Shown here: positions 1-64,000 of the stretch, piece after piece
How the letters are laid out: every line of letters begins with the position of its first letter
Position numbering within the stretch: position 1 is the stretch's first letter
Assembly (NCBI GenBank): GCA_036785375.1
Contig: JAWMAR010000201.1
Coordinates: forward strand, 186,001-250,000
From: Leucoraja ocellata
Lineage: Eukaryota
Direction: 5' to 3'
Length of the DNA stretch: 64,000 nt
The notes under the pieces: generated by a model
The model's database searches: none
The model's input: the letters and a program-made list of their open reading frames with translations, nothing else
What the model was told of the DNA's origin: nothing
Position numbers and translations under genes: made by a program

Positions 1-86
1 AAGTTATTGGTCCTCAAATTTATTGTAGATAAGTTCATTTCCAATGTGATTATTATACTTCAGTGTAACCTTCTTGTGTTGTGAAG

Positions 87-1040
87 GTGGGTGACGCAGA
101 ATTGAATGCAACATCTCCAAGTTTGCGGATGACACGAAGCTGTGGGGCAGTGTTAGCTGTGAGGAGGATGCTAGGAGGCTGCAAGGTGACTTGGACAGGC
201 TGGGTGAGTGGGCAAATGCATGGCAGATGCATTATAATGTGGATAATTGTGAGGTTATCCACTTTGGTGGCAAAAACAGGAAAGTAGACTATATCTAAAT
301 GGTGGCCGATTAGGAAAAGGGGAGATGTAACGAGTCCTGGGTGTCATGGTACACCAGTCATTGAAAGTAGGCATGCTGGTGCAGCAGGCAGTGAAGAAAG
401 CGAATGGTATGTTAGCATTCATAGCAAAAGGATTTGAGTATAGGAGCAAGGAGGTTCTACTCTAGTTGTTCAGGGTCTTGGTGAGGCCACACCTGGAGTA
501 TTGAGTACAATTTTGGTCTCCTAATCTGAGGAAAGACATTCTTGCCATAGAGAAGGTTCACCAGACTGATTCCTGGGATGTCAGGACTTTCATATGAAGA
601 AAGATTAGATAGACTTGGCTTGTACTCGCTAGAATTTAGAAGATTGAGGGGGGATCTTATAGAAACTCACAAAATTATTAAGGGGTTGGACAGGCTAGAT
701 GCAGCAAGATTGTTCCCGATGTTGGGGAAGTCCAGGACAAGGGGTCGCAGTTTAAGGATAAAGGGGAAATCCTTTAGGACCGAGATGAGAAAAACATTTT
801 TCACACAGAGAGTGGTGAATCTCTGGAACTCTCTGCCACAGAAGGTAGTTGAGGCCAGTTCATTGGCTATATTTAAGAGGGAGTTAGATGTGGCCCTTGT
901 GGTTAAAGGGATTAGGGGGTATGGAGAGAGGCAGGTACAGGAAACTGAGTTGGATGATCAGCCATGATCATATTGAATGGCGGTGCAGGCTCGAAGGGCT
1001 GAATAGCCTACTCCTGCACCTAATTTCAATGTTTCTATGT
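87..1040 (+). mobile_element. HER1/CR1 LINE, 5'-truncated
   Basis: [39 protein letters not shown]; 3' tail gcctactcctgcacc...tttctatg. Confidence 0.92.
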
Positions 1041-2081
1041 CGTAGCCTGTCATAGATTGACGTACAACTTGACGTTTTGTTAGGGCGACTACGGGTGTCA
1101 GTAACTGACGCTCGCAGTCGCTGAACAAATCGCAAAGTTGGACAGGCCCTTTACAGGTGGGAAGGGGGAGGGGGGGAGGGGGAGAGTGAAGGAAATGGGA
1201 AGGAAGGAGGGGAGGAGGGGATGTCCGGTCATTACAGACAAACTGGCAATTTCATCACAGAACAAACACAAGTGGAAACCTTTGCAGCCGCCTTTGGTTC
1301 CAGGAACTGTCCGCTGTTTCTTGGGATCATTGGTTGGGCACAGGCTCTCTTCTGATTCTGTGTCCACGGCGCTCTCCCTTCCCGGTCTCACCTGCTCGAC
1401 TCGCAGTTACAACACCTCACCTCCTCAAACCCTCTTCTCCTTCCCAGACTCTCTCTCACTCCAACCTCAGTCCTTCGACCTCCTCCCGGCTTCCCGACCC
1501 CTGATCACTCTGTCACCTGCCATTCCCAATCAACATTCTCTTCCTCTCTCCCCATCAGGCAGCCTCCATTCCCATGCTCACCCAATCTACAGCCCCACCC
1601 AGCCATCCTCACTCTACTCTTTACACCTCCAGACCTCCTTCTGCTCTGCCCTTCCCCCACTCTCTGTCCCTATGATCCTCCCTCATTCATCTGTCCTTCC
1701 CCCATGCCAACCATCTTCCTTCTAACCCCTCCATCTCCCTTCTTATTCCTGAGACCTCTGCCCACCCACCCCCTACCCCCCACCCGAACCCTCTACATCC
1801 ATTTCCTCTTATCCTTTGTCACTTCTCTCTATCTCTCCTCCCTATCCGTCCCTCACCCTCCCCACCTCTGGCTGCCATAACTCTTCTCACCCTCCCGACC
1901 TTCCTGCTGACTTCCCTTTGTAGAGTAGGGAGTGCGAGAGGGGAAGTACGGAGAGATGTGCTGGGATGGAGAGGGACCGGAAAGAGAAAATGGGGAAGAG
2001 GAGAGGAAGGGAAGTGAGTGAGGAGCAGTGGGAGAGGGAGGTGGAAAAGCAGATGTGGAGAAGGAAAGAGGTGAGGGGAAG

Positions 2082-2131
2082 TCATTCAGTCTTGTGAGGC
2101 CTGTCTGCAGTTCCACTGACAGGGTGGGCGC
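2082..2131 (-). CDS. Gene A exon 5, cytoplasmic tail [16 protein letters not shown]
   Basis: Branch-point-like cactgac, long pyrimidine tract and cacag acceptor. In-frame TGA at 2084-2082. Conserved in gene B. Confidence 0.75.
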
Positions 2132-5100
2132 CTGTGGGGAGAGAGATAGGAGAGAAGTCAGTGCACCCTACGAGAGTCCACATGAGATGAAGCACCTGTC
2201 CGTTTACCTTCACCCTCGCCTCTATCCAGTGACCTTAGCGTTCCTTCCAGCTGAGAAAGACGTTCACATGCACCTCCTCTAACCTCAATTACTACATCCA
2301 GTTTTCCCAACATGGCCTCCTGTACACTGGGCAGGCCAAGCACGGACTCATTGTCTGTTTCAACGAACAGTTACGGTTGGTCCGCCAATGCCAACTGTAT
2401 TTCCCATTTGCTATCATTTTAACTCCCCTCCCCATTCCCACACTTACTTTTCTGTCCTAGGCCTCATCCATTGTCAGAGTGAGGCCATACACTAAATGGA
2501 GGACCACCTCGTATTCCATGTGGATAGCTCAAAAAACCCAGCAAAATAAATATTAAATTCTCCAATTTTAGGTCACCACTTACTAATTATCCCCATCTGG
2601 CTTCACAATCTGGAGCTCTTAAACCTGTCTCTCACCTTCCTTTCTTATCTCTGGCCTCTGTTTTAACCATCTGCCTATCAACAACCACCCTCTCGAGAGA
2701 GAGATGTGTGCTGCTGTAAAACTGGATGCCGGGCATACCGAGACAAGTATTCTTTTTGTCCTCTCTTGCCAAAAAAACAAATTTGTAACTAAACAGATGT
2801 AACTAAAGCCTTTTTCTGTTCTACTAGTCGGATCCTTGAGCCTAAGGTGGACACAAAATGCTGGAGTAACTCAGCGGGACAGGCAGTATCTCTGGAGAGA
2901 AGGAATGGGTGATGTTTCCGGTCGAGACTCTTCTTCAGATTGCTGGCAGGGCAGTGGGCGGGACAGGGATAGAATGTAGTCGGAGACAGTAAGAGATGGG
3001 AGAACTGGGAAGGGAGCGGGGATAGAAAGATCGGGAAAGCAAGGGCTATTTGATGTCAATATTCATACCGCTGGGGTGTAAGCTACGCAAGCAAAATATG
3101 AGGTGCTGTTCCTCCAATTTGCGCTAATCACTCTAAGAATGTAGAAGGCACAGGACCGAAAAGTCAGATTGGGAATGGGAGGGTGAGTTAAACTGCTGAG
3201 GAACCGGGAGATCAGGTAGGTTAAGGCAACTGAACGGAGGTGTTCAGCGAAACGATCGCTGAGCCTGCGCTTGGTCTCACCAATGTACAGAAGTTGATAC
3301 CTGGAACAGCGGATACCATAGATGAGGTTGGAGGAGGTGCAAGTGAACCCCTGCCTCACCTGAAATGACTGTTGGGGTCCTTGGATGGAGTTGAAGGGGG
3401 AGGTATAGGGACAGGTGTTGCATCTCCTGCAGTTACAGGGGAAAGTACCTGGGGAGAAGGTGGTTTGAGTGGGAAGGGCTGAGTTGACTAGGGAGTTACG
3501 GAGGAAAGGGTGTCTGCAGAAAGCAGAAAGGGGTGGAGATGGGAAGATGTTGCCAGTAGTGGGATCCCGTTGGAGGTGGTGAAAGTGTTGGAGGATTATA
3601 TGTTGTATGCAACGGCTGGTGGGGTGCAAGGTGAGGCCAAGTGGGACTCTTTCCTTGTTGCGAATGGGGAGCAAGAGCAGAGCTGCGGGATATCGAGGAG
3701 ACCCTAGTGGGAGCCTCATCTATAATGGAAGAGTCAAAATTCCGTTTCCTATAGAATGAGGACATCTCCGATGATCATGGAAAGCCTAGTCCTGGGTGCA
3801 GATGCAGCATAGATGAAGGAATTGGGAGTAGATGACAGTCTTTTCAGGAAGCAGGGTGGGAAGAAGTGTAGTCTCGATATCTATGGGAGTCAGTAGGTTA
3901 GTAGTAGATGTCGGTCAATAGTCTGTCTCCTGTGATGGAGACGGTGATATTCAGAAACGGTAGGGAGAGTTCGGAGATGGTCCAAGCGAACCTGGTTCCT
4001 TGCTGCAGCTACTCCAGCACTTTGTGACCTTTTCTGAATTAAACAATGGCTGCAGTTCATTGTTTCTACATTTTAACTGCAAACACTTAAAAACAGCACT
4101 CACTGATGATGTGGGTGGCGACAGTGACTGAGATGAGAATCAGAAGCAGGACGGCTGTGACCGTGGCCCTCAACCAACATCCACGGAGACAGCTACTCAA
4201 CCCTGGTGAAAGAAGAGGGGATCACTCATCAGAGAGACTGCACTGGGCCTTGTTCACAAACTCAGCAAGAACTCTTGGCCCGCACTGTAGACTGACATCA
4301 AATAACTGTGACAGCGCTGTCCATTTACACACAGAGCATGGATAAAACACTGCTGCAGAGTGCCTTGTCAAGATCAATGGCTCTTTGTTGGCTCCCATTG
4401 TGTCCCTGGAGAGGGAACATGTGGTGTCCACGGGGACTCTGGTGGCCTTCCGTGAACAATGACCTTCCGCATCTTTACAATGAATGCATTGTAAAGATGC
4501 CATTAGTGTTTTATGATGATTGCCTGATGCAATGTGACTTGAACATTTTTGTACTTTCTGGTACACTGTAATATGCAATTACTGAATAAAGTCCTTGGAA
4601 GGGAAAACAAAACGTGAAGCTCCCTCTGCACTGTCTCAATGAACAATTAAACCACCACATTCTTCAAACATGATTCGCCCTCTGACACTCACCAGATGTG
4701 GTCTGTTTGCAGATGTCCTTCAACCGGATTTCTGCCGTGCCTTCACTGACCGGGTTCGTGGCCTCACACCTGTACACAACGTCCCCGACCTCTGCTGTGT
4801 GATGAACCTGTATTGTCTTTCCATGTCCCTCGACGTGATGGGTGCTGTCGTTTCCCACAGCTTCCCTCCACCACGTGAAGCTGGTGGAGTGGCCGGATGT
4901 CATGTAGCAGGTCAGGGTGAAGTCGCAGATCTCAGTGATGTTCTCGGCCTTGATCTGTGTTCCTGACACGGGCTCTGAGGTTGAGCAGAGGGAAGCAAGA
5001 CGAGTAAAGGAGATACTTGTAAACCCCTCGATACCCCATAACCCGTCTCCAAGAGCCACAAGCCATGAATGAGCCGATTCCAGCTCATTTCCACCCACCA

Positions 5101-8100
5101 GTTTAACTCTTCCCTCCCCATTCAGTTCAGCCAGTTGTTGCTGGAGGAAGTCCACACGTGTCATGTGCCCCCTTCCCGAACACTCCACGCACCCATCCAC
5201 AAACTCTCCACTGTGTCCTGTTTATGGCTCTGTTCCCTGGGAATCTCTCCAGTTCCATATCTTTTGTCACTTGTCAGTGGTCCCAGTGTTCCTTAAAAGC
5301 CTGAGTGTGACCCAACTCAGACCGGCCCAGAACCTGGCCAACAGTGGCAGCCCTGGGACTGTGATGGGCATAGACCCAGACTGGGTAGCGTGCTGTGTTC
5401 CAGAGTGAATCCAGCACGTGCAGATCCTGGGTCACCTATTGTAGTAGGATCTTGATTAGTTGGGCAGGTAAGCTGATAGAATAGAATAGAATACCTTTAT
5501 TGTCATTCAGACCTTACGGTCTGAACGAAATTTTGTGCCTGCAGTCATACATACAATCACACAATAAAAACAACAATAAACACCTAAATTAACATCCACC
5601 ACAGTGAAATATCCAAGCACCTCCTCACTGTGGTGGAGGCAAAAATCTTAGGGCTGCAGTCTCTTCCCTCCTCTTCTCCCTCTGCGCTGAGGCGATACCC
5701 CACCGGGCGATGGTACAACCAGTCCCGCGGCTCACCGAACCCCGCAAACGGGCCGGCTCAAACACCGCGGCCCGGGGTGGTCGAAGCTGCCGCCCTCCAG
5801 TCCAGCGGACGCAGCCGCTGGCCCACGGCTGAACCCAGGACTCAGGTCATTGCTGCCAGAACGCCGTCCCAGCCACCGGAGCACCGTTCAAGCCCCGAGC
5901 CGGATCGCCCTCACGTGAGTGCCGTTCCTCCCTCGAGCTGGGCCGCTCTGACGGGAGTGCCGTTCCACCCTCGGGCTAGGCCGCTCCCTCGGGCTAGGCA
6001 ATGGATGGTTAATGGAGTTCAGGTTTGGTCACCCTGCTACAGGAAGGATGCTGTTCGGCTGGAAAGAGTGCAGGGAAGATTTACAAGAATTTGGCTGGGA
6101 CGTGAGGGCCAAAGCTATAGGGAGAGTTTGGGCAGGCTAGGACTTTATTCTTTGGAGCACAAGGATGATCTGTATAATATACATCTTATAGAAGTTTAGT
6201 TTAGAGATACAGTGTAGAAACAGGCCCTTCAGCCCACCGAGTCCACACAGACCATCATGCACCTCCGATTTCTGGATTCTCTCCCTATTTAGAAAATAGT
6301 CTACGCCTTTATTCCTCCGAACAAAATGCATCATTCCACACTTTGCTACACTATATTCCATCTGCCACTTCTGCCCACAATCCCAAGTCCTTCTGCAGAC
6401 TCCTTGCTTTCTCTACACTACCTGCCCTTCCGCCTATTTTCGTATCATCTGCAAACTTTGCCACAAAGCCTTCAATCCCCTCATCCAAATCATTTATATA
6501 TATACAACTAGAAGAGTAGCAGCCCCAGCACCGACCCCTGTGGAACTCCACTAGTCACTGGCAGCCAACCAGAATAAGCCCCCTTTATTGCCGCTCTTTG
6601 TCTTCTGCCATCCAGCCAGCCTGCTATCCATGCTAGTATCTGCCCTTTGATACTGTGGGCTCTCATCTTCCTTATCAGCCTCACGTGTGGCACCTTATCA
6701 AAGGCTTTTTGAAAATCTAGGTAAACAACATCTACTGACTCTCCTTTGTCTGTCCTGCTATTTATTTCTTCAAAGAATTCCAACAAATGAGTCAAGCAAG
6801 ACTTCCCCTTCACAAAGCCATGCTGGCTTCGGCTTATTTTATCATGAACTAAGCACTCCTAACCTCATCATTTATAATGGACACTAAAATCTTACCAACC
6901 ACCGGTCAGACTAACCAGCCTAGAGATCCCACTATTCTGCTGGTTTTTACACACAAAAAGAAAACGCCTCTGAAGCAAAATTTACAGCCAGATTTATCAC
7001 TTCTGAGATTTTAGATACCAAAGGAATCAAGAAAAAACACAAATAATGCCTCACTGAAATGCAGCGAGCAAACGCGATAATTCCCAATATTTTCAATTTC
7101 AATATCTGCACGGCCAATATTTGCCAAGCACTTTAGCTGTTGTTGTCCCTTCAGCTCTCGCTTCTCTTCATTCCGCTTCACTTTTGGAATTCTGAAATTG
7201 GGTACATGTCTCTCACGCTTACCCCGATTTCCACAATTTTTTACAGCGCAAAAATTCAACATTTTGGCGGTTTTTAACAGGTAGGAAAGTACGCGTTTCG
7301 TGTATTAACAACATATACCGGAAGCTGCGATGTCCTCCAGATGGATTGAGAGACTCCGTGCGTCAAGCCCTATGACCCAGTGACCTTAAGTGCAACCTCC
7401 CTATCGGCAATTTTCTAATCATCTAGGACCTCTCCTGTCTCTAGTGATTCTTGAAATACCACTGTCAATGCCTCCAGAATTTCTAAAGCCAACTCTTTCA
7501 GAACCTTAGGCTGCAGTCCATCTGGTCCAGGTGATTTATCCACCTTCAGCCCTTTCAGCTTCCCAAGCACCTGCTCCTTAGTAATAACCACTCCACTAAC
7601 TTCCACCCTCTGAGTCTCTTGGTTTCAGGCACGTTGCTGGTGTCTTCCACTGTGAAGACTGATGCAAAAGGTTATTCAACTCCCCTGCCATTTCTTTATT
7701 CCCCATTATCACTTCTCCTGCATCATTCTCTCATGGCCCAACTTCCACTTTTGCTTCTTTCTTACTCTTTATATAACTGAAAAAACTTTTGCCCTCCTCT
7801 TTTATATTTTTGGCTGGCTTACGTTCGTATTTCATCTTTTCTCCCCATATTGCCTTTTTAGTTATCTTCTTTGAAAGCTTCCCAATCCCCCCACTAATCT
7901 TTGCTATGTTATATCCCTTCTCTCTTAGTTTTATACTATCCTTGATTTTCCTTGTCAGCAACGGTCACCTCTTTCTCCCCCAAGAATCATTCTTCCTCTT
8001 TGGAATGAAAAGATCCTGCATCTTCCAGATTATGCCCAGAAATTCCTGCCATTGCTGTTCCGCCATCACCCCTACTAGGGTTTCTTTTCCAGTGAAATTT

Positions 8101-11100
8101 GGCCAGCCCCTTCTTCATGCCTCTGTAGTCCCCTTTACTCAGCTGCAATACTGACACATCCGATTCTCCCAATTAAATTGTAGATTAAAATTTATCATGT
8201 TGTGGTTGTTACCTCCTAATGGTTCCTTTACCTTGAGTTCCCTTATCAAATCCCGTTCATTACATAACACTAAATCCAGAATTGCCTTTTCCCTATTAGG
8301 CTCCAGTACAAGCTGCTCCAAGAATCCATCTCGGAGGAACTACAAATTCCCTTTCTTGGGTCCAGTACCAACCTGATTTTCACAGTCACTCTGCATATTG
8401 AAATCTCCCATGACCACCGTTGCATTGCCTATTTTTAAATGCCAATTTTATCTCTTGATGTAACTTGTACCCTATATCCTGGCTAATGTTTGGGATCCTG
8501 AAAATAACTACCATTAGACTCTTTTTCCATTATAATTTTTCAGGTCTATTCACAATGACTACATCTTCTGATCCTATGACACCCTTCGCCAAGGACTGAA
8601 TTTCATTCCTAACCAACCCCACTCCCTCTGCCCACCTTTCTGTCTTTCCGATAGGACGTACACCCCTGAATACTTGAATGGCCAAATGGCCTACCTACTC
8701 CTAGAAGTTATAAACATGATCAGCTGATGCCAAGTCGTAAAGACATGACAAAGTGTTCTCCAAAAGACAGGGGGGGGGGGCTGATATCTGACCACACCTC
8801 CACTAGAGGGTGCATGTGGGGAGGAGGAGCTCATCAGGTATGAAGAGCAGGATGTTGTAAAATTATTAACCATCCTATATATAGGTTCCGAAGTTCATAA
8901 GCGATAGGAGCAGAATTAGGCCATTCGGCCCATCGTCTATTCCGCCATTCAAACATGGCTGATCTATATTTCCCTTTTAACCCCATTCTTCTGCCTTCTT
9001 CCCCTAAATCCCGTTGAAACATTGTATGCCCAGTGGCAGGAAAATCTCACCAATCGTGACTCCCTCACTCGGGGCCAGGCATGGTCTTCATAGGCTTTCC
9101 TGACATCTTGGAGGCTGCGACAATGGCTGAAGGGCCAACAACCCCAGTCCTTTAAGTTGAGACTTAAAACTCATCTCTATTCCCAAACCTTTCTTGACAT
9201 CATCTGAGCGAGGGCTATTTGTAGTGATGTTTGTATTTAATCTATGAACCACTGTTGTGTAGCGTTAGTACCTCCACCAATGTAAACCACTTTGGCCAAC
9301 GAGAGTTGTTTGTTAAGTGTGCTATAGAAATAAAAGTGACTTGACTCCCCTCCCCGGTGTCCCGTCCCAGAGGTGCCCGGGGCGGCCCGGGATTTCCAGC
9401 TCGGCTCCCTACGACACCGAAAACCTGCTGAAGATGGGCAGCTGACGGCCCTGCTCGATACGGGGCGACTCGGAGCCGCTGCTGCTGGAGTCGTCCTCGT
9501 CGGAGAGAGAGTCTGCAGAAGGACGCCTGCCGGCCATGGGCAGGCCGGGTGCTCGCTGGAGCTGCTGTTGGTGCTGCTGTTGGTGGTGCTGGCGGCAGCA
9601 GCAACCTCCTCCCCCTTCTTTGCCCAGCCCCAAGCCGAGTCATAGCAAAAGGATTTGAGTATAGGAGTAGGGAGGTTCTACTGCAGTTGTACAGGGTCTT
9701 GGTGAGACCACACCTGGAGTATTGCGTACAGTTTTGGTCTCCTAATCTGAGGAAGGACATTCTTGCCATAGAGGGAGTACAGAGAAGATTCGCCAGACTG
9801 ATTCCTGGAATGTCAGAACTTTCATATGAAGAAAGACTGGATAGACTCGGTTTGTACTCGCTAGAATTTAGAAGATTGAGGGGGATCTTATAGAAACTTA
9901 CAAAATTCTTAAGGGGTTGGACAGGCTAGATGCAGGAAGATTGTTCCCGATGTTGGGGAAGTCCAGAACAAGGGGTCACAGTTTAAGGATAAGGGGGAAA
10001 TCTTTTAGGATCGAGATGAGGAAAACATTTTTCACACAGAGAGTGGTAAATCTCTGGAATTCTCTGCCACAGAAGGTAGTTGAGGCCAGTTCATTGGCTA
10101 TATTTAAGAGGGAGTTCGATGTGGCCCTTGTGGCTAAAGGGATCAGGGGGTATGGAGAAAAGGCAGGTACAGGATACCGAGTTGGATGATCAGCCATGAT
10201 GATATTGAATGGCGGTGCAGGCTCGAAGGGCCGAATGGCCTACTCCGCACCTATTTTCTATGTTTCTATGAGTCCGGGCCAGCACCAACCACAGTCTTAC
10301 GCCGCCCCCTCCCCCTCTCTCCCCCTTTTCCCCTCCTCCCCCTCGGGGTTGTGGATGAAGTGGCAGTCGGTGTGGGTACCGTAGGGGCAGAAGCCGGTGC
10401 TTGTACTTTAGGTGGCGGCAAAGGGAGCGCGAGGGCGAACTGCCACTTGTCGCCTTAGCGGCCCATCGGGGAGCGGGTTCCTCTGGAGTTAGAGCGGGTT
10501 TGGGCTGGAGTTGGCGCTGGCTGTGGGTTCTCCGTGCTGGCGGTGAGCCTGGGGGCCGGCGTCCCGTCGTCAGGAAGTCTCCTGCTGCCCCTCATGCGGG
10601 GATGGGACACTAGAGTGGGGTTGGGGAGAGACGGTCCAGTGGCGGGTTGGCAGCACTTGCGGCGCCGGGGACACGGGTTCGATGCTGGCTGCGGATGAGA
10701 GCCGATCTTCCCCACCCTCCGGTCTTCTACCCCGGTCTCCACCCCCCCCCCCCCTCTCCTCCCCACCGACCTCCCCCCCCCCCCCCCCTTCGGTCTCTCT
10801 CCCCCCCCCCTTCGGTCTCTCCCCCCCCCCCTCCCGTCTCTTCCCCCTTGGTCTCTCCCCCCCCCCCTTCAGTCTCTTCGCCCCCCCCCCCTCGGTCTCT
10901 CCCCCCCTCCCGTCTCTTTCCGCCCCCCCCCTTAGACCTCCCCACCCCCCTCCGGTCTCTCCCCCCCCACCTCCAGTCGTCCCACCCCCCCCCCCCCGGT
11001 CTCTCACCCGCTCCCCCCCTCCCCCCGCCGGTCTCTTTCCCCCCCTCCGGTCTCTCTCTCCTCCCCCCTCCAGTCTCCTGGGACGTCCGCGGCAGTCTCA

Positions 11101-14100
11101 CTCACCGTACACTTCCAGTCGGACTCTCGTCAAAGTTTCATCTCCTGAACTTGTAACAACAACCACCTCGTAAACACCAGCGTCCTTTCTCCGTAGATCA
11201 CGGATTTCCAGGCTGAAGTTCCCGCGGTGAAGAGTTACCCGTCCCATGTAATTGGCGTTCTTGTACTCAATATTCCCATTCCTGTGTACCGCTATCTTTA
11301 ATCTGGGTGATGTCCTCCTCCACACAACTTCCTCAACGTCCGATGTGACTGTGATGCCAACAGGTAAGGAGACCGAGTGTCCCCGAGCTCCGGTCACGGT
11401 GTCAGCGGCGGCCCCAGTCCCAGCTGAGGAGACAAGAGAGGCAGTCAGCAGGAGAGCTCAGAGACTGGAGGAGGAATCGGAGCTGGGAGAATCACAGATC
11501 ACAGGAGCAGGCCATGCGGCCCATCGTCTGGCTCCCGGCTCTGTTAGAGACCCGGCCCACATCTGTTTCCCTATACTCCCCAGAGCCCTACCATTCACGG
11601 TGTTTGCACTACTTTTTTTACTCCTCTCACAATGCATTGCATCATCTTTATTAGTGATACATCCATCTGTCATTGTTCCATCCATCCTATCAGCTCATCA
11701 ATATCATCCTGTAGTCTCCAGCTGTTGTCCTTTATGTCAACACAATAACCAATGTTTGTGTTATCTGTGAATTTATTAATCACACCTCCTACATTTACAT
11801 CCGTTACTAATGTGTCAATAGACTTTATGGGTCACAGCACTGATCTCTATGGGACATCGCTGATTGTAATCTCTCGATCACTGAAGCAGCCTTCCACCAT
11901 CATTCTGCTCCCTATTATCGAGCCAATTTTGCCAACTTGCTCTGGGTCCCATGGACCTTTAAAATTTGTCTAGTTTCCAATGTCCAAGGTCTTACAGGTA
12001 GGCCGGTGGATTATATGCCCTAATTAATATATATTGTCACCACTTCTTAATAGGTCACAGTGGATTGACCACAAATAAAACCAAGCTGACAATCTTTGAC
12101 GAAACCCAGCCTTTCAAAGTAATTAATCATGTCTTATTTTTTTCCAATAACTCCCCTACCTCTGATGTTAGGCCTGTAATTACTGGAGCATCCTCGATGT
12201 ACTTCACTCCTAAAGTTAAGGTTCACCATCAAGGACAAATGCGTATACCTTCACCAGGCACCCTGTGGCTGCGTACTAAAGACAGAGCCTGGCCACAAAA
12301 TGTGGCTTAAGCCCAAAGGCGTGCAGAATTCCAAAAAGATTTTTTGTTTTTTTAATTAAATATGTTATTTACAGCTTTATTATTAACATTATAACCTAAA
12401 CTATGAAAATGAAAAAAAGAAAAGAAAAAGAAAACAAGAAAGAAAAAAAATAGATAGTGAAAAGATAGATCGAAAAAGAACAAAAGAAAGTCCCCTAAAC
12501 TACCAAAGTAGTGTGGCAGAAAGATATAGAAATAAGAAAAAAGAAAGGTGGAGATATACCTTGCCCCTCGTCCCCCCCCCCCCCCCCCCCCCCCCCCACG
12601 CCCACCTCATCCAACCCAGCATCGGATTTAAATTTAAATTTGTGTTGCACCATGCTATTGTTGTAAGAATTCGGTAAAGGGTGTCCATGTCTTAAGAAAT
12701 TGATCTGTTTTTTCCGCCAAGACAAGCCTAATGTTTTCCAAATGTAGTGTCTCAGACATGTTTGTGAACCACATCTTCACTGTAGGGACTGTTGTGTCTG
12801 TTTCCAAAATTTAAGTATTAATTTTTTCGCCATTTTCAGACCATAGTTAAGGAAACGTCTTTGAAATATCGTTAGCTCAGACATACCTAGTGTGATCAAT
12901 TTTATGTTGTGATCCAATTTAGTTTAAAGTATTTTAGAAAATATATCAAAAATTCCCCTCCAGAAGTTTTGTAATTTTGTCCAGGAAACAAAAGAATGTG
13001 TTATGGTTGCTTCTTAGAGGAGACATTTATCACAGATAGGAGAGACATTTGGGAAGATCTTGTTCAACTTAGACTTTGAATAATAGAGTCTATGCAGTAT
13101 TTTAAATTGTACTAGTGAGTGCCTAACATTAAGAGAACAGTAATGCATACAGTGGCTTGCAAAAGTATTCATACCCCTTGAACTTTTCCACATTTTGTCA
13201 CGTTACAACCACAAACGTAAATGTATTTTATTGGGATTTTATGTGATAGACCAACACAAAGTGGTTCATAATTGTGAAGTGGAAGGAAAATGATACATGG
13301 TTTTCACATTTTTTTACAAATAAAAAACTGAAAAGTGTGGCATGCAAAAGTATTCAGCCCCCTTTACTCTGATACCCCTAAATAAGATGCAGTGCAACCA
13401 ATTGCTTTCAGAAGTCACCTAATTAGTAAATAGAGTCCACTTGTGTGCAATCTAATCTCAGTATAAATACAGCTGTTCTGTGAAGGCCTCAGAGGTTTGT
13501 TAGAAAACATTAGTGAACAAACAGCATCATGAAGCCCAAGGAACACACCAGACAGGTCAGGGATAAAGTTGTGGAGAAGTTTAAAGCAGGGTTAGGTTAT
13601 AAAAAAATATCCCAAGCTTTGAACATCTCACGGAGCACTGTTTAATCCATCATCTGAAAATGGAAAGAGTATGGCACAACTGCAAACCTACCAAGACATG
13701 GCCGTCCACCTAAACTGACAGGCCGGGCAAGGCGAGCATTGATCAGAGAAGCAGCCAAGAGGCCCATGGTAACTCTGGAGGAGCTGCAGAGATCCACAGC
13801 TCAGGTGGGAGAATCTGTCCACAGGACAACTATTAATCGTGCACTCCACAAATCGGGCCTTTATGGAAGAGTGGCAAGAAGAAAGCCATTGTTGAAAAAA
13901 AGCCATAAGAAGTCCCGTTTGCAGTTTGCCACAAGCAATGTGGGGGACACAGCAAACATGTGGAGGAAGGTGCTCTGGTCAGATGAGACCAAAATTGAAA
14001 TGTTTGGCCTAAATGCAAAACGCTATGTGTGACGGAAAACTAACACAGCACATCACCCTGAACACACCATCCCCACTGTGAAACATGGTGGTGGCAGCAT

Positions 14101-17100
14101 CATGCTGTGGGGATGCTTTTCTTCAGCAGGGACAGGGAAGCTGGTCAGAGTTGATGGGAAGATGGATGGAGCCAAATACAGGGCAATCTTGGAAGAAAAC
14201 CTGTTAGAGTCTGCAAAAGACTTGAGACTGGGGCGGAGGTTCACCTTCCAGCAGGACAACGACCCTAAACATACAGCCAGAGCTACAATGAAATGATTTA
14301 GATCAAAGCATATTCATGTGTTAGAATGGCCCAGTCAAAGTCCAGACCTAAATCCAATTGAGAATCTCTGGCAAGACTTGAAAATTGCTGTTCACAGACG
14401 CTCTCCATCCAATCTGACTGAGCTTGAGCTATTTTGCAAAGAAGAATGGGCAAACATTTCAGTCTCTAGATGTGCAAAGCTGGTAGAAACATACCCCAAA
14501 AAAGTTGCAGCTGTAATTGCAGCGAAAGGTGGCTCTACAACGTATTGACTCGGGGGGGCTGAATACTTTTGCACGCCACACTTTTCAATTTTTTCACATA
14601 GTCTCCTATTTGAAGATATCTGAAGTAATGACTACATTTCAAATGATATTTCAACTGTAATTCTTGAAACGAGAGGAAGGTCCCCATTTCATAAAGGTCT
14701 CCCAGCTTTTGAATTCCTAAGCTTTCCCATTGTACAAACGCCTTGTCTAAAGTAGACGGTTTAAACAAGGGATTATTGGCGATTGGTAAGAGGAGAGATC
14801 AATTTCTTAATTTAAGGATAGATTTCAACTGCTTCCAGATTTGTAAAGTGCTAGAGTTGGATGATCAGCCATGATCATATTGAATGGCGGTGCAGGCTCG
14901 AAGGGCCGAATGGCCTACTCCTGCACCTATTTTCTATGTTTCTATGGATTAACGGATTTTTCGATTTCTTCAGATGTATTGGAGAGAGAAGAATCGCCCC
15001 TATATTGAAAGGCAAACAATCTTATCTCTCCATTTTTATCCAGTTTACTAGTTGGCATGCATCGTCCATCCAGTAGATTACATTTTTAATATTAGTTGCC
15101 CAGTAATAGAGAAGAAAATTAGGGAGAGCCAGTCCACCGATTTCTTTAGGTTTAGATAAATGTTGTTTGTGAATTCTGTGAGTTTTATAATCCCTGATAA
15201 ATCACAGAGTCGAGTTATTTAAACAAGTTTTTAGGGAGGAAAATCGGTATTGATTGAAATAGGTACAGGAGTTGTGGAAGGGAAACCATCTTTATGGCAT
15301 TTACTCTACCTATAAGGGAAATCGGAAGTGTTTTCCAAAATTGAATAATGGCATTTAATTTGGTGATTCATGGTGGAAAATTTGCTTGAAATAAGGAAGG
15401 TTATTTTCTAGTCACATAGACTCCAAGATATTTAAATTTTTCCGTAGCAATTCTAAAGGGACATTTTAGGAGGTATGAAGAGTCTTGAGGTTTTATCGGC
15501 ATAATTTAACTTTTGTTCCAGTTTATTCTATACCCTGAGAAGGAGCGAATTGTTCTATGAGATTTAGTATATTTTCGATACTGACTTGGGAGTTGATAAT
15601 ATAGAATGGTACATCGTCTGCAAATAACAAAATCTTATTATTAGTATATTTAGTATTATAGCCATGAATGCTCGGATATTCTCTTATACTTTCAACTAAG
15701 GGTTCTATAGCAGGGGCAAATAACATTGGTGATAATGCGCACCCTTGTCTATTGACCTTGCATATTTGAAATTTAGGTGAGAGAGTTTGATTAGTCAGTA
15801 TTCTGGCAGTCAGATTGTTATATAACAACTTTATCCATGAAATAAAATTTTCTCCTAGGAATTTTTGCAAGAGATATTCCCATTCTACTTAGTAAAATGC
15901 TTTTTCTGCATCTAAGGAAATAATTGATAAGTCTTCATTTATCGTTCTGTGTAAGTTCATTATATTAAACAAGCGTCTCAAGTTATTGAACGAATGTCTC
16001 TTGGGTATAAACCCAGTTTGATCAGAGTGTATTAATTTACTAGCGTACTTACTTAGTCTTCTTGGCAGGGTTTTAGCTAATATTTTCTGGTCTGTATTTA
16101 AAAGAGCTATTGCTCTATATGATCCTGGATCTTCAAGATCATTATCTTTTTTGGGTATCAGTGTAATAGTTGATTCAGCTAAAGTTTGTGGTAATGTCTG
16201 TTCTTTAAATGCGTGTATATAAAGGGCATGTAAGCAAGGAGAAATTAATTCATGATTTTTTAAAAATTCGTTACTGAACCCATCTGGGCCTGCCGTTTTA
16301 CCATTATTCAGTGATTTTATTAAATAACGATAAAACGCCAGGCCTCTTCAATATCTTTTACTGTAATCTGCGCTCCTAATTCTTCGCGTTCCGCCACATT
16401 GAGTGACAGAAGATTGCAATTGTCAAGGACGTTTTAAATCTTTATAGTTTCTACTGAAGTTTTAGATGTGTATACATTTTGATAGAATTTAAAAAATCTT
16501 TCATTGATATCTTTATGGAGTGTAAGCAGCTCACCTTTTTCTGATCTAATTTTTTGGATGGTGTGATCTTTTTCCATTTTTCTGTGCTGACGTGCCAGGA
16601 GTTTATGCAGTTTCATAGCAAAAGGATTTGAGTATATGAGCAGGGAGGTTCTACTGCAGTTGTACAGGGTCTTGGTGAGACCACACCTGGAGTATTGCAT
16701 ACAGTTTTGGTATTAATCTGAGGAAGGACATTCTTGCCATAGAGGGGGTATGGAGAAGGTTCACCAGACTGATTCCTGAAATGTCAGGACTTTCATATGA
16801 AGAAAGACTGGATAGACTTGGCTTGTACTCGCTAGAATTTAGAATTTTGAGGGTGGATCTTATAGAAACTTACAAAATTCTTAAGGGGTTGGACAGGCTA
16901 GATGCAGGAAGATTGTTCCCGATGTTGGGGAAGTCCAGAACAAGGGGTCACAGTTTAAGGATGAAGGGGAAATCTTTTAGGACTGAAATGAGAAAAACAT
17001 ATTTTACGCAGAGTTGTGAATCTCTGGAACTCTCTGCCACAGAATGTAGTTGAGGCCAGTTCATTGGTTATATTTAAGAGGGAGTTAGATATGGCCCTTG

Positions 17101-17976
17101 TGGCTAAAGGGATCAGGAGGTATGGAGAGAAAGCAGGTACAGGATACTGAATTGGATGATCAGCCGTGATCATATTGAATGGTGGTGCAGGCTCGAAGGG
17201 CCAAATGGCCTACTCCTGCACCTATTTTCTATGTTTCTACGTCACCAAATTCAAAGTTTTTTGCTTAGTGTATTGAAATAACTTAATAACTCTTGCAGAA
17301 AGAATTAGATTTAACTTGAATTTTAATACTGCTATCTTATTGTGTTTGTCAATAGAGGGATCGGTAGCATTTTCCAAATCAAACTGTCTAATCTGTTCCT
17401 CTAATTCCAATTGTTCCGACCGTTTTTTTTAATTTTGATACGCTTGATATGAGATAATAGAACCTCTGATAAAGGCCTTAAAAGATTCCCATAATAAAGA
17501 GGCCGAAATACCAGGTGTGTCATTTGTCTCATAAAATAGTTCCATCTGTTGCTTCAAATATTCACAGGGCAACTTCATTTATACATTTCAAATTTGTTGA
17601 TCCCACTCCCCCACGGTTTAATTTAAAGCCCTCTCTACAGCCCTGTTTAAGCAATTCCACAGGATCCTGGTCCCATCATGGTTCACATGCATTCCGTCCC
17701 ATGGGAACAGCTCCCTCCTTCCCCAATACTGATGCCAGTGTCTCACAAAGTGAAACCCAGTTCTCCCACACCAATCTTTCCCATCACGTACCATACCTGC
17801 CCGCACTTATGACAATAAACCCGGCTTGACTTGCTGAGAAGTTTCGAGTTTCCAGTCTGCAAAAGCAAAGCAGTCCCCAGAGGTTAAGTGAAATACAATA
17901 ACTAAATCAGAATAAACTCACGGATTGAGATGGGGAGAGATAGCCAGAAGCAGCTGAGCAGGCACCTGATGTCCAT
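2082..17976 (-). CDS. Gene A: CD2/SLAM-family receptor (SLAMF9/CD48/teleost CD2f-like), 5 exons, 267 aa
   Basis: Exons 17976-17922 (55 nt), 11423-11106 (318), 4974-4693 (282), 4202-4104 (99) and 2131-2082 (50) total 804 nt with no internal stop. All donors are GTGAGT, all acceptors are pyrimidine tract + CAG, and all introns are phase 1. The product is signal peptide, IgV without the B-F disulfide, IgC2 with 4 Cys, TM and a short tail, which is the CD2/SLAM layout. Confidence 0.88.
2845..3990 (-). mobile_element. Penelope-like element fragment (GIY-YIG endonuclease), gene A intron 4
   Basis: [11 protein letters not shown]...[36 protein letters not shown]. Confidence 0.88.
4104..4202 (-). CDS. 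Gene A exon 4, stalk and transmembrane segment ([33 protein letters not shown])
   Basis: 99-nt phase 1-1 exon with tcttctttcaccag acceptor and gtgagt donor. Hydrophobic helix, conserved in gene B. Confidence 0.85.
4350..4612 (+). mobile_element. Tx1-type LINE 3' end remnant
   Basis: Matches 41560-41770, the 3' end of the Tx1 element in gene B, and ends in AATAAA plus an A-rich tail. Confidence 0.7.
4693..4974 (-). CDS. Gene A exon 3, IgC2 domain
   Basis: EPVSGTQI...ICDFTLTC...FTWWR...[10 protein letters not shown]...DICK: EPV start, CxxxLxC, YxCxAxNPVS and terminal Cys typical of CD2-family membrane-proximal domains. Confidence 0.93.
5475..6000. repeat. Unclassified interspersed repeat with a (TAGAA)n end; relatives at ~28815-29400, 49410-49640 and 56200-56480
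   Basis: Absent from the gene B intron. Shares the aacatccaccacagtga...cctcactgtg motif with the other copies. Confidence 0.55.
6270..8650 (-). mobile_element. Old CR1 LINE fragment (duplicate at ~42895-44760)
   Basis: [61 protein letters not shown]. Confidence 0.88.
6941..7404 (-). mobile_element. 5' end of a THAP-domain DNA transposon, inserted in the CR1 of gene A only
   Basis: ORF 7262-7011 [12 protein letters not shown]...FRIPK...RVCSLHF is a THAP C2CH zinc finger. Absent from the paralogous CR1 at ~43575. Confidence 0.7.
9150..9345 (+). mobile_element. L2-type LINE 3' tail
   Basis: tgtaaaccactttgg...gtgctatagaaataaaagtgacttgact resembles L2 (Maui-like) 3' termini. Confidence 0.55.
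9409..10720 (-). pseudogene. ZFP36: ZFP36/tristetraprolin-family pseudogene fragment in gene A intron 2, split by a HER1 insertion
   Basis: 10460-10345 reads [33 protein letters not shown] (decayed tandem CCCH fingers). 9633-9409 ends [36 protein letters not shown] (TTP-family C-terminal NOT1-binding motif). The exact paralogue (ZFP36, L1 or L2) is uncertain. Confidence 0.85.
9642..10269 (+). mobile_element. HER1/CR1 LINE inserted into the ZFP36 fragment
   Basis: [34 protein letters not shown]...; flanked by a GAGTC direct repeat (putative TSD). Confidence 0.92.
10720..11075. repeat. C-rich tandem array of (CCCCC..CGGTCTCT)n
   Basis: About 15 irregular units of ggtctct followed by poly-C. 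G-rich on the transcribed strand. Confidence 0.85.
11106..11423 (-). CDS. Gene A exon 2, IgV domain
   Basis: [20 protein letters not shown]...EVVWRR...[27 protein letters not shown]...VRLEVY: C-strand Trp, SLxIxxLxxxDxGxY motif, no canonical Cys pair. Splice sites ctcctcag| and |gtgagt. Confidence 0.93.
13150..14595 (+). mobile_element. Tc1 (IR/DR-type, DD34E) transposon with inactive transposase 13529-14548
   Basis: TA|CAGTGGCTTGCAAAAGTATT left end and inner DR at ~13333. 340-codon frame with [31 protein letters not shown] and 4 in-frame stops. The right end keeps only the inner DR. Confidence 0.93.
16612..17240 (+). mobile_element. HER1/CR1 LINE 3' fragment
   Basis: [17 protein letters not shown] and the HER1 tail. 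Confidence 0.9.
17922..17976 (-). CDS. Gene A exon 1 (signal peptide [18 protein letters not shown])
   Basis: ATG at 17976, 18 mostly hydrophobic codons plus 1 nt, then a GTGAGT donor. Homologous exons lie at 50412-50358 and 62887-62833. Confidence 0.85.
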
Positions 17977-18039
17977 CAGTATCCAGGAACCAGTGTGAGG
18001 GCACACCTGACTTGTCACGACAGACACAACGAGGAAGGG

Positions 18040-18195
18040 ATGGGGTTCAGTAGAGCATTGGGAGAGAGGACAGACTTCCCTCAAAGTCAACGCCCTCCTA
18101 CTCTGCTTGTTCCGTGCAAGTGAGTAGACAATTGAGAGATGGACAGGAAGCCAGTGTGGGAGGTGGCAGATTAATATGAGAAGCCACAAAGCAAA
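18040..18195 (-). promoter_or_regulatory. Putative promoter of gene A (ETS-like GGAA cores), conserved in B (~50490-50640) and C (~63000-63150)
   Basis: Blocks gagatggacaggaag[c/t]ca[g/c]tgtgggagg, gacttccctca and agaagccacaaa are retained about 100-250 nt upstream of all three ATGs. Confidence 0.5.
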
Positions 18196-18949
18196 GCTGA
18201 GTGCTGCAGAATAGCTGGAGGAAGGACAGGCAGCAAGACCACAGTCCTGAGGCTCGCACTTCAGGGGCACCAATGAGCTTCTCCTCGGTCTAGTTGCTCT
18301 CCCCTTCTCTCTTCCCACTTCTAACACAGCCCAATTGCTGCTCATTATCACAACCACCTTAAAAGGAGTAAGACTATTGTCTCTCAGTCCCTCTCTCTTT
18401 GGACCAGGATATTTGTACACACTGGTGTCTCTCAGCCCCTTTCACTCAGGGGAATATCTGTACACTGACTGGTGTCCCTCAATCCCTCTCTCCAGGGGCA
18501 TCTACATGAGTCCCCAGGTTAACACAGATTCTGTTCCTCAGAACTCTGTCGGTTGGAAATGATCATCAATGGTGTGTGGCAGTGAAACAGCTGTGACTGG
18601 AGAGCTACAAGGCATGGGGTAAATGGCTACTAGTTGCCTTCACTGACTTAGCGAGTGAGTAGGTCATTCTGCTCAGCGCTCCTAGCTATGGTTGGATCAA
18701 CCCAGCCCACGATTGCAGAGGTTTGGGGGTGGGTGGTGGCAGAGGGCATGTGGGGATGTCCTGTGCCCACCTGACAGAAGGTGCCTGCAGTAGCTGCAAA
18801 TCCATCCTCATCCACCCCGGCGGCCTCACTAATGGGCTGTCCATGTCGGGCATTTGAAACGCGAGGAGGGTTAGCATCTGTATCTGTACACTGACTCATG
18901 ACTGTCTCTGGAGCCACAGGAGATGAGAAAGGTCCTCCATGAACATTTC

Positions 18950-19310
18950 TCCAAGGGGCTGGACAGGCTAGATGCAGGAAGATTGTTCCCGATGTTGGGG
19001 AAGTCCAGGACAAGGGGTCACAGCTTAAGGATAAGGGGGAAATCCTTTAAAACCGAGATGAGAAAAACTTTTTTCACACAGAGAGTGGTGAATCTCTGGA
19101 ACTCTCTGCCACAGAGGGTAGTTGAGGCCAGTTCATTGGCTATATTTAAGAGGGAGTTAGATGTGGCCCTGTGGCTAAGGGGATCAGAGGGTATGGAGAG
19201 AAGGCAGGTACGGGATACTAAGTTGGATGATCAGCCATGATCATATTGAATGGCGGTGCAGGCTCGAAGGGCCGAATGGCCTACTCCTGCACCTAATTTC
19301 TATGTTTTTA
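18950..19310 (+). mobile_element. HER1/CR1 LINE 3' fragment
   Basis: [23 protein letters not shown]; absent from unit 2 at ~51330. Confidence 0.9.
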
Positions 19311-19753
19311 CCATGGAGAAGGACATAAAGACTAGGTTTCTTGGAAAGGGTAATGGAGAAGTCTTGGAGTTAGTCCGCTTACAGTAGAGGAGGCGCTGAA
19401 CATACTAAATCATATGAAGGTAGATAAAATTCCATGGCCTGATCAGATTTACTCAGGAACACTCCAGGAAGTAAGAGAAGAATTTATGGGATCCCCGGCT
19501 GAGATACATGGGTGAGGTACCAGAAGATTGGACAGTGGTTGACGTTGTGCCTGAGAAAATTCTGGGACGTATATAGTAAGCCTCACATCTATGGTAGGTA
19601 AGTTACTGGAGGGAATTCAGAGGGATAAGACTGGATACTGGAGGGGATTCAGGGGCATTATTTGGAAAGATGGGTTGATTAATGATGGTCAGCATGTCTA
19701 TTTGCATGGGAGATCGTGTCTCATGAATTTGATTGAGATTTTGGAGGAAGTAA

Positions 19754-20548
19754 TGTAACTATGCTCTCTACAGCTCACCCCCATAGTCTCGTTCAGTAAA
19801 ACACTGAGTCAAGCACTGGATCAACTAATTCCTTATTCTCACTAACACAAACGAACTTCCTATACGAAACTTAACCAACACTGCGGGTCCGATCCTTGTC
19901 TTTACTCGTCCAAGCCCTTCAGCCTCGTGCAAATAGACACCTCCAGACAGTCACACAGTCCCAAGTGCACTTCCAGAAGATCGACTCCGATCCATGTGGT
20001 GTCCCCTCTTATACTGTATCAGACCCGTGGTGCGAAACTATATGGGGGGGGGGGGGGGGGGGCAACCCCACAAGCCAATCACAAATAAATATATAATACA
20101 TTTATTGTCAATTCCCTAACCCAATCACAAAATGTACAATTATATTGTTTCCACAGAAGGTTCTAGTTGGAAGACAGTTCACCAAAGCAAAGAAACATTT
20201 CCCCAGGTAACATAAACAATTTGAACAAGGTTCCATACTTTGACCAATCACAAGATAACAGCACAAACACTCTGCAACATTATTAACAATACAACACCTC
20301 ATTCTATAACCAATCCTGACCATGCATTTGCAACCCTGCTCAGCTTGTTCCGCAAAACCTTCACACATATTAACAATAGGGTGGAAATCTGAGTATCACC
20401 TTGTACTTGCATCTTCCCAGGGTCCAGACACCATGGGGCCATGACACATTGCTCTGCAGCTTTTCACAGAAAGAGAACAGGCAGGCTTTGCAAGTGCAGA
20501 GATTCTCCATTTTGTGACATATTTATTTGGCCAATATTATCATTTACG
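19754..20548 (-). mobile_element. Solo LTR
   Basis: TGTAA...TTACG ends with a GTAA 4-bp TSD. Absent in unit 2. Diverged inverted homologue of 21495-22238. Confidence 0.65.
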
Positions 20549-21494
20549 GTAAATGAGGGCAGGATGGTAGATGGAGTCTTTGTGGATTTCAGCAAGCCTT
20601 TGATCATGTTCCACATCTCAGGAAGGTTAAATCACATGGAATACAGGGAGATCTATTTGGATACCTAATTGGCTTTACGGTAGGAAACAGAGACATACTG
20701 CACAGAAACAGGTTTTCTTAATGCTGACATGCCTCAGAATCATGAAGACCCGCATGCCAAAAGACCTCTCACCACCCAGCAAACAGTGGTGCTACTTTGT
20801 ACCCCTAGGTTCCTCATTCTACAATGAGGAGTGATGGTGGAAGTTTGTTTTCAGACTGGAGGTCCAGGATGAGTGGTGTGCCTTAAGGGTCGATGCTGGG
20901 TCCATTGCTGTTTATCATCTATATCAATGATTTGGATGTGAATGGTCAAGGTACAGTTAGTAAGTCTGCAGATGATACTAAAATAGTGGAATCATGGACA
21001 TTGAAGAAGTTATCAACAACCTTTGATCCTGCTCAGCTGGGTAGGTGGGCTGAAAATGGCAAATGTAATTTAATTCAGGTAAGAGCAAGGGTTTGCATTT
21101 GTGACATCTAGCTCTGTATGACATTCGCAATAAAAAGGAGGGCCCTAGGAGTCATTGTAGAATGAGGAACCTAGGGGTACAAAGTAGCACCACTGTATGC
21201 GGGGTGGTGAGAGGTCTTCATCATTCTGAGGCATGTCAGCATTAAGAAAACCTGTTTCTGTGCAGTATGTCTCTTTGACCTGATGACACCATGATATTTC
21301 TTAGTCCCTCTCTCTCAGGGGAGGGATAACTGTACACTGACTGGAGTATCGCAGTCCCTCTCGATCGGAGAGATATCTGCACACTGACTAGTGTATCACA
21401 GTCCATCTCTCTCGGGGGAGACTGACTTGTCTCTCAGTGCTTCTCTGGGGTGGTGATGGTGGCAGAGGCGGCGGCGGTGGTTGTGACGGTGATG

Positions 21495-22238
21495 GTAGGG
21501 GTGATAATATTGGCCAATTTCGTACGTGACATAATGGAGGATCTCTGCCTGTGCAAAACCTGTTTCGCAACTTTCTGGAAAAGGTGCAAAAGAAAGCTAA
21601 GTACTGGGTGATGTCCAGATGTCCCCTCAATTGTTAATATATATGAGGGTTTTACAGAGAGAGCTGAGCTTTTCTGCAAATGCATTATCTGGATTGGTTG
21701 GGGAAAGATATGTTATGATACCACTGCTAACTATGTTGCATGGTCTTTGCACTGTTATCTTGGGGTCAAGGGAAGGGACCTTGCTCGAATTGTTTGATAC
21801 CTGGTTAAATGTTTCTTTATTTAGGGGAACTGTCTTCCATTCAAAACTTTGTAGAAACAATGTAATGGAGGTATTTTGTGATTGGGTTAGGGAACTGTCA
21901 ATTAATGTATTGTATGACCTTTATTTATGATTGGTTTGTAGGAGTTGCCCCCCCCCCCCCCCCCCCCATGTATTTCACGCAACGGGTCCGATACAGTATA
22001 TAAGATACAGCACATGAGGCTGGGTCGATCTTCTAGGGGAGCACTTGGGACTGTGCTGACCATCTCGAGGTGTCTATTCGCACGAAGCTGAAGGGCTTGG
22101 ACGAATAGAAACAAGGATCAGACCCGCGGTGTTGGTTAGGTATCGTTAGTGTGTTCGTGTTTGACAATAAAAAGTGTTTAGTTGATCCAGTGTTTTACTG
22201 AACCAGACTAACGGGGAGGGATTTGGAGCAGAATTACA
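21495..22238 (+). mobile_element. Solo LTR, same family as 19754-20548
   Basis: Ends TTACA, with TATATAA at ~21998 and AATAAA at ~22166. Absent in unit 2 at ~53260. Confidence 0.65.
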
Positions 22239-23689
22239 GTGGCAGCGGAGTCAGCGGTGGCCACTGCTGTGGCAGGCATGGTCTGGGAGTGGCCAGCGTG
22301 GGTGCAGCGACAGGAGCAACTGGATTCGGGGCAAGGAAATCTTTTCCAGCCAGAATGTCGGTCCAACAGGGGCAGGTGCAATTTTAGATTTGGTTTTAGA
22401 AAATGGAGGTGCAAAGAATATTTGTTGGTGGTGGGGGTTAGTTATAATTTTACTAAACCAAAATAAGTCAGCAAAAGTGAACCAAAAGAACAGTTAAATC
22501 ATTCTTGGGGCAAGGAAAAATACTCAAGGTGGTGCGGTATCAACATCTTCACTCAGAGAGCAAGGGTCAGGATCTGCCAAGTCTAGGCCAAGTCCTTAGG
22601 GGATTAAAAAGGTGCAAGGGATATTCCTTATTGGATGAGGAAAATAATAGAAGAGCAAGGGGATTATGCTCTTGCTGTCAATATCAGGAACCTCAGACCA
22701 GACTGGACTGAACTCCCTGACTACACCCCCGATCTGTGAGCTGATCAAATTTTTGTAGGGGAGAGGTTGTATGACCCAGGATGTGCACGATGCCTGCATT
22801 CGCTCTGGAACACCGTTGGAGTATTGTGAGCAGTTTTGGGCCCCATATCATTGAGAGGATGTGGAGGGGTGCTGTATCCACTCGTGGATGAATCTAGGAC
22901 CAGAGGCCATTGCCTCAGAATAGAACAACATACCTTTAGGAAGGAGCTGAGGAGGAATTTCTTTAGTCAGAGGGTGATGGATCTATGGAAGGCAGTACAA
23001 GGTAGCTTGAGAGGAAAAGATAGATCAGCCATAATTGAATGGCAAATAGACATGAGCCTAATGGCCTAATTCTGCTCCTATCACAATTTATGAATTAGGC
23101 CATTAGGCTCATGTCTATTCGCCATTCACACTATCCCAGTCTGGGTCTGTGCCCATCACAGTCCTAGGGCTGCTGCTGTTGGCAGGTTCATATTTAACAG
23201 GGAGTTAGATGTGGCCCTTGTGGCTAAGGGGATCAGAGGGTATGGAGAGAAGGCAGGTACGGGATACTGAGTTGGATGATCAGCCATGATCATATTGAAT
23301 GGCGGTGCAGGCTCGAAGGGCCGAATGGCCTACTCCTGCACCTAATTTCTATGTTTCAAGGCAGTTCTGAGCTGGGTCACGCTCAGGTGCATAAGGGACG
23401 CCGGGGCCAATGATAGGATGATAAAAGATATGGAACTGGAGAGAATTCCCAGGGTACAGATCCACAAGCAGGACACGGTGGAGAGTTTGTGGATGAGTGG
23501 GGGCAGTGGTCAGGAAGGGGGCGCAGCACACGTGTGGAGTTCATGGATTTATCTATAATTTCTTCTCTAATCTGGAACCTGTGGGTCCAGAGACACCAGC
23601 CAGGGAAAACATCCTTCCCGGGTCTAGCCTGTCAAGCCCCGTTTAGTATGAAAACCTCAAATAAATTGCATCTCATTCTTCTGCTAAAT

Positions 23690-25014
23690 TCTACACAGTT
23701 CAGGTGGATCAGCCACAAAACTATATTTGAGAAATTGGGTTTCTCATCCATCCAGTTAAATTTAAGTTGATACCAACTGAAATTATTGATTATTGGGATT
23801 TACCTTTAACTCTATTAATTTGTCTGGGACTCCGCCCTGAGGCAAGAGATTGGAATTAACTCAAAACCTCCCAGGCCCAGGTACGCAGAGATATGGGATG
23901 TTAACATTGTGCTACGTCGCTTCGCCGGTGGGCTCCTGCTACATCCCTGCCCTTGGTCAAACTCACTTACAAAGTGGTTATGCACATGGCGCTGAGTTCA
24001 GCGCAAAGGGTCCAGTCATTGCATAAGCTGTGACTGGACAGGATGATTATATCTGCAGGCAAAATATCATTCTATGTTTATGACTTAGTCAAGCAGAGTA
24101 GACCAGGGGCATCAGGTCTCAAACTAGATTTGTTGGCATATCCCATGGACCTTCGGTTGTGTGTGGTCACACATCTACACCAGTATGTTAAGGTCACTAA
24201 GAGCCTTAGAGACTCTGAACTAGCAATGTTTGTTAGTTACATATAGCCTCATAAGAAGGGATCCGTACAGACCATCTCCAGTTGGTTAAAACGGGTTCTG
24301 GCTTATACAGGAGTGAACACTGACATTTCAAGTCTCACTCCACCAGGGCTGCAACAACATCAGCAGACGATATGGACGTTTCGCGGGACCAAATCCTAGT
24401 GGCTGCAGGATGGTCAAACGAACGATTTCCCAAACATTTTAGAACTAACCCATTGCCAGACCGGGGGTATTTGCCAACTCTATTTTAGGTTCTGTTTTAT
24501 AGTTTCCTCCCGGTTGAAGGGGGTTACTATTATCATTATTTGTTCATTAAAAGCATCAACATGTCTATATCTATGTCATTCCTGAATGCATTATTAATGT
24601 TCACTCATCATTGGTTAATTAATGCAGTGTGTGACGCATGGACTCGTCTCCACGGCATGAAATCATAGAGCTAGGAAATCTTCACGTAGTCACTTACATG
24701 ACTCCAAAGTAAAATAGTAAAATTAAACGAGAACTTGCCAGTTTGAAGTTTGATCTTTATTTTATGAGGAGTTACGTTGAGGGATTACGTGCCCTCCACT
24801 CCCAACCCTCTATCATAAAGGTCAGCTGGTATTCTAGTTTTCTCTAATCTTACTATGTTTAGTTCAACAACTGTTATCTGTGATTTCAGACCGCTGCTTT
24901 GAAGATTGATGCGCATGCGGGCTGGCGGGTTCTTCACGTAATCCCTCAACGTAACTCCTCATAAAATTAAGATCAAACTTCAAACTGGTAAGTTCTCGTT
25001 TAATCTTACGATTT
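23690..25014 (+). mobile_element. DIRS retrotransposon 3' part (tyrosine recombinase, ICR and terminal inverted repeat)
   Basis: LVKQSRPG...LCVVTHLHQYV...TISSWLKRVL..GV...SHSTRAA...AGWSN; ~80-bp inverted repeat 24712-24791 / 24935-25014. Confidence 0.85.
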
Positions 25015-25285
25015 AAAATCAGAAGAAAGATTGTCAGCATGAGAGGATGAGGAGGAGATGGGTTTCTGAAGGATATTGTTTCAGTGGGGTTGAATAAGGC
25101 AGAGTTTGGAATGGGGACGTTTATAGGGGAATGAAGTGAAGGGTGATTGGGGAAGTTGAGGCAGGTTGTTTGGGTTACGGGGCCTTTTTCCGAGCCTGAG
25201 GTGGGATGGAGTGGATCCGTCGATCCTGTGTCATTCGTTGCGCGAGGATGGAGTAATCACAGAATATTTTCTCCTCTCCATTTAG

Positions 25286-25413
25286 GTAATGTAAAGTTTA
25301 CAACTACATTGATCGCTGTCATTATGGTCATTGCCAGTTTGGGCCTTGTCATTGTGAACCGGATGAAATGCCATGGTGCCGCAGGAGTGCAGCAGGAGGG
25401 GACGTGCCAGCAG
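25286..25413 (+). pseudogene. Orphan transmembrane exon of a SLAM-type receptor
   Basis: ctcctctccatttag acceptor, GNVKFTTTLIAVIMVIASLGLVIVNRMK, then an AG|GCAAGT donor. Lies downstream of the inverted intron-2 homology (23130-23545). The frame does not join the next exon without a frameshift. Confidence 0.55.
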
Positions 25414-25919
25414 GCAAGTGCCTCACCCCGTGCCCAGAGCGCCAAGGTGTTCCCAGCCCATGGGAGGGGGTAGGGCAGGATTGGGGGGGTGAGGGGGGGG
25501 GGGGGTGTTCAAGATACAGGAAAGTGTCTCAGACATTCACTCTCTGGACTAACCCAGGAGTTGTGGTTGGGGATGGGTGGGAAACAAGATACAGGAATGT
25601 GTCTCACACACCCACCCTGAGAGGTCACAGGTTTGGACAGGTGGAAAAGGCGCTGGTGTTCGTTTGAGAGAGGCTGGAGATGACAGGAAGAGGGACAAAG
25701 ATCCAAGAAAGGCTGTGGAGGGGGGGGGGGGGGGGGGGAGAGAGTGGCGGGTTGGAGGAGGAGGCTGAGAGGTTAGAATGGGCAGACAGTTGGTGCAGCG
25801 GGCATGTCGGGAGGGCGACAGAGAGAGGGGTGATAAGGAAGGGTCTTGATGTGACTAGAGTGTGAAGGAGTTGCTGCATATTGTAAGCATAGCCTCATAC
25901 CTGTCCCTCTGCCCCACAG

Positions 25920-26062
25920 ACCCAGGGCCCACAGAGACAGAGACTATCTACACACAGGTCCAGCAACCACAGACATGCCCTGCAAAACTGCAGCCTCCGG
26001 AGGGAAACGAGACGGTAACGGGACACGTACTGAGCCATGGTGGAGGGGATCAGTGGGACTGA
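25920..26062 (+). pseudogene. Orphan cytoplasmic exon carrying an ITSM (TIYTQV)
   Basis: ctgtccctctgccccacag acceptor. The phase-1 frame DPGPTETETIYTQVQQPQ matches the SLAM ITSM consensus TxYxxV/I. Confidence 0.6.
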
Positions 26063-26127
26063 ACCCTCAATCCCAGGGACCATTCTTACCATCCCAGGGC
26101 AGGCAAGACACAGAGTTAAAAATGGCC

Positions 26128-26225
26128 ACACACCCAGTTACTGGGGTACACTGTTCCTCACACACCCAGTTACTGGGGTACACTGTTCCCCACATACCCA
26201 GTTAATGGGGTACACTTTCCCCGCA
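26128..26225. repeat. Minisatellite, about 32 bp x3
   Basis: acccagttactggggtacactgttcc repeated three times. Confidence 0.85.
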
Positions 26226-26239
26226 CTGTATGATACTGT

Positions 26240-27047
26240 TGTAACGACACCAAACGTGGTGAATAAACAGATGCTTTATTCAGGTGTTACATGCAGGTTT
26301 GGTCCACTAACATAATTGTCATTGATGCTGTAGCTGAGCGAGGGTGTTGTCTCGAGCTCAGCTACCTGTTGACAAGGTGAGATATGCTTATGTAGCAGGA
26401 CACACCACTTAGCCAATGGCGTCACGTGACGGCCTTCGTAACTACTGACGAGGGTTCGACCATAAGTGTTCTGTGTATCAGCTGACCTCTCAGCTCCGGT
26501 GGGCAGCAGCTGGTGGGGGAGTGGCAGCAGCCGCGGCCTCTCAGAATCAGAGGTTGGCTCCGTGCATATCATGCGGGAAAGCTTGGCAGCCGTCACACAA
26601 GGCCTGGAGCGCGCCCCTTGACCCGGGCGGCCTGCGGCATACCTTGGAGTAGGGCCAGGTTGGCGGCAGCGTCGTTCTGCAGGGGTGGGCTGTCGGCTGC
26701 AGACATCAGGTCTCCCGAGGCTGTGTGCGTCGGGAGAAATCCAAAATTCCAATTTGGATAGTCGGGGTCACCAATGTAGCGACACCAAATGTGGTGAATA
26801 AAAAGTTGCTTTATTCAGGTGTTACATGCAAATTTGTTCCACTAACATAATTGTCATTGCTGCTGTAGCTGAGCGAGGGTATTGTCTCAAGCTCAGCTAC
26901 CTGTTGACTGGGGTGATCTCAAGGTGAGATATGCTTATGTAGCAGGACATAAGCCTTAGCCCCTTAGCCCATGATGTCACGTGACAGCCTTCGTAACTAC
27001 TGACAAGGGTTCAACCATAAGTGGTCTGTGCATCAGCTGACGCCACA
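26240..27047 (-). mobile_element. Internally deleted LTR (Gypsy-type) element with two LTRs
   Basis: Direct repeats 26240-~26485 and 26775-27047 with TG..CA ends, CTGT TSD on both sides, and PBS TGGTGACCCCGAC (complementary to the tRNA-Trp 3' end) at 26773-26761. Confidence 0.85.
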
Positions 27048-27619
27048 CTGTCAACTTTCCTGGGACCTCAAGCAGTGGATCACTGGTCGCCCCTGGAAAG
27101 TCCCCGCACTGTGAGACAGGAGACATCCATCCTACACCCCAGCCCGTGATCCACTGATCTGTCTGAGGCAGCAGTCATACAGCACAGAAGACCCTTCGAC
27201 ACACCATGCACATGCTGACTATCAATTTACTACACATGGCTGTCTGTGCCTTGGTCATTCAAGTGCTCCATAAGGTGTGAGAGTCTCTGCATCCACCACC
27301 CTCTCATGCGGTATGGTCCAGTCTCCAACCACCCTCTGGGTGAAACAGTGTTTTCCTCAGATTGCTCTTATTCCTAACCTTATGTTCTCTCAGTGTGGAC
27401 ACATCTATTGTAGGGATAGGGAACAAACTGATGAATCTCTGCACTCTCACCAGTGCAATCACATCCCTCCTTTAGTGTGGTGCCCAGAACTATACATAAT
27501 ACTCCCGCTGTGGTCTAATCAAGATTTTATAAAGTTGTACCATAACCTCTCTGTTCTGTATTAAATGTCCCAGCTAATGAACCCCACACACAGGATGGTG
27601 TGTTGCCTCCCTGGTGCCT

Positions 27620-28205
27620 GTTGGATTGTCTTAACTCACACACAGTGATTAGGATCCAAAGACTTTTATTAGCAATACAGCATAGGTAACTTCATCTTAA
27701 CATACAGCTCATGACTGGGAGGGAAAGGGAAAAGGGCTTTCTATTAAACCAGTGAGCGGGGCCACAGTGTGACTCATAGCATGAGTGACACTGATCTACA
27801 TCCTCCCTTTTAAAGAATTAAATGTAAATACAAAACTACTGATTAAATAAGACATGCATAGGAAATAATAATAAGCTGGAGTAGAGTCATAGCCTGGGTA
27901 CTTTACGATGGGTTTGCAAACGTGTGCGATATAAACCATTTCCGTTCTTCGCCACTGGGGACATAGTCGGTGGTATAATTGGTGGCGGAGATTGAAACGG
28001 CATTCACGGTGACGAAACAGGGGACTTCGGTACAGGTGGAGGAGGCGCCGCCATTGGGAAAGTAACCGTTTCAGAAGCAGGTTGTTGTGCTGGTACATGC
28101 GGGCCGATGCTGCTGGACATGGATAGAAGTACACTAGTACGGTCAGAATAATACGGAGGTGGAGCCGGCTCATTGATAGGCAGGAAATGTTGCCTATTAC
28201 GTCTG
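27620..28205 (-). mobile_element. Gypsy 3' remnant (integrase tail, PPT, LTR)
   Basis: TYRRNRQHFLP integrase-tail motif; minus-strand PPT aaaagggagga directly before tgtag at ~27800. Confidence 0.6.
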
Positions 28206-29559
28206 TAGGTGCTGCAATCAGCACTGACCAAATATGAGCATGGCTCAGAGGCGAAGATACAGAGTGCAGAATATAGTTCCCAGCATTGTGGCATGTCAGT
28301 TTCTGACCTTTCCTTTGATCTAATCTATTTAATCTTATTAACCACACCTGTCGTACTTCTATTTGTGTTCCGGTGTGGAAATCTTTCTAACTACTGGCTC
28401 GGTCTAGTTAAAGGGTGTTTTTGAAAGTAGTTTCTCAGTCAACCAGAGCCATCGCAGTGTCTGTGCTTTCATAGTTTGCTTTATACAGATATATTAACAC
28501 TTAGGGGGGGGATCTAGGTGGGGCTGGGAGGCGGGGGATGTCCGTTGTTACAGACAAACTGGCAATTTCATCACAGAACAAACATAATTGTAAATGTTTG
28601 CAACACCCATTGCTTCCAGGAACAGTCCATTGTTTCTTGGGATCATCGGTCTGGCACAGGATCAGAACAGAGCCTGGCATGGCATTCTTCGTCTCCCAGT
28701 CTCACCTGCTCAACTCGCAGACACAACACCTCCTTGTTTCATTCATCCCTTCCCATATTTTCCATCCCCTCCCTAGGTTTTTACATTTTCAATCTCTTAC
28801 CCTGCCGGAGATGTGATTGTTTTCAAGGTCGTATCTCCGGTTGCTCTGTGGCCTAACATCGTTGAGCTGGAGGCCTCACTCGGGACTGACTTTGAGCCCC
28901 ACCGTTGGACATGGACCTACCATCGGAGCCGAACCCCTGCCTTGGAATGTTCCTGCCTTAGCCTGCAGACTTTACCATCGAGAGCTCGCAGTCTCGGGTA
29001 GTGACCGTAGATGTCGGGAGCTCCATCGACACAGAAAGTTCTACAAGCCCAGACTGGGGTCAGATCTCTCGGCGCGGGAAGCTGAGATTACCACCGATGC
29101 AGGAGCTTGGTCACCCCGACGCGGAGGGCCCCATGCCGGATATGGGAGTATGATCGCCCCGTCAATGGAAGGCTCGAGGCCCCCGACCGCGGGAGAACAA
29201 AGAACGGAAGAGATTTAACTTTTTTTTCACCTTCCATCATGGTGAGGAATGTGGAGGAGTGTGGTGGATGTTTATGTTAAAGTGTATTTTGTGTGTTCTG
29301 TTGCTTTTTATTTGCATGACTGACTTGGCAAATGAAATTCCTCATATGTTGCAAAACATACTTGGCTAATAAAGCATTATTGTATAGTGTTGTATTATTG
29401 CAACAAGTGCCCAAGAGTGAATGATGATCGGCATGGACTGGGAGGGCTGAAGGGCCTGTTCCAAGCTGTATCTCTAACCTAAATTAAAATATAGTTTCTC
29501 CTGTCTCAGTCATGATGGTTCCATATCAACATTAGCCAATCATTGCCACTCTACAGATC

Positions 29560-32200
29560 TTCAGATGTTTTTAGCAGGGGAGGGGGTCTCTGTATATACG
29601 TGCATGAGAATTGGTGCAACAACGGGACAATCATAGCCAATCATTGTTCCCCTGACCTCGAGTACATGTCTGTAAGATGCCGGCCTTTTTTTCTACCGAG
29701 AGAACTAACAGTAGTGATTGTCACGGCTGTGTATATTCCACCTGATGCCAATGTAAACAAGGCGCTCTCTCTCCTGCTGAACACCATTAACGAACAGCAG
29801 CGGGATCACCCCGAAGGTGTTCACATAATCGCAGGGGACTTTAATAAGGCCAACTTGAAGACTGTACTGCCGAAATTCTACCAACATGTCAAGTGTGTGT
29901 TCTACTAGAGGGGTGAACACGCTGGATCATGTCTACACCAATATCAAGCACGCGTATAGAGCCATCCCCCTCCCCCAACTCGGCCAGTCAGATCATCTCT
30001 CCCTCCTGCTCTCTCCAGCCTACACCCCCCTCAGACGCAGTGCCAGGCCCACCATAAGATCTGTTACAACCTGGCCTGAAAATGCACTCTCCAATCTACA
30101 GGACTGCTTTACACAGACAAACTGGGACATATTCGAACACCAGGATCTGGAAACTCTCACAGAATCGGTGCTGGACTATATCAAGTTGTGCATCGGAAAT
30201 GTGACTGTAGACAAAAACATACGGGTTTTCCCAAACCAGAAACCCTGGATGTCCAGCCAGGTCCGCACACTCCTCAGAGCCCGCGATGCTGCCTTCAGGT
30301 CAGGTGACAGAGCTCTGCACAGGGCTGCTCGAGCCGATCTGAAAAGTGGTATTAAAAAAGCCAAGGCGGACCATAAGAGGAGCAGAGTCCCACTTGTCCA
30401 GCAATAATACACGGGAGGTATGGCGGGGCATACAAGACATTACCAACTACAGAGGCTGTGCCACAAAGTCAGAAGAACTGAGTGCGCCGCTGGCAGAAAA
30501 GCTAAATTGCTTCTTCTCCCGCTTTGAAACATCACAACAGCAGCACTCACCTGCTACAGCCCTGTTTCCACCCTCACCTAGCTCCTGTACTACTCCACTC
30601 ACTGTCAGGGAACACAATGTCAGACGGGTGCTCCTGGCATTGAACCCCAAGAAGGCTACCGGCCCAGATGGAGTCCCTGGTAAGGTGCTCAAAGCGTGCG
30701 CCCACCAGCTCACTGCCATCTTCACCAGAATTTTCAACCTCTCCCTGGCCCAGGCAGTTATTCCGTCCTGCCTAAAATCAGCCACAATCGTCCCTGTGCC
30801 GAAGAAGTCTACCATCACCAGCCTTAATGACTACCGTCCTGTGGCCCTCACTCCGGTAATCACGAAGTGCTTCGAGAGGTTGGTCCTCCAGCACATCAAG
30901 GACTATCTACCACCAGACCTCGACCCCCACCAATTCGCCTATCGCCAAAACAGATCCACAGAAGACGCCATTACCGTAGCTCTCCACTCTGTGCTGTGCC
31001 ATCTGGAGCAGGGGCAGAGCTACGTCCGGATGCTCTTTGTGGATTTTAGTTCAGCCTTTAATACAATCATTCCGGACATTCTCATTGGTAAACTGGTCAC
31101 TCTCGGCCTCCCCACTGTCACATATGCCTGGATAAAGGATTTCCTCACCAACCGGCCCCAGACTGTGAGACTCGGCCCCCACCTCTCCTCCACTCGCAGG
31201 TTGAGTACCGGTTCCCCACAGGGCTGTGTGCTAAGCCCCCTCTTATACTGTCTCTACACCTACGACTGTAGTCCGGCCCACAACAACAACCGCATCGTCA
31301 AATTTGCTGACGACACTACTGTGGTCGGACTTATTTCGAAGGGAGACGAGGCAGCCTACAGAGAGGAAGTCCTGAAGTTGACAACCTGGTGCTCAGAAAA
31401 CAATCTGGCTCTGAACACCAGGAAAACAAAAGAGCTCATTGTCGACTTCAGGAGGCACAGCACCGACTTAGCCCCCCTACACATCAACGGCGAGTGTGTG
31501 GAGAGGGTCAACACCTTCCGGTTTCTCGGCGTCCATATCGCTGCTGACATCTCCTGGACGGACAACACGACAGCGGTCATCAAGAAGGCTCAGCAGCGGC
31601 TGCACTTCCTGAGGGTCCTCAGGAAGCACAACCTGGACTCTAACCTGCTGCTGACCTTCTACCGCTCGTCCATCGAGAGCCTGCTGACATACTGCATTAC
31701 AGCATGGTATGGCAGCTGCACCATGGCAGACAGGGAGAGGCTTCAGAGGGTAACCAGGACAGCGCAGAGGATCATTGGCTGCCCTCTCCCCTCCCTGATG
31801 GACATCTACACCTCCCGCTGCCTTAGCAGGGCAAAGAAGATCATCAAAGACAGCTCCCATCCTGCGTTTGGACTGTTCGACCTGCTGCCCTCTGGAAGGC
31901 GCTATAGGTGCATCAAATCCAGGACAAACAGACTCAGGAATAGTTGCTTTCCGAGAATTATAACTACTATAAATTCAAATTCACACATGCACTGACTACA
32001 CCGCCCAACACGGACTTCCATCTGTATATATGTATATATGTATGTAGTGCCGCAGAATTTGTGCACCTATTCCCCCCCCCCCCCCATCTCCCTTCTGTTT
32101 TTTGTTTTTTTCTGTTTCTTGTTTTTTGTGCTAAATTGTATGTATGCACTGAGTACGAGCAGCTTTCAGTTTCACTGTACATGTATAGTGACAATAAATG
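29560..32200 (+). mobile_element. Rex1/Babar-type LINE, 5'-truncated, with a long open RT frame (30346-31995)
   Basis: APE motifs GGGLCIYV, AVYIPP, AGDFN, TLDH; RT motifs DYRPVALT, QFAYR, LFVDFSSAFNT, PQGCVLSPLL, KFADD; two frameshifts 5' of the RT. Confidence 0.9.
30346..31995 (+). CDS. Reverse transcriptase frame of the Rex1/Babar LINE (549 aa fragment)
   Basis: Uninterrupted RT domain and C-terminus in the ORF track. Confidence 0.8.
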   Translation: MVLKKPRRTIRGAESHLSSNNTREVWRGIQDITNYRGCATKSEELSAPLAEKLNCFFSRFETSQQQHSPATALFPPSPSSCTTPLTVREHNVRRVLLALNPKKATGPDGVPGKVLKACAHQLTAIFTRIFNLSLAQAVIPSCLKSATIVPVPKKSTITSLNDYRPVALTPVITKCFERLVLQHIKDYLPPDLDPHQFAYRQNRSTEDAITVALHSVLCHLEQGQSYVRMLFVDFSSAFNTIIPDILIGKLVTLGLPTVTYAWIKDFLTNRPQTVRLGPHLSSTRRLSTGSPQGCVLSPLLYCLYTYDCSPAHNNNRIVKFADDTTVVGLISKGDEAAYREEVLKLTTWCSENNLALNTRKTKELIVDFRRHSTDLAPLHINGECVERVNTFRFLGVHIAADISWTDNTTAVIKKAQQRLHFLRVLRKHNLDSNLLLTFYRSSIESLLTYCITAWYGSCTMADRERLQRVTRTAQRIIGCPLPSLMDIYTSRCLSRAKKIIKDSSHPAFGLFDLLPSGRRYRCIKSRTNRLRNSCFPRIITTINSNSHMH

Positions 32201-32459
32201 GCATATCTATATCTTAAACATTTGCTGTTTTTTCTTGCTCTTTTATTCTGCTTCCCCTTTCTTTGTCAATGACTTGATTATTTTCTCAATTGTGAAACGT
32301 TTTACAAACTGTGGGCCTAATATTCTTTGGTAACATTTGAAGTTTGTGTTTATTGTTACGTGTGCTGAGGTACAGTGGAAAGCTTTATATTGCATACTAC
32401 CCAAACAGATTAGATAGTCCTTACACAGACAATAACTTCAAACTGAAATATAGTAGATA

Positions 32460-33240
32460 GAAACATAGAAATTAGGTGCAGGAGTAGGCCATTCGGCCCT
32501 TCGAGCCTGCACAGCCATTCAATATGATCATGGCTGATCATCCAACTCAGTATCCTGTACCTGCCTTCTCTCCATACCCCCTGATCCCTTTAGCCACAAG
32601 GGCCACATCTAACTCCCTCTTAAATATAGCCAATGAACTGGCCTCAACTACCTTCTGTGGCAGAGAATTCCAGAGATTCACCACTCTCTGTGTGAAAAAT
32701 GTTTTTCTCATCTTGGTCCTAAAAGATTTCCCCCTTATCCTTAAACTGTGACCCCTTGTTCTGGACGTCCCCAACATCGGTAACAATCTTCCTGCATCTA
32801 GCCTGTCCAACCCCTTAAGAATTTTGTAAGTTTCTAAAAGATCCTCCCCTCAGTCTTCTAAATTCTAGCGATTACAAGCCGAGTCTATCCAGTCTTTCTT
32901 CATATGAAAGTCCTGACATCCCAGGAATCAGTCTGGTGAACCTTCTCTGTACTCCCTCTATGGCAAGAATGTCTTTTCTCAGATTAGGAGACCAAAACTG
33001 TACGATATACTCCAGGCAGGGGCGGAAAACCCGGGGGGGGGGGGGGGGGGCAGAGGGGACACGTCCCCCCCCATGTTTTGAGGAGGTGGGCGACATCCCC
33101 GCCAAGTTAACCTGCCTGGGCTTGCGGGAAATAGTGCGCGCACGGCCGCGGCTGCCAAAAAATTGTGTCCCCCGTCCCCTCTATGTTTTGATAGTGAGTT
33201 CCGTTCTTGACTGCAAGTGTGGTCTCACCAAGACCCTGTA
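32460..33240 (-). mobile_element. HER1/CR1 LINE with a nested MITE
   Basis: Reverse HER1 sequence, interrupted at 33017-33209. Confidence 0.9.
33017..33209. mobile_element. hAT-type MITE
   Basis: CAGGGGCGGA...TCCGTTCTTG ends with a degenerate 8-bp TSD ACTCCAGG/ACTGCAAG. Confidence 0.6.
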
Positions 33241-33479
33241 CAGAGTGAAGGCAAATATACAGAGAGCAGAATATAGTTCCCAGCATTGCAGCACATCAGT
33301 TTTAGTCCTTCCTTTTAAAAAAATCTCTTTAATCTTATTAACCACAGCTGTAGTACTCCTGTTGTTTGTGTTCCAGTGTGGAAATCCTATTAACTACTAG
33401 CTCAGTCTAGTTAAAGGGTGTTGTAACTGGCTCCTACCGTGTGTTAGAAAGTAGTTTCTCAGGCAACCAGAGTCTATGC

Positions 33480-34960
33480 TTTCATTGGGTCCGCAGATTG
33501 ATCAGCATCTGCGACCAGTTTGAGTCGGCCACGTGAGCCAGGGTGAACCGAAGGAAGAGCGAGGCCATGCTCTTTGGCAACTGGCCCGACCGATCTTCCA
33601 TCCCCTTCCCCATTAAGCCTGACTTCTTGAAGGTGCTGATCCTGTGACCGTGGCTGAGGGGCGGGGGCTGAGGCGTGTGACAAGAATTGGCTGGAACGGA
33701 TAGACAAGGTGGGGAAGAAGCTGGAAGCAACTCTCCCTCTCCATAATGGGGGAAAATTTGGTCATCAGGTGTGAGGTGCTCTCGGGGCTGCTGTACTTGG
33801 CGCAGGTGTGGCCAGTCCCTTCCTCCTACGCCACAGGGTTCACCCGGGCCATCATACAGTTTATCTGGGGGTCGAGGATAGACCGGCTGCGACGGGCCAC
33901 AATGCACGTCGGCAGACAAAGGGGTAAAAAACGTGCCCAACGTCGCCCTCACCCTGATGGCCACCTTCATGTGTGGCTGCATCAGGCGGAGTGTAGAGCC
34001 AAGGTACGTTGGCACCAAGTGTCACTTCCTGCTGAGGTTCTACCTGTCCCCGGTGTTGCGAAGGATGGGCCTGGCGCAGATGCCACGCTATGTGCCAGTC
34101 AGCTGGACATTGCCGCCCCATCTGTCATTTGTGGAAAGGTTCTTCCGGACCAACACCTTTGACCACAAGTCCATCGGGCAGTGGCCAGCACAGAACGTTC
34201 TGCAGGCACTGCAGGGAAAGGACTCCGGTGGCGAGGTTCCCAGAGAAGACTGCCCAGCTTGTCTGGTAAAATGCCTCATCGCCAGAACTCACCAACAAGC
34301 ACCAAGACCTGGCTTGGCTGGCGGTGAGGGGAGCCCTCCCAGTCTGATCCTTCCTGCACCGTCGGAACCTCACTACCAGCGCACGCTGCCCTTGGGACAG
34401 CTGCTGTGGAAAGGAGACGGTTGCCCACCTCTTCGCAGAGTGTGGATTCTGCAAGGGTCCCTGTCACTGTTTATTCCGAACAGCTCCATCACAGAGGACT
34501 GTGATTTACGAGTGCTGCTGGAAGGTCATCAACTCGGTGAAAGAAGCTCTTTGGTCTGCCCGAGCGTTGTTCACCACCCAGCAGAGCGAGATGTCCGTCA
34601 GGGAATGTTGCCGACTGGCCCGCTGCAGACTGCAGGAGTAAGTGCTGAGGGAAACACAAGCTCGGTGCAGCCAACGCCAAGGATCTCTCGTGGAGGACCA
34701 CAATCTAGGGTCCTTCCGCTGCTGGACATTGGGGGCAGGGTGTGGTGGAGACACCCCTCAAAATAAGGGTAGGGATCCCACGCCCGTGGGCCACATGAGT
34801 GCCAAGGATGGGGGATAAATTTGTGAAATTTGCGCATTGTATGTAGACTATTGAATAATCTGCATAGCCTCCGAAAATGTCAGATTAATTTTTTGCATGG
34901 TTCATGTATTGCATATATTTATCACCTGAATTATGTCTATTTTGAAATTTTTAAAAAGAA
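33480..34960 (+). mobile_element. Tx1-type LINE 3' part
   Basis: NLVIRCEVLSGLLYLAQVWP...IQFIWG...PNVAL...DLAWLAVRGALPV...CPWDSC...ETVAHLFAEC. Confidence 0.8.
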
Positions 34961-35848
34961 ATTTGTTTTATTCAGATATATTCACATTTACAGGGGGGAG
35001 GAATAAATGTCCGGTCGTTACAGACAACTTGCAATTTCATCACAGAACAAACACAATTGGAAACCTTTGCAGCCGTCTTTAGTTCCAGGAACGGTCCGTT
35101 GTTTGTTGGGATCATTCGTTGGGCACAGGCTCTCTTCTGATTCTGTGCCCACGGCTCTCTCCCTCTCCCGACTCGCAGACACAGCACCTCACCACCTCAA
35201 ACTCTCCTCTCCTTCCCAGACTCTCTCACACTCCAACCTCACTCCTACCTCCTCCCGGCTTCCGGACCCCTGATCACTCTGTCACCTGCCATTCCCAATC
35301 AACATTCTCTCCCTCTCCCCATAAGGCAGCCTCTTTTCCCATGCTCACCCAATCCACAGCCCCACCCAGCCATCCTCACTCTACTCTTTACACATCCAGA
35401 CCTCCTTCTGCTCTGCCCTTCCCCCACTCTTTATCCTTATGATCCTCCCTCATTCATCTGTCCTTCCCCATGCCAACAATCTTCCTTCCAACCCCTCCAT
35501 CTCCCTTCTTATTCCTGACACCTCTGCCCCCCCCCCCCCCTCCCTCCCACCCGAACCCTCTACCTTCATTTCCTCTTATCCTTTGTCACTTCTCTCTATC
35601 TCTCCTCCCTATCCGTCCCTCACCCTCCCCACCTCTGGCTGCCATAACTCTTCTCACCCTCCCGACCTTCCTGCTGACTTCCCTTTGTAGAGTAGGGAGT
35701 GCGAGAGGGGAGGTACGGGGAGGAGTGCCGGGAAGGAGAGGGACGGGAAAGAGAAAATGGGGAAGAGGAGAGGAAGGGAAGTGAGTGAGGAGCAGTGGCA
35801 GAGGGAGGCGGAAAAGCAGATGTGGAGAAGGAAAGAGGTGAGGGGAAG

Positions 35849-35898
35849 TCATTCAGTCTTGTGAGGCCTGTCTGCAGTTCCACTGACAGGGCGGGCGC
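35849..35898 (-). CDS. Gene B exon 5, tail [16 protein letters not shown]
   Basis: Same acceptor and stop as gene A. Candidate minus-strand AATAAA at 34972-34967. Confidence 0.75.
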
Positions 35899-38800
35899 CT
35901 GTGGGGAGAGAGATAGGAGAGAAGTCAGTGCACCCTACGAGAGTCCACATGAGATGAAACACCTGTCCGTTTACCTTCACCCTCTATCCAGTGACCCTAG
36001 CGTTCCTTCCAGCTGAGAAAGACGTTCACATGCACCTCCTCTAACCTCAATTACTACATCCAGTTTTCCCAATATAGCCTCCTGTACACTGGGCAGGTCA
36101 AGCATGGACTCTTTGGTTCAATGAACAGTTACGGTTGGTCCGCCAATGCCAACAGTATTTCCCATTTGCTATCATTTTAACTCATAACTGAATTCATATT
36201 ATCCAGCCCAACGGCTATACAGGAAGCAATGACGAAACAATTAAACTATAGGACATTCGGAAGAAGGTTGCAATCCATATGTTTCAAAACACGTGCCAGG
36301 TACTGGCAGCAACGTTTAATGACACAGCGATCACATAATCTCTGATGGTATTGATGACAACATTAAAGTTTGGGACCTCTGACAAAACAGGTTAATTTAT
36401 ACCATGCGTGGTCATACAGACTCAGTGACTGGTTTGACACTGAGTGAGGTAAAAGAGAACATCACCATCCTCGCTGACCACATCCTGGAAGCCATGGGGA
36501 AGGGTCGAAGAACAGTACCATGACTACAATCTCCCAGGAGGATGGTGGCCTTTCGGGATGTTTGGAGGCTGGTGGACAACAGTGGTGCACTGGGAACTGA
36601 CCATTGGGACAATCTTGTTGGCCATAATATTACAGCCTTCTATGTGCGGATTTGCATCACGACCATGTGGACTTTACTAAAGCCTGTGGGCCGGATGTGA
36701 TGAGGTAAAGCCTGTGGGCCGGATGTGACGGTAACCAGATTGTTCAAGGGATGGAATGTTATATGAGAAATTTTCAAGTTCATGTACGAGAGCGGTTCTC
36801 AGATGGGTTCAGACGTGATCAGCGCCGCAGATGGAGGCAGAGAGAGAGAGAGATGTGTGCTGCTGTAAAACTGGACCCTGGGCATACCGAGACAAGTATT
36901 CTTTTTGTCCTCTCTTGCCAAAAAAACAAATTTGTAACTAAACAGATGAGTGAGCCTTTTTCTGTTCTACTAGTCGGATCCTTGAGCCTAAGGTGGACAC
37001 AAAATGCTGGAGTAACTCAGCGGGACAGGCAGCATCTCTGGAGAGAAGGAATGGGTGATGTTTCCGGTCGAGACTCTTCTTCAGATTGCTGGCAGGGGAG
37101 TGGGCGGGACAGGGATAGAATGTAGTCGGAGACAGTAAGAGATGGGAGAACTGGGAAGGGAGCGGGGATAGAAAGATCGGGAAAGCAAGGGCTATTTGAT
37201 GTCAATATTCATACCGCTGGGATGTAAGCTACGCAAGCAAAATATGAGGTGCTGTTCCTCCAATTCGCGCTAGGACTCACTCTAAGAATAGAGAAGGCCC
37301 AGAACCGAAAGGTCAGATTGGGAATGGGAGGGTGAGTTAAACTGCTGAGCAACCGGGAGATCAGGCAGGTTAAGGCAACTGAAACGATCGCTGAGCCTGC
37401 GCTTGGTCTCACCGATGTACAGAAGTTGATACCTGGAACAGCGGATACCATAGATGAGGTTGGAGGAGGTGCTAGTGAACCTCTGCCTCACCTGAAAAGA
37501 CTGTTGGGGTCCTTGGATGGAGTCGAAGGGGGAGGTATAGGGACAGGTGTTGCATCTCCTGCAGTTTCAGGTGAAAGTACCTGGGGAGAAGGTGGTTTGA
37601 GTGGGAAGGGCCGAGTTGACTAGGGAGTTACGGAGGAAAGGGTGTCTGCAGAAAGCAGAAAGGGGTGGAGATGGGAAGATGTTGCCAGTAGTGGGGTGGT
37701 GAAAGGATTATATGTTGTATGCAGCGGCTGGTGGGGTGGAAGGTGAGGCCAAGTGGGACTCTTTCCTTGTTGCGAATGGGGAGCAAGAGCAGAGCTGCGG
37801 GATATCGAGGAGACCCTAGTGGGAGCCTCATCTATAATGATTGAGGAGAGCATCATCTATAATGGAAGAGTCGAAATTCCATTTCCTAAAGAATGAGGAC
37901 ATCTCCGATGATCATGGAAAGCCTCGTCCTGGGTGCAGATGCAGCATAGACGAAGGAATTGGGAGTAGATGACAGTCTTTACAGGAAGCAGGGTGGGAAG
38001 AAGTGTAGTCTAGATATCTATGGGAGTCAGTAGGTTAGTAGTAGATGTCAGTCAATAGTCTGTCTCCTGTGATGGAGACGGTGATATTCAGAAACGGTAG
38101 GGAGAGTTCGGAGATGGTCCAAGCGAACCTGTTTCCTTGCTGCAGCTACTCCAGCACTTTGTGACCTTTTCTGAATTAAACAATGGCTGCAGTTCATTGT
38201 TTCTACATTTTAACTGCAAACACTTAAAAACCGCACTCACTGATGATGTGGGTGGCGACCGTGACGGAGATGAGAATCAGAAGCAGGACGGCTGCGACCG
38301 TGGCCCTCAACCAACATCCACAGAGACAGCTACTCAACCCTGGTGAAAGAAGAGGGGATCACTCATCAGAGAGACTGCACTGGGCCTTGTTCACAAACTC
38401 AGCAAGAACTTGGGGCCCACATCGTAGACTGACTTCAAATAACTGCGACAGCGCTGTCCATTCACACACTCCCAGAACATGGACAGACACAGAGTGAAGC
38501 TCTCAAGGTCGGATACAGAGTGGCACTGCTCCGACAGCTGATAAGTTTATAAGTAACCCTTGAAAGGTTTTCGTTGAAGGAAGAGGGACAGAAATAGTGA
38601 GATTTCAAGGTTAGACATAACGTCGGACTGCAGGGACTTCTCTTTTCAAAGGATTTCTCCATTTAGTGAGGAATTCCAGCGCTTTTCTGGAGTTCCGTAG
38701 GAGCGGCAGTGGCTGGTGAATTACCAACTGTACCTGGAGACTGGGAGTCGGACAAAAGCGGTGTTTGTGGTTTCGAGCATCATAACTCTGCTCCCATACC

Positions 38801-41800
38801 ATTTTGCCCAGACCAGGTTGCCTGGGCATAAACAAAGAGAAGGTACTTTTTGAATCCGGCAGTTTCTGGAGGCTCGGAAGACCTGGTAAAAGCCTCCTAA
38901 AAAGCTGCTCCCAGCAGAGAAGATAAGTGTGGGCATTTTCCTTGCTTGGCTGGAGAGAACTGCTTCTGCTGCTCTAAAAGAACCAGTAACAACAGCAGTT
39001 TGAGCTTAAAAGCGGTCTCAGTCTAAAAGACTCCGAGACCGCTTTTAAGCTCAAACTGCTGTTGTTTCCGGTTCTGGTTTGTACCCCAGGTACAAACTGG
39101 AAGGCACTCCCGTGAGGGCGGCCCGGCTCCGGAGGTTATAGAGGAGGTTGAACTCCTTGTTGACCTAATATCATTGGAGGAGTTGACTGGTGCCTTGCAC
39201 AGGAGGGGTAAGGCACCAGGGCTAGATGGGCTGACCATAGAGTTTGTTAGAACCTTCTGGGATGTCCAAGGGGGATTACACAAAGGTCCTAGGGGAGAGC
39301 CTGGTGACCGGGGAGATGCCCCTATTGTGGTGCAGGGCAGTCGTTGTCCTGCTAACCAAGAAGGGTAATCTCCACCTGTTGAAGAACTGGTGCCCGGTCT
39401 CTCTCCTCAGTACAGAGTATAATGTTTTTGCCCCATCAATGGCAAATCGCCTGGGTTTCATGCTGTCCTGACTGATCCACCCGGACCAGTCCTACACAGT
39501 CCCTGGCTCGTCCATTCAAGAAAACATCTACCTGGTTAGGGACCTGATCCAATTGTCCCAGGGGGCTGGTCAGTCAGTTGCTTCTCTATCCCTTGATCAG
39601 GAGAAGGCATTTGACAGGGTAGATCATCACTACCTTTTTGGGACATTGCAGGCGTTTGGATTTGGACCGCATATTGTGGCCCGGGTCCGGCTTTTGTACG
39701 CCCCAGCGGAGTGCCACGTAAAGTTAAATGGTTCGTTGTTGGCACCCATTCACTTTGGGAGGGGGGTACGCCAGGGGTGTCCCATGTCTGGTCAGTTGTA
39801 CTCAGTCTGTGTGGAGCTGTTCCTGTGTCTTCTTCGGAGGCGGTTGACAGGCCTGACTTTGCCAGGACCGGGAGTTGGGGGTTGTTCTCTCGGCCTACGC
39901 CGACAATGTGCTCCTTATGTTCACTGACCCTGTTGCCCTGCGGAGGAGGCGTGAGTGCCAGCATGTTTTCTCGGCCGCATCCTCCACCAGGATCGACTGG
40001 AGTAAGTGTTCCAGACTTTTGGTGAGTCAGTGGCAGGTGGACTCTCTACCGGAGGAGATGACATCTTATGCGTTGAGCACTACACAACTCCTCTACCTGG
40101 GCATCTACCCAAATCCCACTGAGGATGCTTGGCCGACAAACTGGCAGAAGCTGGAGACGAAAGTCGTCGCCTGGCTGGGACGCTGGTCAGTCTTGCTCAG
40201 AGGGCTTGACCTTTGAAGGTAGAGTGCTGGTGGCCTGCATGTTATGGTACCAGCTGGCCACTCTTCTCCCGCCATCTACCTTTGATACAGAAGAGGTTAG
40301 TGAGTTTCCTCTGGGGAGACAAGAAGCACTGGGTTTCCATAGCGGTCCTGAGTCTCCCGTTAGAGGAGGGTGGCCAGTCCTTGCTATGCGTGCGTACTCA
40401 GGTGGGGGCCCTCCGTCTCAGGACCCTGCGGAGGTACGTGTATGCAGAACATCCTCCAAGATGGCACACTCTGACCACGTATATTTTCCGCCAAGGCCGT
40501 TGCCTAGAGGGGGGTTTGCAGATCCCGGTGGCGGGCATCAGTCGACCCACCACATGGAATCTGTACAGTTTCTACCGTGATGCCTTGAGAATTATGAATC
40601 TGGTCACCTTCAGCCAGTGTGCTGCTCCTCAGGGGGAGGAGGGTGTTGTAACTGCGAGGGTGGCCAGTCCTCACCCTGTCATGGTGGGTGTTGAGAAGAG
40701 GCGTGTGCTCGGAATGATTCCGACCGAGCTGACCACCGCGATACCCCATAACCCGTCTCCAACAGCCACGACCCACGAATGAGCCGATCCCAGCTCATTT
40801 CCACCCACCAGTTTAACTCTTCCCTCCTCATTCAGTTCAGCCAGTAGTTGCTGGAGGAAGTTCACACGTGTCATGTGCCCCCTTCCCGAACACTGCCCGC
40901 ACTCATCCACAAACTCTCCACTGTGTCCTGTTTATGGCTCTGTATCCTGAGAATCTCTCCAGTTCCATATCTTTTGTCACACTTGTCAGAATTGCCCATT
41001 GAGACCAGGTCCCGGAATCTTTCCTGGGAGCCGGCCCTACACAACACGAGCCGCCTTTCCAAGATGCCCAGCGTGCCATTCCGTGCAGATTGCTCCTGCA
41101 CACTCTCCATTTCCTCACCCTCGTCTTCCATCCGGACACGCCCTGGCGGTCTGAGTTACCACCTGACGGCGGGAGAGGTCCCCAGTGGAGGTCTCCCCCT
41201 TTACATCGGAGACCTGGGGTGCAGAGTGTTGCACAGAGACGTGGTGTGTAACAGATGTTTAAGTCGATTCACAGACTCGGTAACTGTCTGTAACTTCTGT
41301 GGCAAGAACGAGGCCGTGTACCACGTGTATATGGAGCTTGAGAGGTTGCAGCCCCTGTATGAGTATCTGAAGGGGCTGCTCCTCTGGTTCTGGTTGCATT
41401 TTAGTCCCATGATTCTGGTATTTGGGCACAAGGCAGGGAGTGGGGATTGTCGATCAGGAGGGTAGGATCTCTTTGTCGGTTTGCTCCAGGTCCAGTCAAT
41501 GCCCACACTAAAGTCGGCTGCCTGCCCCTCTTCCAGGCCTATGTCTGTGATCGCATGTCCCTGGAGAGGGAACATGTGGTGTCCACGGGGACTCTGGTGG
41601 CCTTCCATGAACAATGACCTTCCGCATCTTTACAATGAATGCATTGTAAAGATGCCATTAGTGTTTTATGATGATTGCCTGATGCAATGTGACTATTGAA
41701 CGTTTTTGTACTTTCTGGTACACTGTAATATGCAATTATTGAATAAAGTATTTGGAAGGGAAAAAAAAACGTGAAGCTCCCTCTGCACTGTCTCAATGAA

Positions 41801-44800
41801 CAATTAAACCACAACATTCTTCAAACCTGATTCGCCCTCTGACACTCACCAGATGTGGTCTGTTTGCAGATGTTCTTCAGCCGGATCTGTGCCGTGCCTT
41901 CACTGACCTGGTTCCTGGCCTCACACCTGTACACAACGTCCCCGACCTCTGCTGTGTGATGAACCTGTATTGTCTTTCCATGTCCCTCGAGGTGATGGGT
42001 GATGTTGTTTCCCGAAGCCTCCTTCCACCACGTGAAGTTGATGGGGCCACCAGAGGTCACGAAGCAGGTCAGGGTGAAGTTGCAGATCTCAGTGATGTTC
42101 TCAGCCTTGATCTGTGTTCCTGACACGGGCTCTGAGGTTGGGGCAGAGAGAAGAAAGATGAGTAAAGGAGATCCTTGTGGACCCCTCGATACCCCATAAC
42201 CCGTCTCCAACAGCCACGACCCACGAATGAGCCGATCACAGCTCATTTCCACCCACCAGTTTAACTCTTCCCTTCCCATTCAGTTCAGCCAGTTGTTGCT
42301 GGAGGAAGTCCACACGTGTGATGTGCCCCCTTCCCGAACACTCCCCGCACCCATCCACAAACTCTCCACTGTGTCCTGTTTATGGCTCTGTTCCCTGGGA
42401 ATCTCTCCAGTTCCATATCTTTTGTCACTTGTGAGTGGTCCCAGTGTTCCTTAAAAACTCGAGTGTGACCCAACTCAGACCGGCCCAGAACCTGGCCAAC
42501 AGTGGCAGCCCTGGGACTGTGATGGACACAGACCCAGACTGGGTAGCGTGCTGTGTTCCAGAGTGAATCCAGCACGTGCAGATCCTGGGCCACCTATTGT
42601 AGTAGGATCTTGATTAGTTGGGCAGGTGAGCTGACGAATGGTTAATGGAGTTCAGGTTTGGTCACCCTGCTACAGGAAGGATGTTGTTCGGCTGGAAAGA
42701 GTGCAGGGAAGATTTACAAGAATATGACCAGGACGTGAGGGCCAACGGTATAGGGAGAGTTTGGGCAGGCTAGGACTTTATTCATTGGAGCAGGAATATG
42801 ATCTGTATAATATACATCTTATAGAAGTTTAGTTTAGAGATACAGTGTAGAAACAGGCCCTTCAGCCCACCGAGTCCACACCGACCATCATGCACCTCCG
42901 ATTTCTCAATTCTCTCCCTATTTAGAAATTAGTCTACGCCTTTATTCCTACTACCAATATACTTGATTCCACACTTTGCTACACTATATTCCATCTGCCA
43001 CTTGTCTGCCCACAATCCTAAGTCCTTCTGCAGACTTCTTGTTTTCTTTGCACTACCTGCCCTTCCACCTATTTTCGTATCATCCGCAAACTTGGCCACA
43101 AAGCCTTCAATCCTCTCATCCAAATCATAAATATATATACAACTAGAAGAGTAGCGGCCTCAGCACCAACCCCTGTGGAACTCCACTAGTCACTGGCAGC
43201 CAACTAGAAAAAGCCCCCTTTTTTGCCGCTCTTTGTCTTCTGCCATCCAGCCAGCCTGCTATCCATGCACGTATCTGCCCTTTGATACTGTGGGCTCTCA
43301 TCTTTCTTATCAGCCTCACATGTGGCACCTTATCAAAGGCTTTCTGAACATCTAGGTAAACAACATGTACTGACTCTCCTTTGTCTGTCCTGCTATTTAT
43401 TTCTTCAAAGAATTCCAGCAAATCTGTCAAGCAAGACCTCCCCTTCACAAAGCCATGCTGACTTCGGCTTATTTTATCATGAACTAAGTACTCTGAACCT
43501 CATCATTTATAATAGACACTAAAATCTTACCAACCACCGGTCAGACTAACCAGCCTATAGATTCCACTATTCTGCTTTGCTCCCTTCTTGTGCAGCGGGG
43601 CATTTTTCCAATCATCTGGGACCTCTCCTGTCTCGAGTGATTCTTGAAATCTCACTGCCAATGCCTCCACAATCTCTAAAGCCACCTCTTTCGGAAGCCT
43701 ACGATACAGTCCATCTGGTCCAGACGATTTAACCACCTTCAGCCCTTTCAGCTTCCCAAGCACCTTCTCCCTACTAATAACCACTCCACTAACTTCTACC
43801 CCTTGACTTTCTTGATTTCAGGCACGTTGCTGGTGTCTTCCACTGTGAAGACTGATGCAAAAAGTTATTCAACTTCTCTGCCATTTCTTTATTCCCCATT
43901 ATCACTTCTCCTGCATCATTCTCCAGTGACCCAACTTCCACTCTTGCCTCTTTCTTACTCTTTATATAACTGAAGAAACTTTTGCTCTCCTCTTTTATAT
44001 AATTGGCTAGCTTATCTTTGTATTTCATCTTTTCTCCCCATATTGCCTTTTTAGTTCTTCTGTTGTTCTTTAAAAGCTTCCCAATCCCCCCACTAATATT
44101 TGCTATGTTATATCCCTCCTCTCTTAGTTTTATACTGTCCTTGATTTCCCTTGTCAGCCACAGTCACCTCTTTCACCCCCCAAGAACCTTTCTTCCTCTT
44201 TGGAATGAAAAGATCCCACATCTTCCGGATTATGCCCAGAAATTCCTGCCATTGGTGTTCCACTGTCACCCCTGCTAGGGTTTCTTTCCAGTGAACTTTG
44301 GCCAGCCCCTTCCTCATGCCTCTGTAGTCCCCGTTACTCAGCTGCAATACTGACACATCTGATTCTCCCTCTCAAATTGCAAATTGAAACTTATCATGAT
44401 GTGATTGTTACCTCCTAATGATTCCTTTACCTTGCGTTCCCTTATCAAATCCGGTTCATTACATAACACTAAATCCAGAATTGCCTTTTCCCTATTAGGC
44501 TCTAGTACAAGCTGCTCCAAGAATCCATCTCTGAGGAACTCTACAAATTCCAGTACCAACCTGGTTTTTACAGTCTATCTGCATATTGAAATCTCCCATG
44601 ACCACCGTTGCATTGTCTATTTTTGCATGCCAATTTTATCTCTTGATGTAACTTGTACCCTATATCCTGGCTAATGTTTGGGGTCCTGTAAATAACTAAC
44701 TAACAGAGCTACCCCACCCCCTCTGCCCACCTTTCTGTCTTTCCGATAGGACGTACACCCCTGAATACTTGAATGACCAAATGGCCTACCTACTCCTAGA

Positions 44801-47800
44801 AGTTATGAACATGATCAGCTGATGCCAAGTCGTAAAGACATGACAACATGTTCTCCAAAAGATAGAGGGGGGGGGGGGAGGGGGGGGGGAGGGGTTGATA
44901 TCTGATCACACCTCCACTAGAGGGCGCAGGTGGGGAGGAGGAGCTCATCAGGTATGAAGAGCAGGACGTTGTAAAATTATTAACCATCATATATATATGT
45001 TCAGAAGTTCATAAGCGATAGGAGCAGACTTAGGCCATTCGGCCCATTCCGCCATTCAAACATGGCTAATCTATATTTCCCTTTTAACGCCATTCTTCTG
45101 CATTCTCCCCCTAAATCCCGTTGGAACATTGTATGCCCAGTGGCAGGAAAACTTCACCAATCGCGACCTCCTCATTCGGGGCCAGGCACGATCTTCAGGG
45201 GGAACACAGGCTTTCCTGATATCTTGGAGGTCGCGACAATGGCTGAAGGGCCAACAACCCCAGCCATCACACAGTTATCTCTATTTATTCATGTCGGGAT
45301 GTACATACTCTTCAAACCATTCCTACAAGTTAACATCATGAAAGGTGTCGGGGACAGGAGTGGGTAAAATTGCAGTCACATTCGCGTAGCTGAGCCACCG
45401 TAAGCAGCACAGACAAGACATCACTTGCTGGAGAGCAGAGCACATGGGAGATTGATGGCAGTCAGTGGGGTTCAGTAAATTGGGGAATGCACAGGATCTG
45501 CCCCGCCTGTTAATTAGATGGGTTCAGGAGCTGGTGAAACCCGGGACCTTTGTGGCAGTCTCACTCACCGTACACCTCCAGTTGGACTGTTGCCGGAGTT
45601 TCCTTTCCTGAACTTGTTCCAAAAGTCACCTCATATTCACCAGCGTCCTCTCCCCGTAGATCACGGATTTCCAAACTGAAGTTCCTGCGGTGAAGAGTTA
45701 CCCGTCCCGTGTAATTGGTGTTAAAGTAATTCATCTTCCCATTCGAGCATTCCGCTATCTTGAATCTGGGCGATTTCCGCCTCCACGCCACTTCCGTAAT
45801 GTCCGGTGTGACTGTGATCCCAGCAGGTAAGGAGACCGAGTGCCCCCGAGCTCCGGTCACGGTGTCAGCGGCGGCCCCAGTCCCAGCTGAGGAGACAAGA
45901 GAGGCAGTCAGTAGGACAGCTCAGTGACTGGAGGAGGAATCGGAGCTGGGAGAATCACAGAGCACATGAGCAGGCCATGCGGCCCATCGTCTGGCTCCCG
46001 GCTCCGTGAGATACCCAGCCCACAGTCCCTGCATCAGTGAGCCCACGGAGGGAACAGGGTGCAGATTCTGTTGGTGATTGTAAACGGGCTCCTGAAAGCA
46101 CCCTTCACTTTTTTACAGCAAGGAAACAGACCCTTCGGTCCAACGAGTTCATGCCGTCCATCGATCAGTCATTCACACGAGTTCTATACAATCTCACTTG
46201 CTCATCCACTCCCCGAACATTAGGAGCAATTTTACAGAGGCCAATGAACGTACAAATCTGCACACCTTCAGGATGTGGATGGGCAGCGCCCTTCACTTTC
46301 AGACAGGAATACATCAAGGATGCCTACGTCCTACCAGCTGCATTCCCTTTGCCTGGAGCCATTTTTGTATCAGCAGAGGGAAAGGTTGTCATATTTACTT
46401 CTGCATGGGCTGGGCATAGGTGTCATTCTGCCATGTAATGCTATTGATGCGTTCAGGGCCTGATTACGTATAAGCTAGACAAGCTTAAACTTAGGGCCTC
46501 GAGAACTAGGGAGGCCTATTCACCTCACTGCCTCACCGGACCAGTCGAACCTCGCCGCCTCACTGACCATCCGCCCCCCGGAACCTCCTACTCTTTGCCC
46601 GCTGACCCTGGCCACTCCACCGCCCTCCAGCAGCCCGCAGCCGTCGCCTTACCTGCAGCCTGGACTCAGTGCCAGGCCTGAAGTACCACGCTGCAGACTC
46701 CCACTACCCTGGGTTTGACTGCGCTGGATCCTAGTGCTAGTCCCCCCAACCCTGGTAACCTCAGTGGCTGTTCCACTGGGTCTTCCCCATTCCCCTCAAA
46801 CCATGTGATCCCAGCTCTTCCCCACCCACACTGCATTCCTCATACCCCTCTACCCCCTGACCACCCACCACCCACCAGACATCGCCTCGGCCTCAGTCCA
46901 CTCACCTGCCTTCCGGCCCCAACCCCCATCCCTGCCGTGTGTTCACCATCCCCCTGACCTCCCCCTCTCTGATACTGAACGGTCTGTCCTCAGCAGAGGT
47001 CTCACCTTTGTACCCCTCCATCCCCACCTCAATGAGTTCCGCGCCCACCGCGATTTGGAGCATTGGAGCCCCCCATTGACGATCCCTTTTCCCGTCTCCA
47101 ACGGATCTCCTCCTCTTGGACCCTCCTCATCGCGATTGCTAAAATGAAATTTGGGGGTCAACATCCGACGTCAGAACGGGAGACCATTCACAGTGGCTTG
47201 GATTTCGGAATGGGCCACTTCCTACTAGAGACCGAAGTCTACAGGCAGAGCTGGGTGGAGATTTACGCTGGTGGCCCTCGGCAAAGGGTTCCCAGGGCTC
47301 CGTGATATTAAAATCAGTGCAGCCCGAGGCTGGGAGCTCTGCAAACCACAGCTCCATGATGTTGAAGCAGCAGGCCCAACACTCCAGAGCTTCAAACGGC
47401 GATCCAGGTAACGCATCGCTCGCTCTGTGGTGAATCCAATATGTATTTTAAAACTAACTGTTTAATGACAGCATACAGTAGGATCTAAAAGTGTCACTGT
47501 CACTGTCGGGTAGTCATGGTCCTCTAGTCGTGGGGGTGGGGGATTGGGAGGGGACTCACAAGTGAAATAGCTTAGGGCCTCTCTTCATCTAAATCCGGCC
47601 CTGGATGCGTTCCTCCTGTTGCCCTGTGAAATATGTGCTCGCCAGCAGGAATTCTGCTCCATGTATTCTTCAATGCTCAAATGTGATAAATTGAGACAGT
47701 GAGCCCACGATGAAAACAGAATGAAGACTCTGCACCCAGGGCTGAGGAAGGAAGTTACAGCCTGCAGCCCGATATCGATGCATGGGTCACGAGACACAGA

Positions 47801-50412
47801 CACGGCAAATGGGACCCAGTCCGGAGAAGGGTGCACATGGTGAATACAGAGTAAAAGAGAAGGGGTGGGCGGTGTGGGGAGCAGAAGGAACTAGGAGCGG
47901 GCACTTGGTGTGTAAAGATCCATGAAGATCGAGGTACAGTCCAATAGGCAGACGGGCTGCTTTCCTTTAGTCGAGGCTCAGAGACCGTGTAAGAACTGGA
48001 GATGGTGTAACTGTGCCCAACAGTAGTTAGACCCAGCCTGACCCTGCAGACAGTTCTGGGCACCACCACCCAGGAGAGACAGGTCACACTAGAGAAACTG
48101 CAGGGAGATTTACCAGGACGTTGCTGGGACTGGAACTGTCGCTGTGAGGAAAAACTAGAGACTGAGGTTGTTTGCCGTGGAACAGAGGTTGCTGAGGGGG
48201 ACGATCGAGGGGGTATGAAGTGATGAGGGACCTGAACAGAGTAAATGGGATGGTGCATTTCGCATAACAGAAGCGGAGAACAAGGCCAGACATTTACTGG
48301 CACTGGGACGGTTTAGAGGGGGGAGGATGGAAGGTGTGAACCCAGAGTTGTGTTTCCCTATAAGATAGACACAAAATGCTGGAGTAACAGCGGGACAGGC
48401 AGCATCTCTGGTTAGAAGGAATGGATGATGTTTCGGGTCATCTTTATCCGTAATACATTCCATCTGTCATTGTTCTGTCCATTTTAACAGCTCATCAATA
48501 TCATCCTGTAGTCTATAACTGTTGTCCTTTATGTCAACAAAATAGCCAATGTTTGTGTTATCTGTGTCAATAAACTTTATGGGTCACAGCACAGATCTCT
48601 ATGGGACATCGTTGGTTGTAATCTGTCGATCACTGAAGCAACCTTCCACCATCATTCTGCTTCCTATTATCGAGCCAATGTCAACTTGCTCTGGGTCCTG
48701 TGGATCTTTACCTTTTGTCTAGTCTCCAATGTCAAAGATCTTATAGGTATGCAGGTGGATTATATGCCCTAATTAATACATATTGTCACCACTTCCTAAT
48801 AGGTCACAGTGGAATAAAACCAAGCTGACAATCTTTGGCTAATCCTGGCCTTTCAAAGTGATTAATCATGTCTTATTTTCTTCCAATAACTCCCCTACCT
48901 CTGATGTTAGGGTTGTAATTACTGGAGCATCCTCAATGTACTTCACTCCTAAAGTGAAGGTACACCGTCAAGGACAAATACGTATACCTTCACCAGGCAT
49001 CCTGTGGCTATGTACTAAAGACCGAGGAGTCTGGCCACACAATGTCGCCTAAGCCCAATGGCGTGCAGGATTCCAAGAAGTTAGCTGGGATCTATTCTGT
49101 CAAACACCTTCTCCTAGTAGAGGGATGGAAAGGTAATGGGCAGACTTTTGGTTTTGGTTTCGGTTTATTATTGTCATGTGTACCTAGTACAATGAAAAGC
49201 TTTGTTTGATATACAAACTATACAGAAATACAACAAAGCCAAACACAAGTACAATAGGTCGAACAAAGCGACAGAAACAAAGTGCAAAATATATTTCTCA
49301 GCATTGTAGCACACCAGTTCCATATACAAAGTCCAATCACGGCCATGGGGTAGAGGTGAAAGGAGAGTTCCCTAGCTTATGGAAGGGTTCAGAAACTGTA
49401 AGGATCCATTTCAATTCAATTCAATTCAATATTTATTCCATCTCATTTGAACCTCAGTGAGGCTCAAACGAAATTCCGTTTCTACAGCCATACCAACAAA
49501 ACAATTCATACAAGACACACAAACAATTCAATTCACACAAACATCCATCAAGGTCTTTTCTCTCCTGTGCACCATTTTTCTCCTGATGTTGAGGCCCCAG
49601 GCGGGTGATGGTAAGTCCCACGGCCATTTAAGGTCACGCCGGGCGATGTACGGGTCTAAATGAGACTGATGCCAGCTTTCGAAGACAACATAGTGAGCTA
49701 CCAGTTCTGCCCACCTGCCTGTCTTTTCAATAGGGTGTGTATCCTTGGATGTTTAGCTCCCAGCTCTGACCCTCTTTCAACCACATGTCTGTGATGCCCA
49801 CAATGTCATAAATACCAATTTCTAATTATGCTGCTTGCTCATCGATCTTATATATACTGCGTGCATTCAAATAAGACCTTTGGTTCTGTGGTCACCACCC
49901 CTATTCTGACATTGGTCCTCATTTTGCCTGAACATGGACTCTTATCCCTTTATAAACTTTCTGTCCTGTTACTTGTTCTGGACGTCCTCTGAGTAGCCTC
50001 TCTTGGGCCCTCCTGGGCAACTTCATTTATACATTTCAAATTTGTTGAGCCCACTCCCCCAGTTTAGTTTAAAGCCCTCTCTACAGCCCTGTTTAAGCAG
50101 TTCCACAGGATCCTGGTCTCATCATAGTTCACGTGGATTCCATCCCATGGGAACAGCTCCCTCCTTCCCCAATACTGATGCCAGTGAAACCCAATTCTCC
50201 CACCCCAATCTTTCGCACCACGTACCATACCTGCCCATACCTATGACAATAAACCGGGCTTGACTTGCAGAGAAGTTTCGAGTTTCCAGTCTGCAAAACC
50301 AAAAGCAGTCCCCAGAGGGGGAAGTGAACCACAATAAGTAATTCAGAATAAACTCACGGATTGAGACGGAGAGAGACAGCCAGAAGCAGCTGAGCAGGCA
50401 CCTGATATCCAT
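35849..50412 (-). CDS. Gene B: CD2/SLAM-family receptor, paralogue of gene A, 5 exons, 267 aa
   Basis: Exons 50412-50358, 45886-45569, 42131-41850, 38339-38241 and 35898-35849 have the same lengths and phases as gene A, canonical splice sites and an open frame. Confidence 0.88.
36190..36448 (+). pseudogene. SNRNP40: SNRNP40 (U5-40K WD40 protein) pseudogene fragment in gene B intron 4
   Basis: Reads NSYYPAQR..TGSNDETIKL*DIRKKVAIHMFQNTCQVLAATFNDT/SDHIISDGIDDNIKVWDL*QNRLIYTMRGHTDSVTGLTLS, matching SNRNP40 NSCYPARR..TGSDDGTVKLWDIRKKAAIQTFQNTYQVLAVTFNDTSDQIISGGIDNDIKVWDLRQNKLTYTMRGHADSVTGLSLS as recalled. Contains stops and a frameshift. Confidence 0.88.
36990..38130 (-). mobile_element. Penelope-like element fragment (duplicate), gene B intron 4
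   Basis: Near-identical to 2845-3990; [22 protein letters not shown]. Confidence 0.88.
38241..38339 (-). CDS. Gene B exon 4, TM ([33 protein letters not shown])
   Basis: 99-nt exon with canonical splice sites, 2 aa different from gene A. Confidence 0.85.
39100..41770 (+). mobile_element. Tx1-type LINE ORF2 remnant, gene B intron 3
   Basis: GKAPGLDGLTIEF, KNWCPVSLL, SLDQEKAFDRVDH, GVRQGCPMSG, AYADN, CNFCGKNEAVYH. Confidence 0.88.
41850..42131 (-). CDS. Gene B exon 3, IgC2 domain
   Basis: [23 protein letters not shown]...YRCEARNQVS...NICKQTTS; 282 nt. Confidence 0.93.
45569..45886 (-). CDS. Gene B exon 2, IgV domain
   Basis: ...[72 protein letters not shown]...VQLEVY; 318 nt with canonical sites. 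Confidence 0.93.
46450..47130 (+). mobile_element. Penelope 5' ORF fragment, gene B intron 1
   Basis: DLPLSDTERSVLSRGLTFVP..PHLNEFRAHRDLE, a Penelope RT N-terminal motif. Confidence 0.7.
50358..50412 (-). CDS. Gene B exon 1 (signal peptide [18 protein letters not shown])
   Basis: ATG at 50412, 55 nt, GTGAGT donor. Confidence 0.85.
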
Positions 50413-52055
50413 CAGTATCTAGGAACCAGTGTGAGGGCACACCTGACCTTTCACGACAGACACAACGAGGAAGGGATGGGGTTCAGTTAAGCATTGGGAG
50501 AGAGGACAGAGGGAGACTTCCCTCAGAGTCAACGCCCTTCCTACTCTGCTTGTTCCGTGTAAGTAAGTAGGCAATCGAGAGATGGACAGGAAGCCACTGT
50601 GGGAGGAGGCAGGTTCATATGAGAAGCCACAAAGAAAAGCAGAGTGCAGCAGAATAGCTGGAGGAAGGACAGGCAGCAAGAAAACAGTCCTGAGGCTCCC
50701 ACTTCAGGGGCACCAATGAGTTTCTCCTTGGTCTAGTTGCTCTCATCATCTCTCTTCCCACTTCGAACACAGCCCAATTGCTGCTCATTATCACAACCAC
50801 CTTAAAAGGAGTAAGACTATTGTCCCTCTCTCTCCTTTTGGATGATATTAGTGCACTGTCTCTTAGTCCCTTTCACTCAGGGAATATCTGTACACTGACT
50901 GTTGTGTCTCAGTCCCTCTCTCTCAAGGTGATATATGTACACTGGTGGATTCCCTCAATCCCTCTCTCCAGGAGCATCTACATGAGTCCCCAGGTTACCA
51001 CAGATTCCGTTCCTCAGAACTCTGTAGGTTGGAAATTATCATCAATGGTGTGTGGAAGAGAAACAGCTGCGACTGGAGAGCTAGAAGGCATGGGATGAAT
51101 GGGCCACTAGTTACCTTCAGAGGGAATGTGGGGATGTCCTATGCCCACCCGGCAGAAGATGCCTGCAGTAGCCGACAAATCCATCTTCATCTACCCCGGC
51201 GGTCTCACTAATGGGCTGTCTATGTTGGGCATTTGAAACGCAAGGAGGGCTAGCACCTGTATCTGTACACTGCCTCATGTCTGTCTCTGGAGCTACAGGA
51301 GATGAAAGAGGTCCTCCATGAATATTTCTCCTATTTTTTTACAAGATATAAAGACTAGGTTAATTGTAAAGGTTAATGGAGATGTCTTGGGGATAGTCCG
51401 CTTACAGTAGAGGAGGTGCTGAACATGCTATATCATATGAAGGTAGATAAAGTTCCATGGTCTGATCAGGTTTACCCAAGAACACTACAGGAAGTGAGAG
51501 AAGAATTTATGGGATCCCTGGCTGAGATACATGGGTGAGGTACCAGAAGATCGAATAGTGGTTGATGTTGTGCCTTTCTTTAAGAAAATGCTGGGACGTA
51601 TATAGTAAGCCTTACATCTAGTTACTGGTAAGATACTGGAGGAGATTCAGAGGATTAAGACATATATTTATTTGGAAAGATGGGTTGATTAGTGATTGTC
51701 AGCATGTCTATTTGAATGGGAAATCGTGTGTCTCGTGAATTTAATTGATTTTGGAGGACATAACGGTAAATTAGGGCAGGATGATAGATGGGGTTTTTAT
51801 GGATTTCAGCAAAGCTTTGATCAGGTTCCACATCTCAGGAAGGTTAAATCGCATGGAATCCAGGGAGCTATTTGGATAACTAATTGGCTTTACGGTAGGA
51901 AACAACGATGGTGGAAGTTTGTTTCAGACTGGAGGCCCGTGACTAGTGGTGTGCCTTAAGGGTCGATGCTGGGTCCATTGGTGTCTATCAAGGATTTGGA
52001 TGAGAATGGTCAAGGCACAGTTAGTAAGTTTGCAGATGATACTAAAATAGTGGCA

Positions 52056-52713
52056 TAGAAACATAGAAACATAGAAATTAGGTGCAGGAGTAGGCCATTC
52101 AGCCCTTCGAGCCTGCACTGCCATTCAATATGATCATGGCTGATCATCCAACTCAGTATCCCGTACCTGCCTTCTCTCCATACCCCCTGATCCCCTTAGC
52201 CACAAGGGCCACATCTAACTCCCTCTTAAATATAGCCAATGAACTGGCCTCAACTACCCTCTGTGGCAGAGAGTTCCAGAGATTCACCACTCTCTGTGTG
52301 AAAAAAAGTTTTTCTCATCTCGGTTTTAAAGGATTTCCCCCTTATCCTTAAGCTGTGACCCCTTGTCCTGGACTTCCCCAACATCGGGAACAATCTTCCT
52401 GCATCTAGCCTGTCCAATCCCTTAAGAATTTTGTAAGTTTCTATAAGATCCCCTCTCAATCTCCTAAATTCTAGAGAGTATAAACCAAGTCTATCCAGTC
52501 TTTCTTCATAAGACAGTCCTGACATCCCAGGAATCAATCTGGTGAACCTTCTCTGCACTCCCTCTATGGCAATAATGTCCTTCCTCAGATTTGGAGACCA
52601 AAACTTTACGCAATACTCCAGGTGTGGTCTCACCAAGACCCTGTACAACTGCAGTAGAACCTCCCTGCTCCTATACTCAAATCCTTTTGCAATGAAAGCT
52701 AACATACCATTCG
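52056..52713 (-). mobile_element. HER1/CR1 LINE
   Basis: ORF 52786-52250 with [35 protein letters not shown]; (catagaaa)n tail; absent in unit 1. Confidence 0.92.
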
Positions 52714-54955
52714 CATCATGGACATTGAAGAAGTTATCAACAACATTTGATCCTGCACAGCTGGGTAGGTGGGCTGAAAATGGCAAATGGAATTTAATTC
52801 AGTTAAGTGGAAGGTTTTGCATTTGTAACATCAAGCACTGTAGGACATTCACAGTAAAAAGAAGGGCCCTAGGAGGCACTGTAGAATGAGGAACCTAGTG
52901 GTACAAAGTAGCACCACAGTTTGCGGGGTGGTGAGAGGGCTTTTGGCATGCGGGTCTTCATCATTCTGAGGCATGTCAGCATTAAGAAGGCCTGTTCCTC
53001 TGCTGTACGTGTCTATGACCTGATGACACTATGATATATCTCTGTCCCTCTCTCTCAAGGGAGATAACTTTACTGACTGGAGTATCGCAGTCCCTCTTGC
53101 TCAGAGGGATATCTGTGCACTGACTATTGTATCACAATCCTTCTCTCTCGGGGGAGATATCTGTACACTGACTTGTCTCTCAGTCCTTCTCTAGATCTGG
53201 CCGGCGTCGGTGGTTGCGACAGTGATGATGTTGGTGGTGGTTGCGGTGACGGTGATGGTAGTGGCAGCGGAGTCAGTCATGGCCACTGCAGCGGCAGGCA
53301 TGGCCTGGGAGTGGGTGCAGTGGGAGGAGCGATTGGAGTGGGGACACAGGCCGCGTTGGCATCAGGACTACAGGACAGAAAGCTATAACTGAAATCTGTT
53401 ATAAAGAGGTCTGTAAAAGCGAGTATTAATAACAAATATCTTATTATTAACTGGGATACATACAGTTAAAAATATATTGATGCAAAACAATTCTGAAAGA
53501 AAAATCAGGAAATTAGGGGGTGGAGGTTAGCATTTTTGTAAAAGTGATCACAATTCAATTTGATTTTGTGACAGAAAAGAACAAAACTAAAATTAAAGAT
53601 TCAAAAATGGAGTCAGGACAATTTTACTAATCCAAAATAAGTCAGCAAAAGTGAACCAATAAACGTAGAGTAAATCACTCTCGGGGCAAAGAAAAATGCT
53701 CAAGATGGTGCAGTATTAACATCTTCACTCAGAGAGCAGGGGTGAAGATCTGCCAAGTCTAGGCCAGGTCATTAGGGGATTAAATAGGCACAAGGGATAT
53801 TCCTTATCAGACGAGGAAAATAATATAAAAGAAAGGGGACTATGCTCTTGCGGTCAATATCAGGAACTGCATATAACCTCGCACCAGACTGGACTGAACT
53901 TCTTGAATACATCCCTGATCTGTGAGCTAATTAAATCTCTGTGGGGGAGAGGTTGTATGAACCTGGATCTGCACGATGCCCAAATTCACTGGAACACCAG
54001 ACCGCATTTGGAGTATTGTGAGCAGTTTTGGGCCCCAAATCTGAGGAAGTATGTGCTGGCATTGGAGAGGGTCCAGAGGAGTTTTATGAGAATGATCCCA
54101 GGAATGATTGGATTAGCATATGATGAGCGTTTGATGGACCTGTACTTGCTGGAGTTTAGAAGGGTGAGGGGGGACCTCATTGAAACTTACCGACTCATGA
54201 TAACCCCGGATAGAGAGAATGTGGAGAGATTATATATCCACTCGTGGATGAATATAGGACCAGAGGCCATTGCCTCAGAATAGGACGTACCTTTAGGAAG
54301 GAGATGAGGAGGAATTTCTTTAGTCAGAGGGTGGTGAATCTGTGGAATTAATTCCCCAGAAGGCTGAGGAGGCTGTCAATTGAGATATTTAAGGCACAGA
54401 TTGATAGATTCTTGATTAGTACGGGTGTCATGGAGTTATGGGAAGAATGCAGGACAATGGTTATATCAGTCATGATTGAATGGCAGAGTAGACGATGGGC
54501 CTAAGGGCCTAATTCTGTTCCTATCACTAAAGAACTATGAACTCATGAACACTATCCCAGTCTGGGTCTGTGCCCATCACAGTCCTAGGGCTGCTGCTGT
54601 TGGCAGGTTCAGGGCAGTTCTGGGCTGGGTCACGCTCAGGTGCATAAGGGACGATAGGATGATTAAAGACATGGAATTGGAGAGGATTCCCAGGGTACAG
54701 GTCCACAAGCAGGACACGGTGGAGAGTTTGTGGATGAGTGGGGGGGCAGTGGTCAGGAAGGGGGCGCACGCAGCACACGTGTGGATTTCTTTCAACTGGC
54801 TGAACTGAAGGTGGATGGATGAGTTAAACTGGTGGGTGGAAATGAGCTGCGATCGGCCTAACATTCACTCATCGCTGTTGGAGACGGGTTGTAGGTATCA
54901 AGGGGTCCATAAAGATCTCCTTTACTCATCTTTTTTCTCTCTGCCCCAACCTCAT

Positions 54956-55240
54956 AGCCCATGGCAGGAACACCGACCAGGCCTCAGAACATCGCCGAAA
55001 TTTGCAACTTCACCCTGACCTGCTGCATGACCTCCGGCAACCCCACCAGCATCAGGTGGTGAGGAGAGGAGAAGCTCTGGAAAATGACAGCACCCATCAC
55101 CCCCGTGGACATGGAGTGATGGCAGAGGGTCATCACACAGCAGAGGTCGGGGACATTGCGTACAGGTGCGAGGCCAGGAACCAACACTTGGCCGATGTTG
55201 GTAATTTCCACCTCCAGCTCCAGACAGTCTGTGGCTCGGG
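54956..55240 (+). pseudogene. Inverted IgC2 pseudo-exon of a CD2/SLAM paralogue
   Basis: EPMAGT...NIAEICNFTLTCCMTSGNPTSIRW* / ...ENDSTHH...[18 protein letters not shown]. Acceptor cctcag is mutated to cctcat and there is a 1-nt frameshift. It is preceded by an inverted copy of the intron-2 3' segment (54550-54955). Confidence 0.85.
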
Positions 55241-58200
55241 TTGATTCCCAGGTGGATGAAATAATACAGAAAATACAACTCAGCAGATAGGGCAGCTTCT
55301 GTGGTGAGAGAAATAGTTTTCTGTGTGACTTTTCATCAGGCTTGCATCTCCAGGTGTCCTGAAACCCCTGAGGAACTATCATCAGCCTGTCCATTGGTGG
55401 GGGGTGGGGCAAGCATCTTGAGACCATCCAATTGTTCTGGGCGGCGCACTGCACGTACTCCCACTGAAGTAACCAAGTGGCGAATGAGAACTTAGTGAAA
55501 TCAGTATGAGCAGAGAAATAGTGCTGGGAAGTTATTATGGGATTGCAGACCAGTGAGACTTACAACAATAGTGGGGCAAATGCTAAAATCGATGATAAAA
55601 TGTGCAATGACTGGACACTTGGAAATCATCAATGGGATTGGACAACTCATCACATGTTTAAGCAAAGGAAATAATTTGTAAGAAATCTATTGGAGTTTTG
55701 CGGGTCAAATAGGTAAGAGAGAACCATTAAATGTGGTGTGTTTAGATCTTGAGACCCATAAAAATGTTAGTATGTAAAATTCAAATCCATGGATTGGGTA
55801 ATATACTGGCATAGGTTAAAAACTGCACAATAGGCAGAAAACAGGTGGAATGAATAGTCTTTGACCAGGAGACAGGTGTTGACTAGTGGGTTACGGGTGG
55901 GATCAAAGTTATAGCATTCGTCCAAGATGCCCAATCTAAACCAGTCCCACTTGGCCCAATCCCTCTAAACTGTTCCTATCCATGCACCTGTTCCAATGTC
56001 TATTAATTGTTAGTAGCCATTAGTTTAGTTTAGTTTATTATTCTCATGTGTGCTGAGGTACAGTGAAAAGCTTTTTGTTGCGTGCTATCCAGTCCCAGCC
56101 ACCCATATACCAGGGACAATTTACAGTGACAAACTAATCTACCAACCAGCACATCTTTGTGATGTTAGGATAAACCAGAACCACAAGAGGAAATCCATAT
56201 CAGAATCAGAATCAGAATCAGATATTATTCGCCAAGTATGTTTTGAATCGTATGAGGAATTTCACTGGCCAGTTCAGTCATACAATTAAAAGCAACAGAC
56301 TCAAGAACACATTTTAACATGAACATCCACCACAGTGACTCCTACACATTCCTCACTGTGATGGAAGTCAAAATAAAGTTCAAGTCCCTCCCTTTTGTCC
56401 TTCCTCAGTCGTGGGCCTCGAGCCCTCCATTGACGGGATGATCTTGACTCCCGGGCCCTCTGTATCGAGGCGTTCAGCGCCCGCATCAGAAAAAAGCTCT
56501 GTGCAATTCTCCAGCCCAGGTCGCCAATCCTCCACTTGGGAACCCATTCTCTCTATTGGATGGCAGAACAGACCACCATAACATATCCAAATGGCAGATG
56601 AGGGCAAGGAAATAGAGCATGCAGGAGCAACCTGTACAGGGAACAGTACTTCTCAGAAACAATTCATATTGTGTGGGTCTGACTCCTGAGAAAGGATCCA
56701 GGAGTTGGATACAATGTGCTAATAGACATTAGACGATAGACAATAGACAATAGGTGCAGGAATAGGCCATTCAGCCCTTCGAGCCAGCACCGCCATTCAA
56801 TGTGATCATGGCTGATCATCGCCAATCAGTACCCCGTTCCTGCCTTCTACCCATATCCCCTGACTTCGCTATTTTTAAGAGCCCTATCTAGCTCTCTCTT
56901 GAAAGCATCCAGAGAACCTGCCTCCACCACATAGAGACAGAGAATTCCACAGACTAATCTGGCCAAGCAGGGATCAGCGCAGTCAGCATTGCTCCACATC
57001 TGTTAGGTCCCTGGATGTTCTTTGTGACAGAATGTCTAGAGACTTTAGCTAAGAGTTCCAAGTGCTTACTCTGCCACTGTCCTGTCTGTCTCTTCATCTG
57101 GCAACTCTCACAGCTGAAGTGCCTTCTCCTGCTGGTGCAAGAATGCTCTGGCTGAAGGCAACAATTTTCCAAACTCTTAATAGGTAAGAAGAACCAAGCA
57201 AGTCCACAGGGTGACTTGGCTGCTGCTCACCACTGGGATCTACAGTCCTCCTGAAGACAGTATTCCTGGCCGATCATATGTGTTAACAGCACCCACCATC
57301 TGGGAGGATGCGCAAAGTGAAGGTACTTCTGCAGGTGCAAAGAGCTAGAGTCACCACGTGGGTACAGTCACACACCACTGACTAACTTCTAAAGAGGAGA
57401 CTCAGAGCCGCAGCAGAGAAACAGTCTTTCCTGTTGACCCTGAAGAAATCCACCAACTTCCTCTCGTTCTTGGCAGCAAAGCCAAAAGTCAGGGTTAAAA
57501 TGACCAATCGGCACCACAACATGAAGGTCACCAACTGGTGTATGTCTGGGTAGGTAGATAATTAGAGTAGCCTGGATCTGCATGCTAGCCAGGCAATGAC
57601 TTTCATCTACAAGCCCTACCAGTTCACTGGCCAGATTTTTTCATTGGGCCTCAGATAGATTAGGGAAAAGGGGTGCACGGTGCTCAAACAATAGGTTTTA
57701 TCTCCTCCAGCATGTCACTGATCTACCAAGAGTCTGGAATCCTGGGTTAGACCATACTGGGTTAGACTACATTGGAAGCAACAGGCACATTTCTGTTCAT
57801 TGGATCACACAGCACAGAAACAGGCCACTCCACCCACTATGTCCATTCTTGTCATGGGTAGCTATCTATACTAATCCCAACGACCTGGACTTAGTTATCG
57901 TCTATCGAAGTCTTGACGATCCCATCTAAATCTCTTACCCCTATCTTCTCCACAGGCAACGTTTCCCACTACCTACCAGATATGTCTCATAATTTTGAAA
58001 GCTTTGCACTTATCCTCCACTATTCCAAGGATAATCTAGCCTATCCAATCTCTCACTGTTGCGTTTTACCAAGAGCTCCCCTCTCCCCATCGCCAATGCA
58101 GAACCTTCTGTCCTTAGAAGAGGCCTGATCTTATTCCCCCACATCCACATCTCAGTCTGAGGAAGGGTCCCGACCCGAAATGTTACTCAACCTTTTTTCT

Positions 58201-58334
58201 CCGGAGATGCTGCCTGACCTGCTGAGTTACTCCAACACTCTACCACGGGAAGGTACGGGATCTGCCCCACCCATTAATTAACACTGTTTCAGGAGCCAGT
58301 GAAACTCGGACCCCTCCACAACAGTCTCACTCAC

Positions 58335-58655
58335 CGTACACCTCCAGTCGGATTCTTGACAGAATTTCAGTTCCTGAACGTGTAATAACTGTCACCTCAT
58401 AATCACCAGCATCCTCTCTCCGTAGATCACGGATTTCCAGACTTAAACTCTTGGGATGAAAAGTGATCCGTCGCCCGTACTCCTCAATTCCGAAGTATGA
58501 AATATTCCCCTTTGAGAATTCTATTATTTTGCTTCTGAGCGATGTTTTCCTCCACTCAATCTTGCCAATGTCCAGTCCACCTGCAATCTCAGGAGATAAG
58601 GAGATCGAGTGCCCCAGTGCTCCGTTCACAGTGGGAGGGAGAGCCTCCGGCCCAG
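58335..58655 (-). CDS. Gene C exon 2, divergent CD2/SLAM IgV domain (no own downstream same-strand IgC2/TM exon)
   Basis: GPEALPPTVNGALGHSISLSPE...IEWRK...[38 protein letters not shown]...IRLEVY; 321 nt, open frame, tttccttag acceptor, gtgagt donor. Confidence 0.88.
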
Positions 58656-59499
58656 CTAAGGAAACAAGAGAGGCAGTCAGCAGAAGAGGAGGAGGAGCTA
58701 GGAGAGTCAATGAGCACAGGAGCAGGCCATGCGGCCCGGCGCCTGGCTCCCGGCTCTGTGAGAGACCGGCCCACGGTTCTTATGTCACACAATGAGCCAA
58801 AGGGAGGAATAGAGTGAAGACTCTCTCCACTCTGGCCTGAGGAAGGAAGTTACAGCCTACAGCCAGATACCCATGGATGGGACTCAGTTCGGAAAATAGT
58901 CGTTGCATTGGGGGAGTTGAACATTACGAGAAAACGTGGTAAATGGAAAGATATGGGTGGTATGAAGCTTGTCCACTAATAATATCTCATGACCTTTCTT
59001 ACTCACCCCTCCGCCACTTCACTGATTTCTATTTTAAATATCCTCTATATTTGCTATACGTCTGAAGCCCTCACCTGCTTTCAATTATCTGTAGCTGTCA
59101 CTTGACTTTCTTTATCCAGCCTTTGATATTTTTTGACATCCAGAGTTCATTGCCTTTCACCCAATGGGAACAAGTTAGACCTGAACTCTCATTATTTCAC
59201 TTTTGAATGATTCTCACTTGTGACACCACACAAGTTGCTCCCAGTGTAGTTTTGCCAGATCCAATCTCATGATATTGAAATCACTTCCCCCAATCTGTAT
59301 TCCTTACCATAACCATCAAAAAAGTCTGTAAGACTTTTGGTGACTGTTAAAGCTCCCCTGGGCTCACTTTAAAAGCTACCCACCTCTTTGCCTTTCACAC
59401 CAATAAGATCCCAACAATGCTGGAGAAGATGAAATCCCATCTGACAAGGAGGCCTATGGCAACTGGGATCAAGCAAATCCCTGAGATGTATTAGAGTAC

Positions 59500-62300
59500 A
59501 CTGAAGTGGGAAATCAAGGGGCAAAAAGAGGACATGAGGAAGCTCTGGCAGACAATAATGGAAATGGCTAAGAGATTCTGGAGCTATATTAAGAGTACAA
59601 AGGCAACAAGTGAGAGAATATACCTCCATAGAGGTCAACATGGTCGTCTATGTGTCGAGTCACTAATGAATACTTCTCAGTTTTGTTTCCATGGAGAAGG
59701 ACGGATGCAATGGACTTAAGGGAAGTGAGTCGTGATATGTTGGACAACATCTAAATTACAAAAGAGGAGGTACTAGCTTCTTAAAGGTATTAAGTTAGAT
59801 AAGTCCCCATGGCCTGACTAAGTGTATTCTTTGACATTGTAAGAAGTTAGGGTAGAATTTGCAAGACCCCTGATCCTGTTCAGCCAGTTACCAGAAGACT
59901 GGAGGGTGGCTAATGTTGTAGAAAGGCTGCAAGGACAGGGAACTACAGGCCAGTGAGCCTGACATCAGTAGTGGGTAAGTTATTAGAGAGGATTCCAAGT
60001 GATCTACTTGCATTTGAATAGAGAAGGATTGAAAAGGGTCACCCTGGCTGTGTGTGGGGGAAATCACATCTCTCAAATATTGTTTTAAGAGGTCACCAAA
60101 ATGAGGACAGGGCAGTGGCCGTTGTCTGAATGGACTTTAACAAGGCCTTTCACATGGCCTTGTATAGTAGGTAAGTCCGGAAGTTTAGTTCACATGGAAG
60201 CCAAGGTCAGCTAACCAAATGAATTTCTAGTTGTTATGCAAAAAGGATTTAGCTGGTGGTAGCAAAGAGCTGTTTTTCAGATTGGAGGTTTGTGACCAGC
60301 TGTGTACCCACAGGAATTAAGGCTGGGTCCACTCATGTCATAATCATACAGCATGAAAACAGGCCCTTTCGGTCAAACTCGTCAATGCTGACCATGATGT
60401 GTCATCCAATCTAGTCCCATTTGCCCGTGACTTGCCATTACCCCACTAAACATTTCCTATCCACATACATATCCAAATGTATTTTCAATATTGTTATTGT
60501 ACTTCCCTCAACTACTTCATCGGGCAGCTTGTTTTATTTATCCACCACCTTGTGTGAAAATAATTGCCCCTCAGGTTCCTATTAAATCTTTCCTCTATCA
60601 CATTAAACCTACACCCTACATCTTTGCTATAGCAGGGTGATCAAATCTGAACACAATATTCCAAGTGGAGCCTCACAAAGATTGTGTACAGCTGTAACAT
60701 AACCCCCAATGTTTATGTGTAATTTTCTGTGATTACCTCTTCTCCCCACATCCATCTGGCAGTTGATTTATAAATGTTGAAAGCATGTACAGGGTACTAC
60801 CGGACTCAGGTAGTACCCTGTACAGCTTCTTCCCCTCTGTGATCCAACATTGGAATAATTCTCTCATAAACTAGGGTGTAGTCCCATGCCTCCAGTTTAT
60901 CTTATTGTGGACATTGGACATTTTCTCTGAAACTGTAATGCTATAAAGCTAAAAACTATATTCAGCCCACTAACATTTTCCTCTTTGCTGTCCTTGGGTA
61001 TTGTTTGATTATATACAAGTACAGTATTATTTAATTTAACCGGATAGCATGCAAACAAAAGCTTTTTACTGCATCTCGGTACACATGAAGGCCAGTGTAC
61101 CAGAAGCATTCTTTACCAGCCTATCTACCTGCAACATCACTATTTTCTGTAGCCCATATTAATGAATTGGATGTAGTTAATGTGGTTTATAAATTTGCAA
61201 ATAATAGCAAAATTGAATGTATACTGGCTATGAGAAATGATATCTAAATTTACAAAAGGATCTTGATTAACTATGGAATTGCACCAGGGAATGGCAGATG
61301 GAATTTAACTTGGACAATTGTAGGTGATGCGTTTTGTTAAGTCCAACTTGTGGCAGGAATTACACAGGAAGTGTGGAGCCCTGGAGTTTGTTGAAGAGCA
61401 GACAGAACTTGGAATACATGTTCGCAGTTCCCTTGAAAATGACAACACAGGTAGACAGACAGGTATCGGGGCATCATATTACAGCTGTCAATACCACTTT
61501 TGGAGTACTATGTTCAGTTCTGGTTGCCCTGTGGTAGGAAGGATGCCATTGAGCTGTGAAGGGTGAAACATAGAAACATAGAAAATAGGAGAAGGAGGAG
61601 GCAATTCGGCCCTTCAAGCCAGCACCACCATTCATTGTGATCATGGCTGATCGTCCCCAATCAATAACCGGTGCCTGCCTTCTCCCCATATGCCTTGATT
61701 CCACCAGCCCCTAGAGCTCTATCTAACTCACTTAAAACCATCCAGTGATTTGGCCTCCACTGCCCTCTGTGGCAGGGAATTCCACAAATTCACAACTCTC
61801 TGGGTGAAAAAGTTTTTTTCTCACCTCAGTCTTAAATGGCCTCCCCTTTAATCTAAGGTGAAAAAAAGATTAATTAGAATGTTATCAGGACATGATGGTT
61901 TGAGTTATGAGAGGCTGGTGAGCTGGGACTTTTTACCCTGGAATATAAGAGATTTGCAGGATGGCCTTACAGAAGTATATAAAATCATTAGAGGCATAAA
62001 TTAGGTGAATGGTCACAGTTTTTTCCTTAGAGGATAGAGGAGTCGAGAACAGGAGGCATGGGTTTAAGATGAGAAGAGAAAGATTTAGAACACCTGTCGA
62101 GCAATGTTTTCTTGTAGAGAGTGGTGTATGTGTGGTACAAGCTGCCAGAAGAAGCTGCAGAGGAAGGTATAATGGAGACTATTAAAAAAAACATTTAGAC
62201 AAGTACATAGATAGGAACGGTTTACAGGGACATGGGCCAATCCAGCCAAATGGGACTAGATCAGTTTTAATGAACTAAAGCATGACCAGCATGGACAAGT
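59500..62300 (+). mobile_element. Highly decayed CR1 LINE with nested SINE/HER1 pieces, gene C intron 1
   Basis: Remnants of NYRPVSLTSVVGK, DFNKAF and KFA plus CR1 3' sequence; reverse HER1-type tail at ~61567-61855. Confidence 0.7.
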
Positions 62301-62832
62301 TGGGCCAAAGGGTCCATTCTGTGTAAGAAAGAACTGCAGATGCTGGTTTAAAATGAAGGGGGACACAAAATGCTGGAGTAACTCAGTGGGTGAGGCAGCA
62401 TCTCTGGAGAGAAGGAATGGGCGACTGGGCCTCAGGTTTCAGAAGAAAAAGGGTCTCAACCCAAAACATCGCCCATTCCTTCTCCCCAGAGATGCTGCCT
62501 CGCCTGCTTAGTTACTCCAACATAATTCTATAATTTGTCTGCATCCGTGCTTCTCTATCTCCTGCTGACTATAGGGATGCCAATTTTAAATCTATGTAGA
62601 AGATCCCCGAAAGGTCTACTAAGAAGAAAAGCCCACTTGGATTCATTCAAAGAGCATTCTATGGTATGCTCCCGCAGTGGACCCCTGAACTAATATTGCA
62701 ATATGTGCTCCTCTTTTAAGTCCTCCTTCCCCATCACGCTTGAAGAGTTTAGTTCCTGTTCTGGAAAAATGAAAGAAATCCGCTCAGAGAGGGGGAAATG
62801 AAATAAAATGACTCGCTCAGAATGAAACTCAC

Positions 62833-62887
62833 GGATTGTGCTGGGGAGAGACAGCCAGAAGCAGATGAGCAGGCACCAAACATCCAT
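62833..62887 (-). CDS. Gene C exon 1 (signal peptide MDVWCLLICFWLSLPSTI)
   Basis: 55-nt homologue of the A and B leader exons with a GTGAGT donor. Confidence 0.8.
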
Positions 62888-64000
62888 CTTTTTCTCAGCA
62901 ACCAGTGTGAAGTGGACACCTGATCTGTCCCGATGGACACCTTTTCTCTTCAGGAAAGATGTCAAACTCCTGGACTCACTCAAGGATGGGATTGGTGCAG
63001 TGGAGCAATGTGAGAGAGGACAGAGGGCGACTTCCCTCAGTCTCAGCGCCCTTCCTATCCCGCTGCTTCTGTGCAACTGAAACAATCGAGAGAGATGGAC
63101 AGGAAGTCAGTGTGGGAGGAGGCGAGTTCACAATAGAAGCCACAAAGGGGTGACAGGACTAGCGATATCAAAACAATGGCCAAGAAAACACACCAACACC
63201 TCTACTTCCTTTGAAGGCTTCGGAAGTTCGGCATGTTCCCAACAAAGCTCACCAACCTCCACTGATGCGCCGTAGGGAGCATTTTATCAGGAGGCATCAC
63301 AGCACAGTTTGGAAACATCTTCATCCAAGATGGCAAGAAATTACAGAGAACCCTCCAGTTTTCCGGCACCTCACCCGTGCCTAACAATGATGCATACATC
63401 TCACCCAGGGCTACTGCAATTTCTTCTCTAGCTTACTAGTGTTCTTGGATCTACCTGATCAGGCCCTGAAGATTTATTTACCATCATACATTTTAACATG
63501 TGAACATGTATATGAAATGTAATATGTCAACAAGTATTAGGTACTGAGGTACCACAGTATTGTACTTAATTCTAACAAAAATAAAAAAATAAAAAATTTA
63601 AAATACATTTTAACATGTCAAGCACCTTCTGTAATTACCAAGACATCCGCATTTTCGAAGTTAATTCGGCTTCATGTCTTTCTCTATTTGTAAGAACGAG
63701 AGGATAAATATTAATTGAGGACCTCATCCATCTCTTCTTCCTCCAAACTTAAATGTCCAGTTTGGTCTTCGGTATTATCTCATTTGTTCCTCTTTTTCAC
63801 AGTGCACATTTGGACCAGTTTCTTGATCTTTGTAATAAAAAGGAACTACAGATGCTGGCTTATACCAAAACACTGGAGTAACTCAGTGGGTCAGGCCTTA
63901 CTCCAAAATTTTGTGTGTATATCTCTTGTTATCCAGAGTTCTCTACTCCTGCCAGCCTCACGCCATCTCCTTCACATCAAGCATCCCCTCCCCTCCCCAT

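Follow-up and report, generated by a model that had tools for sequence, protein, structure and literature searches.

In mammalian SLAM receptors, one ITSM tail and the adaptor SAP toggle between activation and inhibition, and CD2 and SLAM receptors bind through the GFCC′C″ face. Mammalian SLAMF9 has a lysine in its transmembrane (TM) segment, in a place similar to that of the basic residue described below. CD58 and CD48 are single-copy ligands and are not known to have a conserved charged TM register. In teleosts (cyprinids), the CD2f genes form large clusters of CD2-like genes, with tails that are long, short, or absent.

The expanded CD2/SLAM family of Xenopus includes members with Arg-bearing NxxR TM segments (Guselnikov et al. 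2011, as cited in PMC4536121 and PMC6557307), and NxxR segments associate with FcRγ (PMC2413239). The FcRγ-binding TM type is described with a DYT motif and an acidic C-end (PMC6557307) and as having a single exon for both TM and tail (PMC2413239). The signaling of SLAMF9, i.e., as a ligand only or coupled to an adaptor, is called unclear in PMC7078004. The LRC/FcR-like paired receptors (LILRA/LILRB, PIR-A/B, and Xenopus XFL) present matched ectodomains on two tail classes, with an Arg-TM short-tail class and both classes intermingled in the cluster (PMC2413239).

The locus of the skate Leucoraja ocellata resembles each of these systems in part. As in Xenopus, some of its members carry an Arg close to where the TM segment begins, a class presumed to be activating. 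Like SLAMF9 and SLAMF8, the skate genes A and B encode V, C2, and TM segments and a short, ITSM-less tail; however, the SLAMF9 tail is rich in Lys/Arg, unlike that of the skate, and SLAMF9 is a single gene outside any converting pair. CD58 and CD48 also combine V and C2 with a short tail or none. The matched ectodomains on two tail classes recall the LRC/FcR-like receptors, although these are built on another Ig scaffold and the elasmobranch counterpart has ITSM switch motifs instead of classical ITIMs.

Gene structure of A and B

The window, i.e., the whole 64,000-nucleotide stretch analyzed, contains two predicted five-exon genes on the minus strand, A (2082–17976) and B (35849–50412). The study interval (2082–62887) extends from the stop of gene A to the ATG of a third paralogue, gene C. 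The exon borders of all three were set by a splice-site search plus translation and are predicted from the DNA sequence. The features of A and B are as follows.

17922–17976 (minus): gene A exon 1, signal peptide; 55 nt, phase 1; 16 of 18 residues identical to the Rhinoraja P0018 leader
11106–11423 (minus): gene A exon 2, IgV domain without the B–F disulfide; Pfam V-set E 3.5e-13; best PDB matches CD2 and SLAMF5; 91% to Amblyraja P0012
4693–4974 (minus): gene A exon 3, four-Cys IgC2 domain; Pfam Ig_3 E 2.7e-05; C-x5-C aligns with SLAMF6
4104–4202 (minus): gene A exon 4, Cys-containing stalk and TM helix, C-x2-R ... S(+13) ... H(+19); splice-site search and translation
2082–2131 (minus): gene A exon 5, 16-residue tyrosine-free tail and stop; 14 of 15 residues identical to Amblyraja P0012
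1209–2081 (minus): gene A putative 3′ UTR; 92% identity to the gene B 3′ UTR
50358–50412 (minus): gene B exon 1, signal peptide; splice-site search and translation
45569–45886 (minus): gene B exon 2, IgV domain with one unpaired Cys; 91% to the V domain of ITSM-tailed P0024
41850–42131 (minus): gene B exon 3, four-Cys IgC2 domain; translation and Pfam
38241–38339 (minus): gene B exon 4, stalk and Arg-bearing TM helix; translation; register shared with homologues
35849–35898 (minus): gene B exon 5, short tyrosine-free tail and stop; 15 of 15 residues identical to P0012
34967–35848 (minus): gene B putative 3′ UTR, with AATAAA at 34972 as its end; polyA-signal search

Each model comprises 804 nt and 267 codons with no internal stop. 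All eight introns are GT-AG and in phase 1, a pyrimidine tract is present at every acceptor, and the leader, V, C2, and TM segments each occupy their own phase-1 exon, a CD2/SLAM-like layout. Behind gene A, a search for four polyA-signal variants over 300–2082 found none. The original prediction of two full five-exon phase-1 genes is thus borne out and, at the level of sequence, A and B are confirmed as real, intact genes. The leader and TM exons are indeed hidden, as was claimed: the leaders lie inside longer spurious ORFs, and at a length of at least 80 aa only antisense ORFs are found at the TM exons. The description of a Cys-less IgV followed by a four-Cys IgC2 stands for C2, with cysteines 141, 147, 194, and 213 in both products, and for the V domains of A and C; gene B lacks the B–F disulfide as A does but keeps a lone unpaired Cys65.

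Membership in the CD2/SLAM family

All three V exons (A, B, and C) match the Pfam V-set above the cut-off. The top PDB sequence matches of the V exon are CD2 (E 3e-6) and SLAMF5, a profile search ranks SLAMF6 first (2e-13), and Foldseek on a predicted model of the orthologue P0012, not of A itself, places CD2, CD2, NTB-A, NTB-A, and CD48 at ranks 1–5, with CD58 at rank 8. The C2 exon alone found no CD2/SLAM match in the PDB, the best match being MUC18; its first Cys pair (C-x5-C start) aligns with that of SLAMF6. Named shark and ray proteins, mostly labeled SLAM-, Ly9-, or CD48-like, make up 106 of the 110 profile matches. Among 20 distant relatives looked up, 18 are named SLAM-, CD48-, Ly9-like, or signaling lymphocytic activation molecule-like; one of the others is “Ig-like domain-containing” and one has an incomplete name beginning “signaling lymphocytic activation”. 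Since sequence, profile, and fold searches all rank CD2, SLAMF5/6, and CD48 first, the assignment of the predicted A and B products to the CD2/SLAM family, as type I membrane receptors with leader, V, C2, TM, and short tail, holds on sequence and on the modeled fold.

The RefSeq elasmobranch proteins “SLAM family member 5/8/9-like, Ly-9-like, CD48-like”, whose names are automated only, are direct homologues with a TM and tail as in A/B; examples are Amblyraja radiata XP_032898069-71, Rhinoraja P0023/P0046, and Hemitrygon XP_072886339. As independent support for the exon models, RefSeq models of other batoids share the leader type (P0018 and P0046) or the TM and tail (P0012, P0023, and P0028), and gene A is sister to XP_032898070 (100/98) in a 44-row tree. 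Judging from these predicted proteins, the family is elasmobranch-wide and already SLAM-like by automatic annotation. “Lineage-specific” was therefore an overstatement; each of the three V exons is matched by a counterpart in Amblyraja radiata (91, 86, and 97% identity), and a species-specific origin of the three V types was rejected. Some Amblyraja models are faulty, P0012 beginning in a repeat at its 5′ end and P0021 and P0006 looking fused, and the correct leader and tail exons mend such automated skate models. A literature search found no paper on elasmobranch CD2/SLAM clusters, which argues only weakly that none exists, as most subscription journals, including the Xenopus SLAM paper, lie outside its coverage.

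Gene C, relics, and duplication

A six-frame HMM scan of the whole window detected only three V and three C2 exons, the third C2 being broken and on the opposite strand. The remaining features are listed below.

62833–62887 (minus): gene C exon 1, signal peptide; its leader type recurs in Rhinoraja P0046
58335–58655 (minus): gene C exon 2, an IgV exon that is intact but lacks a C2 and TM of its own in the same orientation; 97% identity with the first V domain of Amblyraja P0006 and 89% with Rhinoraja P0046
54958–55232 (plus): inverted broken IgC2 exon (stop and frameshift); placed nearest to the ITSM-tailed Rhinoraja P0019 in the tree, without a star and by a long branch
25286–25413 (plus): inverted relic of a long-tailed paralogue, frameshifted exon for an uncharged TM, donor GC; its end resembles the P0019 juxtamembrane segment
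25920–26014 (plus): inverted relic, cytoplasmic exon with ITSM-type motif T-I-Y-T-Q-V; tblastn of P0019, 71%, E 8e-10
26222–27157 (plus): inverted relic, last exon, second tyrosine motif split by an insert; tblastn of P0019, 67%, E 4.5e-10
28475–28732 (minus): remnant of the 3′ UTR end from another gene copy of the A/B type; 80% to 1210–1418; degenerate polyA region
1209–54789 (no strand): tandem duplication, 1209–23542 collinear with 34995–54789; 18 HSPs in collinear order, with 780 of 10985 aligned bases mismatched

Besides A, B, and C, the window contains a broken paralogue in inverted orientation that has a long tail with an ITSM; no intact ITSM-tailed partner gene is present in it, the only ITSM being that of the relic at 25920–26014. 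The insert in the last relic exon is about 810 bp long (26240–27047), with direct terminal repeats of about 250 bp and a 4-bp target duplication. The window contains no other host genes, gave no Rfam match, and its DIRS-like remnant matched no Pfam family. The predicted third paralogue and relics were recovered as gene C, represented by its leader and V only, the inverted broken exons, and the relic 3′ UTR. Birth-and-death evolution also agrees with one tandem duplication, one truncated gene, and one inverted pseudogene; “expanding”, however, goes too far for a window with one duplication against at least two losses.

Gene C could be an alternative 5′ cassette spliced into gene B rather than a dead third gene, giving V-C2 (268 aa) or V-V-C2 (374 aa) products on a common TM and tail. 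Both joins are in frame and stop-free, the Amblyraja model P0006 fuses a C-type V to a B-type V, V-V-C2 receptors are modeled in Pristis (P0007), and the V exon of gene C is intact, with 97% identity to Amblyraja. Yet P0006 is an automated model, and Rhinoraja P0046 is an ordinary complete C gene with its own C2, TM, and tail, so that simple truncation is enough to explain gene C. Nor does the 97% V identity prove selection, since neutral divergence to Amblyraja is seemingly low (21 of 21 residues in a repeat-derived stretch). We regard the cassette as possible but doubtful; skate leader-V cassettes such as gene C may share one C2-TM-tail module.

Charged transmembrane register and tail

The TM exons of A and B follow the register C-x2-[RK]-x18-[HQ]-[IV]-I-S and lead into a tail without ITSM. 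Of 112 homologues, 17 share this register, and they belong to 11 species of sharks and rays (six batoid and five shark). Within the 19 proteins formed by these homologues and A and B, the basic residue (R/K) is by definition always present, as an Arg close to the TM N-terminus in A and B and as either R or K in the homologues, while S/T at +13 and L at +8 and +11 are found in 19 of 19. None of the register members has an ITSM, a label assigned by a loose pattern, and at least two K/R directly follow the TM in 8 of 19 of them versus 37 of 39 ITSM-class proteins. The A/B tails have no Tyr and thus no cytoplasmic T-x-Y-x-x-V/I.

The Xenopus and skate motifs differ. Instead of NxxR, the skate has C-x2-[RK], S/T at +13, and H at +19; position −3 is Cys and not Asn, DYT is absent, +19 is His/Gln with no acidic C-end, and, unlike in the NxxR-TM type, the TM and tail lie on separate exons, 4 and 5. 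The TM segment alone retrieved no PDB sequence at E ≤ 10, no Pfam family, and one unnamed Atlas cluster at 0.83, at the level of a lead only; a word-index search using the TM plus tail region recovered P0012 and P0023 alone.

Two non-elasmobranch SLAM-like proteins carry the exact register, one of them being 67–70% identical to a turtle protein, and the best Atlas look-alike of the register-bearing P0173 is a SLAMF9-named cluster (0.97). In the 44-row tree, whose rows were chosen after the V-tree topology was known and whose deep branches lack resolution, the ectodomains of the register-bearing proteins, the two from outside the elasmobranchs among them, fail to group as a clade (AU p 2e-12); hence, the ectodomain tree gives orthology no support. 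That the C-x2-[RK]...[ST]...H module is an ancient activating SLAM anchor of jawed vertebrates, distinct from NxxR, retained in sharks, rays, and reptiles, and ancestral to mammalian SLAMF9, is a speculative and rather unlikely proposal. If true, paired activating/ITSM SLAM receptors would be older than the split of sharks and bony fish, and SLAMF9 would signal via a TM-coupled ITAM adaptor.

Relation to ITSM-tailed receptors

The charged-TM receptors do not constitute one clade, which was rejected for both V (AU p 8e-57) and C2 (AU p 2e-7). Leaving out four of the 19 rows, which have no same-species ITSM protein, 13 of 15 charged-TM V domains are nearer to a same-species ITSM V than to any charged-TM V of another species; the two contradicting rows include gene A’s own orthologue, P0012. 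Starred sister pairs of a charged-TM and an ITSM protein are found in Cetorhinus, Scyliorhinus torazame, Heptranchias, Pristis, and Hemitrygon, and gene B likewise pairs with P0024, although P0024 is a record without a stated species, a point against the pairing reading. The V domains of the two classes are 83–95% identical. In Amblyraja, Rhinoraja, Pristis, and Cetorhinus, the longest contig has the same length for both classes, which hints at linkage without mapping it; the window holds only the broken ITSM gene. Same-species clustering is expected in any fast-turnover family, which weighs against reading it as pairing.

As predicted proteins, the charged-TM and ITSM receptors show a paired-receptor pattern, i.e., similar ectodomains with two tail classes. 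With the charged TM register and the ITSM-bearing relic, both overlooked in the original prediction, what looked like a generic array becomes a probable system of paired receptors. A further caveat is that P0021 is apparently a fused gene model.

Proposed function

A and B are probably adaptor-coupled activating partners and would represent, within a paired receptor family of sharks and rays, the arm with a charged TM and no ITSM. The V domain would bind ligand via its GFCC′C″ face. Since the short tail would be unable to recruit SAP or SHP, the TM Arg is expected to pair with an Asp of an ITAM adaptor, most likely FcRγ or CD3ζ, and this pairing would give an activating signal countering the ITSM twin. 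Gene conversion or unequal crossover may keep the ectodomains of both classes matched, as would be expected if a pathogen binds the ITSM member. Against adaptor coupling, the motif departs from the known NxxR type as described above, and the Arg stands at the head of an 18-residue hydrophobic stretch, where it might be a plain interface residue. If sharks and rays too have a charged-TM SLAM class, on a different conserved anchor, paired SLAM receptors would be an old vertebrate design largely lost in mammals, and the family would be a candidate fast-evolving NK/myeloid receptor system of cartilaginous fish. Whether the TM basic residue engages an ITAM adaptor bears directly on how ITSM-less SLAMF9 signals.

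Alternatively, A and B may be non-signaling counter-receptors or decoys like CD58/CD48, presenting V to an ITSM paralogue on the opposing cell, with the Arg, His, and stalk Cys serving anchoring, dimerization, or trafficking. The 16-residue Tyr-free tail, the lack of NxxR features, and the models of secreted, TM-skipping isoforms in Mobula (P0027) and Hypanus (P0050), which retain this tail exon, are consistent with this, and mammalian SLAMF9 leaves the same two options (PMC7078004). However, for a plain anchor it is unexpected that a single exact register, its polar residues fixed, persists in both sharks and rays while the ectodomains turn over, and a dedicated ligand need not follow the receptor V at 83–95% identity, although a self-ligand family could. 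We consider such a role rather unlikely.

Far less probable is read-through of the exon-4 donor, whereby the hydrophobic C-terminus would act as a GPI signal as in CD48 and exon 5 would be spurious or minor. The read-through stop lies four codons past the junction codon in A and B alike, and two shark members have just 2–5 residues past the register (P0082 and P0080), but other shark members have 29–42, the exon 4–5 donor and acceptor are canonical, and the tail exon is kept in skates, sawfish, and stingrays and used by the TM-skipping isoforms. Only the unspliced read-through ends in a hydrophobic stretch; the spliced models run into a conserved polar tail, and a GPI form was rejected as the main product.

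Finally, a derivation from another V+C2 Ig family with a Cys-less V (CEACAM-like) is extremely improbable and was rejected as largely refuted: CEACAM1 ranks 2–3 in the profile search, by a score summed over repeated domains, and 6 in Foldseek, and the sole named non-elasmobranch profile match is a catfish CEACAM5-like protein, but CD2/SLAM proteins lead the single-stretch, V-only, and fold comparisons, the C2 start and the names of the distant relatives point to SLAM, and paralogues bear ITSM-type motifs.

Divergence between A and B

The V exons of A and B differ at 49 of 318 nt, against a background of 6.8% (p 9e-8), and the residue differences fall on the GFCC′C″ front sheet (18 of 39) and not on the back sheet (0 of 17; p 4e-4). 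Conservation of the back-sheet strands is partly a general Ig trait, which tempers the front-face reading. Positive selection on V is not established, with a dN/dS of 1.12 that is not significantly above 1 (Fisher p 0.86); as synonymous divergence in V is raised too, old or converted alleles fit the data as well as positive selection does. The C2-TM-tail side of the duplication is younger than the 5′ side, with a divergence of 4.8 versus 9.1% (p 4e-15).

Gene organization

Self-comparison of the window revealed a tandem duplication (1209-23542 versus 34995-54789), and each duplicated block carries one complete minus-strand gene, A or B. A third paralogue, gene C, is limited to a leader and a V exon.

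Gene models (exons in coding order)
17922-17976, 11106-11423, 4693-4974, 4104-4202, 2082-2131, minus strand: gene A
50358-50412, 45569-45886, 41850-42131, 38241-38339, 35849-35898, minus strand: gene B
62833-62887: leader of gene C
58335-58655: V exon of gene C, intact

The cluster predicted originally is real and correctly placed. Both A and B have the five exons claimed for them, with GT-AG boundaries and phase 1 in 8 of 8 introns, and each 804-nt model predicts a short-tailed product of 267 residues. The third paralogue was likewise recovered, as gene C, together with relics: a broken inverted C2 exon and, absent from the original prediction, a broken copy of the long-tailed ITSM class. A six-frame HMM scan of the window detected three V and three C2 exons and no others, the third C2 exon being the broken, inverted one. 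In this repeat-rich vertebrate DNA, modelled coding exons occupy just 1984 of the 64000 bases. An AATAAA signal lies behind gene B at 34972; none was found behind gene A.

A separate question is whether gene C acts as a 5′ cassette spliced into gene B. Both joins are in frame, and the Amblyraja radiata model P0006 makes one of the two; however, Rhinoraja P0046 presents C as a normal complete gene, and the cassette is a doubtful proposition.

Family assignment

Sequence, profile and fold searches all rank CD2/SLAM members first, in agreement with the family originally proposed. Each of the three V exons scores above the Pfam V-set threshold, and the V domain of A best matches CD2 and SLAMF5 in a PDB sequence search. 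With a 15-row profile, SLAMF6 is the top match, and the C-x5-C start of C2 is aligned. The fold search, for which the query was an AlphaFold prediction for P0012, the orthologue in Amblyraja (mean pLDDT 79), placed CD2, NTB-A and CD48 at ranks 1-5 and CD58 at rank 8. A CEACAM-like identity would accord with CEACAM1 following SLAMF6 in the profile search, via repeated domains, and with CEACAM1b at fold rank 6, but CD2/SLAM members precede them in both and lead the V search, making it extremely improbable.

Named batoid proteins account for 30 of 31 matches to the V domain of A, and named shark or ray proteins for 106 of 110 profile matches (3 are without a name and 1 is from catfish). V identity to the nearest relatives in Amblyraja radiata is 91% for A, 86% for B and 97% for C. 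In a 44-row V+C2 tree, whose rows were chosen after the V tree and whose deep branches lack resolution, the window genes fall inside a group of 28 elasmobranch rows (support 92/97), separate both from the remaining SLAM-like genes of sharks and from the rows for chimaera, lungfish, paddlefish, coelacanth and tetrapods. Databases already label this family SLAM-like, and the cluster itself is one of its expected members. No description of an elasmobranch CD2/SLAM cluster was found in the literature searched, although subscription journals or other supplements may hold one. In the accessible text on nurse shark T cells, Cd2 is the one family member mentioned (PMC10529500), and in a supplement row human SLAMF genes stand opposite two genes of the elephant shark (PMC3964593).

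A charged membrane anchor

The original prediction overlooked the nature of the membrane anchor: exon 4 specifies a stalk that contains Cys, and a helix fitting C-x2-[RK]-x18-[HQ]-[IV]-I-S. This register is present in 17 of 112 homologues, spread over 6 batoid species and 5 shark species and including one isoform and one probably fused gene model. When A and B are counted in, positions outside the pattern are fixed too: in 19 of 19 sequences, +13 is S/T and both +8 and +11 are L. None of these contains an ITSM, and their tails extend 2-42 residues beyond the register. A looser register, tested after the pattern had been derived from the elasmobranch set, occurs in 2 of 153 other TM segments and in 0 of 306000 shuffles. 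The two are non-elasmobranch proteins: P0147, which shares 67-70% identity with a turtle protein, and P0173, whose best Atlas look-alike is a cluster named SLAMF9. SLAMF9 signalling is described as unclear in the available part of PMC7078004.

The NxxR TM type, as defined in the accessible text of PMC2413239, has TM and tail on a single exon and associates with FcR-gamma. Xenopus CD2/SLAM members use it, with 70-75 genes per family, according to passages citing a 2011 paper (PMC4536121, PMC6557307). The skate TM is alike in its Arg but lacks the Asn, the DYT, the acidic end and the single-exon TM/tail, and is therefore not classed as NxxR.

Within the charged-TM class, five shark proteins with longer tails (P0086, P0088, P0091, P0095 and P0097) have a common E-L-D-G/A C-terminus, possibly a binding or sorting signal. 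Isoform models of this class from Mobula (P0027), Hypanus (P0050) and Hemitrygon (P0105) skip either the C2 exon or the TM exon, the latter giving a secreted form. Related receptors of stingrays and devil rays (P0001-P0005, P0038, P0047-P0049, P0051) have tandem V domains, no C2 and a Cys-rich, uncharged TM, unusual for CD2/SLAM.

A paired-receptor pattern and the ITSM class

A loose ITSM pattern is matched by 39 of 112 homologues. A V tree built from 86 of the 150 V domains, namely every skate domain plus those of single-V receptors, shows the charged-TM class dispersed; its constraint to one clade was rejected (AU p 8e-57), as it was in the 98-row C2 tree (p 2e-7). Fifteen of the 19 charged-TM V domains have a same-species ITSM protein for comparison; for 13 of these, that ITSM V is nearer than the charged-TM V of any other species, whereas P0012 and P0046 depart from this. 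Starred charged-TM/ITSM sister pairs occur in five species of the 44-row tree, and for B with the ITSM-tailed P0024. An old tail dichotomy lies beneath ectodomains matched within species, a paired-receptor pattern that does not by itself demonstrate opposite signalling. The analysis adds the conserved charged anchor, of a type we did not find described, and this paired pattern across sharks and rays.

The window retains a broken ITSM-class copy.

ITSM-class relic (sequence comparison)
25286-25413, plus strand: TM exon, uncharged, frameshifted
25920-26014, plus strand: exon with T-I-Y-T-Q-V, 71% to Rhinoraja P0019
26240-27047: insert of ~810 bp; terminal repeats direct, ~250 bp long, at 89-93% where ungapped; target duplication of 4 bp

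The insert splits the tyrosine motif of the relic's last exon. In copy B, the duplicated block ends just before the start of the inverted C2 relic (54958-55232), whose nearest row is also P0019, weakly; in copy A, the TM relic sits just past the equivalent point. The two relics may therefore represent complementary parts of a single inverted gene that was duplicated. The first 21 residues of the Amblyraja RefSeq model P0012 come from this ~810-bp element type, displacing the true leader.

Divergence and putative function of A and B

The V exons of A and B differ at 49 of 318 nt, against a background of 6.8% (p 9e-8). When strands are assigned from the predicted model, 18 of the 39 residues on C, C', C'', F and G are changed, compared with 0 of the 17 on A', B, D and E (p 4e-4). 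CD2 and SLAM receptors bind through their GFCC'C'' face. V dN/dS (1.12) does not significantly exceed 1 and dS is elevated as well, so positive selection is not separable from conversion with older paralogues. Divergence across the duplication is 4.8% on the C2-TM-tail side versus 9.1% 5' of V, as would be expected had the anchor module been homogenised recently. Residue 65 of gene B (V exon 45569-45886, minus strand; strand C') is an unpaired Cys common to P0024 that could link dimers.

Most likely, A and B, borne by a presumed cell type, would engage a presumed ligand through the V domain; with a tyrosine-free tail, they would signal by pairing the TM Arg with an ITAM adaptor, probably opposing or bypassing their ITSM twins. 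That they serve as ligand or decoy without signalling is unlikely, and a GPI-anchored product formed through read-through is very improbable.

Repeats

Repeats in the window
23900-25014: remnant without a Pfam match, resembling a DIRS tyrosine recombinase in its motif, with a ~300-bp imperfect palindrome (24712-25014) following it
13152-14594, plus strand, intron 1 of A: Tc1-like transposon in which Pfam matches HTH and DDE pieces of the transposase; terminal inverted repeats of 41 nt
3063-3719, minus strand, intron 4 of A: Penelope-like GIY-YIG piece, below the Pfam cut-off
33882-34766 and 39000-41500, plus strand: Tx1/L1-like RT pieces, of which one occupies all of intron 3 of B
400-1040, 9640-10270, 16612-17243, 18953-19310, 32457-33016, 52061-52714 and shorter ones: one LINE family, which we take to be CR1-like, with ~10 3'-end copies at 75-98% identity
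29516-31995, plus strand: LINE, apparently recent, with pieces of the endonuclease and an RT frame open over 550 codons (RVT_1, E 2e-31)

Follow-up and report, generated by a model that had tools for sequence, protein, structure and literature searches.

Short-tailed CD2/SLAM-type receptor genes with a conserved Cys/basic/His transmembrane segment in the skate Leucoraja ocellata: candidate activating partners of ITSM-bearing paralogs

In the skate Leucoraja ocellata, genes A and B appear to encode the short-tailed side of a family of paired CD2/SLAM receptors in sharks and rays, and it is plausible that they give the "on" signal of an on/off pair by way of a borrowed helper chain. No living lineage with adaptive immunity is older than the cartilaginous fish, whose activating innate receptors are poorly characterized; the locus gives a candidate pair, a short-tailed Cys/basic/His chain and, across many species, ITSM partners whose ectodomains match it. 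It bears on which ITAM adaptor serves where FcR-gamma is reported absent and on whether tail-less amniote SLAM members signal via a common transmembrane (TM) module. The concept of adaptor-coupled CD2/SLAM receptors is already known from Xenopus, which limits the surprise. Coordinates below refer to the window, the whole 64,000-nucleotide stretch analyzed (GenBank assembly GCA_036785375.1, contig JAWMAR010000201.1, positions 186,001 to 250,000 of the forward strand), in which the following features were placed.

17922..17976, minus strand: gene A leader (signal peptide) exon; start resembles P0007, joined frame open.
11106..11423, minus strand: gene A V-set exon, Cys-free (Pfam V-set, E = 3.5e-13).
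4693..4974, minus strand: gene A C2-type Ig exon with four Cys (141, 147, 194, and 213) (Pfam Ig_3, E = 2.7e-5).
4104..4202, minus strand: gene A TM exon with Cys223, Cys227, Arg230, an 18-residue core, and His249 (splice sites, RefSeq models).
2082..2131, minus strand: gene A tail exon and stop, without Tyr, C-terminus H-K-x-E (contig X1#1 start at 2130).
50358..50412, minus strand: gene B leader exon.
45569..45886, minus strand: gene B V exon; over V+C2, identity to P0005, a skate transcript with an ITSM, is 91%.
41850..42131, minus strand: gene B C2 exon.
38241..38339, minus strand: gene B TM exon with three stalk Cys.
35849..35898, minus strand: gene B tail exon and stop.
25286..27154, plus strand: broken ITSM-type partner gene, inverted, between A and B (tblastn with P0005/P0006, three-frame reading).
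About 25286-25413, plus strand: uncharged TM exon of this relic, frameshifted.
About 25920-26014, plus strand: ITSM exon of the relic, which looks intact.
About 27047-27154, plus strand: last exon of the relic.

The feature at 4104-4202 is genuine, and the models of both genes are sound. Exon order is leader, V, C2, TM, and tail in each (B spans 50412-35849), and both joined reading frames are open, with 267 residues each. The gene A TM exon (99 nt; window 4202-4104, minus strand) has a cag acceptor and a gtgagt donor in phase 1/1. The original prediction of an outer Arg, an inner His, two (A) or three (B) stalk Cys, and a short Tyr-free tail was confirmed on the exon sequences: the Arg230 codon (4170-4168) and the His249 codon (4113-4111) are separated by 18 uncharged residues, the extracellular stalk holds Cys223 and Cys227 in A, to which B adds Cys225 where A carries Arg, and 16 residues with no Tyr follow the helix in both. 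The TM exon and tail of A recur in the RefSeq models P0001 and P0003 (Amblyraja) and P0008 (Rhinoraja), all of which end in the same Tyr-free tail with no added Tyr-motif exon. Among named proteins, two skates, Amblyraja radiata and Rhinoraja longicauda, supply the nearest matches (C2 identity up to 91%); searches of Pfam and PDB with the TM exon gave no match. An alternative frame over the tail exon (1853-2167), with three Tyr, was rejected: it needs a phase-0 join, holds no YxxL/I/V, and has A/B differences that are mainly replacements.

Only 4 of 24 sequencing runs were aligned to the window, with output mostly from intronic repeats. In run X1, for which the RNA label is a guess, a 308-nt contig (depth, 3.84) aligns to 2130-1900 from its letter 55; it could derive from A, B, or an ortholog, possibly of another skate. 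Bin 4126-4231 has a depth of 1.12, equal to 3.84 × 31/106, which fits the contig's first 53 letters on 4156-4104. From this depth arithmetic we infer the TM-to-tail splice; the joint is absent among the 15 listed, 387 further ones being unlisted. Contig X1#8 aligns to 4855-4975 in the gene A C2 exon. Three bulk RNA runs gave next to no coverage of the TM and C2 exons (depth, 0-1.5), which counts against the reading favored below.

From sequence features, A and B are classed as CD2/SLAM-type receptors, exact orthology aside. The gene A V exon matched Pfam 2B4 (E = 7e-4, under the model cut-off), and neither V domain has the canonical disulfide Cys pair (A has no Cys, B one). The C2 domain that follows carries Cys141, 147, 194, and 213 in both proteins; four Cys, giving a second disulfide, are a feature of CD2/SLAM C2 domains. 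Among solved ectodomains the matches were CEA (5.7e-16) and SLAMF6 (5.1e-15), then CD48, a CD48/CD2 chimera, CEACAM1, and CD2, and RefSeq names of the relatives are mainly SLAM/Ly-9/CD48-like. The single Cys of the gene B V domain (45570-45884, minus strand), residue 65, is unpaired and common to transcript P0005.

The TM segment defines a class that extends well beyond the two genes. A profile search returned 91 proteins, 16 of them with C-x-x-[RK]-x18-[HQ]. Circularity was avoided by reselecting the class on positions other than Cys, Arg/Lys, and His, with proteins of up to 700 aa; the reselected class (17 of 115 retrieved proteins) has the Cys in 17/17, Arg/Lys in 17/17, and His in 16/17. 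Conservation had been claimed from A and B themselves, which do agree; that agreement is weak evidence because the TM exons are recent duplicates with 96% DNA identity, and the wider class is what bears the claim out. Replacement changes between A and B cluster in V (pN, 0.157; pS, 0.150), not in TM (pN, 0.028; pS, 0.078), all from small counts. Class members span 12 named species of skates, sawfish, stingrays, mantas, and sharks, with Arg as the basic residue in batoids and Heptranchias and Lys in other sharks (7/16). The class TM was not seen among the retrieved Hypanus, Narcine, Chiloscyllium, Hemiscyllium, Stegostoma, and Rhincodon proteins, a sample uninformative on absence. A word search with the TM-tail region gave only 2 proteins among 19 candidates, and open-access text yielded no description of this TM class or of shark/ray pairing, nor anything on an NxxR TM in sharks or an ITSM SLAM family in cartilaginous fish.

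Class members differ from the other TM-bearing relatives (P0001-P0080) in more than the helix: ITSMs occur in 0/16 versus 25/51, the median tail is 16 versus 82 residues, and a stalk Cys (within 12 residues before the TM core) is present in 16/16 versus 4/51. A tail Tyr occurs in three of the shark members, in no case within YxxL/I/V. The batoid tails end in H-K-x-E (10/10), with Lys third from the end, which recalls dilysine-type ER retrieval signals; such signals can be masked by adaptor assembly. The longer-tailed shark members (P0029, P0033, P0041, P0046, P0047, P0049, and P0235) end in E-[LV]-D-[GA], and the very short shark tails of P0021 and P0038 may be alternative models, the majority of homologs being predicted gene models.

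The ectodomains do not follow the TM class. On a V+C2 tree (quick method; 60 rows, 18 of them class), the class label needed 15 changes for 18 rows, 12 of them forced by strongly supported branches, and shuffles went as low as 15 changes in 215/500, so the class is scattered. For 10 of the 18 class rows, a non-class paralog of the same species (80-94% identity) was nearer than any other species' class member, and the non-class partners in these close pairs are ITSM-bearing or neutral-TM; the nearest ectodomain to gene B, at 91%, is that of an ITSM-bearing skate transcript. Exceptions were ortholog or congener pairs (gene A/P0003, two Mobula) and the distant rows P0010, P0049, and P0172. Gene conversion between paired receptors would be expected to leave such a trace, an ancient TM module joined to ectodomains peculiar to each species.

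KIR, LILR, and PILR are paired families with near-identical ectodomains and opposite TM/tail modules. The skate family is like them in that near-identical ectodomains are joined to contrasting TM/tail modules within one genome; unlike theirs, its long-tailed partner has ITSMs rather than ITIMs, and opposite signaling is putative here. The relic between A and B was found at tblastn E-values of about 1e-9 to 1e-10 (queries P0005/P0006), with no V or C2 exon detected upstream on the plus strand. A third gene, C (62887-58335, minus strand), has a leader and an intact V exon, the latter 87% identical to the V of the class member P0010 (Rhinoraja); its nearest C2 exon (54958-55232, plus strand) is inverted and frameshifted. 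A figure of the white shark MHC region shows slamf genes (PMC10751288).

The reading we favor, tentatively and at somewhat less than an even chance, is that A and B are the activating arm of the paired CD2/SLAM family, coupled to a zeta/gamma-type adaptor and probably disulfide-linked. Ectodomain exons would be repeatedly homogenized between both types by gene conversion or exon exchange, giving the two arms similar ligands; the outer-end Arg/Lys would pair with the two Asp residues of an ITAM dimer of the zeta/gamma type, as in CD89; and ligand binding would produce an ITAM signal opposing or tuning the ITSM partners. Three positions ahead of the basic residue, the invariant Cys would supply an interchain disulfide. 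The inner-end His caps the clean hydrophobic run at 18 residues and may pull Arg into the bilayer or flag the unassembled chain for retention; its originally suggested role as a second adaptor contact found no precedent in the accessible portions of the literature.

CD3-zeta is present in sharks. The original prediction had assumed an elasmobranch FcR-gamma, which accessible sections of two sources report as absent from cartilaginous fish in 2014-era assemblies (PMC4016189, PMC5742104); because of this reported loss, CD3-zeta would be the natural partner, and the adaptor proposed here, if that absence holds. The elephant shark genome supplement file contains no adaptor entries, and open-access text gave nothing relevant on shark FCER1G/CD247. 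In the accessible part of one source, CD89 binds FcR-gamma via an Arg high in its TM, and zeta or gamma use is assumed for NKp30 and NKp46, with their upper-TM Arg (PMC13107469); coupling of A and B is a candidate only. The skate chains resemble these three receptors in having a basic residue near the TM top, one turn below a conserved residue, and in needing no Tyr motif of their own; the three differ in lacking CD2/SLAM ectodomains, and CD89 has a polar Gln/Asn above its Arg.

Disulfide-linked dimers, as originally proposed, are favored by an odd number of stalk Cys in 12/16 class members (a single Cys in 3, all sharks), and less so by gene A, where the two could pair internally. The four C2 Cys presumably pair with each other, and an odd stalk count suggests that the invariant Cys is probably bonded to another chain. 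A predicted homodimer of the P0003 stalk, TM, and tail scored 0.02 with the alignment unused and has no weight either way.

The chief rival, which we hold to be rather unlikely yet serious, is an adaptor-independent ligand or decoy arm: disulfide-linked dimers would reach the surface alone and bind or compete with ITSM paralogs, with Arg as a headgroup anchor and Cys, His, and Ser serving packing or trafficking. CD48 and CD58 serve in this way as ligands for 2B4 and CD2, and common ectodomains suit a ligand or decoy role as well. The position of Arg230, at the outer TM boundary, is central to the choice. The basic residue is followed by 22-29 uncharged ones (median, 22.5), a stretch that could cross the membrane alone, and a basic residue is the first outer charge in 31/50 other family TMs too. 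On a crude hydrophobicity scale, the best 21-residue window starts after Arg (-1.40 versus -1.04 with Arg two inside), windows with and without Arg being about 0.4 apart. Conserved positions show no significant bias toward one face of the helix (P = 0.18), and the features of NxxR helices are missing. Lys/Arg exchange, as seen here between sharks and rays, impairs assembly of the TCR type (accessible part of PMC13107469), which counts against adaptor coupling. Arg230 may only flank the helix. Against a ligand or decoy role, a charge that did no more than flank the helix would be unlikely to stay fixed in 17/17 ray and shark proteins next to an unvarying Cys, and a median of 2 basic residues follows the helix versus 4 in paralogs; the residue just before the basic one is hydrophobic in 16/16 class members versus 7/50 other members. 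The original proposal is partly supported: near-identical ITSM partners and the Xenopus precedent speak for it, and a flanking Arg would speak against adaptor dependence.

Mammalian SLAMF8 and SLAMF9 offer a parallel to the ligand or decoy role, having no ITSM and, in the accessible part of the source, no described adaptor (PMC6145869). They are like A and B in their V+C2 ectodomains, short ITSM-free tails, and signaling route, undescribed in the sections available (PMC6963180, PMC6145869, PMC7078004); they differ in Lys/Arg-rich tails and in that those sections describe no near-identical ITSM partner.

It is improbable that the helix instead binds a partner other than an ITAM adaptor (an ITSM paralog or other membrane protein) in a Cys-linked heterodimer in which the partner's tail signals. 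An unpaired extracellular Cys in 12/16, invariant Leu+8, Leu+11, Ile+21, and Ser+22 (partly by selection), and one cluster holding both gene types are consistent with such a pairing; ITSM members offer no matching thiol, however, because only 4/51 paralogs carry the pre-TM Cys.

Coupling to DAP12 or DAP10, part of the original prediction, did not hold up and is very improbable. Lys occurs in 7/16 class members, all sharks, and NKG2D is a dimer whose Arg binds DAP10, yet DAP12 needs a central Lys and DAP10 a central Arg (NKG2D and both requirements from the accessible part of PMC13107469). Positions +1 to +18 are uncharged in 16/16 class members.

Also very improbable is a role of A and B as GPI-anchored ligands like CD48, with the C-terminal segment as the attachment signal: Ser, Cys, or Gly lies 4-9 places before Arg, and the helix lies near the protein's end with little basic sequence behind it, but instead of a hydrophobic C-terminus with no cytoplasmic tail there is a conserved hydrophilic tail of 16 residues on its own exon, ending in H-K-x-E in all 10 batoids and longer in most sharks, and GPI signals are usually degenerate.

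Three SLAM-like proteins outside the class, P0076 and P0080 (Scyliorhinus) and P0103 (Mobula), have Arg/Lys after four to five hydrophobic residues. Because hydrophobic residues precede it, their basic residue is more clearly within the TM, and they are perhaps a second, better class of adaptor-coupled candidates.

The adaptor-coupled reading of A and B has its closest precedent in Xenopus, where, in the accessible parts of the sources, CD2/SLAM members carry an FcR-gamma-type NxxR TM (PMC4536121, PMC6557307) and XFL receptors with an NxxR TM associate with FcR-gamma (PMC2413239). Like the skate family, both Xenopus families are expanded and comprise long members with Tyr motifs and short-tailed members with an outer basic TM residue; in XFL, genes of the two kinds are interspersed along the genome (PMC2413239). 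Hallmarks of the NxxR TM are Asn three residues before Arg, an N-terminal DYT, and an acidic C-end (PMC6557307). The shark/ray class shares with NxxR receptors a very short tail free of Tyr motifs and a basic residue toward the outer side of the TM. Unlike them, it has Cys for Asn three residues before the basic residue (17/17), no DYT, His (+19) rather than an acidic residue at the inner end, and either Arg or Lys in place of Arg. TM and tail share one exon in XFL TM1 genes, unlike the separate skate exons at 4202-4104 and 2131-2082 (PMC2413239). With its hallmarks absent, we do not place A and B in the NxxR group. P0183, a multi-Ig CD2-like protein of the teleost Prochilodus, is nearer the NxxR type, with an outer Arg in its TM and an Asp-His pair toward the inner side.

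Outside cartilaginous fish, P0172 (Trachemys) and P0152 have identical Cys/basic/His spacing, and in both Leu occupies +8 and +11 and the tail is 9 residues long; P0152 has a stretch in common with a Pelodiscus entry. With a PSSM from the shark/ray segments, P0172 and P0152 ranked first and second among 110 outside TMs, and zone-preserving shuffles matched their scores in 0 and 35 of 20,000, respectively. An HMM from 16 TM segments gave P0172 a nonsignificant E-value of 0.62 (234 proteins) and left P0152 outside the top 30, and the case for homology therefore rests on the PSSM test; homology of the turtle TMs to the shark/ray class is likely, not firm. In the ESM Atlas, the skate segment (0.76) and the turtle segment (0.91) both point to one chordate cluster, which is no more than a lead. 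The SLAMF9 TM may also resemble the class. A broader version, which we consider decidedly unlikely, would make the module an activating one dating from the first jawed vertebrates, present in sharks, rays, and turtles (perhaps also SLAMF9), with ITSM-homogenized ectodomains and coupling to CD3-zeta, possibly via Cys. If true, it would show innate paired receptor signaling before FcR-gamma and suggest a testable adaptor for orphan short-tailed SLAMs.

The locus also carries what appear to be mobile elements. An insert of ~3 kb (about 38483-41556) in the C2-TM intron of gene B, missing from A, contains retrotransposon-like ORF fragments. A 550-codon open frame at 30343-31995 (plus strand) reads like a LINE reverse transcriptase, by our assumption, and we take many fragments elsewhere in the window to be CR1-like. 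At 13658-14548 (plus strand), the leader-V intron of gene A presumably holds a fragmented Tc1/mariner-like transposase.

Follow-up and report, generated by a model that had tools for sequence, protein, structure and literature searches.

Receptors of the CD2/SLAM type are recognized by an IgV domain that lacks the B-F disulfide and by a C2 domain with four cysteines, and we know of no mammalian SLAMF members that occur in Arg-TM, adaptor-coupled forms. Paired MDIR receptors are found in skates, and constitute a different family. The mammalian CD2/SLAM receptors are described as an IgV and an IgC2 domain followed by a TM segment and an ITSM tail (PMC4718992), the ITSM being given as TxYxx(V/I) in a source that likewise defines the ITIM (PMC12151841). 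In Xenopus, NxxR TMs are reported among the CD2/SLAM genes (PMC4536121), and those of the XFL receptors are reported to couple to FcR-gamma (PMC2413239). For receptor pairs of the CEACAM1/CEACAM3 type, Siglec-5/14 and Siglec-11/16, gene conversion is described as focused on the V/N exon and as aided by an inverted arrangement of the genes (PMC2832619). Among cartilaginous fish, a sh2d1a-like gene has been reported in T cells of the bamboo shark (PMC11372145).

Here we describe a broken receptor gene of the skate Leucoraja ocellata in the context of the cluster that surrounds it. The window, a stretch of 64,000 nucleotides, corresponds to C201:186001-250000 (bare coordinates are those of the window, and coordinates prefixed C201 those of the contig), and the receptor family was mapped over C201:1-650000. 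The feature under study is the broken 3' portion of a gene for a CD2/SLAM-type receptor that carried two tyrosine motifs. It is an ordinary pseudogene, the paired-receptor cluster to which it belongs is of a known kind, and it is this cluster rather than the relic that is of interest. The closest named relatives of the window are skate proteins from Amblyraja radiata and Rhinoraja longicauda, which carry the database names SLAM-like, Ly-9-like and CD48-like.

Like the mammalian CD2/SLAM receptors (SLAMF1-9, CD2 and CD58), the skate genes display the same order of domains; unlike them, the tail-bearing skate genes have look-alike Arg-TM neighbours, and they are known by family likeness rather than by one-to-one orthology. 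The resemblance to the Xenopus CD2/SLAM and XFL genes lies in an expanded family with both uncharged-TM and Arg-TM members, whereas the skate TM, unlike the NxxR type, has an Arg without the Asn. As in the CEACAM and Siglec pairs, exchange among the skate genes is restricted to V and involves tracts of 1-2 kb, although these genes represent a different Ig family in a cartilaginous fish. A search of titles and the opening parts of abstracts, whose coverage excludes most subscription papers, returned no description of such a skate system.

Intact receptor genes of the cluster

Exon models of the intact paralogues, together with the public protein P0008, place an N-terminal IgV before an IgC2, a TM and a tail, and their translations display the CD2/SLAM hallmarks of an IgV without the B-F disulfide and a four-cysteine C2. 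Pfam searches of the family returned V-set and Ig, along with weak matches to Receptor_2B4/SLAM. The best PDB sequence matches of the V exon were to SLAMF5 (E 1e-6), followed by CD2 and CD48, while a second comparison placed CD2 first with CEACAM1 close behind, such that the margins of the CD2/SLAM assignment are small. An ITSM tail is present in 31 of the 72 TM-bearing homologues (among 88 proteins).

Two short-tailed Arg-TM receptor genes, each with an open frame of 267 aa, are encoded on the minus strand of the window: A1 (2082..17976; exon model with AG/GT sites, comprising leader 17922-17976, V 11106-11423, C2 4693-4974, TM 4104-4202 and tail 2082-2131) and A2 (35849..50412; exon model). 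The first-pass annotation had described these neighbours as tail-less, whereas both possess a 16-residue tail without tyrosine. The Arg is located at the start of their TM, which reads CWLR and does not carry the NxxR motif. The FcR-gamma-like TM exon lies on the same contig at C201:592449, ~340 kb from the window, and an NDUFS2 synteny probe for linkage to the FcR-gamma/FCRL region gave no candidates and is uninformative.

For both the TM and the ITSM exon of the relic, the genome contains at least two further matches, located at C201:176.3-177.2 kb (+) and at 41.4-42.3 kb (-). Both matches fall inside complete receptor genes, which provides the intact homologues that the first-pass annotation had proposed to look for; the matches listed are receptor genes, rather than sequence unrelated to SLAM-type genes or members of a repeat family. 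I1 (C201:165230-177720, +) sits 8 kb left of the window, and the other complete paralogue, I0 (C201:53454-41005, -), is ~135 kb away. Each is open over 333 aa, with exons in the order leader, V, C2, TM, ITSM exon and last exon, AG/GT sites and a GC donor. A further gene, I3 (C201:331306-310477, -), is open and longer, with a V-C2-C2 arrangement. The tails of I1 and I0 contain TVYAQV (ITSM) and SVYDTI (ITIM-type), and that of I3 contains TIYDTV. P0008, a Logan protein derived from a public transcript contig of 1361 nt, agrees with I1 at 311 of 333 residues and with I0 at 304 of 333; it is spliced as I1, and its GC-AG junction is seen spliced. The earlier proposal that the cluster combines ITSM-tailed with charged-TM receptors therefore stands, with I1, I0 and I3 beside the short-tailed genes A1 and A2. 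Its view of the relic as a lost partner does not, since complete ITSM+ITIM genes (I1 and I0) and the longer I3 are present on the same contig, and the inhibitory receptor class has thus not been lost.

Exons and lesions of the relic

The remnants of the relic are arranged along the plus strand. They begin with a V-C2 intron remnant (22697..23542) that has 76-98% sense matches to family V-C2 introns and contains LINE fragments; within it, the pre-C2 segment recognized at first pass (23127-23542) indeed matches, in sense and at 82-89% identity, the intron that precedes C2 in members of the family. A sense match between the region upstream of the relic and the V-C2 intron of I1 is due to a common LINE that has its better match at another site, and was set aside as uninformative. 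Searches with nhmmer profiles for leader (two types), V and C2 exons on the plus strand between 12000 and 23500 found none. The C2 exon has been removed by a deletion, the junction of which (23542..23582) joins the pre-C2 intron to the distal C2-TM intron: its left side corresponds to paralogue sequence that lies ~170 nt ahead of C2, and its right side to position 1663 within the C2-TM intron (2246 nt) of the intact gene. Beyond it lies a C2-TM intron remnant (23582..23704; 84% identical to C201:175768-175890). The DIRS-type element (~23709..25014) that had been placed where C2 should be is instead inserted in the C2-TM intron, C2 having been lost by the separate deletion at ~23542/~23582.

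The TM exon (25286..25413) is uncharged and has a GC donor, as originally described; it shows 73-74% identity with the TM exons of two intact genes, and three intact paralogues share this GC donor. A frameshift is located just after the TM, near 25381-25388 (position from alignment to P0017), and the exon measures 128 nt as compared to 123 nt in an intact paralogue, which would leave TIYTQV out of frame when spliced at the GC donor. The exon encoding TIYTQV (25920..26014) retains AG and GT sites and an open frame, out of phase with the TM. Its identification as a real exon was upheld by 82-83% identity to two intact ITSM exons (E ~1e-49), though it ends at the conserved GT donor at 26014 and not, as had been assumed, at the stop at 26062. 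A count over all six frames of the window gives 19 occurrences of TxYxx[VI], and so the motif by itself is not beyond chance; it is homology that makes TIYTQV real. The exon set first proposed was also incomplete, having missed the last exon (26229-27157). What is left of it comprises a remnant of the second tyrosine motif (YDT; 26229..26239), with the acceptor and 5' part deleted, and a remainder with stop 27157 and 3' UTR (27048..27300; 82-83% identical to C201:177646-177913 and 41079-40812; tblastn with P0017, E 5e-9). The two are separated by an 808-nt LTR-type insertion on the minus strand (26240..27047), which lies inside the tyrosine motif. Pfam searches of the TM, ITSM and C2 pseudo-exon pieces returned no families.

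The homology of the TM and ITSM exons to complete receptor genes bears out the earlier view that these are the remains of a CD2/SLAM-type receptor with an ITSM; with its ectodomain gone and its ITSM not in frame with the TM, the relic does not qualify as a functional receptor. Compared with 88 fetched proteins, the tail of the relic scored best against P0017 (Rhinoraja longicauda XP_078276543.1, 'CD48 antigen-like'; score 267), followed by P0008 (177), which makes P0017 its closest intact homologue. The two share a juxtamembrane stretch and a long C-terminus, both lost from I1; they differ in that P0017 is an intact annotated model with two ITSMs, while the relic is frameshifted and without an ectodomain. 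This suggests, on best score rather than synteny, that the relic represents a gene lost in this lineage and intact in another skate.

V exon exchange and the origin of the relic

V exons are 96% identical in the pairs I1/A2, I0/A0 (A0 being the Arg-TM neighbour of I0) and I3/g278 (g278 itself has a frameshifted C2), as compared to 93% for I1 versus I0, the other exons of which differ at only 1-4 sites each. Among I1, A2, I0 and A0, eight of nine informative V sites pair an inhibitory gene with its Arg-TM neighbour and none group by class, whereas all ten informative C2 sites group by class, which indicates gene conversion restricted to V; this four-sequence test presumes that I0 and A0 are the true counterparts of I1 and A2, A0 itself being an A1/A2 hybrid. 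A clade of I1 and I0 V exons was rejected (p-AU 0.003), and the high-identity tracts around V extend over ~1.0 kb (I1/A2) and 1.95 kb (I0/A0). The same V grouping, with starred support, was recovered for Amblyraja P0012/P0014 and Rhinoraja P0010/P0018, in trees that combined 12 or 9 genomic V exons with selected proteins; the long-branch g376, g432 and g452 were left out of the tree for the AU test. Between the V exons of I1 and I0 we counted 20.5 nonsynonymous versus 1.5 synonymous differences, small numbers that are given without a formal test. These patterns suggest that the intact relatives of the relic are likely to trade their ligand-binding V exon with adjacent Arg-TM receptors, which by analogy are probably activating. 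As in paired receptors, near-identical ligand-binding domains are found on opposite tail types.

Going by known families, receptors with an ITSM/ITIM tail would act through the recruitment of SHP phosphatases or SAP-type adaptors and the short-tailed Arg-TM receptors would signal through FcR-gamma, while gene conversion between oppositely oriented genes may, as in other receptor pairs, preserve the likeness of their V domains. The relic would then represent a birth-and-death casualty of the paired-receptor cluster, and is predicted to yield no signalling protein. In itself it is minor, as such clusters are expected to hold dead copies. With the intact cluster, the range of conversion-maintained paired CD2/SLAM receptors would come to include cartilaginous fish, which are the oldest lineage to possess adaptive immunity. 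The combination of V-restricted exchange with an excess of amino-acid change in V suggests a pathogen ligand.

With respect to orientation, the relic and A2 lie tail to tail, an arrangement that is also seen for I1 with A1 and for I0 with A0, and the 3' flank of the relic matches the I1-A1 intergenic region segment by segment in the same order (27292-27618, 28240-28786, 29428-29573 and further segments). Given this normal orientation and collinear flank, no inversion is needed, contrary to the proposal that an inversion had broken the gene; no breakpoint was resolved for the loss of its 5' half. The duplicate unit retains, on the plus strand, the pre-C2 intron and a broken, 3'-truncated C2 pseudo-exon (54539..55184, with C2 at 54952-55184), whereas the TM/ITSM exons find no match in it; the first-pass picture of two units preserving complementary halves is true as a description.

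We consider it probable that the relic, the 3' half of a gene for a likely inhibitory receptor, died where it stands, through deletion and decay and not as the result of an inversion. An inversion within the V-C2 intron, splitting V3 and its leader from the C2-TM-ITSM portion before the tandem duplication, appears unlikely. V3 (58335..58655, -) is a divergent orphan V exon: its strand carries no C2 further downstream that would belong to it, and the inverted C2 pseudo-exon is 3 kb away; in both units the spacer behind the Arg-TM leader joins the pre-C2 intron on the plus strand directly, and a broken C2 beside an oppositely oriented V3 at 55-58 kb is compatible with an old inversion. However, the orientation and 3' flank of the relic are those of an intact gene, the leader of V3 is of the other type, that of the Arg-TM genes, and the Amblyraja model P0001 splices V3 as the first V of a V-V-C2 protein. 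The V of P0017 is, moreover, only 48% identical to V3, the lowest value among the close V exons (65-74% for the others), and a clade of the two was rejected (p-AU 0.0005), though conversion can uncouple a V from its tail; V3 is probably not the relic's own V. It is very improbable that the relic still yields a product, whether with the ectodomain of another gene spliced on, as a short membrane peptide or as RNA: the retained TM and ITSM splice sites and the open ITSM frame would permit it, but upstream in the unit there is no leader, V or C2 on its strand, the frame is shifted after the TM, and the last exon is destroyed. As for the possibility that the relic exons belong to a repeat family or that the motif arose by chance, the frequency of TxYxx[VI] in the window speaks for the latter, yet at least three copies including the relic are found, every one in the context of a receptor gene, and with ITSM tails recurring among TM-bearing homologues (31/72) we regard this explanation as practically negligible.

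The contig also contains a second copy of the region: C201:54-103226 is an inverted copy of C201:251592-120835 (96-99.8% identical), and the right arm begins at an assembly gap. The copy is either a true duplication or a second haplotype that was scaffolded in place. A0 resembles A2 in its 5' part and A1 in its 3' part with a switch near the TM exon, indicating that ~34 kb including the relic are absent from this copy. Compatible with death in place, the relic may have been the specific inhibitory partner of A1, leaving A1 as an orphan activating receptor, a tentative reading to which we give not quite an even chance. The A1 V exon has diverged from those of I1 and I0 (83% identity, versus 93-96% for A2 and A0), the V of P0017 is closest to, and groups with, that of A1 (74% identity, versus 65-69% for I1, I0, A0 and A2), and neither the relic nor most of A1 is present in the second copy of the region. 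On the other hand, support for the grouping of the P0017 and A1 V exons (89/74 and 91/72) was not starred, and the relic's own V is gone. More broadly, the skate CD2/SLAM genes could form a paired system with ongoing haplotype-specific V conversion and KIR-like presence/absence haplotypes, in which the relic is the dead partner of A1 and was co-deleted with most of A1 on the second haplotype; we hold this to be possible, if rather doubtful.

Inserted elements and relic sequence in other sequencing data

The insert in the C2-TM intron is an internally deleted fragment of a high-copy retrotransposon on the plus strand, with inverted terminal arms of 80 nt (24712-24791/24935-25014) that are 95% complementary. 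Its DIRS label is presumptive and draws in part on sequence motifs. Pfam searches returned nothing meaningful for the window copy and its frame, and only a weak Phage_integrase match (E 0.09) for a longer copy of the repeat; an RVT_1 match in L072 may belong to an unrelated LINE and was set aside for the purpose of this label. The LTR-type insertion consists of two ~250-nt direct repeats (85% alike) around a short core, with a 4-nt target duplication, and a genome-wide search for this repeat gave 1239 first-look candidates, of which 40 were scored.

The relic is not an artefact of assembly, as the TM exon region recurs in Logan contigs under three organism labels and both LTR junctions are bridged in one run of organism B; the contig check covered 4 of 24 runs and the read check 4 runs, one of them common to both. 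None of the runs listed as carrying relic sequence was an RNA run. In three RNA runs of organism B, sampled at ~1-6% of each and hence too shallow to count, no reads fell on the TM exon, and the two that fell on the ITSM exon have at least 18 other differences each and are paralogue-like. Among the indels listed, a contig of organism C shows two additional bases where the TM frameshift lies, which may give a different frame there. At the DIRS junction, contigs of X1, X3 and X7 extend 25-29 letters into the element, below our 31-letter rule, which offers a hint of sharing, and at the right LTR junction a contig of X7 crosses by 30 letters, again below this rule.

Intact ITSM-type receptor genes and their GC donor

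Contig C201 carries two complete ITSM+ITIM receptor genes, I1 (G000:C201:165230-177720, + strand; L023-L024) and I0 (G000:C201:53454-41005, - strand; L011-L012), whose V exons are unlike at 22 of 318 sites, nonsynonymously in nearly all cases, as against 1-4 unlike sites in each of their other exons. The GC donor 3' of the TM exon was found to be kept in all four tail-bearing genes, the distant I3 among them (window:25414, L024:6475, L011:2156 and L032:2155).

A large inverted copy on the same contig

The segment C201:54-103226 represents a large inverted copy of 120835-251592 at 96-99.8% identity, with an N gap where the right arm begins, and is possibly a haplotig. The relic, a broken 3' half of a receptor gene, is absent from this copy via a crossover between the short-tailed Arg-TM genes A1 and A2. 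Inverted repeats are clustered in a hairpin-like arrangement at C201:251532-253601, where the copy terminates.

Further family exons and mobile elements

The Arg-TM gene g278 (G000:C201:261217-286985) has a V exon 96% identical to that of the likely inhibitory I3, a frameshifted C2 exon of 281 nt and a second, 5'-truncated C2. More family genes, with uncharged TM exons, lie at C201:364-544 kb (V at 376.9, 432.1, 452.2, 485.5 and 540.4 kb). At C201:606514-624184, four C2 exons stand in tandem with a period of ~5.8 kb, near which no V exon was found. An FcR-gamma-like TM exon (G000:C201:592449-592535; L069) is linked to the receptor cluster; a second zeta-family match lies on contig C175.

Approximately 20 partial V-exon matches, covering mainly the 3' 60 residues and in some cases containing stops, are scattered over other contigs (C43, C172, C975 and more), possibly as cargo of a mobile element. 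Within the window, the frames at 13146-14580 encode what is, judging by its motifs, probably a Tc1/mariner-like transposase.

Follow-up and report, generated by a model that had tools for sequence, protein, structure and literature searches.

The locus analyzed here raises the question of what an open leader and IgV module, preceded by a putative promoter region and followed by no constant exon of its own, represents: a variable exon that could be swapped onto a neighboring gene, the source of a secreted V domain, or what is left of an ordinary receptor gene. The window (the whole stretch of DNA analyzed, 64,000 nucleotides) is a skate SLAM/CD2-family cluster, near Amblyraja radiata, and we consider the module, gene C, to be probably a relic, what survives of a SLAM/CD2-family receptor gene that was once complete, namely its 5′ half with promoter, leader, and IgV. 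Its features are as follows.

62888..63147, minus strand: gene C 5′ UTR or putative promoter region, homologous to the upstream regions of genes A and B and of Rhinoraja longicauda
62833..62887, minus strand: gene C leader exon, 18 codons and one further nt, donor in phase 1
58335..58655, minus strand: gene C IgV exon (V-C), CD2/SLAM type, without cysteines, open, phase 1-1

The leader runs 55 nt from an ATG at 62887 to the donor TCC/GTGAGT at 62833 and is followed, after an intron of 4.2 kb, by the 321-nt V-C exon, which has a TAG acceptor with 15/17 pyrimidines and the donor ACG/GTGAGT, the same as in genes A and B. Leader and V contain neither stop nor frameshift, and the initial annotation's description of open exons with sound, canonical splice sites is confirmed. 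So is its description of an orphan module, in that tblastn found no C2, TM, or tail belonging to C on the minus strand between V-C and gene B, and a C-type C2 or TM is absent from the whole window. The putative promoter region shares 70-72% DNA identity with the regions upstream of A and B and 43/53 residues with its translated counterpart in R. longicauda model P0017, and the leaders of models P0017 and P0026 match the C leader at 16/18 and 17/18 positions, respectively.

Family identity is clear. V-C matches the Pfam V-set domain (E 2e-7), its sequence matches in the PDB are SLAMF6, CD2, CD84, and CD48, and its predicted fold (pLDDT 89.4) has CD84, NTB-A, CD48, 2B4, and CD2 as top Foldseek matches, with a TM-score of about 0.8; the exon encodes a membrane-distal IgV of CD2/SLAM type in a tandem cluster such as SLAM/CD2 receptors form. 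Gene C is a truncated member of this family, differing from its relatives in keeping leader and V only, while the membrane-proximal IgC2, TM, and tail expected in the same gene are found in the R. longicauda orthologue. An ITSM in the tail is a feature of most SLAM/CD2 members; tyrosine is absent from the tails of A, B, and the C orthologue, and an ITSM-like motif occurs only in the remnant of a further gene, D, considered below. With V-C2-TM and a short ITSM-free tail, the C orthologue resembles SLAMF8 and SLAMF9, described in PMC4718992 as having short tails without ITSMs. There are only three V exons in the 64 kb, and both other genes possess their own C2, TM, and tail.

2082..17976, minus strand: gene A, a complete tandem duplicate of B (leader 17976-17922, V 11423-11106, C2 4974-4693)
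TM 4202-4104 and last exon from 2131, minus strand: 3′ exons of gene A, within 2082..17976
50358..50412, minus strand: gene B leader exon
45569..45886, minus strand: gene B IgV exon, whose acceptor, 12.4 kb from V-C, is the first homologous one downstream
41850..42131, minus strand: gene B IgC2 exon
38241..38339, minus strand: gene B transmembrane exon
35849..35898, minus strand: gene B last coding exon, short tail with no tyrosine motif

Comparison with other skates, for which gene order was read from protein models alone, points to loss from a complete gene. Gene C has lost exons needed for its ancestral product, and we read it as a truncated ordinary gene because three R. longicauda gene C models (XP_078276540.1, XP_078276542.1, XP_078277109.1) have the C leader, V, and a distinctive C2 of their own, two of the three also carrying TM and tail. 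The first of these models is annotated as ‘SLAM family member 5-like’. V-C is identical to its A. radiata and R. longicauda orthologues at 103/106 and 94/106 residues, and the V-C clade was supported at 100/100; trees were built from 33 (C2) and 38 (V) of 104 retrieved proteins, taking all skate and most Pristis rows. Among the representatives retrieved for the A. radiata cluster, 0 of 6 carry C-type C2 markers. The A. radiata locus is nearly identical to this one, and its RefSeq model XP_032898071.1 has the exon order V(C)-V(B)-C2(B). This model looks unsupported because it has no true leader and no TM, which suggests a prediction made without RNA support. Among other species, the models would place the orphan state of C in A. 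radiata only.

That the module looks intact is probably due mainly to the recency of the loss, strong selection probably being gone. Intactness of leader and V is within neutral expectation and not significant (P about 0.07-0.7): in neutral simulation both remained intact with probability 0.59-0.70 at 1% divergence, 0.21-0.32 at 3%, and 0.07-0.15 at 5%, and the pairwise divergence of the duplicated units, 6.6-11.5%, implies at most about 3-6% per lineage, with a probability of about 0.03-0.15 at this upper age bound. The 103/106 identity of V-C shows no selection because a non-coding piece is identical to A. radiata at 21/21 positions. V-C is the slowest-changing V of the cluster (97% to A. 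radiata vs 91% for V-A and 86% for V-B) and is open in two lineages; its changes number 4 derived in the window vs 6 in Rhinoraja, with 2 ambiguous, and give no sign of acceleration after truncation. Set against translated non-coding pieces, it is slightly better conserved (94/106 vs 96/117; Fisher p 0.11, binomial p 0.04). Values of dN/dS among the V exons of the window (A-C 0.92, B-C 1.08, A-B 1.12) are uninformative on V-C because they mostly span the time when C was complete, together with diversification of V domains. The C leader-V also carries a Thr>Pro change present in 0 of 55 other rows (Thr in 46), at a position adjoining the likely signal-cleavage site. The intactness and identity of V-C are compatible with neutrality, and also with selection.

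If the C promoter were still firing, its transcript would have no 3′ end of its own. It would either terminate at some cryptic poly(A) signal or continue across 12.4 kb and be spliced to the V acceptor of B, in which case a minor, conjoined mRNA of the form L(C)-V(C)-V(B)-C2-TM would result. Open frames exist for splicing 58335>45886 (374 aa) and 58335>42131 (268 aa), for read-through (127 aa), and for an exon at 55463 (167 aa). Should C be transcribed, the likeliest product is the read-through V-V-C2 receptor (58335>45886) and not a swapped V. Protein homologue searches, which miss most transcripts, found no spliced V-C product, and among the best 150 of 156 representative matches there was no new V-C-bearing protein by identity.

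An alternative explanation to a relic could be that this read-through has become a nascent fusion in which the C promoter serves as an alternative upstream promoter of B and a V(C)-V(B)-C2-TM receptor of 374 aa is maintained. We regard this as unlikely, and the new membrane-distal binding domain and longer stalk that such a receptor might gain are similarly doubtful. Its frame is open, the acceptor at 45886 is the first homologous one downstream (15/17), a junction of the 58335>45886 type is contained in the A. radiata model, V-C evolves slowly, and tandem-V architectures occur in 21/104 retrieved models, V-V-C2 in 4 of those. This is consistent with conjoined (read-through) genes, for which PMC2953495 describes splicing out of the downstream first exon as typical and parents a median of 10 kb apart: C and B are same-strand neighbors at a similar distance, with compatible sites and frame, and the upstream donor would be joined past the downstream first exon. 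The likeness is imperfect, since here the upstream partner has no 3′ end of its own and the junction is known only from the predicted model XP_032898071.1. Moreover, the defects of that model suggest that it had no RNA support, no spliced evidence emerged from the protein searches, four acceptor-like sites (14-15) and two AATAAA signals lie between V-C and the B leader, and cleavage of the signal peptide may suffer from the Thr>Pro change. A functional V-V-C2 fusion, taken alone, is a minority prospect, and gene C overall is best described as a relic of birth-and-death evolution, for which a nascent gene fusion is a modest possibility.

A secreted single-V decoy, produced either by reading into the intron or through a new terminal exon, has a slim chance of being correct.

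55336..55463, minus strand: candidate terminal exon proposed earlier, weak acceptor, no homologue seen, chance-level

Both frames are open, the V domain alone is predicted to fold well, and an AATAAA lies at 56039, 2.3 kb beyond the read-through stop; precedents are the soluble viral CD48 decoy described in PMC6448830 and KIR3DP1, cited in PMC7516082 as possibly secreted. Against this, no AATAAA or ATTAAA occurs within 1 kb of either stop. The ‘GE*’ ending on which the initial annotation based a secreted read-through product is merely donor consensus, the V exons of A and B reading through to the same residues. The terminal exon that it proposed fares no better: its acceptor has 12/17 pyrimidines vs 14-15 for 9 real acceptors, 10 equal or better sites lie upstream of it, the AATAAA at 56039 precedes it, and in 45887-58334 43 of 438 YAG sites equal or beat it, 14 of those 43 giving an ORF of at least 40 aa. 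In a search for proteins of 58-186 aa, the one match among 6 candidates was an unspliced, leaderless call of the V-C exon, so that this candidate for a short secreted V-C protein was rejected, and all 10 full-length V-only models inspected by eye (10/10) have a hydrophobic TM-like segment.

Even less credence is given to a swappable V, in which L(C)-V(C) would be spliced to the C2 of B (58335>42131) and two promoters would offer alternative V domains to a shared C2-TM-tail. This would restore the ancestral V-C2-TM layout in an open 268-aa frame, and module mixing does appear in batoid models: two Pristis models (P0013, P0019) are identical over their first 122 aa and differ in downstream modules, and Hemitrygon model P0096 skips C2. 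However, the intact V exon of B would have to be skipped, and the sole model of the locus takes the V acceptor and not the C2 acceptor. The phase-1 donor had been taken as allowing C to join B in frame; the 374- and 268-aa frames are indeed open, but phase 1 carries no information because it is universal in A, B, and C, at all 10 donors.

The comparison drawn earlier with variable-first-exon loci is not upheld. Pcdh alpha/gamma, UGT1, GCNT2, and UGT2A resemble gene C in that an upstream promoter and N-terminal domain could splice to shared downstream exons. In PMC1885805, clusters of the Pcdh/UGT1 type are described as tandem arrays in which each variable unit is a single first exon and is joined by splicing to constant exons that are conserved. 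The window has no tandem array of at least two variable units before one constant set within 64 kb; instead there is one two-exon orphan, derived by truncation from a standalone gene of which Rhinoraja has the complete form, and the downstream gene B is complete and keeps its promoter, leader, and V. A 4.2-kb intron splits signal peptide from N-terminal domain, which in those clusters share a single first exon, and the organization is not conserved across species, the R. longicauda C models having their own C2. Variable units in such clusters each have a promoter; upstream of C lies the putative promoter region, with homologous counterparts at A, at B, and in Rhinoraja. It is scarcely probable that V-C is spliced onto the C2-TM-tail of B, replacing or preceding its fast-evolving V, as a selected two-promoter unit, true V replacement included, formed when a recent deletion in rajid skates would have merged two neighboring SLAM genes.

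How C may have lost its 3′ half is suggested by exons on the opposite strand.

54956..55183, plus strand: IgC2 pseudo-exon, broken and 3′-truncated, most likely of gene D (unit-2 copy), not C
54539..54955, plus strand: intron stretch upstream of this C2, partly duplicated at 23355-23542
23355..23542, plus strand: unit-1 copy of the C2-upstream intron, 86.6% to 54608-54789
25286..25413, plus strand: gene D remnant, TM exon with a GC donor, frameshifted against R. longicauda model P0043
25920..26014, plus strand: gene D remnant, cytoplasmic exon with TIYTQV, which we take to be ITSM-like; 71% to P0043 276-308
27047..27157, plus strand: gene D remnant, last coding exon, 67% to P0043 324-359

In the C2-like exon the acceptor CAG has become CAT, the frame is shifted, and a stop falls near 55060; homology runs out at 55183, and a donor is lacking. 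It had been reported as the nearest IgC2 to C, inverted and broken; the strand and the damage stand, but it is probably not an exon of C itself. It matches the ITSM-type P0043 at 53/72 residues vs 44-45/70 for C-type C2, and its diagnostic columns are 9 of D type, 2 of C type, and 1 of neither, C-type markers being missing. Pairing with P0043 on the tree was weak (82/58), and grouping with C-type C2 was not rejected by the AU test (p 0.405); identity and diagnostic columns disfavor the exon as part of gene C. The three plus-strand pieces at 25.3-27.2 kb also match P0043, and the C2 is probably a further part of gene D, a dead gene of ITSM type in convergent orientation. The segment is not a mis-assembly, a possibility raised by the initial annotation, because it is present in both duplicated units, and it has matches in models of two other species; the antisense of 54539..54955, for instance, agrees at 33/40 positions with the N-terminus, an artefact, of R. 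longicauda P0025. That this C2 instead comes from C itself, turned around by a local inversion or mis-assembly so that C would be a normal complete gene, is barely credible: it is the C2 nearest to V-C and the AU test leaves the grouping standing, but the segment is duplicated at 86.6%, a Rhinoraja model has its antisense ahead of a B-type V, the exon shows decay (end branch 0.42), the window assembly contains no N, and the A. radiata model too has no C-type C2 after V-C.

The relic probably arose as follows. An ancestral C of the form L-V-C2-TM-short tail would have faced D, the two converging tail to tail in a unit that ran, from left to right, from a leftward A/B gene through a rightward D to a leftward C; a tandem duplication of this unit would have followed. 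Both 3′ halves were probably lost from the right-hand copy in a single deletion that began inside the C2 exon of D (55183) and reached into the V-C2 intron of C. This most likely represents ordinary birth-and-death debris in a fast-evolving immune-receptor cluster. KIR3DP1, KIR fusion genes, and Xenopus FcR-like genes are similar as members of head-to-tail, transposon-rich IgSF clusters with deletions, fragments, and domain shuffling, and truncation, fusion, gene fragments, and domain shuffling are described for paired-receptor clusters (PMC7516082; PMC2413239). They differ in belonging to another family, and any fusion here would occur by splicing across 12 kb and not at a recombination junction. 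If C-to-B splicing were both real and selected, multi-V receptors, such as the tandem-V models counted above, or variable-exon units could arise from simple deletion, with the before and after states in living species; if selected V replacement were true, a variable-exon/constant-exon immune-receptor locus would have been caught at birth, datable against the intact Rhinoraja state. Batoid SLAM/CD2 clusters seem barely described: a literature search conducted mostly outside subscription journals listed no article on how SLAM genes are built in skates or rays, and the sole related item was PMC10751288, which names slamf in one line on the MHC regions of elasmobranchs.

A last feature lies in the left-hand unit.

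28526..28732, minus strand: isolated end of a 3′ UTR, 80-82% to those of genes A and B

It faces the plus-strand remnants of gene D and may be what remains of the unit-1 copy of a C-type gene.

The window contains no N and carries three related minus-strand modules, A, B and C, as follows.

Genes A and B, minus strand, each complete (267 aa), with leader, V, C2, transmembrane (TM) exon and short tail
Gene C, minus strand, leader and V only
62887-62833, minus strand, leader of gene C, open, with the same donor as in A and B
58655-58335, minus strand, V exon of gene C (V-C), open, with the same donor as in A and B

A domain search identified V-C as a V-set domain, its PDB sequence matches were SLAMF6, CD2, CD84 and CD48, and its predicted structure (pLDDT 89.4) was closest to CD84, NTB-A, CD48 and 2B4. 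The top protein matches came from Amblyraja radiata (XP_032898071.1, 97%) and Rhinoraja longicauda (XP_078276540.1, 89%), and a translated non-coding piece of the window matched an A. radiata model at 21/21 positions. These domain, structure and identity matches point to a skate SLAM/CD2-family cluster in a species very close to A. radiata.

The initial annotation described C as an orphan leader-V module with open exons and good splice sites, and this was borne out: its donors match the A and B donors exactly, and the window has no minus-strand C2 or TM exon between V-C and gene B. On sequence comparison C is a formerly complete gene. Three R. longicauda models have the C leader and V (94/106 identical) together with a C2 that is distinctive and their own; two extend further, to a TM exon and short tail homologous to A/B. 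The V-C clade has tree support of 100/100. Among the six A. radiata representatives retrieved, none has C-type C2 markers. One A. radiata model has the order V(C)-V(B)-C2(B) and contains neither a true leader nor a TM; we infer that it is an unsupported prediction that still indicates an orphan V-C there as well.

We favor, with moderate confidence, the reading that gene C is a young relic whose transcription, if any, is leaky. Homologue and representative protein searches yielded no spliced V-C product, weak evidence since they cover few transcripts, and the sole short V-C match was that exon called without splicing. Between the two tandem duplicated units, non-coding divergence is 0.066 in introns and UTR (6224 sites) and 0.115 in intergenic sequence (2767 sites), with 0.07–0.09 indels per substitution. 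The deletion truncating C should postdate the duplication, and thus at most about 3–6% divergence per lineage has accrued. In neutral simulations, with 4000 runs per setting and an indel ratio of 0.05–0.10, the ATG, the splice dinucleotides, the leader and V all survived with a probability of 0.59–0.70 at 1%, 0.21–0.32 at 3% and 0.07–0.15 at 5%, so the intactness of C is unremarkable. V-C is the slowest V relative to A. radiata (103/106, with V-A at 96/105 and V-B at 90/105), at a level no higher than that of the non-coding piece (21/21). Against Rhinoraja, V-C is slightly more conserved than non-coding pieces (94/106 and 96/117; Fisher p 0.11, binomial p 0.04), which would count for retention, and there was no acceleration (4 window-derived and 6 Rhinoraja-derived changes, 2 ambiguous); the slow rate and the lack of acceleration are both points for retention. 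Next to the likely signal-cleavage site, which we place by the -3/-1 rule, Thr has changed to Pro; the change also occurs in A. radiata and in 0/55 other rows, and is a point against retention. Paralogue dN/dS is near 1 and uninformative on this question.

The frames of four proposed C products are all open (374, 268, 127 and 167 aa). If RNA polymerase continued past V-C, the V of B at 45886 would be the first homologous acceptor, and the default product would therefore be a conjoined V-V-C2-TM mRNA. Such a product agrees with the conjoined-gene pattern, as described in sections of PMC2953495, and with tandem-V layouts in 21/104 batoid models, four of them V-V-C2. That it is functional is unlikely. 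The in-frame joining of the V-C donor to gene B holds as far as the open frames go, but its phase is no evidence because all ten donors of A, B and C are phase 1. Secretion of V-C, also proposed earlier, is very unlikely, being based on generic features: the read-through frame is open, but its "GE*" ending is common to all three V exons and so is uninformative on C. For a secreted form using a terminal exon at 55463, the 167-aa frame is open but the acceptor is weak and at chance level, with 12/17 pyrimidines versus 14–15 in nine real acceptors. It is equalled or bettered by 43/438 YAG sites between V-C and V-B, 14 of these 43 having an ORF of at least 40 aa behind them and 10 lying upstream of 55463. 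Neither AATAAA nor ATTAAA occurs within 1 kb past the read-through stop or the stop of the 55463 exon; the first such hexamer is at 56039, and hexamers of this kind are frequent in introns of A and B. The boldest reading, that deletion gave birth to a two-promoter variable/constant SLAM unit under selection, is very doubtful. A swap joining V-C to the C2 of B in place of V-B would demand skipping of an intact V exon, and is highly improbable.

The nearest IgC2 exon had been described as inverted and broken. It does lie on the opposite strand and does carry lesions; its assignment to C is doubtful, the exon being mostly D-like, that is, like gene D, whose pieces are listed here.

54956-55183, plus strand, C2-like exon with changed acceptor, frameshift and stop; homology breaks off at 55183
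25286-25413, plus strand, TM exon of gene D, frameshifted, matching P0043
25920-26014, plus strand, ITSM-like exon of gene D, matching P0043
27047-27157, plus strand, last exon of gene D, matching P0043
28526-28732, minus strand, isolated 3′ UTR end facing the D pieces, about 80% identical to A/B UTRs

P0043 is R. longicauda XP_078276543.1, from a leader-V-C2-TM gene with IYAQV in its tail. Translated with X at its break, the opposite-strand C2 has 53/72 identity to P0043 versus 44–45/70 to C-type C2, and the 12 columns discriminating the two types are D-like in 9, C-like in 2 and neither in 1. Against this, pairing with P0043 in the tree had support of only 82/58, and by the AU test (p 0.405) placement with the C-type C2 was not rejected. 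The exon probably belongs to D and not to C. The intron preceding it has a duplicate (86.6%) at 23355-23542, at the end of a collinear block lying upstream of both A and B, and a Rhinoraja B-type model has its antisense (33/40) as an artefactual N-terminus, so the orientation is old and real. Mis-assembly, which the initial annotation had allowed for, is rejected on the same two matches, and with the intron duplicated in both units an inverted or mis-assembled C2 of C's own is the most improbable reading. Gene D, which the initial annotation did not mention, is a dead ITSM-type SLAM gene divided between the units: the TM and cytoplasmic exons lie in 23355-27157 (plus strand) and the C2 in 54539-55183 (plus strand). 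Neither a leader nor a V of D was found in the window. In the simplest history an ancestral unit, <-A/B, D->, <-C, would have been duplicated with each copy decaying differently, and where D and C converge in the right-hand copy, a single deletion would have taken the 3′ half of each.

The C locus adds a truncated gene to the known SLAM/CD2 family, of which C is a truncated member by the consensus structure given in part of PMC4718992. Protocadherin/UGT1-type clusters, as outlined in portions of PMC1885805, are arrays in which single variable first exons precede a conserved set of constant exons; these defining features were tested and are lacking at C, and the architecture proposed on that model is not supported. 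With KIR and FcR-like clusters the likeness lies in truncated genes and domain shuffling, as covered in excerpts of PMC7516082 and PMC2413239. Among the papers listed in literature searches, none dealt with the structure of SLAM genes in skates or rays; the one related item, PMC10751288, briefly mentions slamf in elasmobranch MHC regions. Overall, the observation on C is confirmed and its earlier interpretation partly supported.

P0039, a spliced-looking 333-aa skate protein from Logan, has V and C2 domains 91% identical to those of gene B (45569-45886, 41850-42131), a D-type leader and a tyrosine-bearing tail, which suggests an exchange of V-C2 cassettes between signalling genes and short-tailed ones, like that in paired receptors. 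V-A (11106-11423) and V-B (45569-45886) differ at 28/105 residues with dN/dS 1.12; the TM exons of A and B give 0.36, and their introns are about 6% different. The V divergence is consistent with diversifying selection or conversion. Two Pristis pectinata models, P0013 and P0019, are identical over the first 122 aa (leader and V) and differ downstream, one having a second V and C2 and the other a different C2 and TM, possibly from module mixing through splicing within one locus.

Several repeats and mobile elements were also present in the window. Among them are the 3′ ends of one repeat:

400-1040, 9640-10270, 16611-17242, 18953-19310, 32457-33016 and 52061-52714, six young copies, 90–97% identical

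We take these to derive from a CR1/L2-like element, and they are likely substrates for the rearrangements described above. By eye, a 550-aa ORF at 30343-31995 (plus strand) was labelled a non-LTR retrotransposon reverse transcriptase, an ORF just upstream (29516-30407) endonuclease-like, and 13658-14032 (plus strand), in intron 1 of gene A, a Tc1/mariner-like transposase fragment. An extra 250-nt copy (95%) of the intron upstream of the C2 of B lies at 40731-40980 (minus strand), within a retroelement insertion in the C2-TM intron of B. Self-complementary stretches at 24712-25014 and 38979-39075 are long inverted repeats, possibly MITE-like. A non-coding repeat piece at 26572-26706 (minus strand) was taken up as a spurious first exon when the orthologue of gene A was modelled in A. 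radiata, so the arrangement there is the same.
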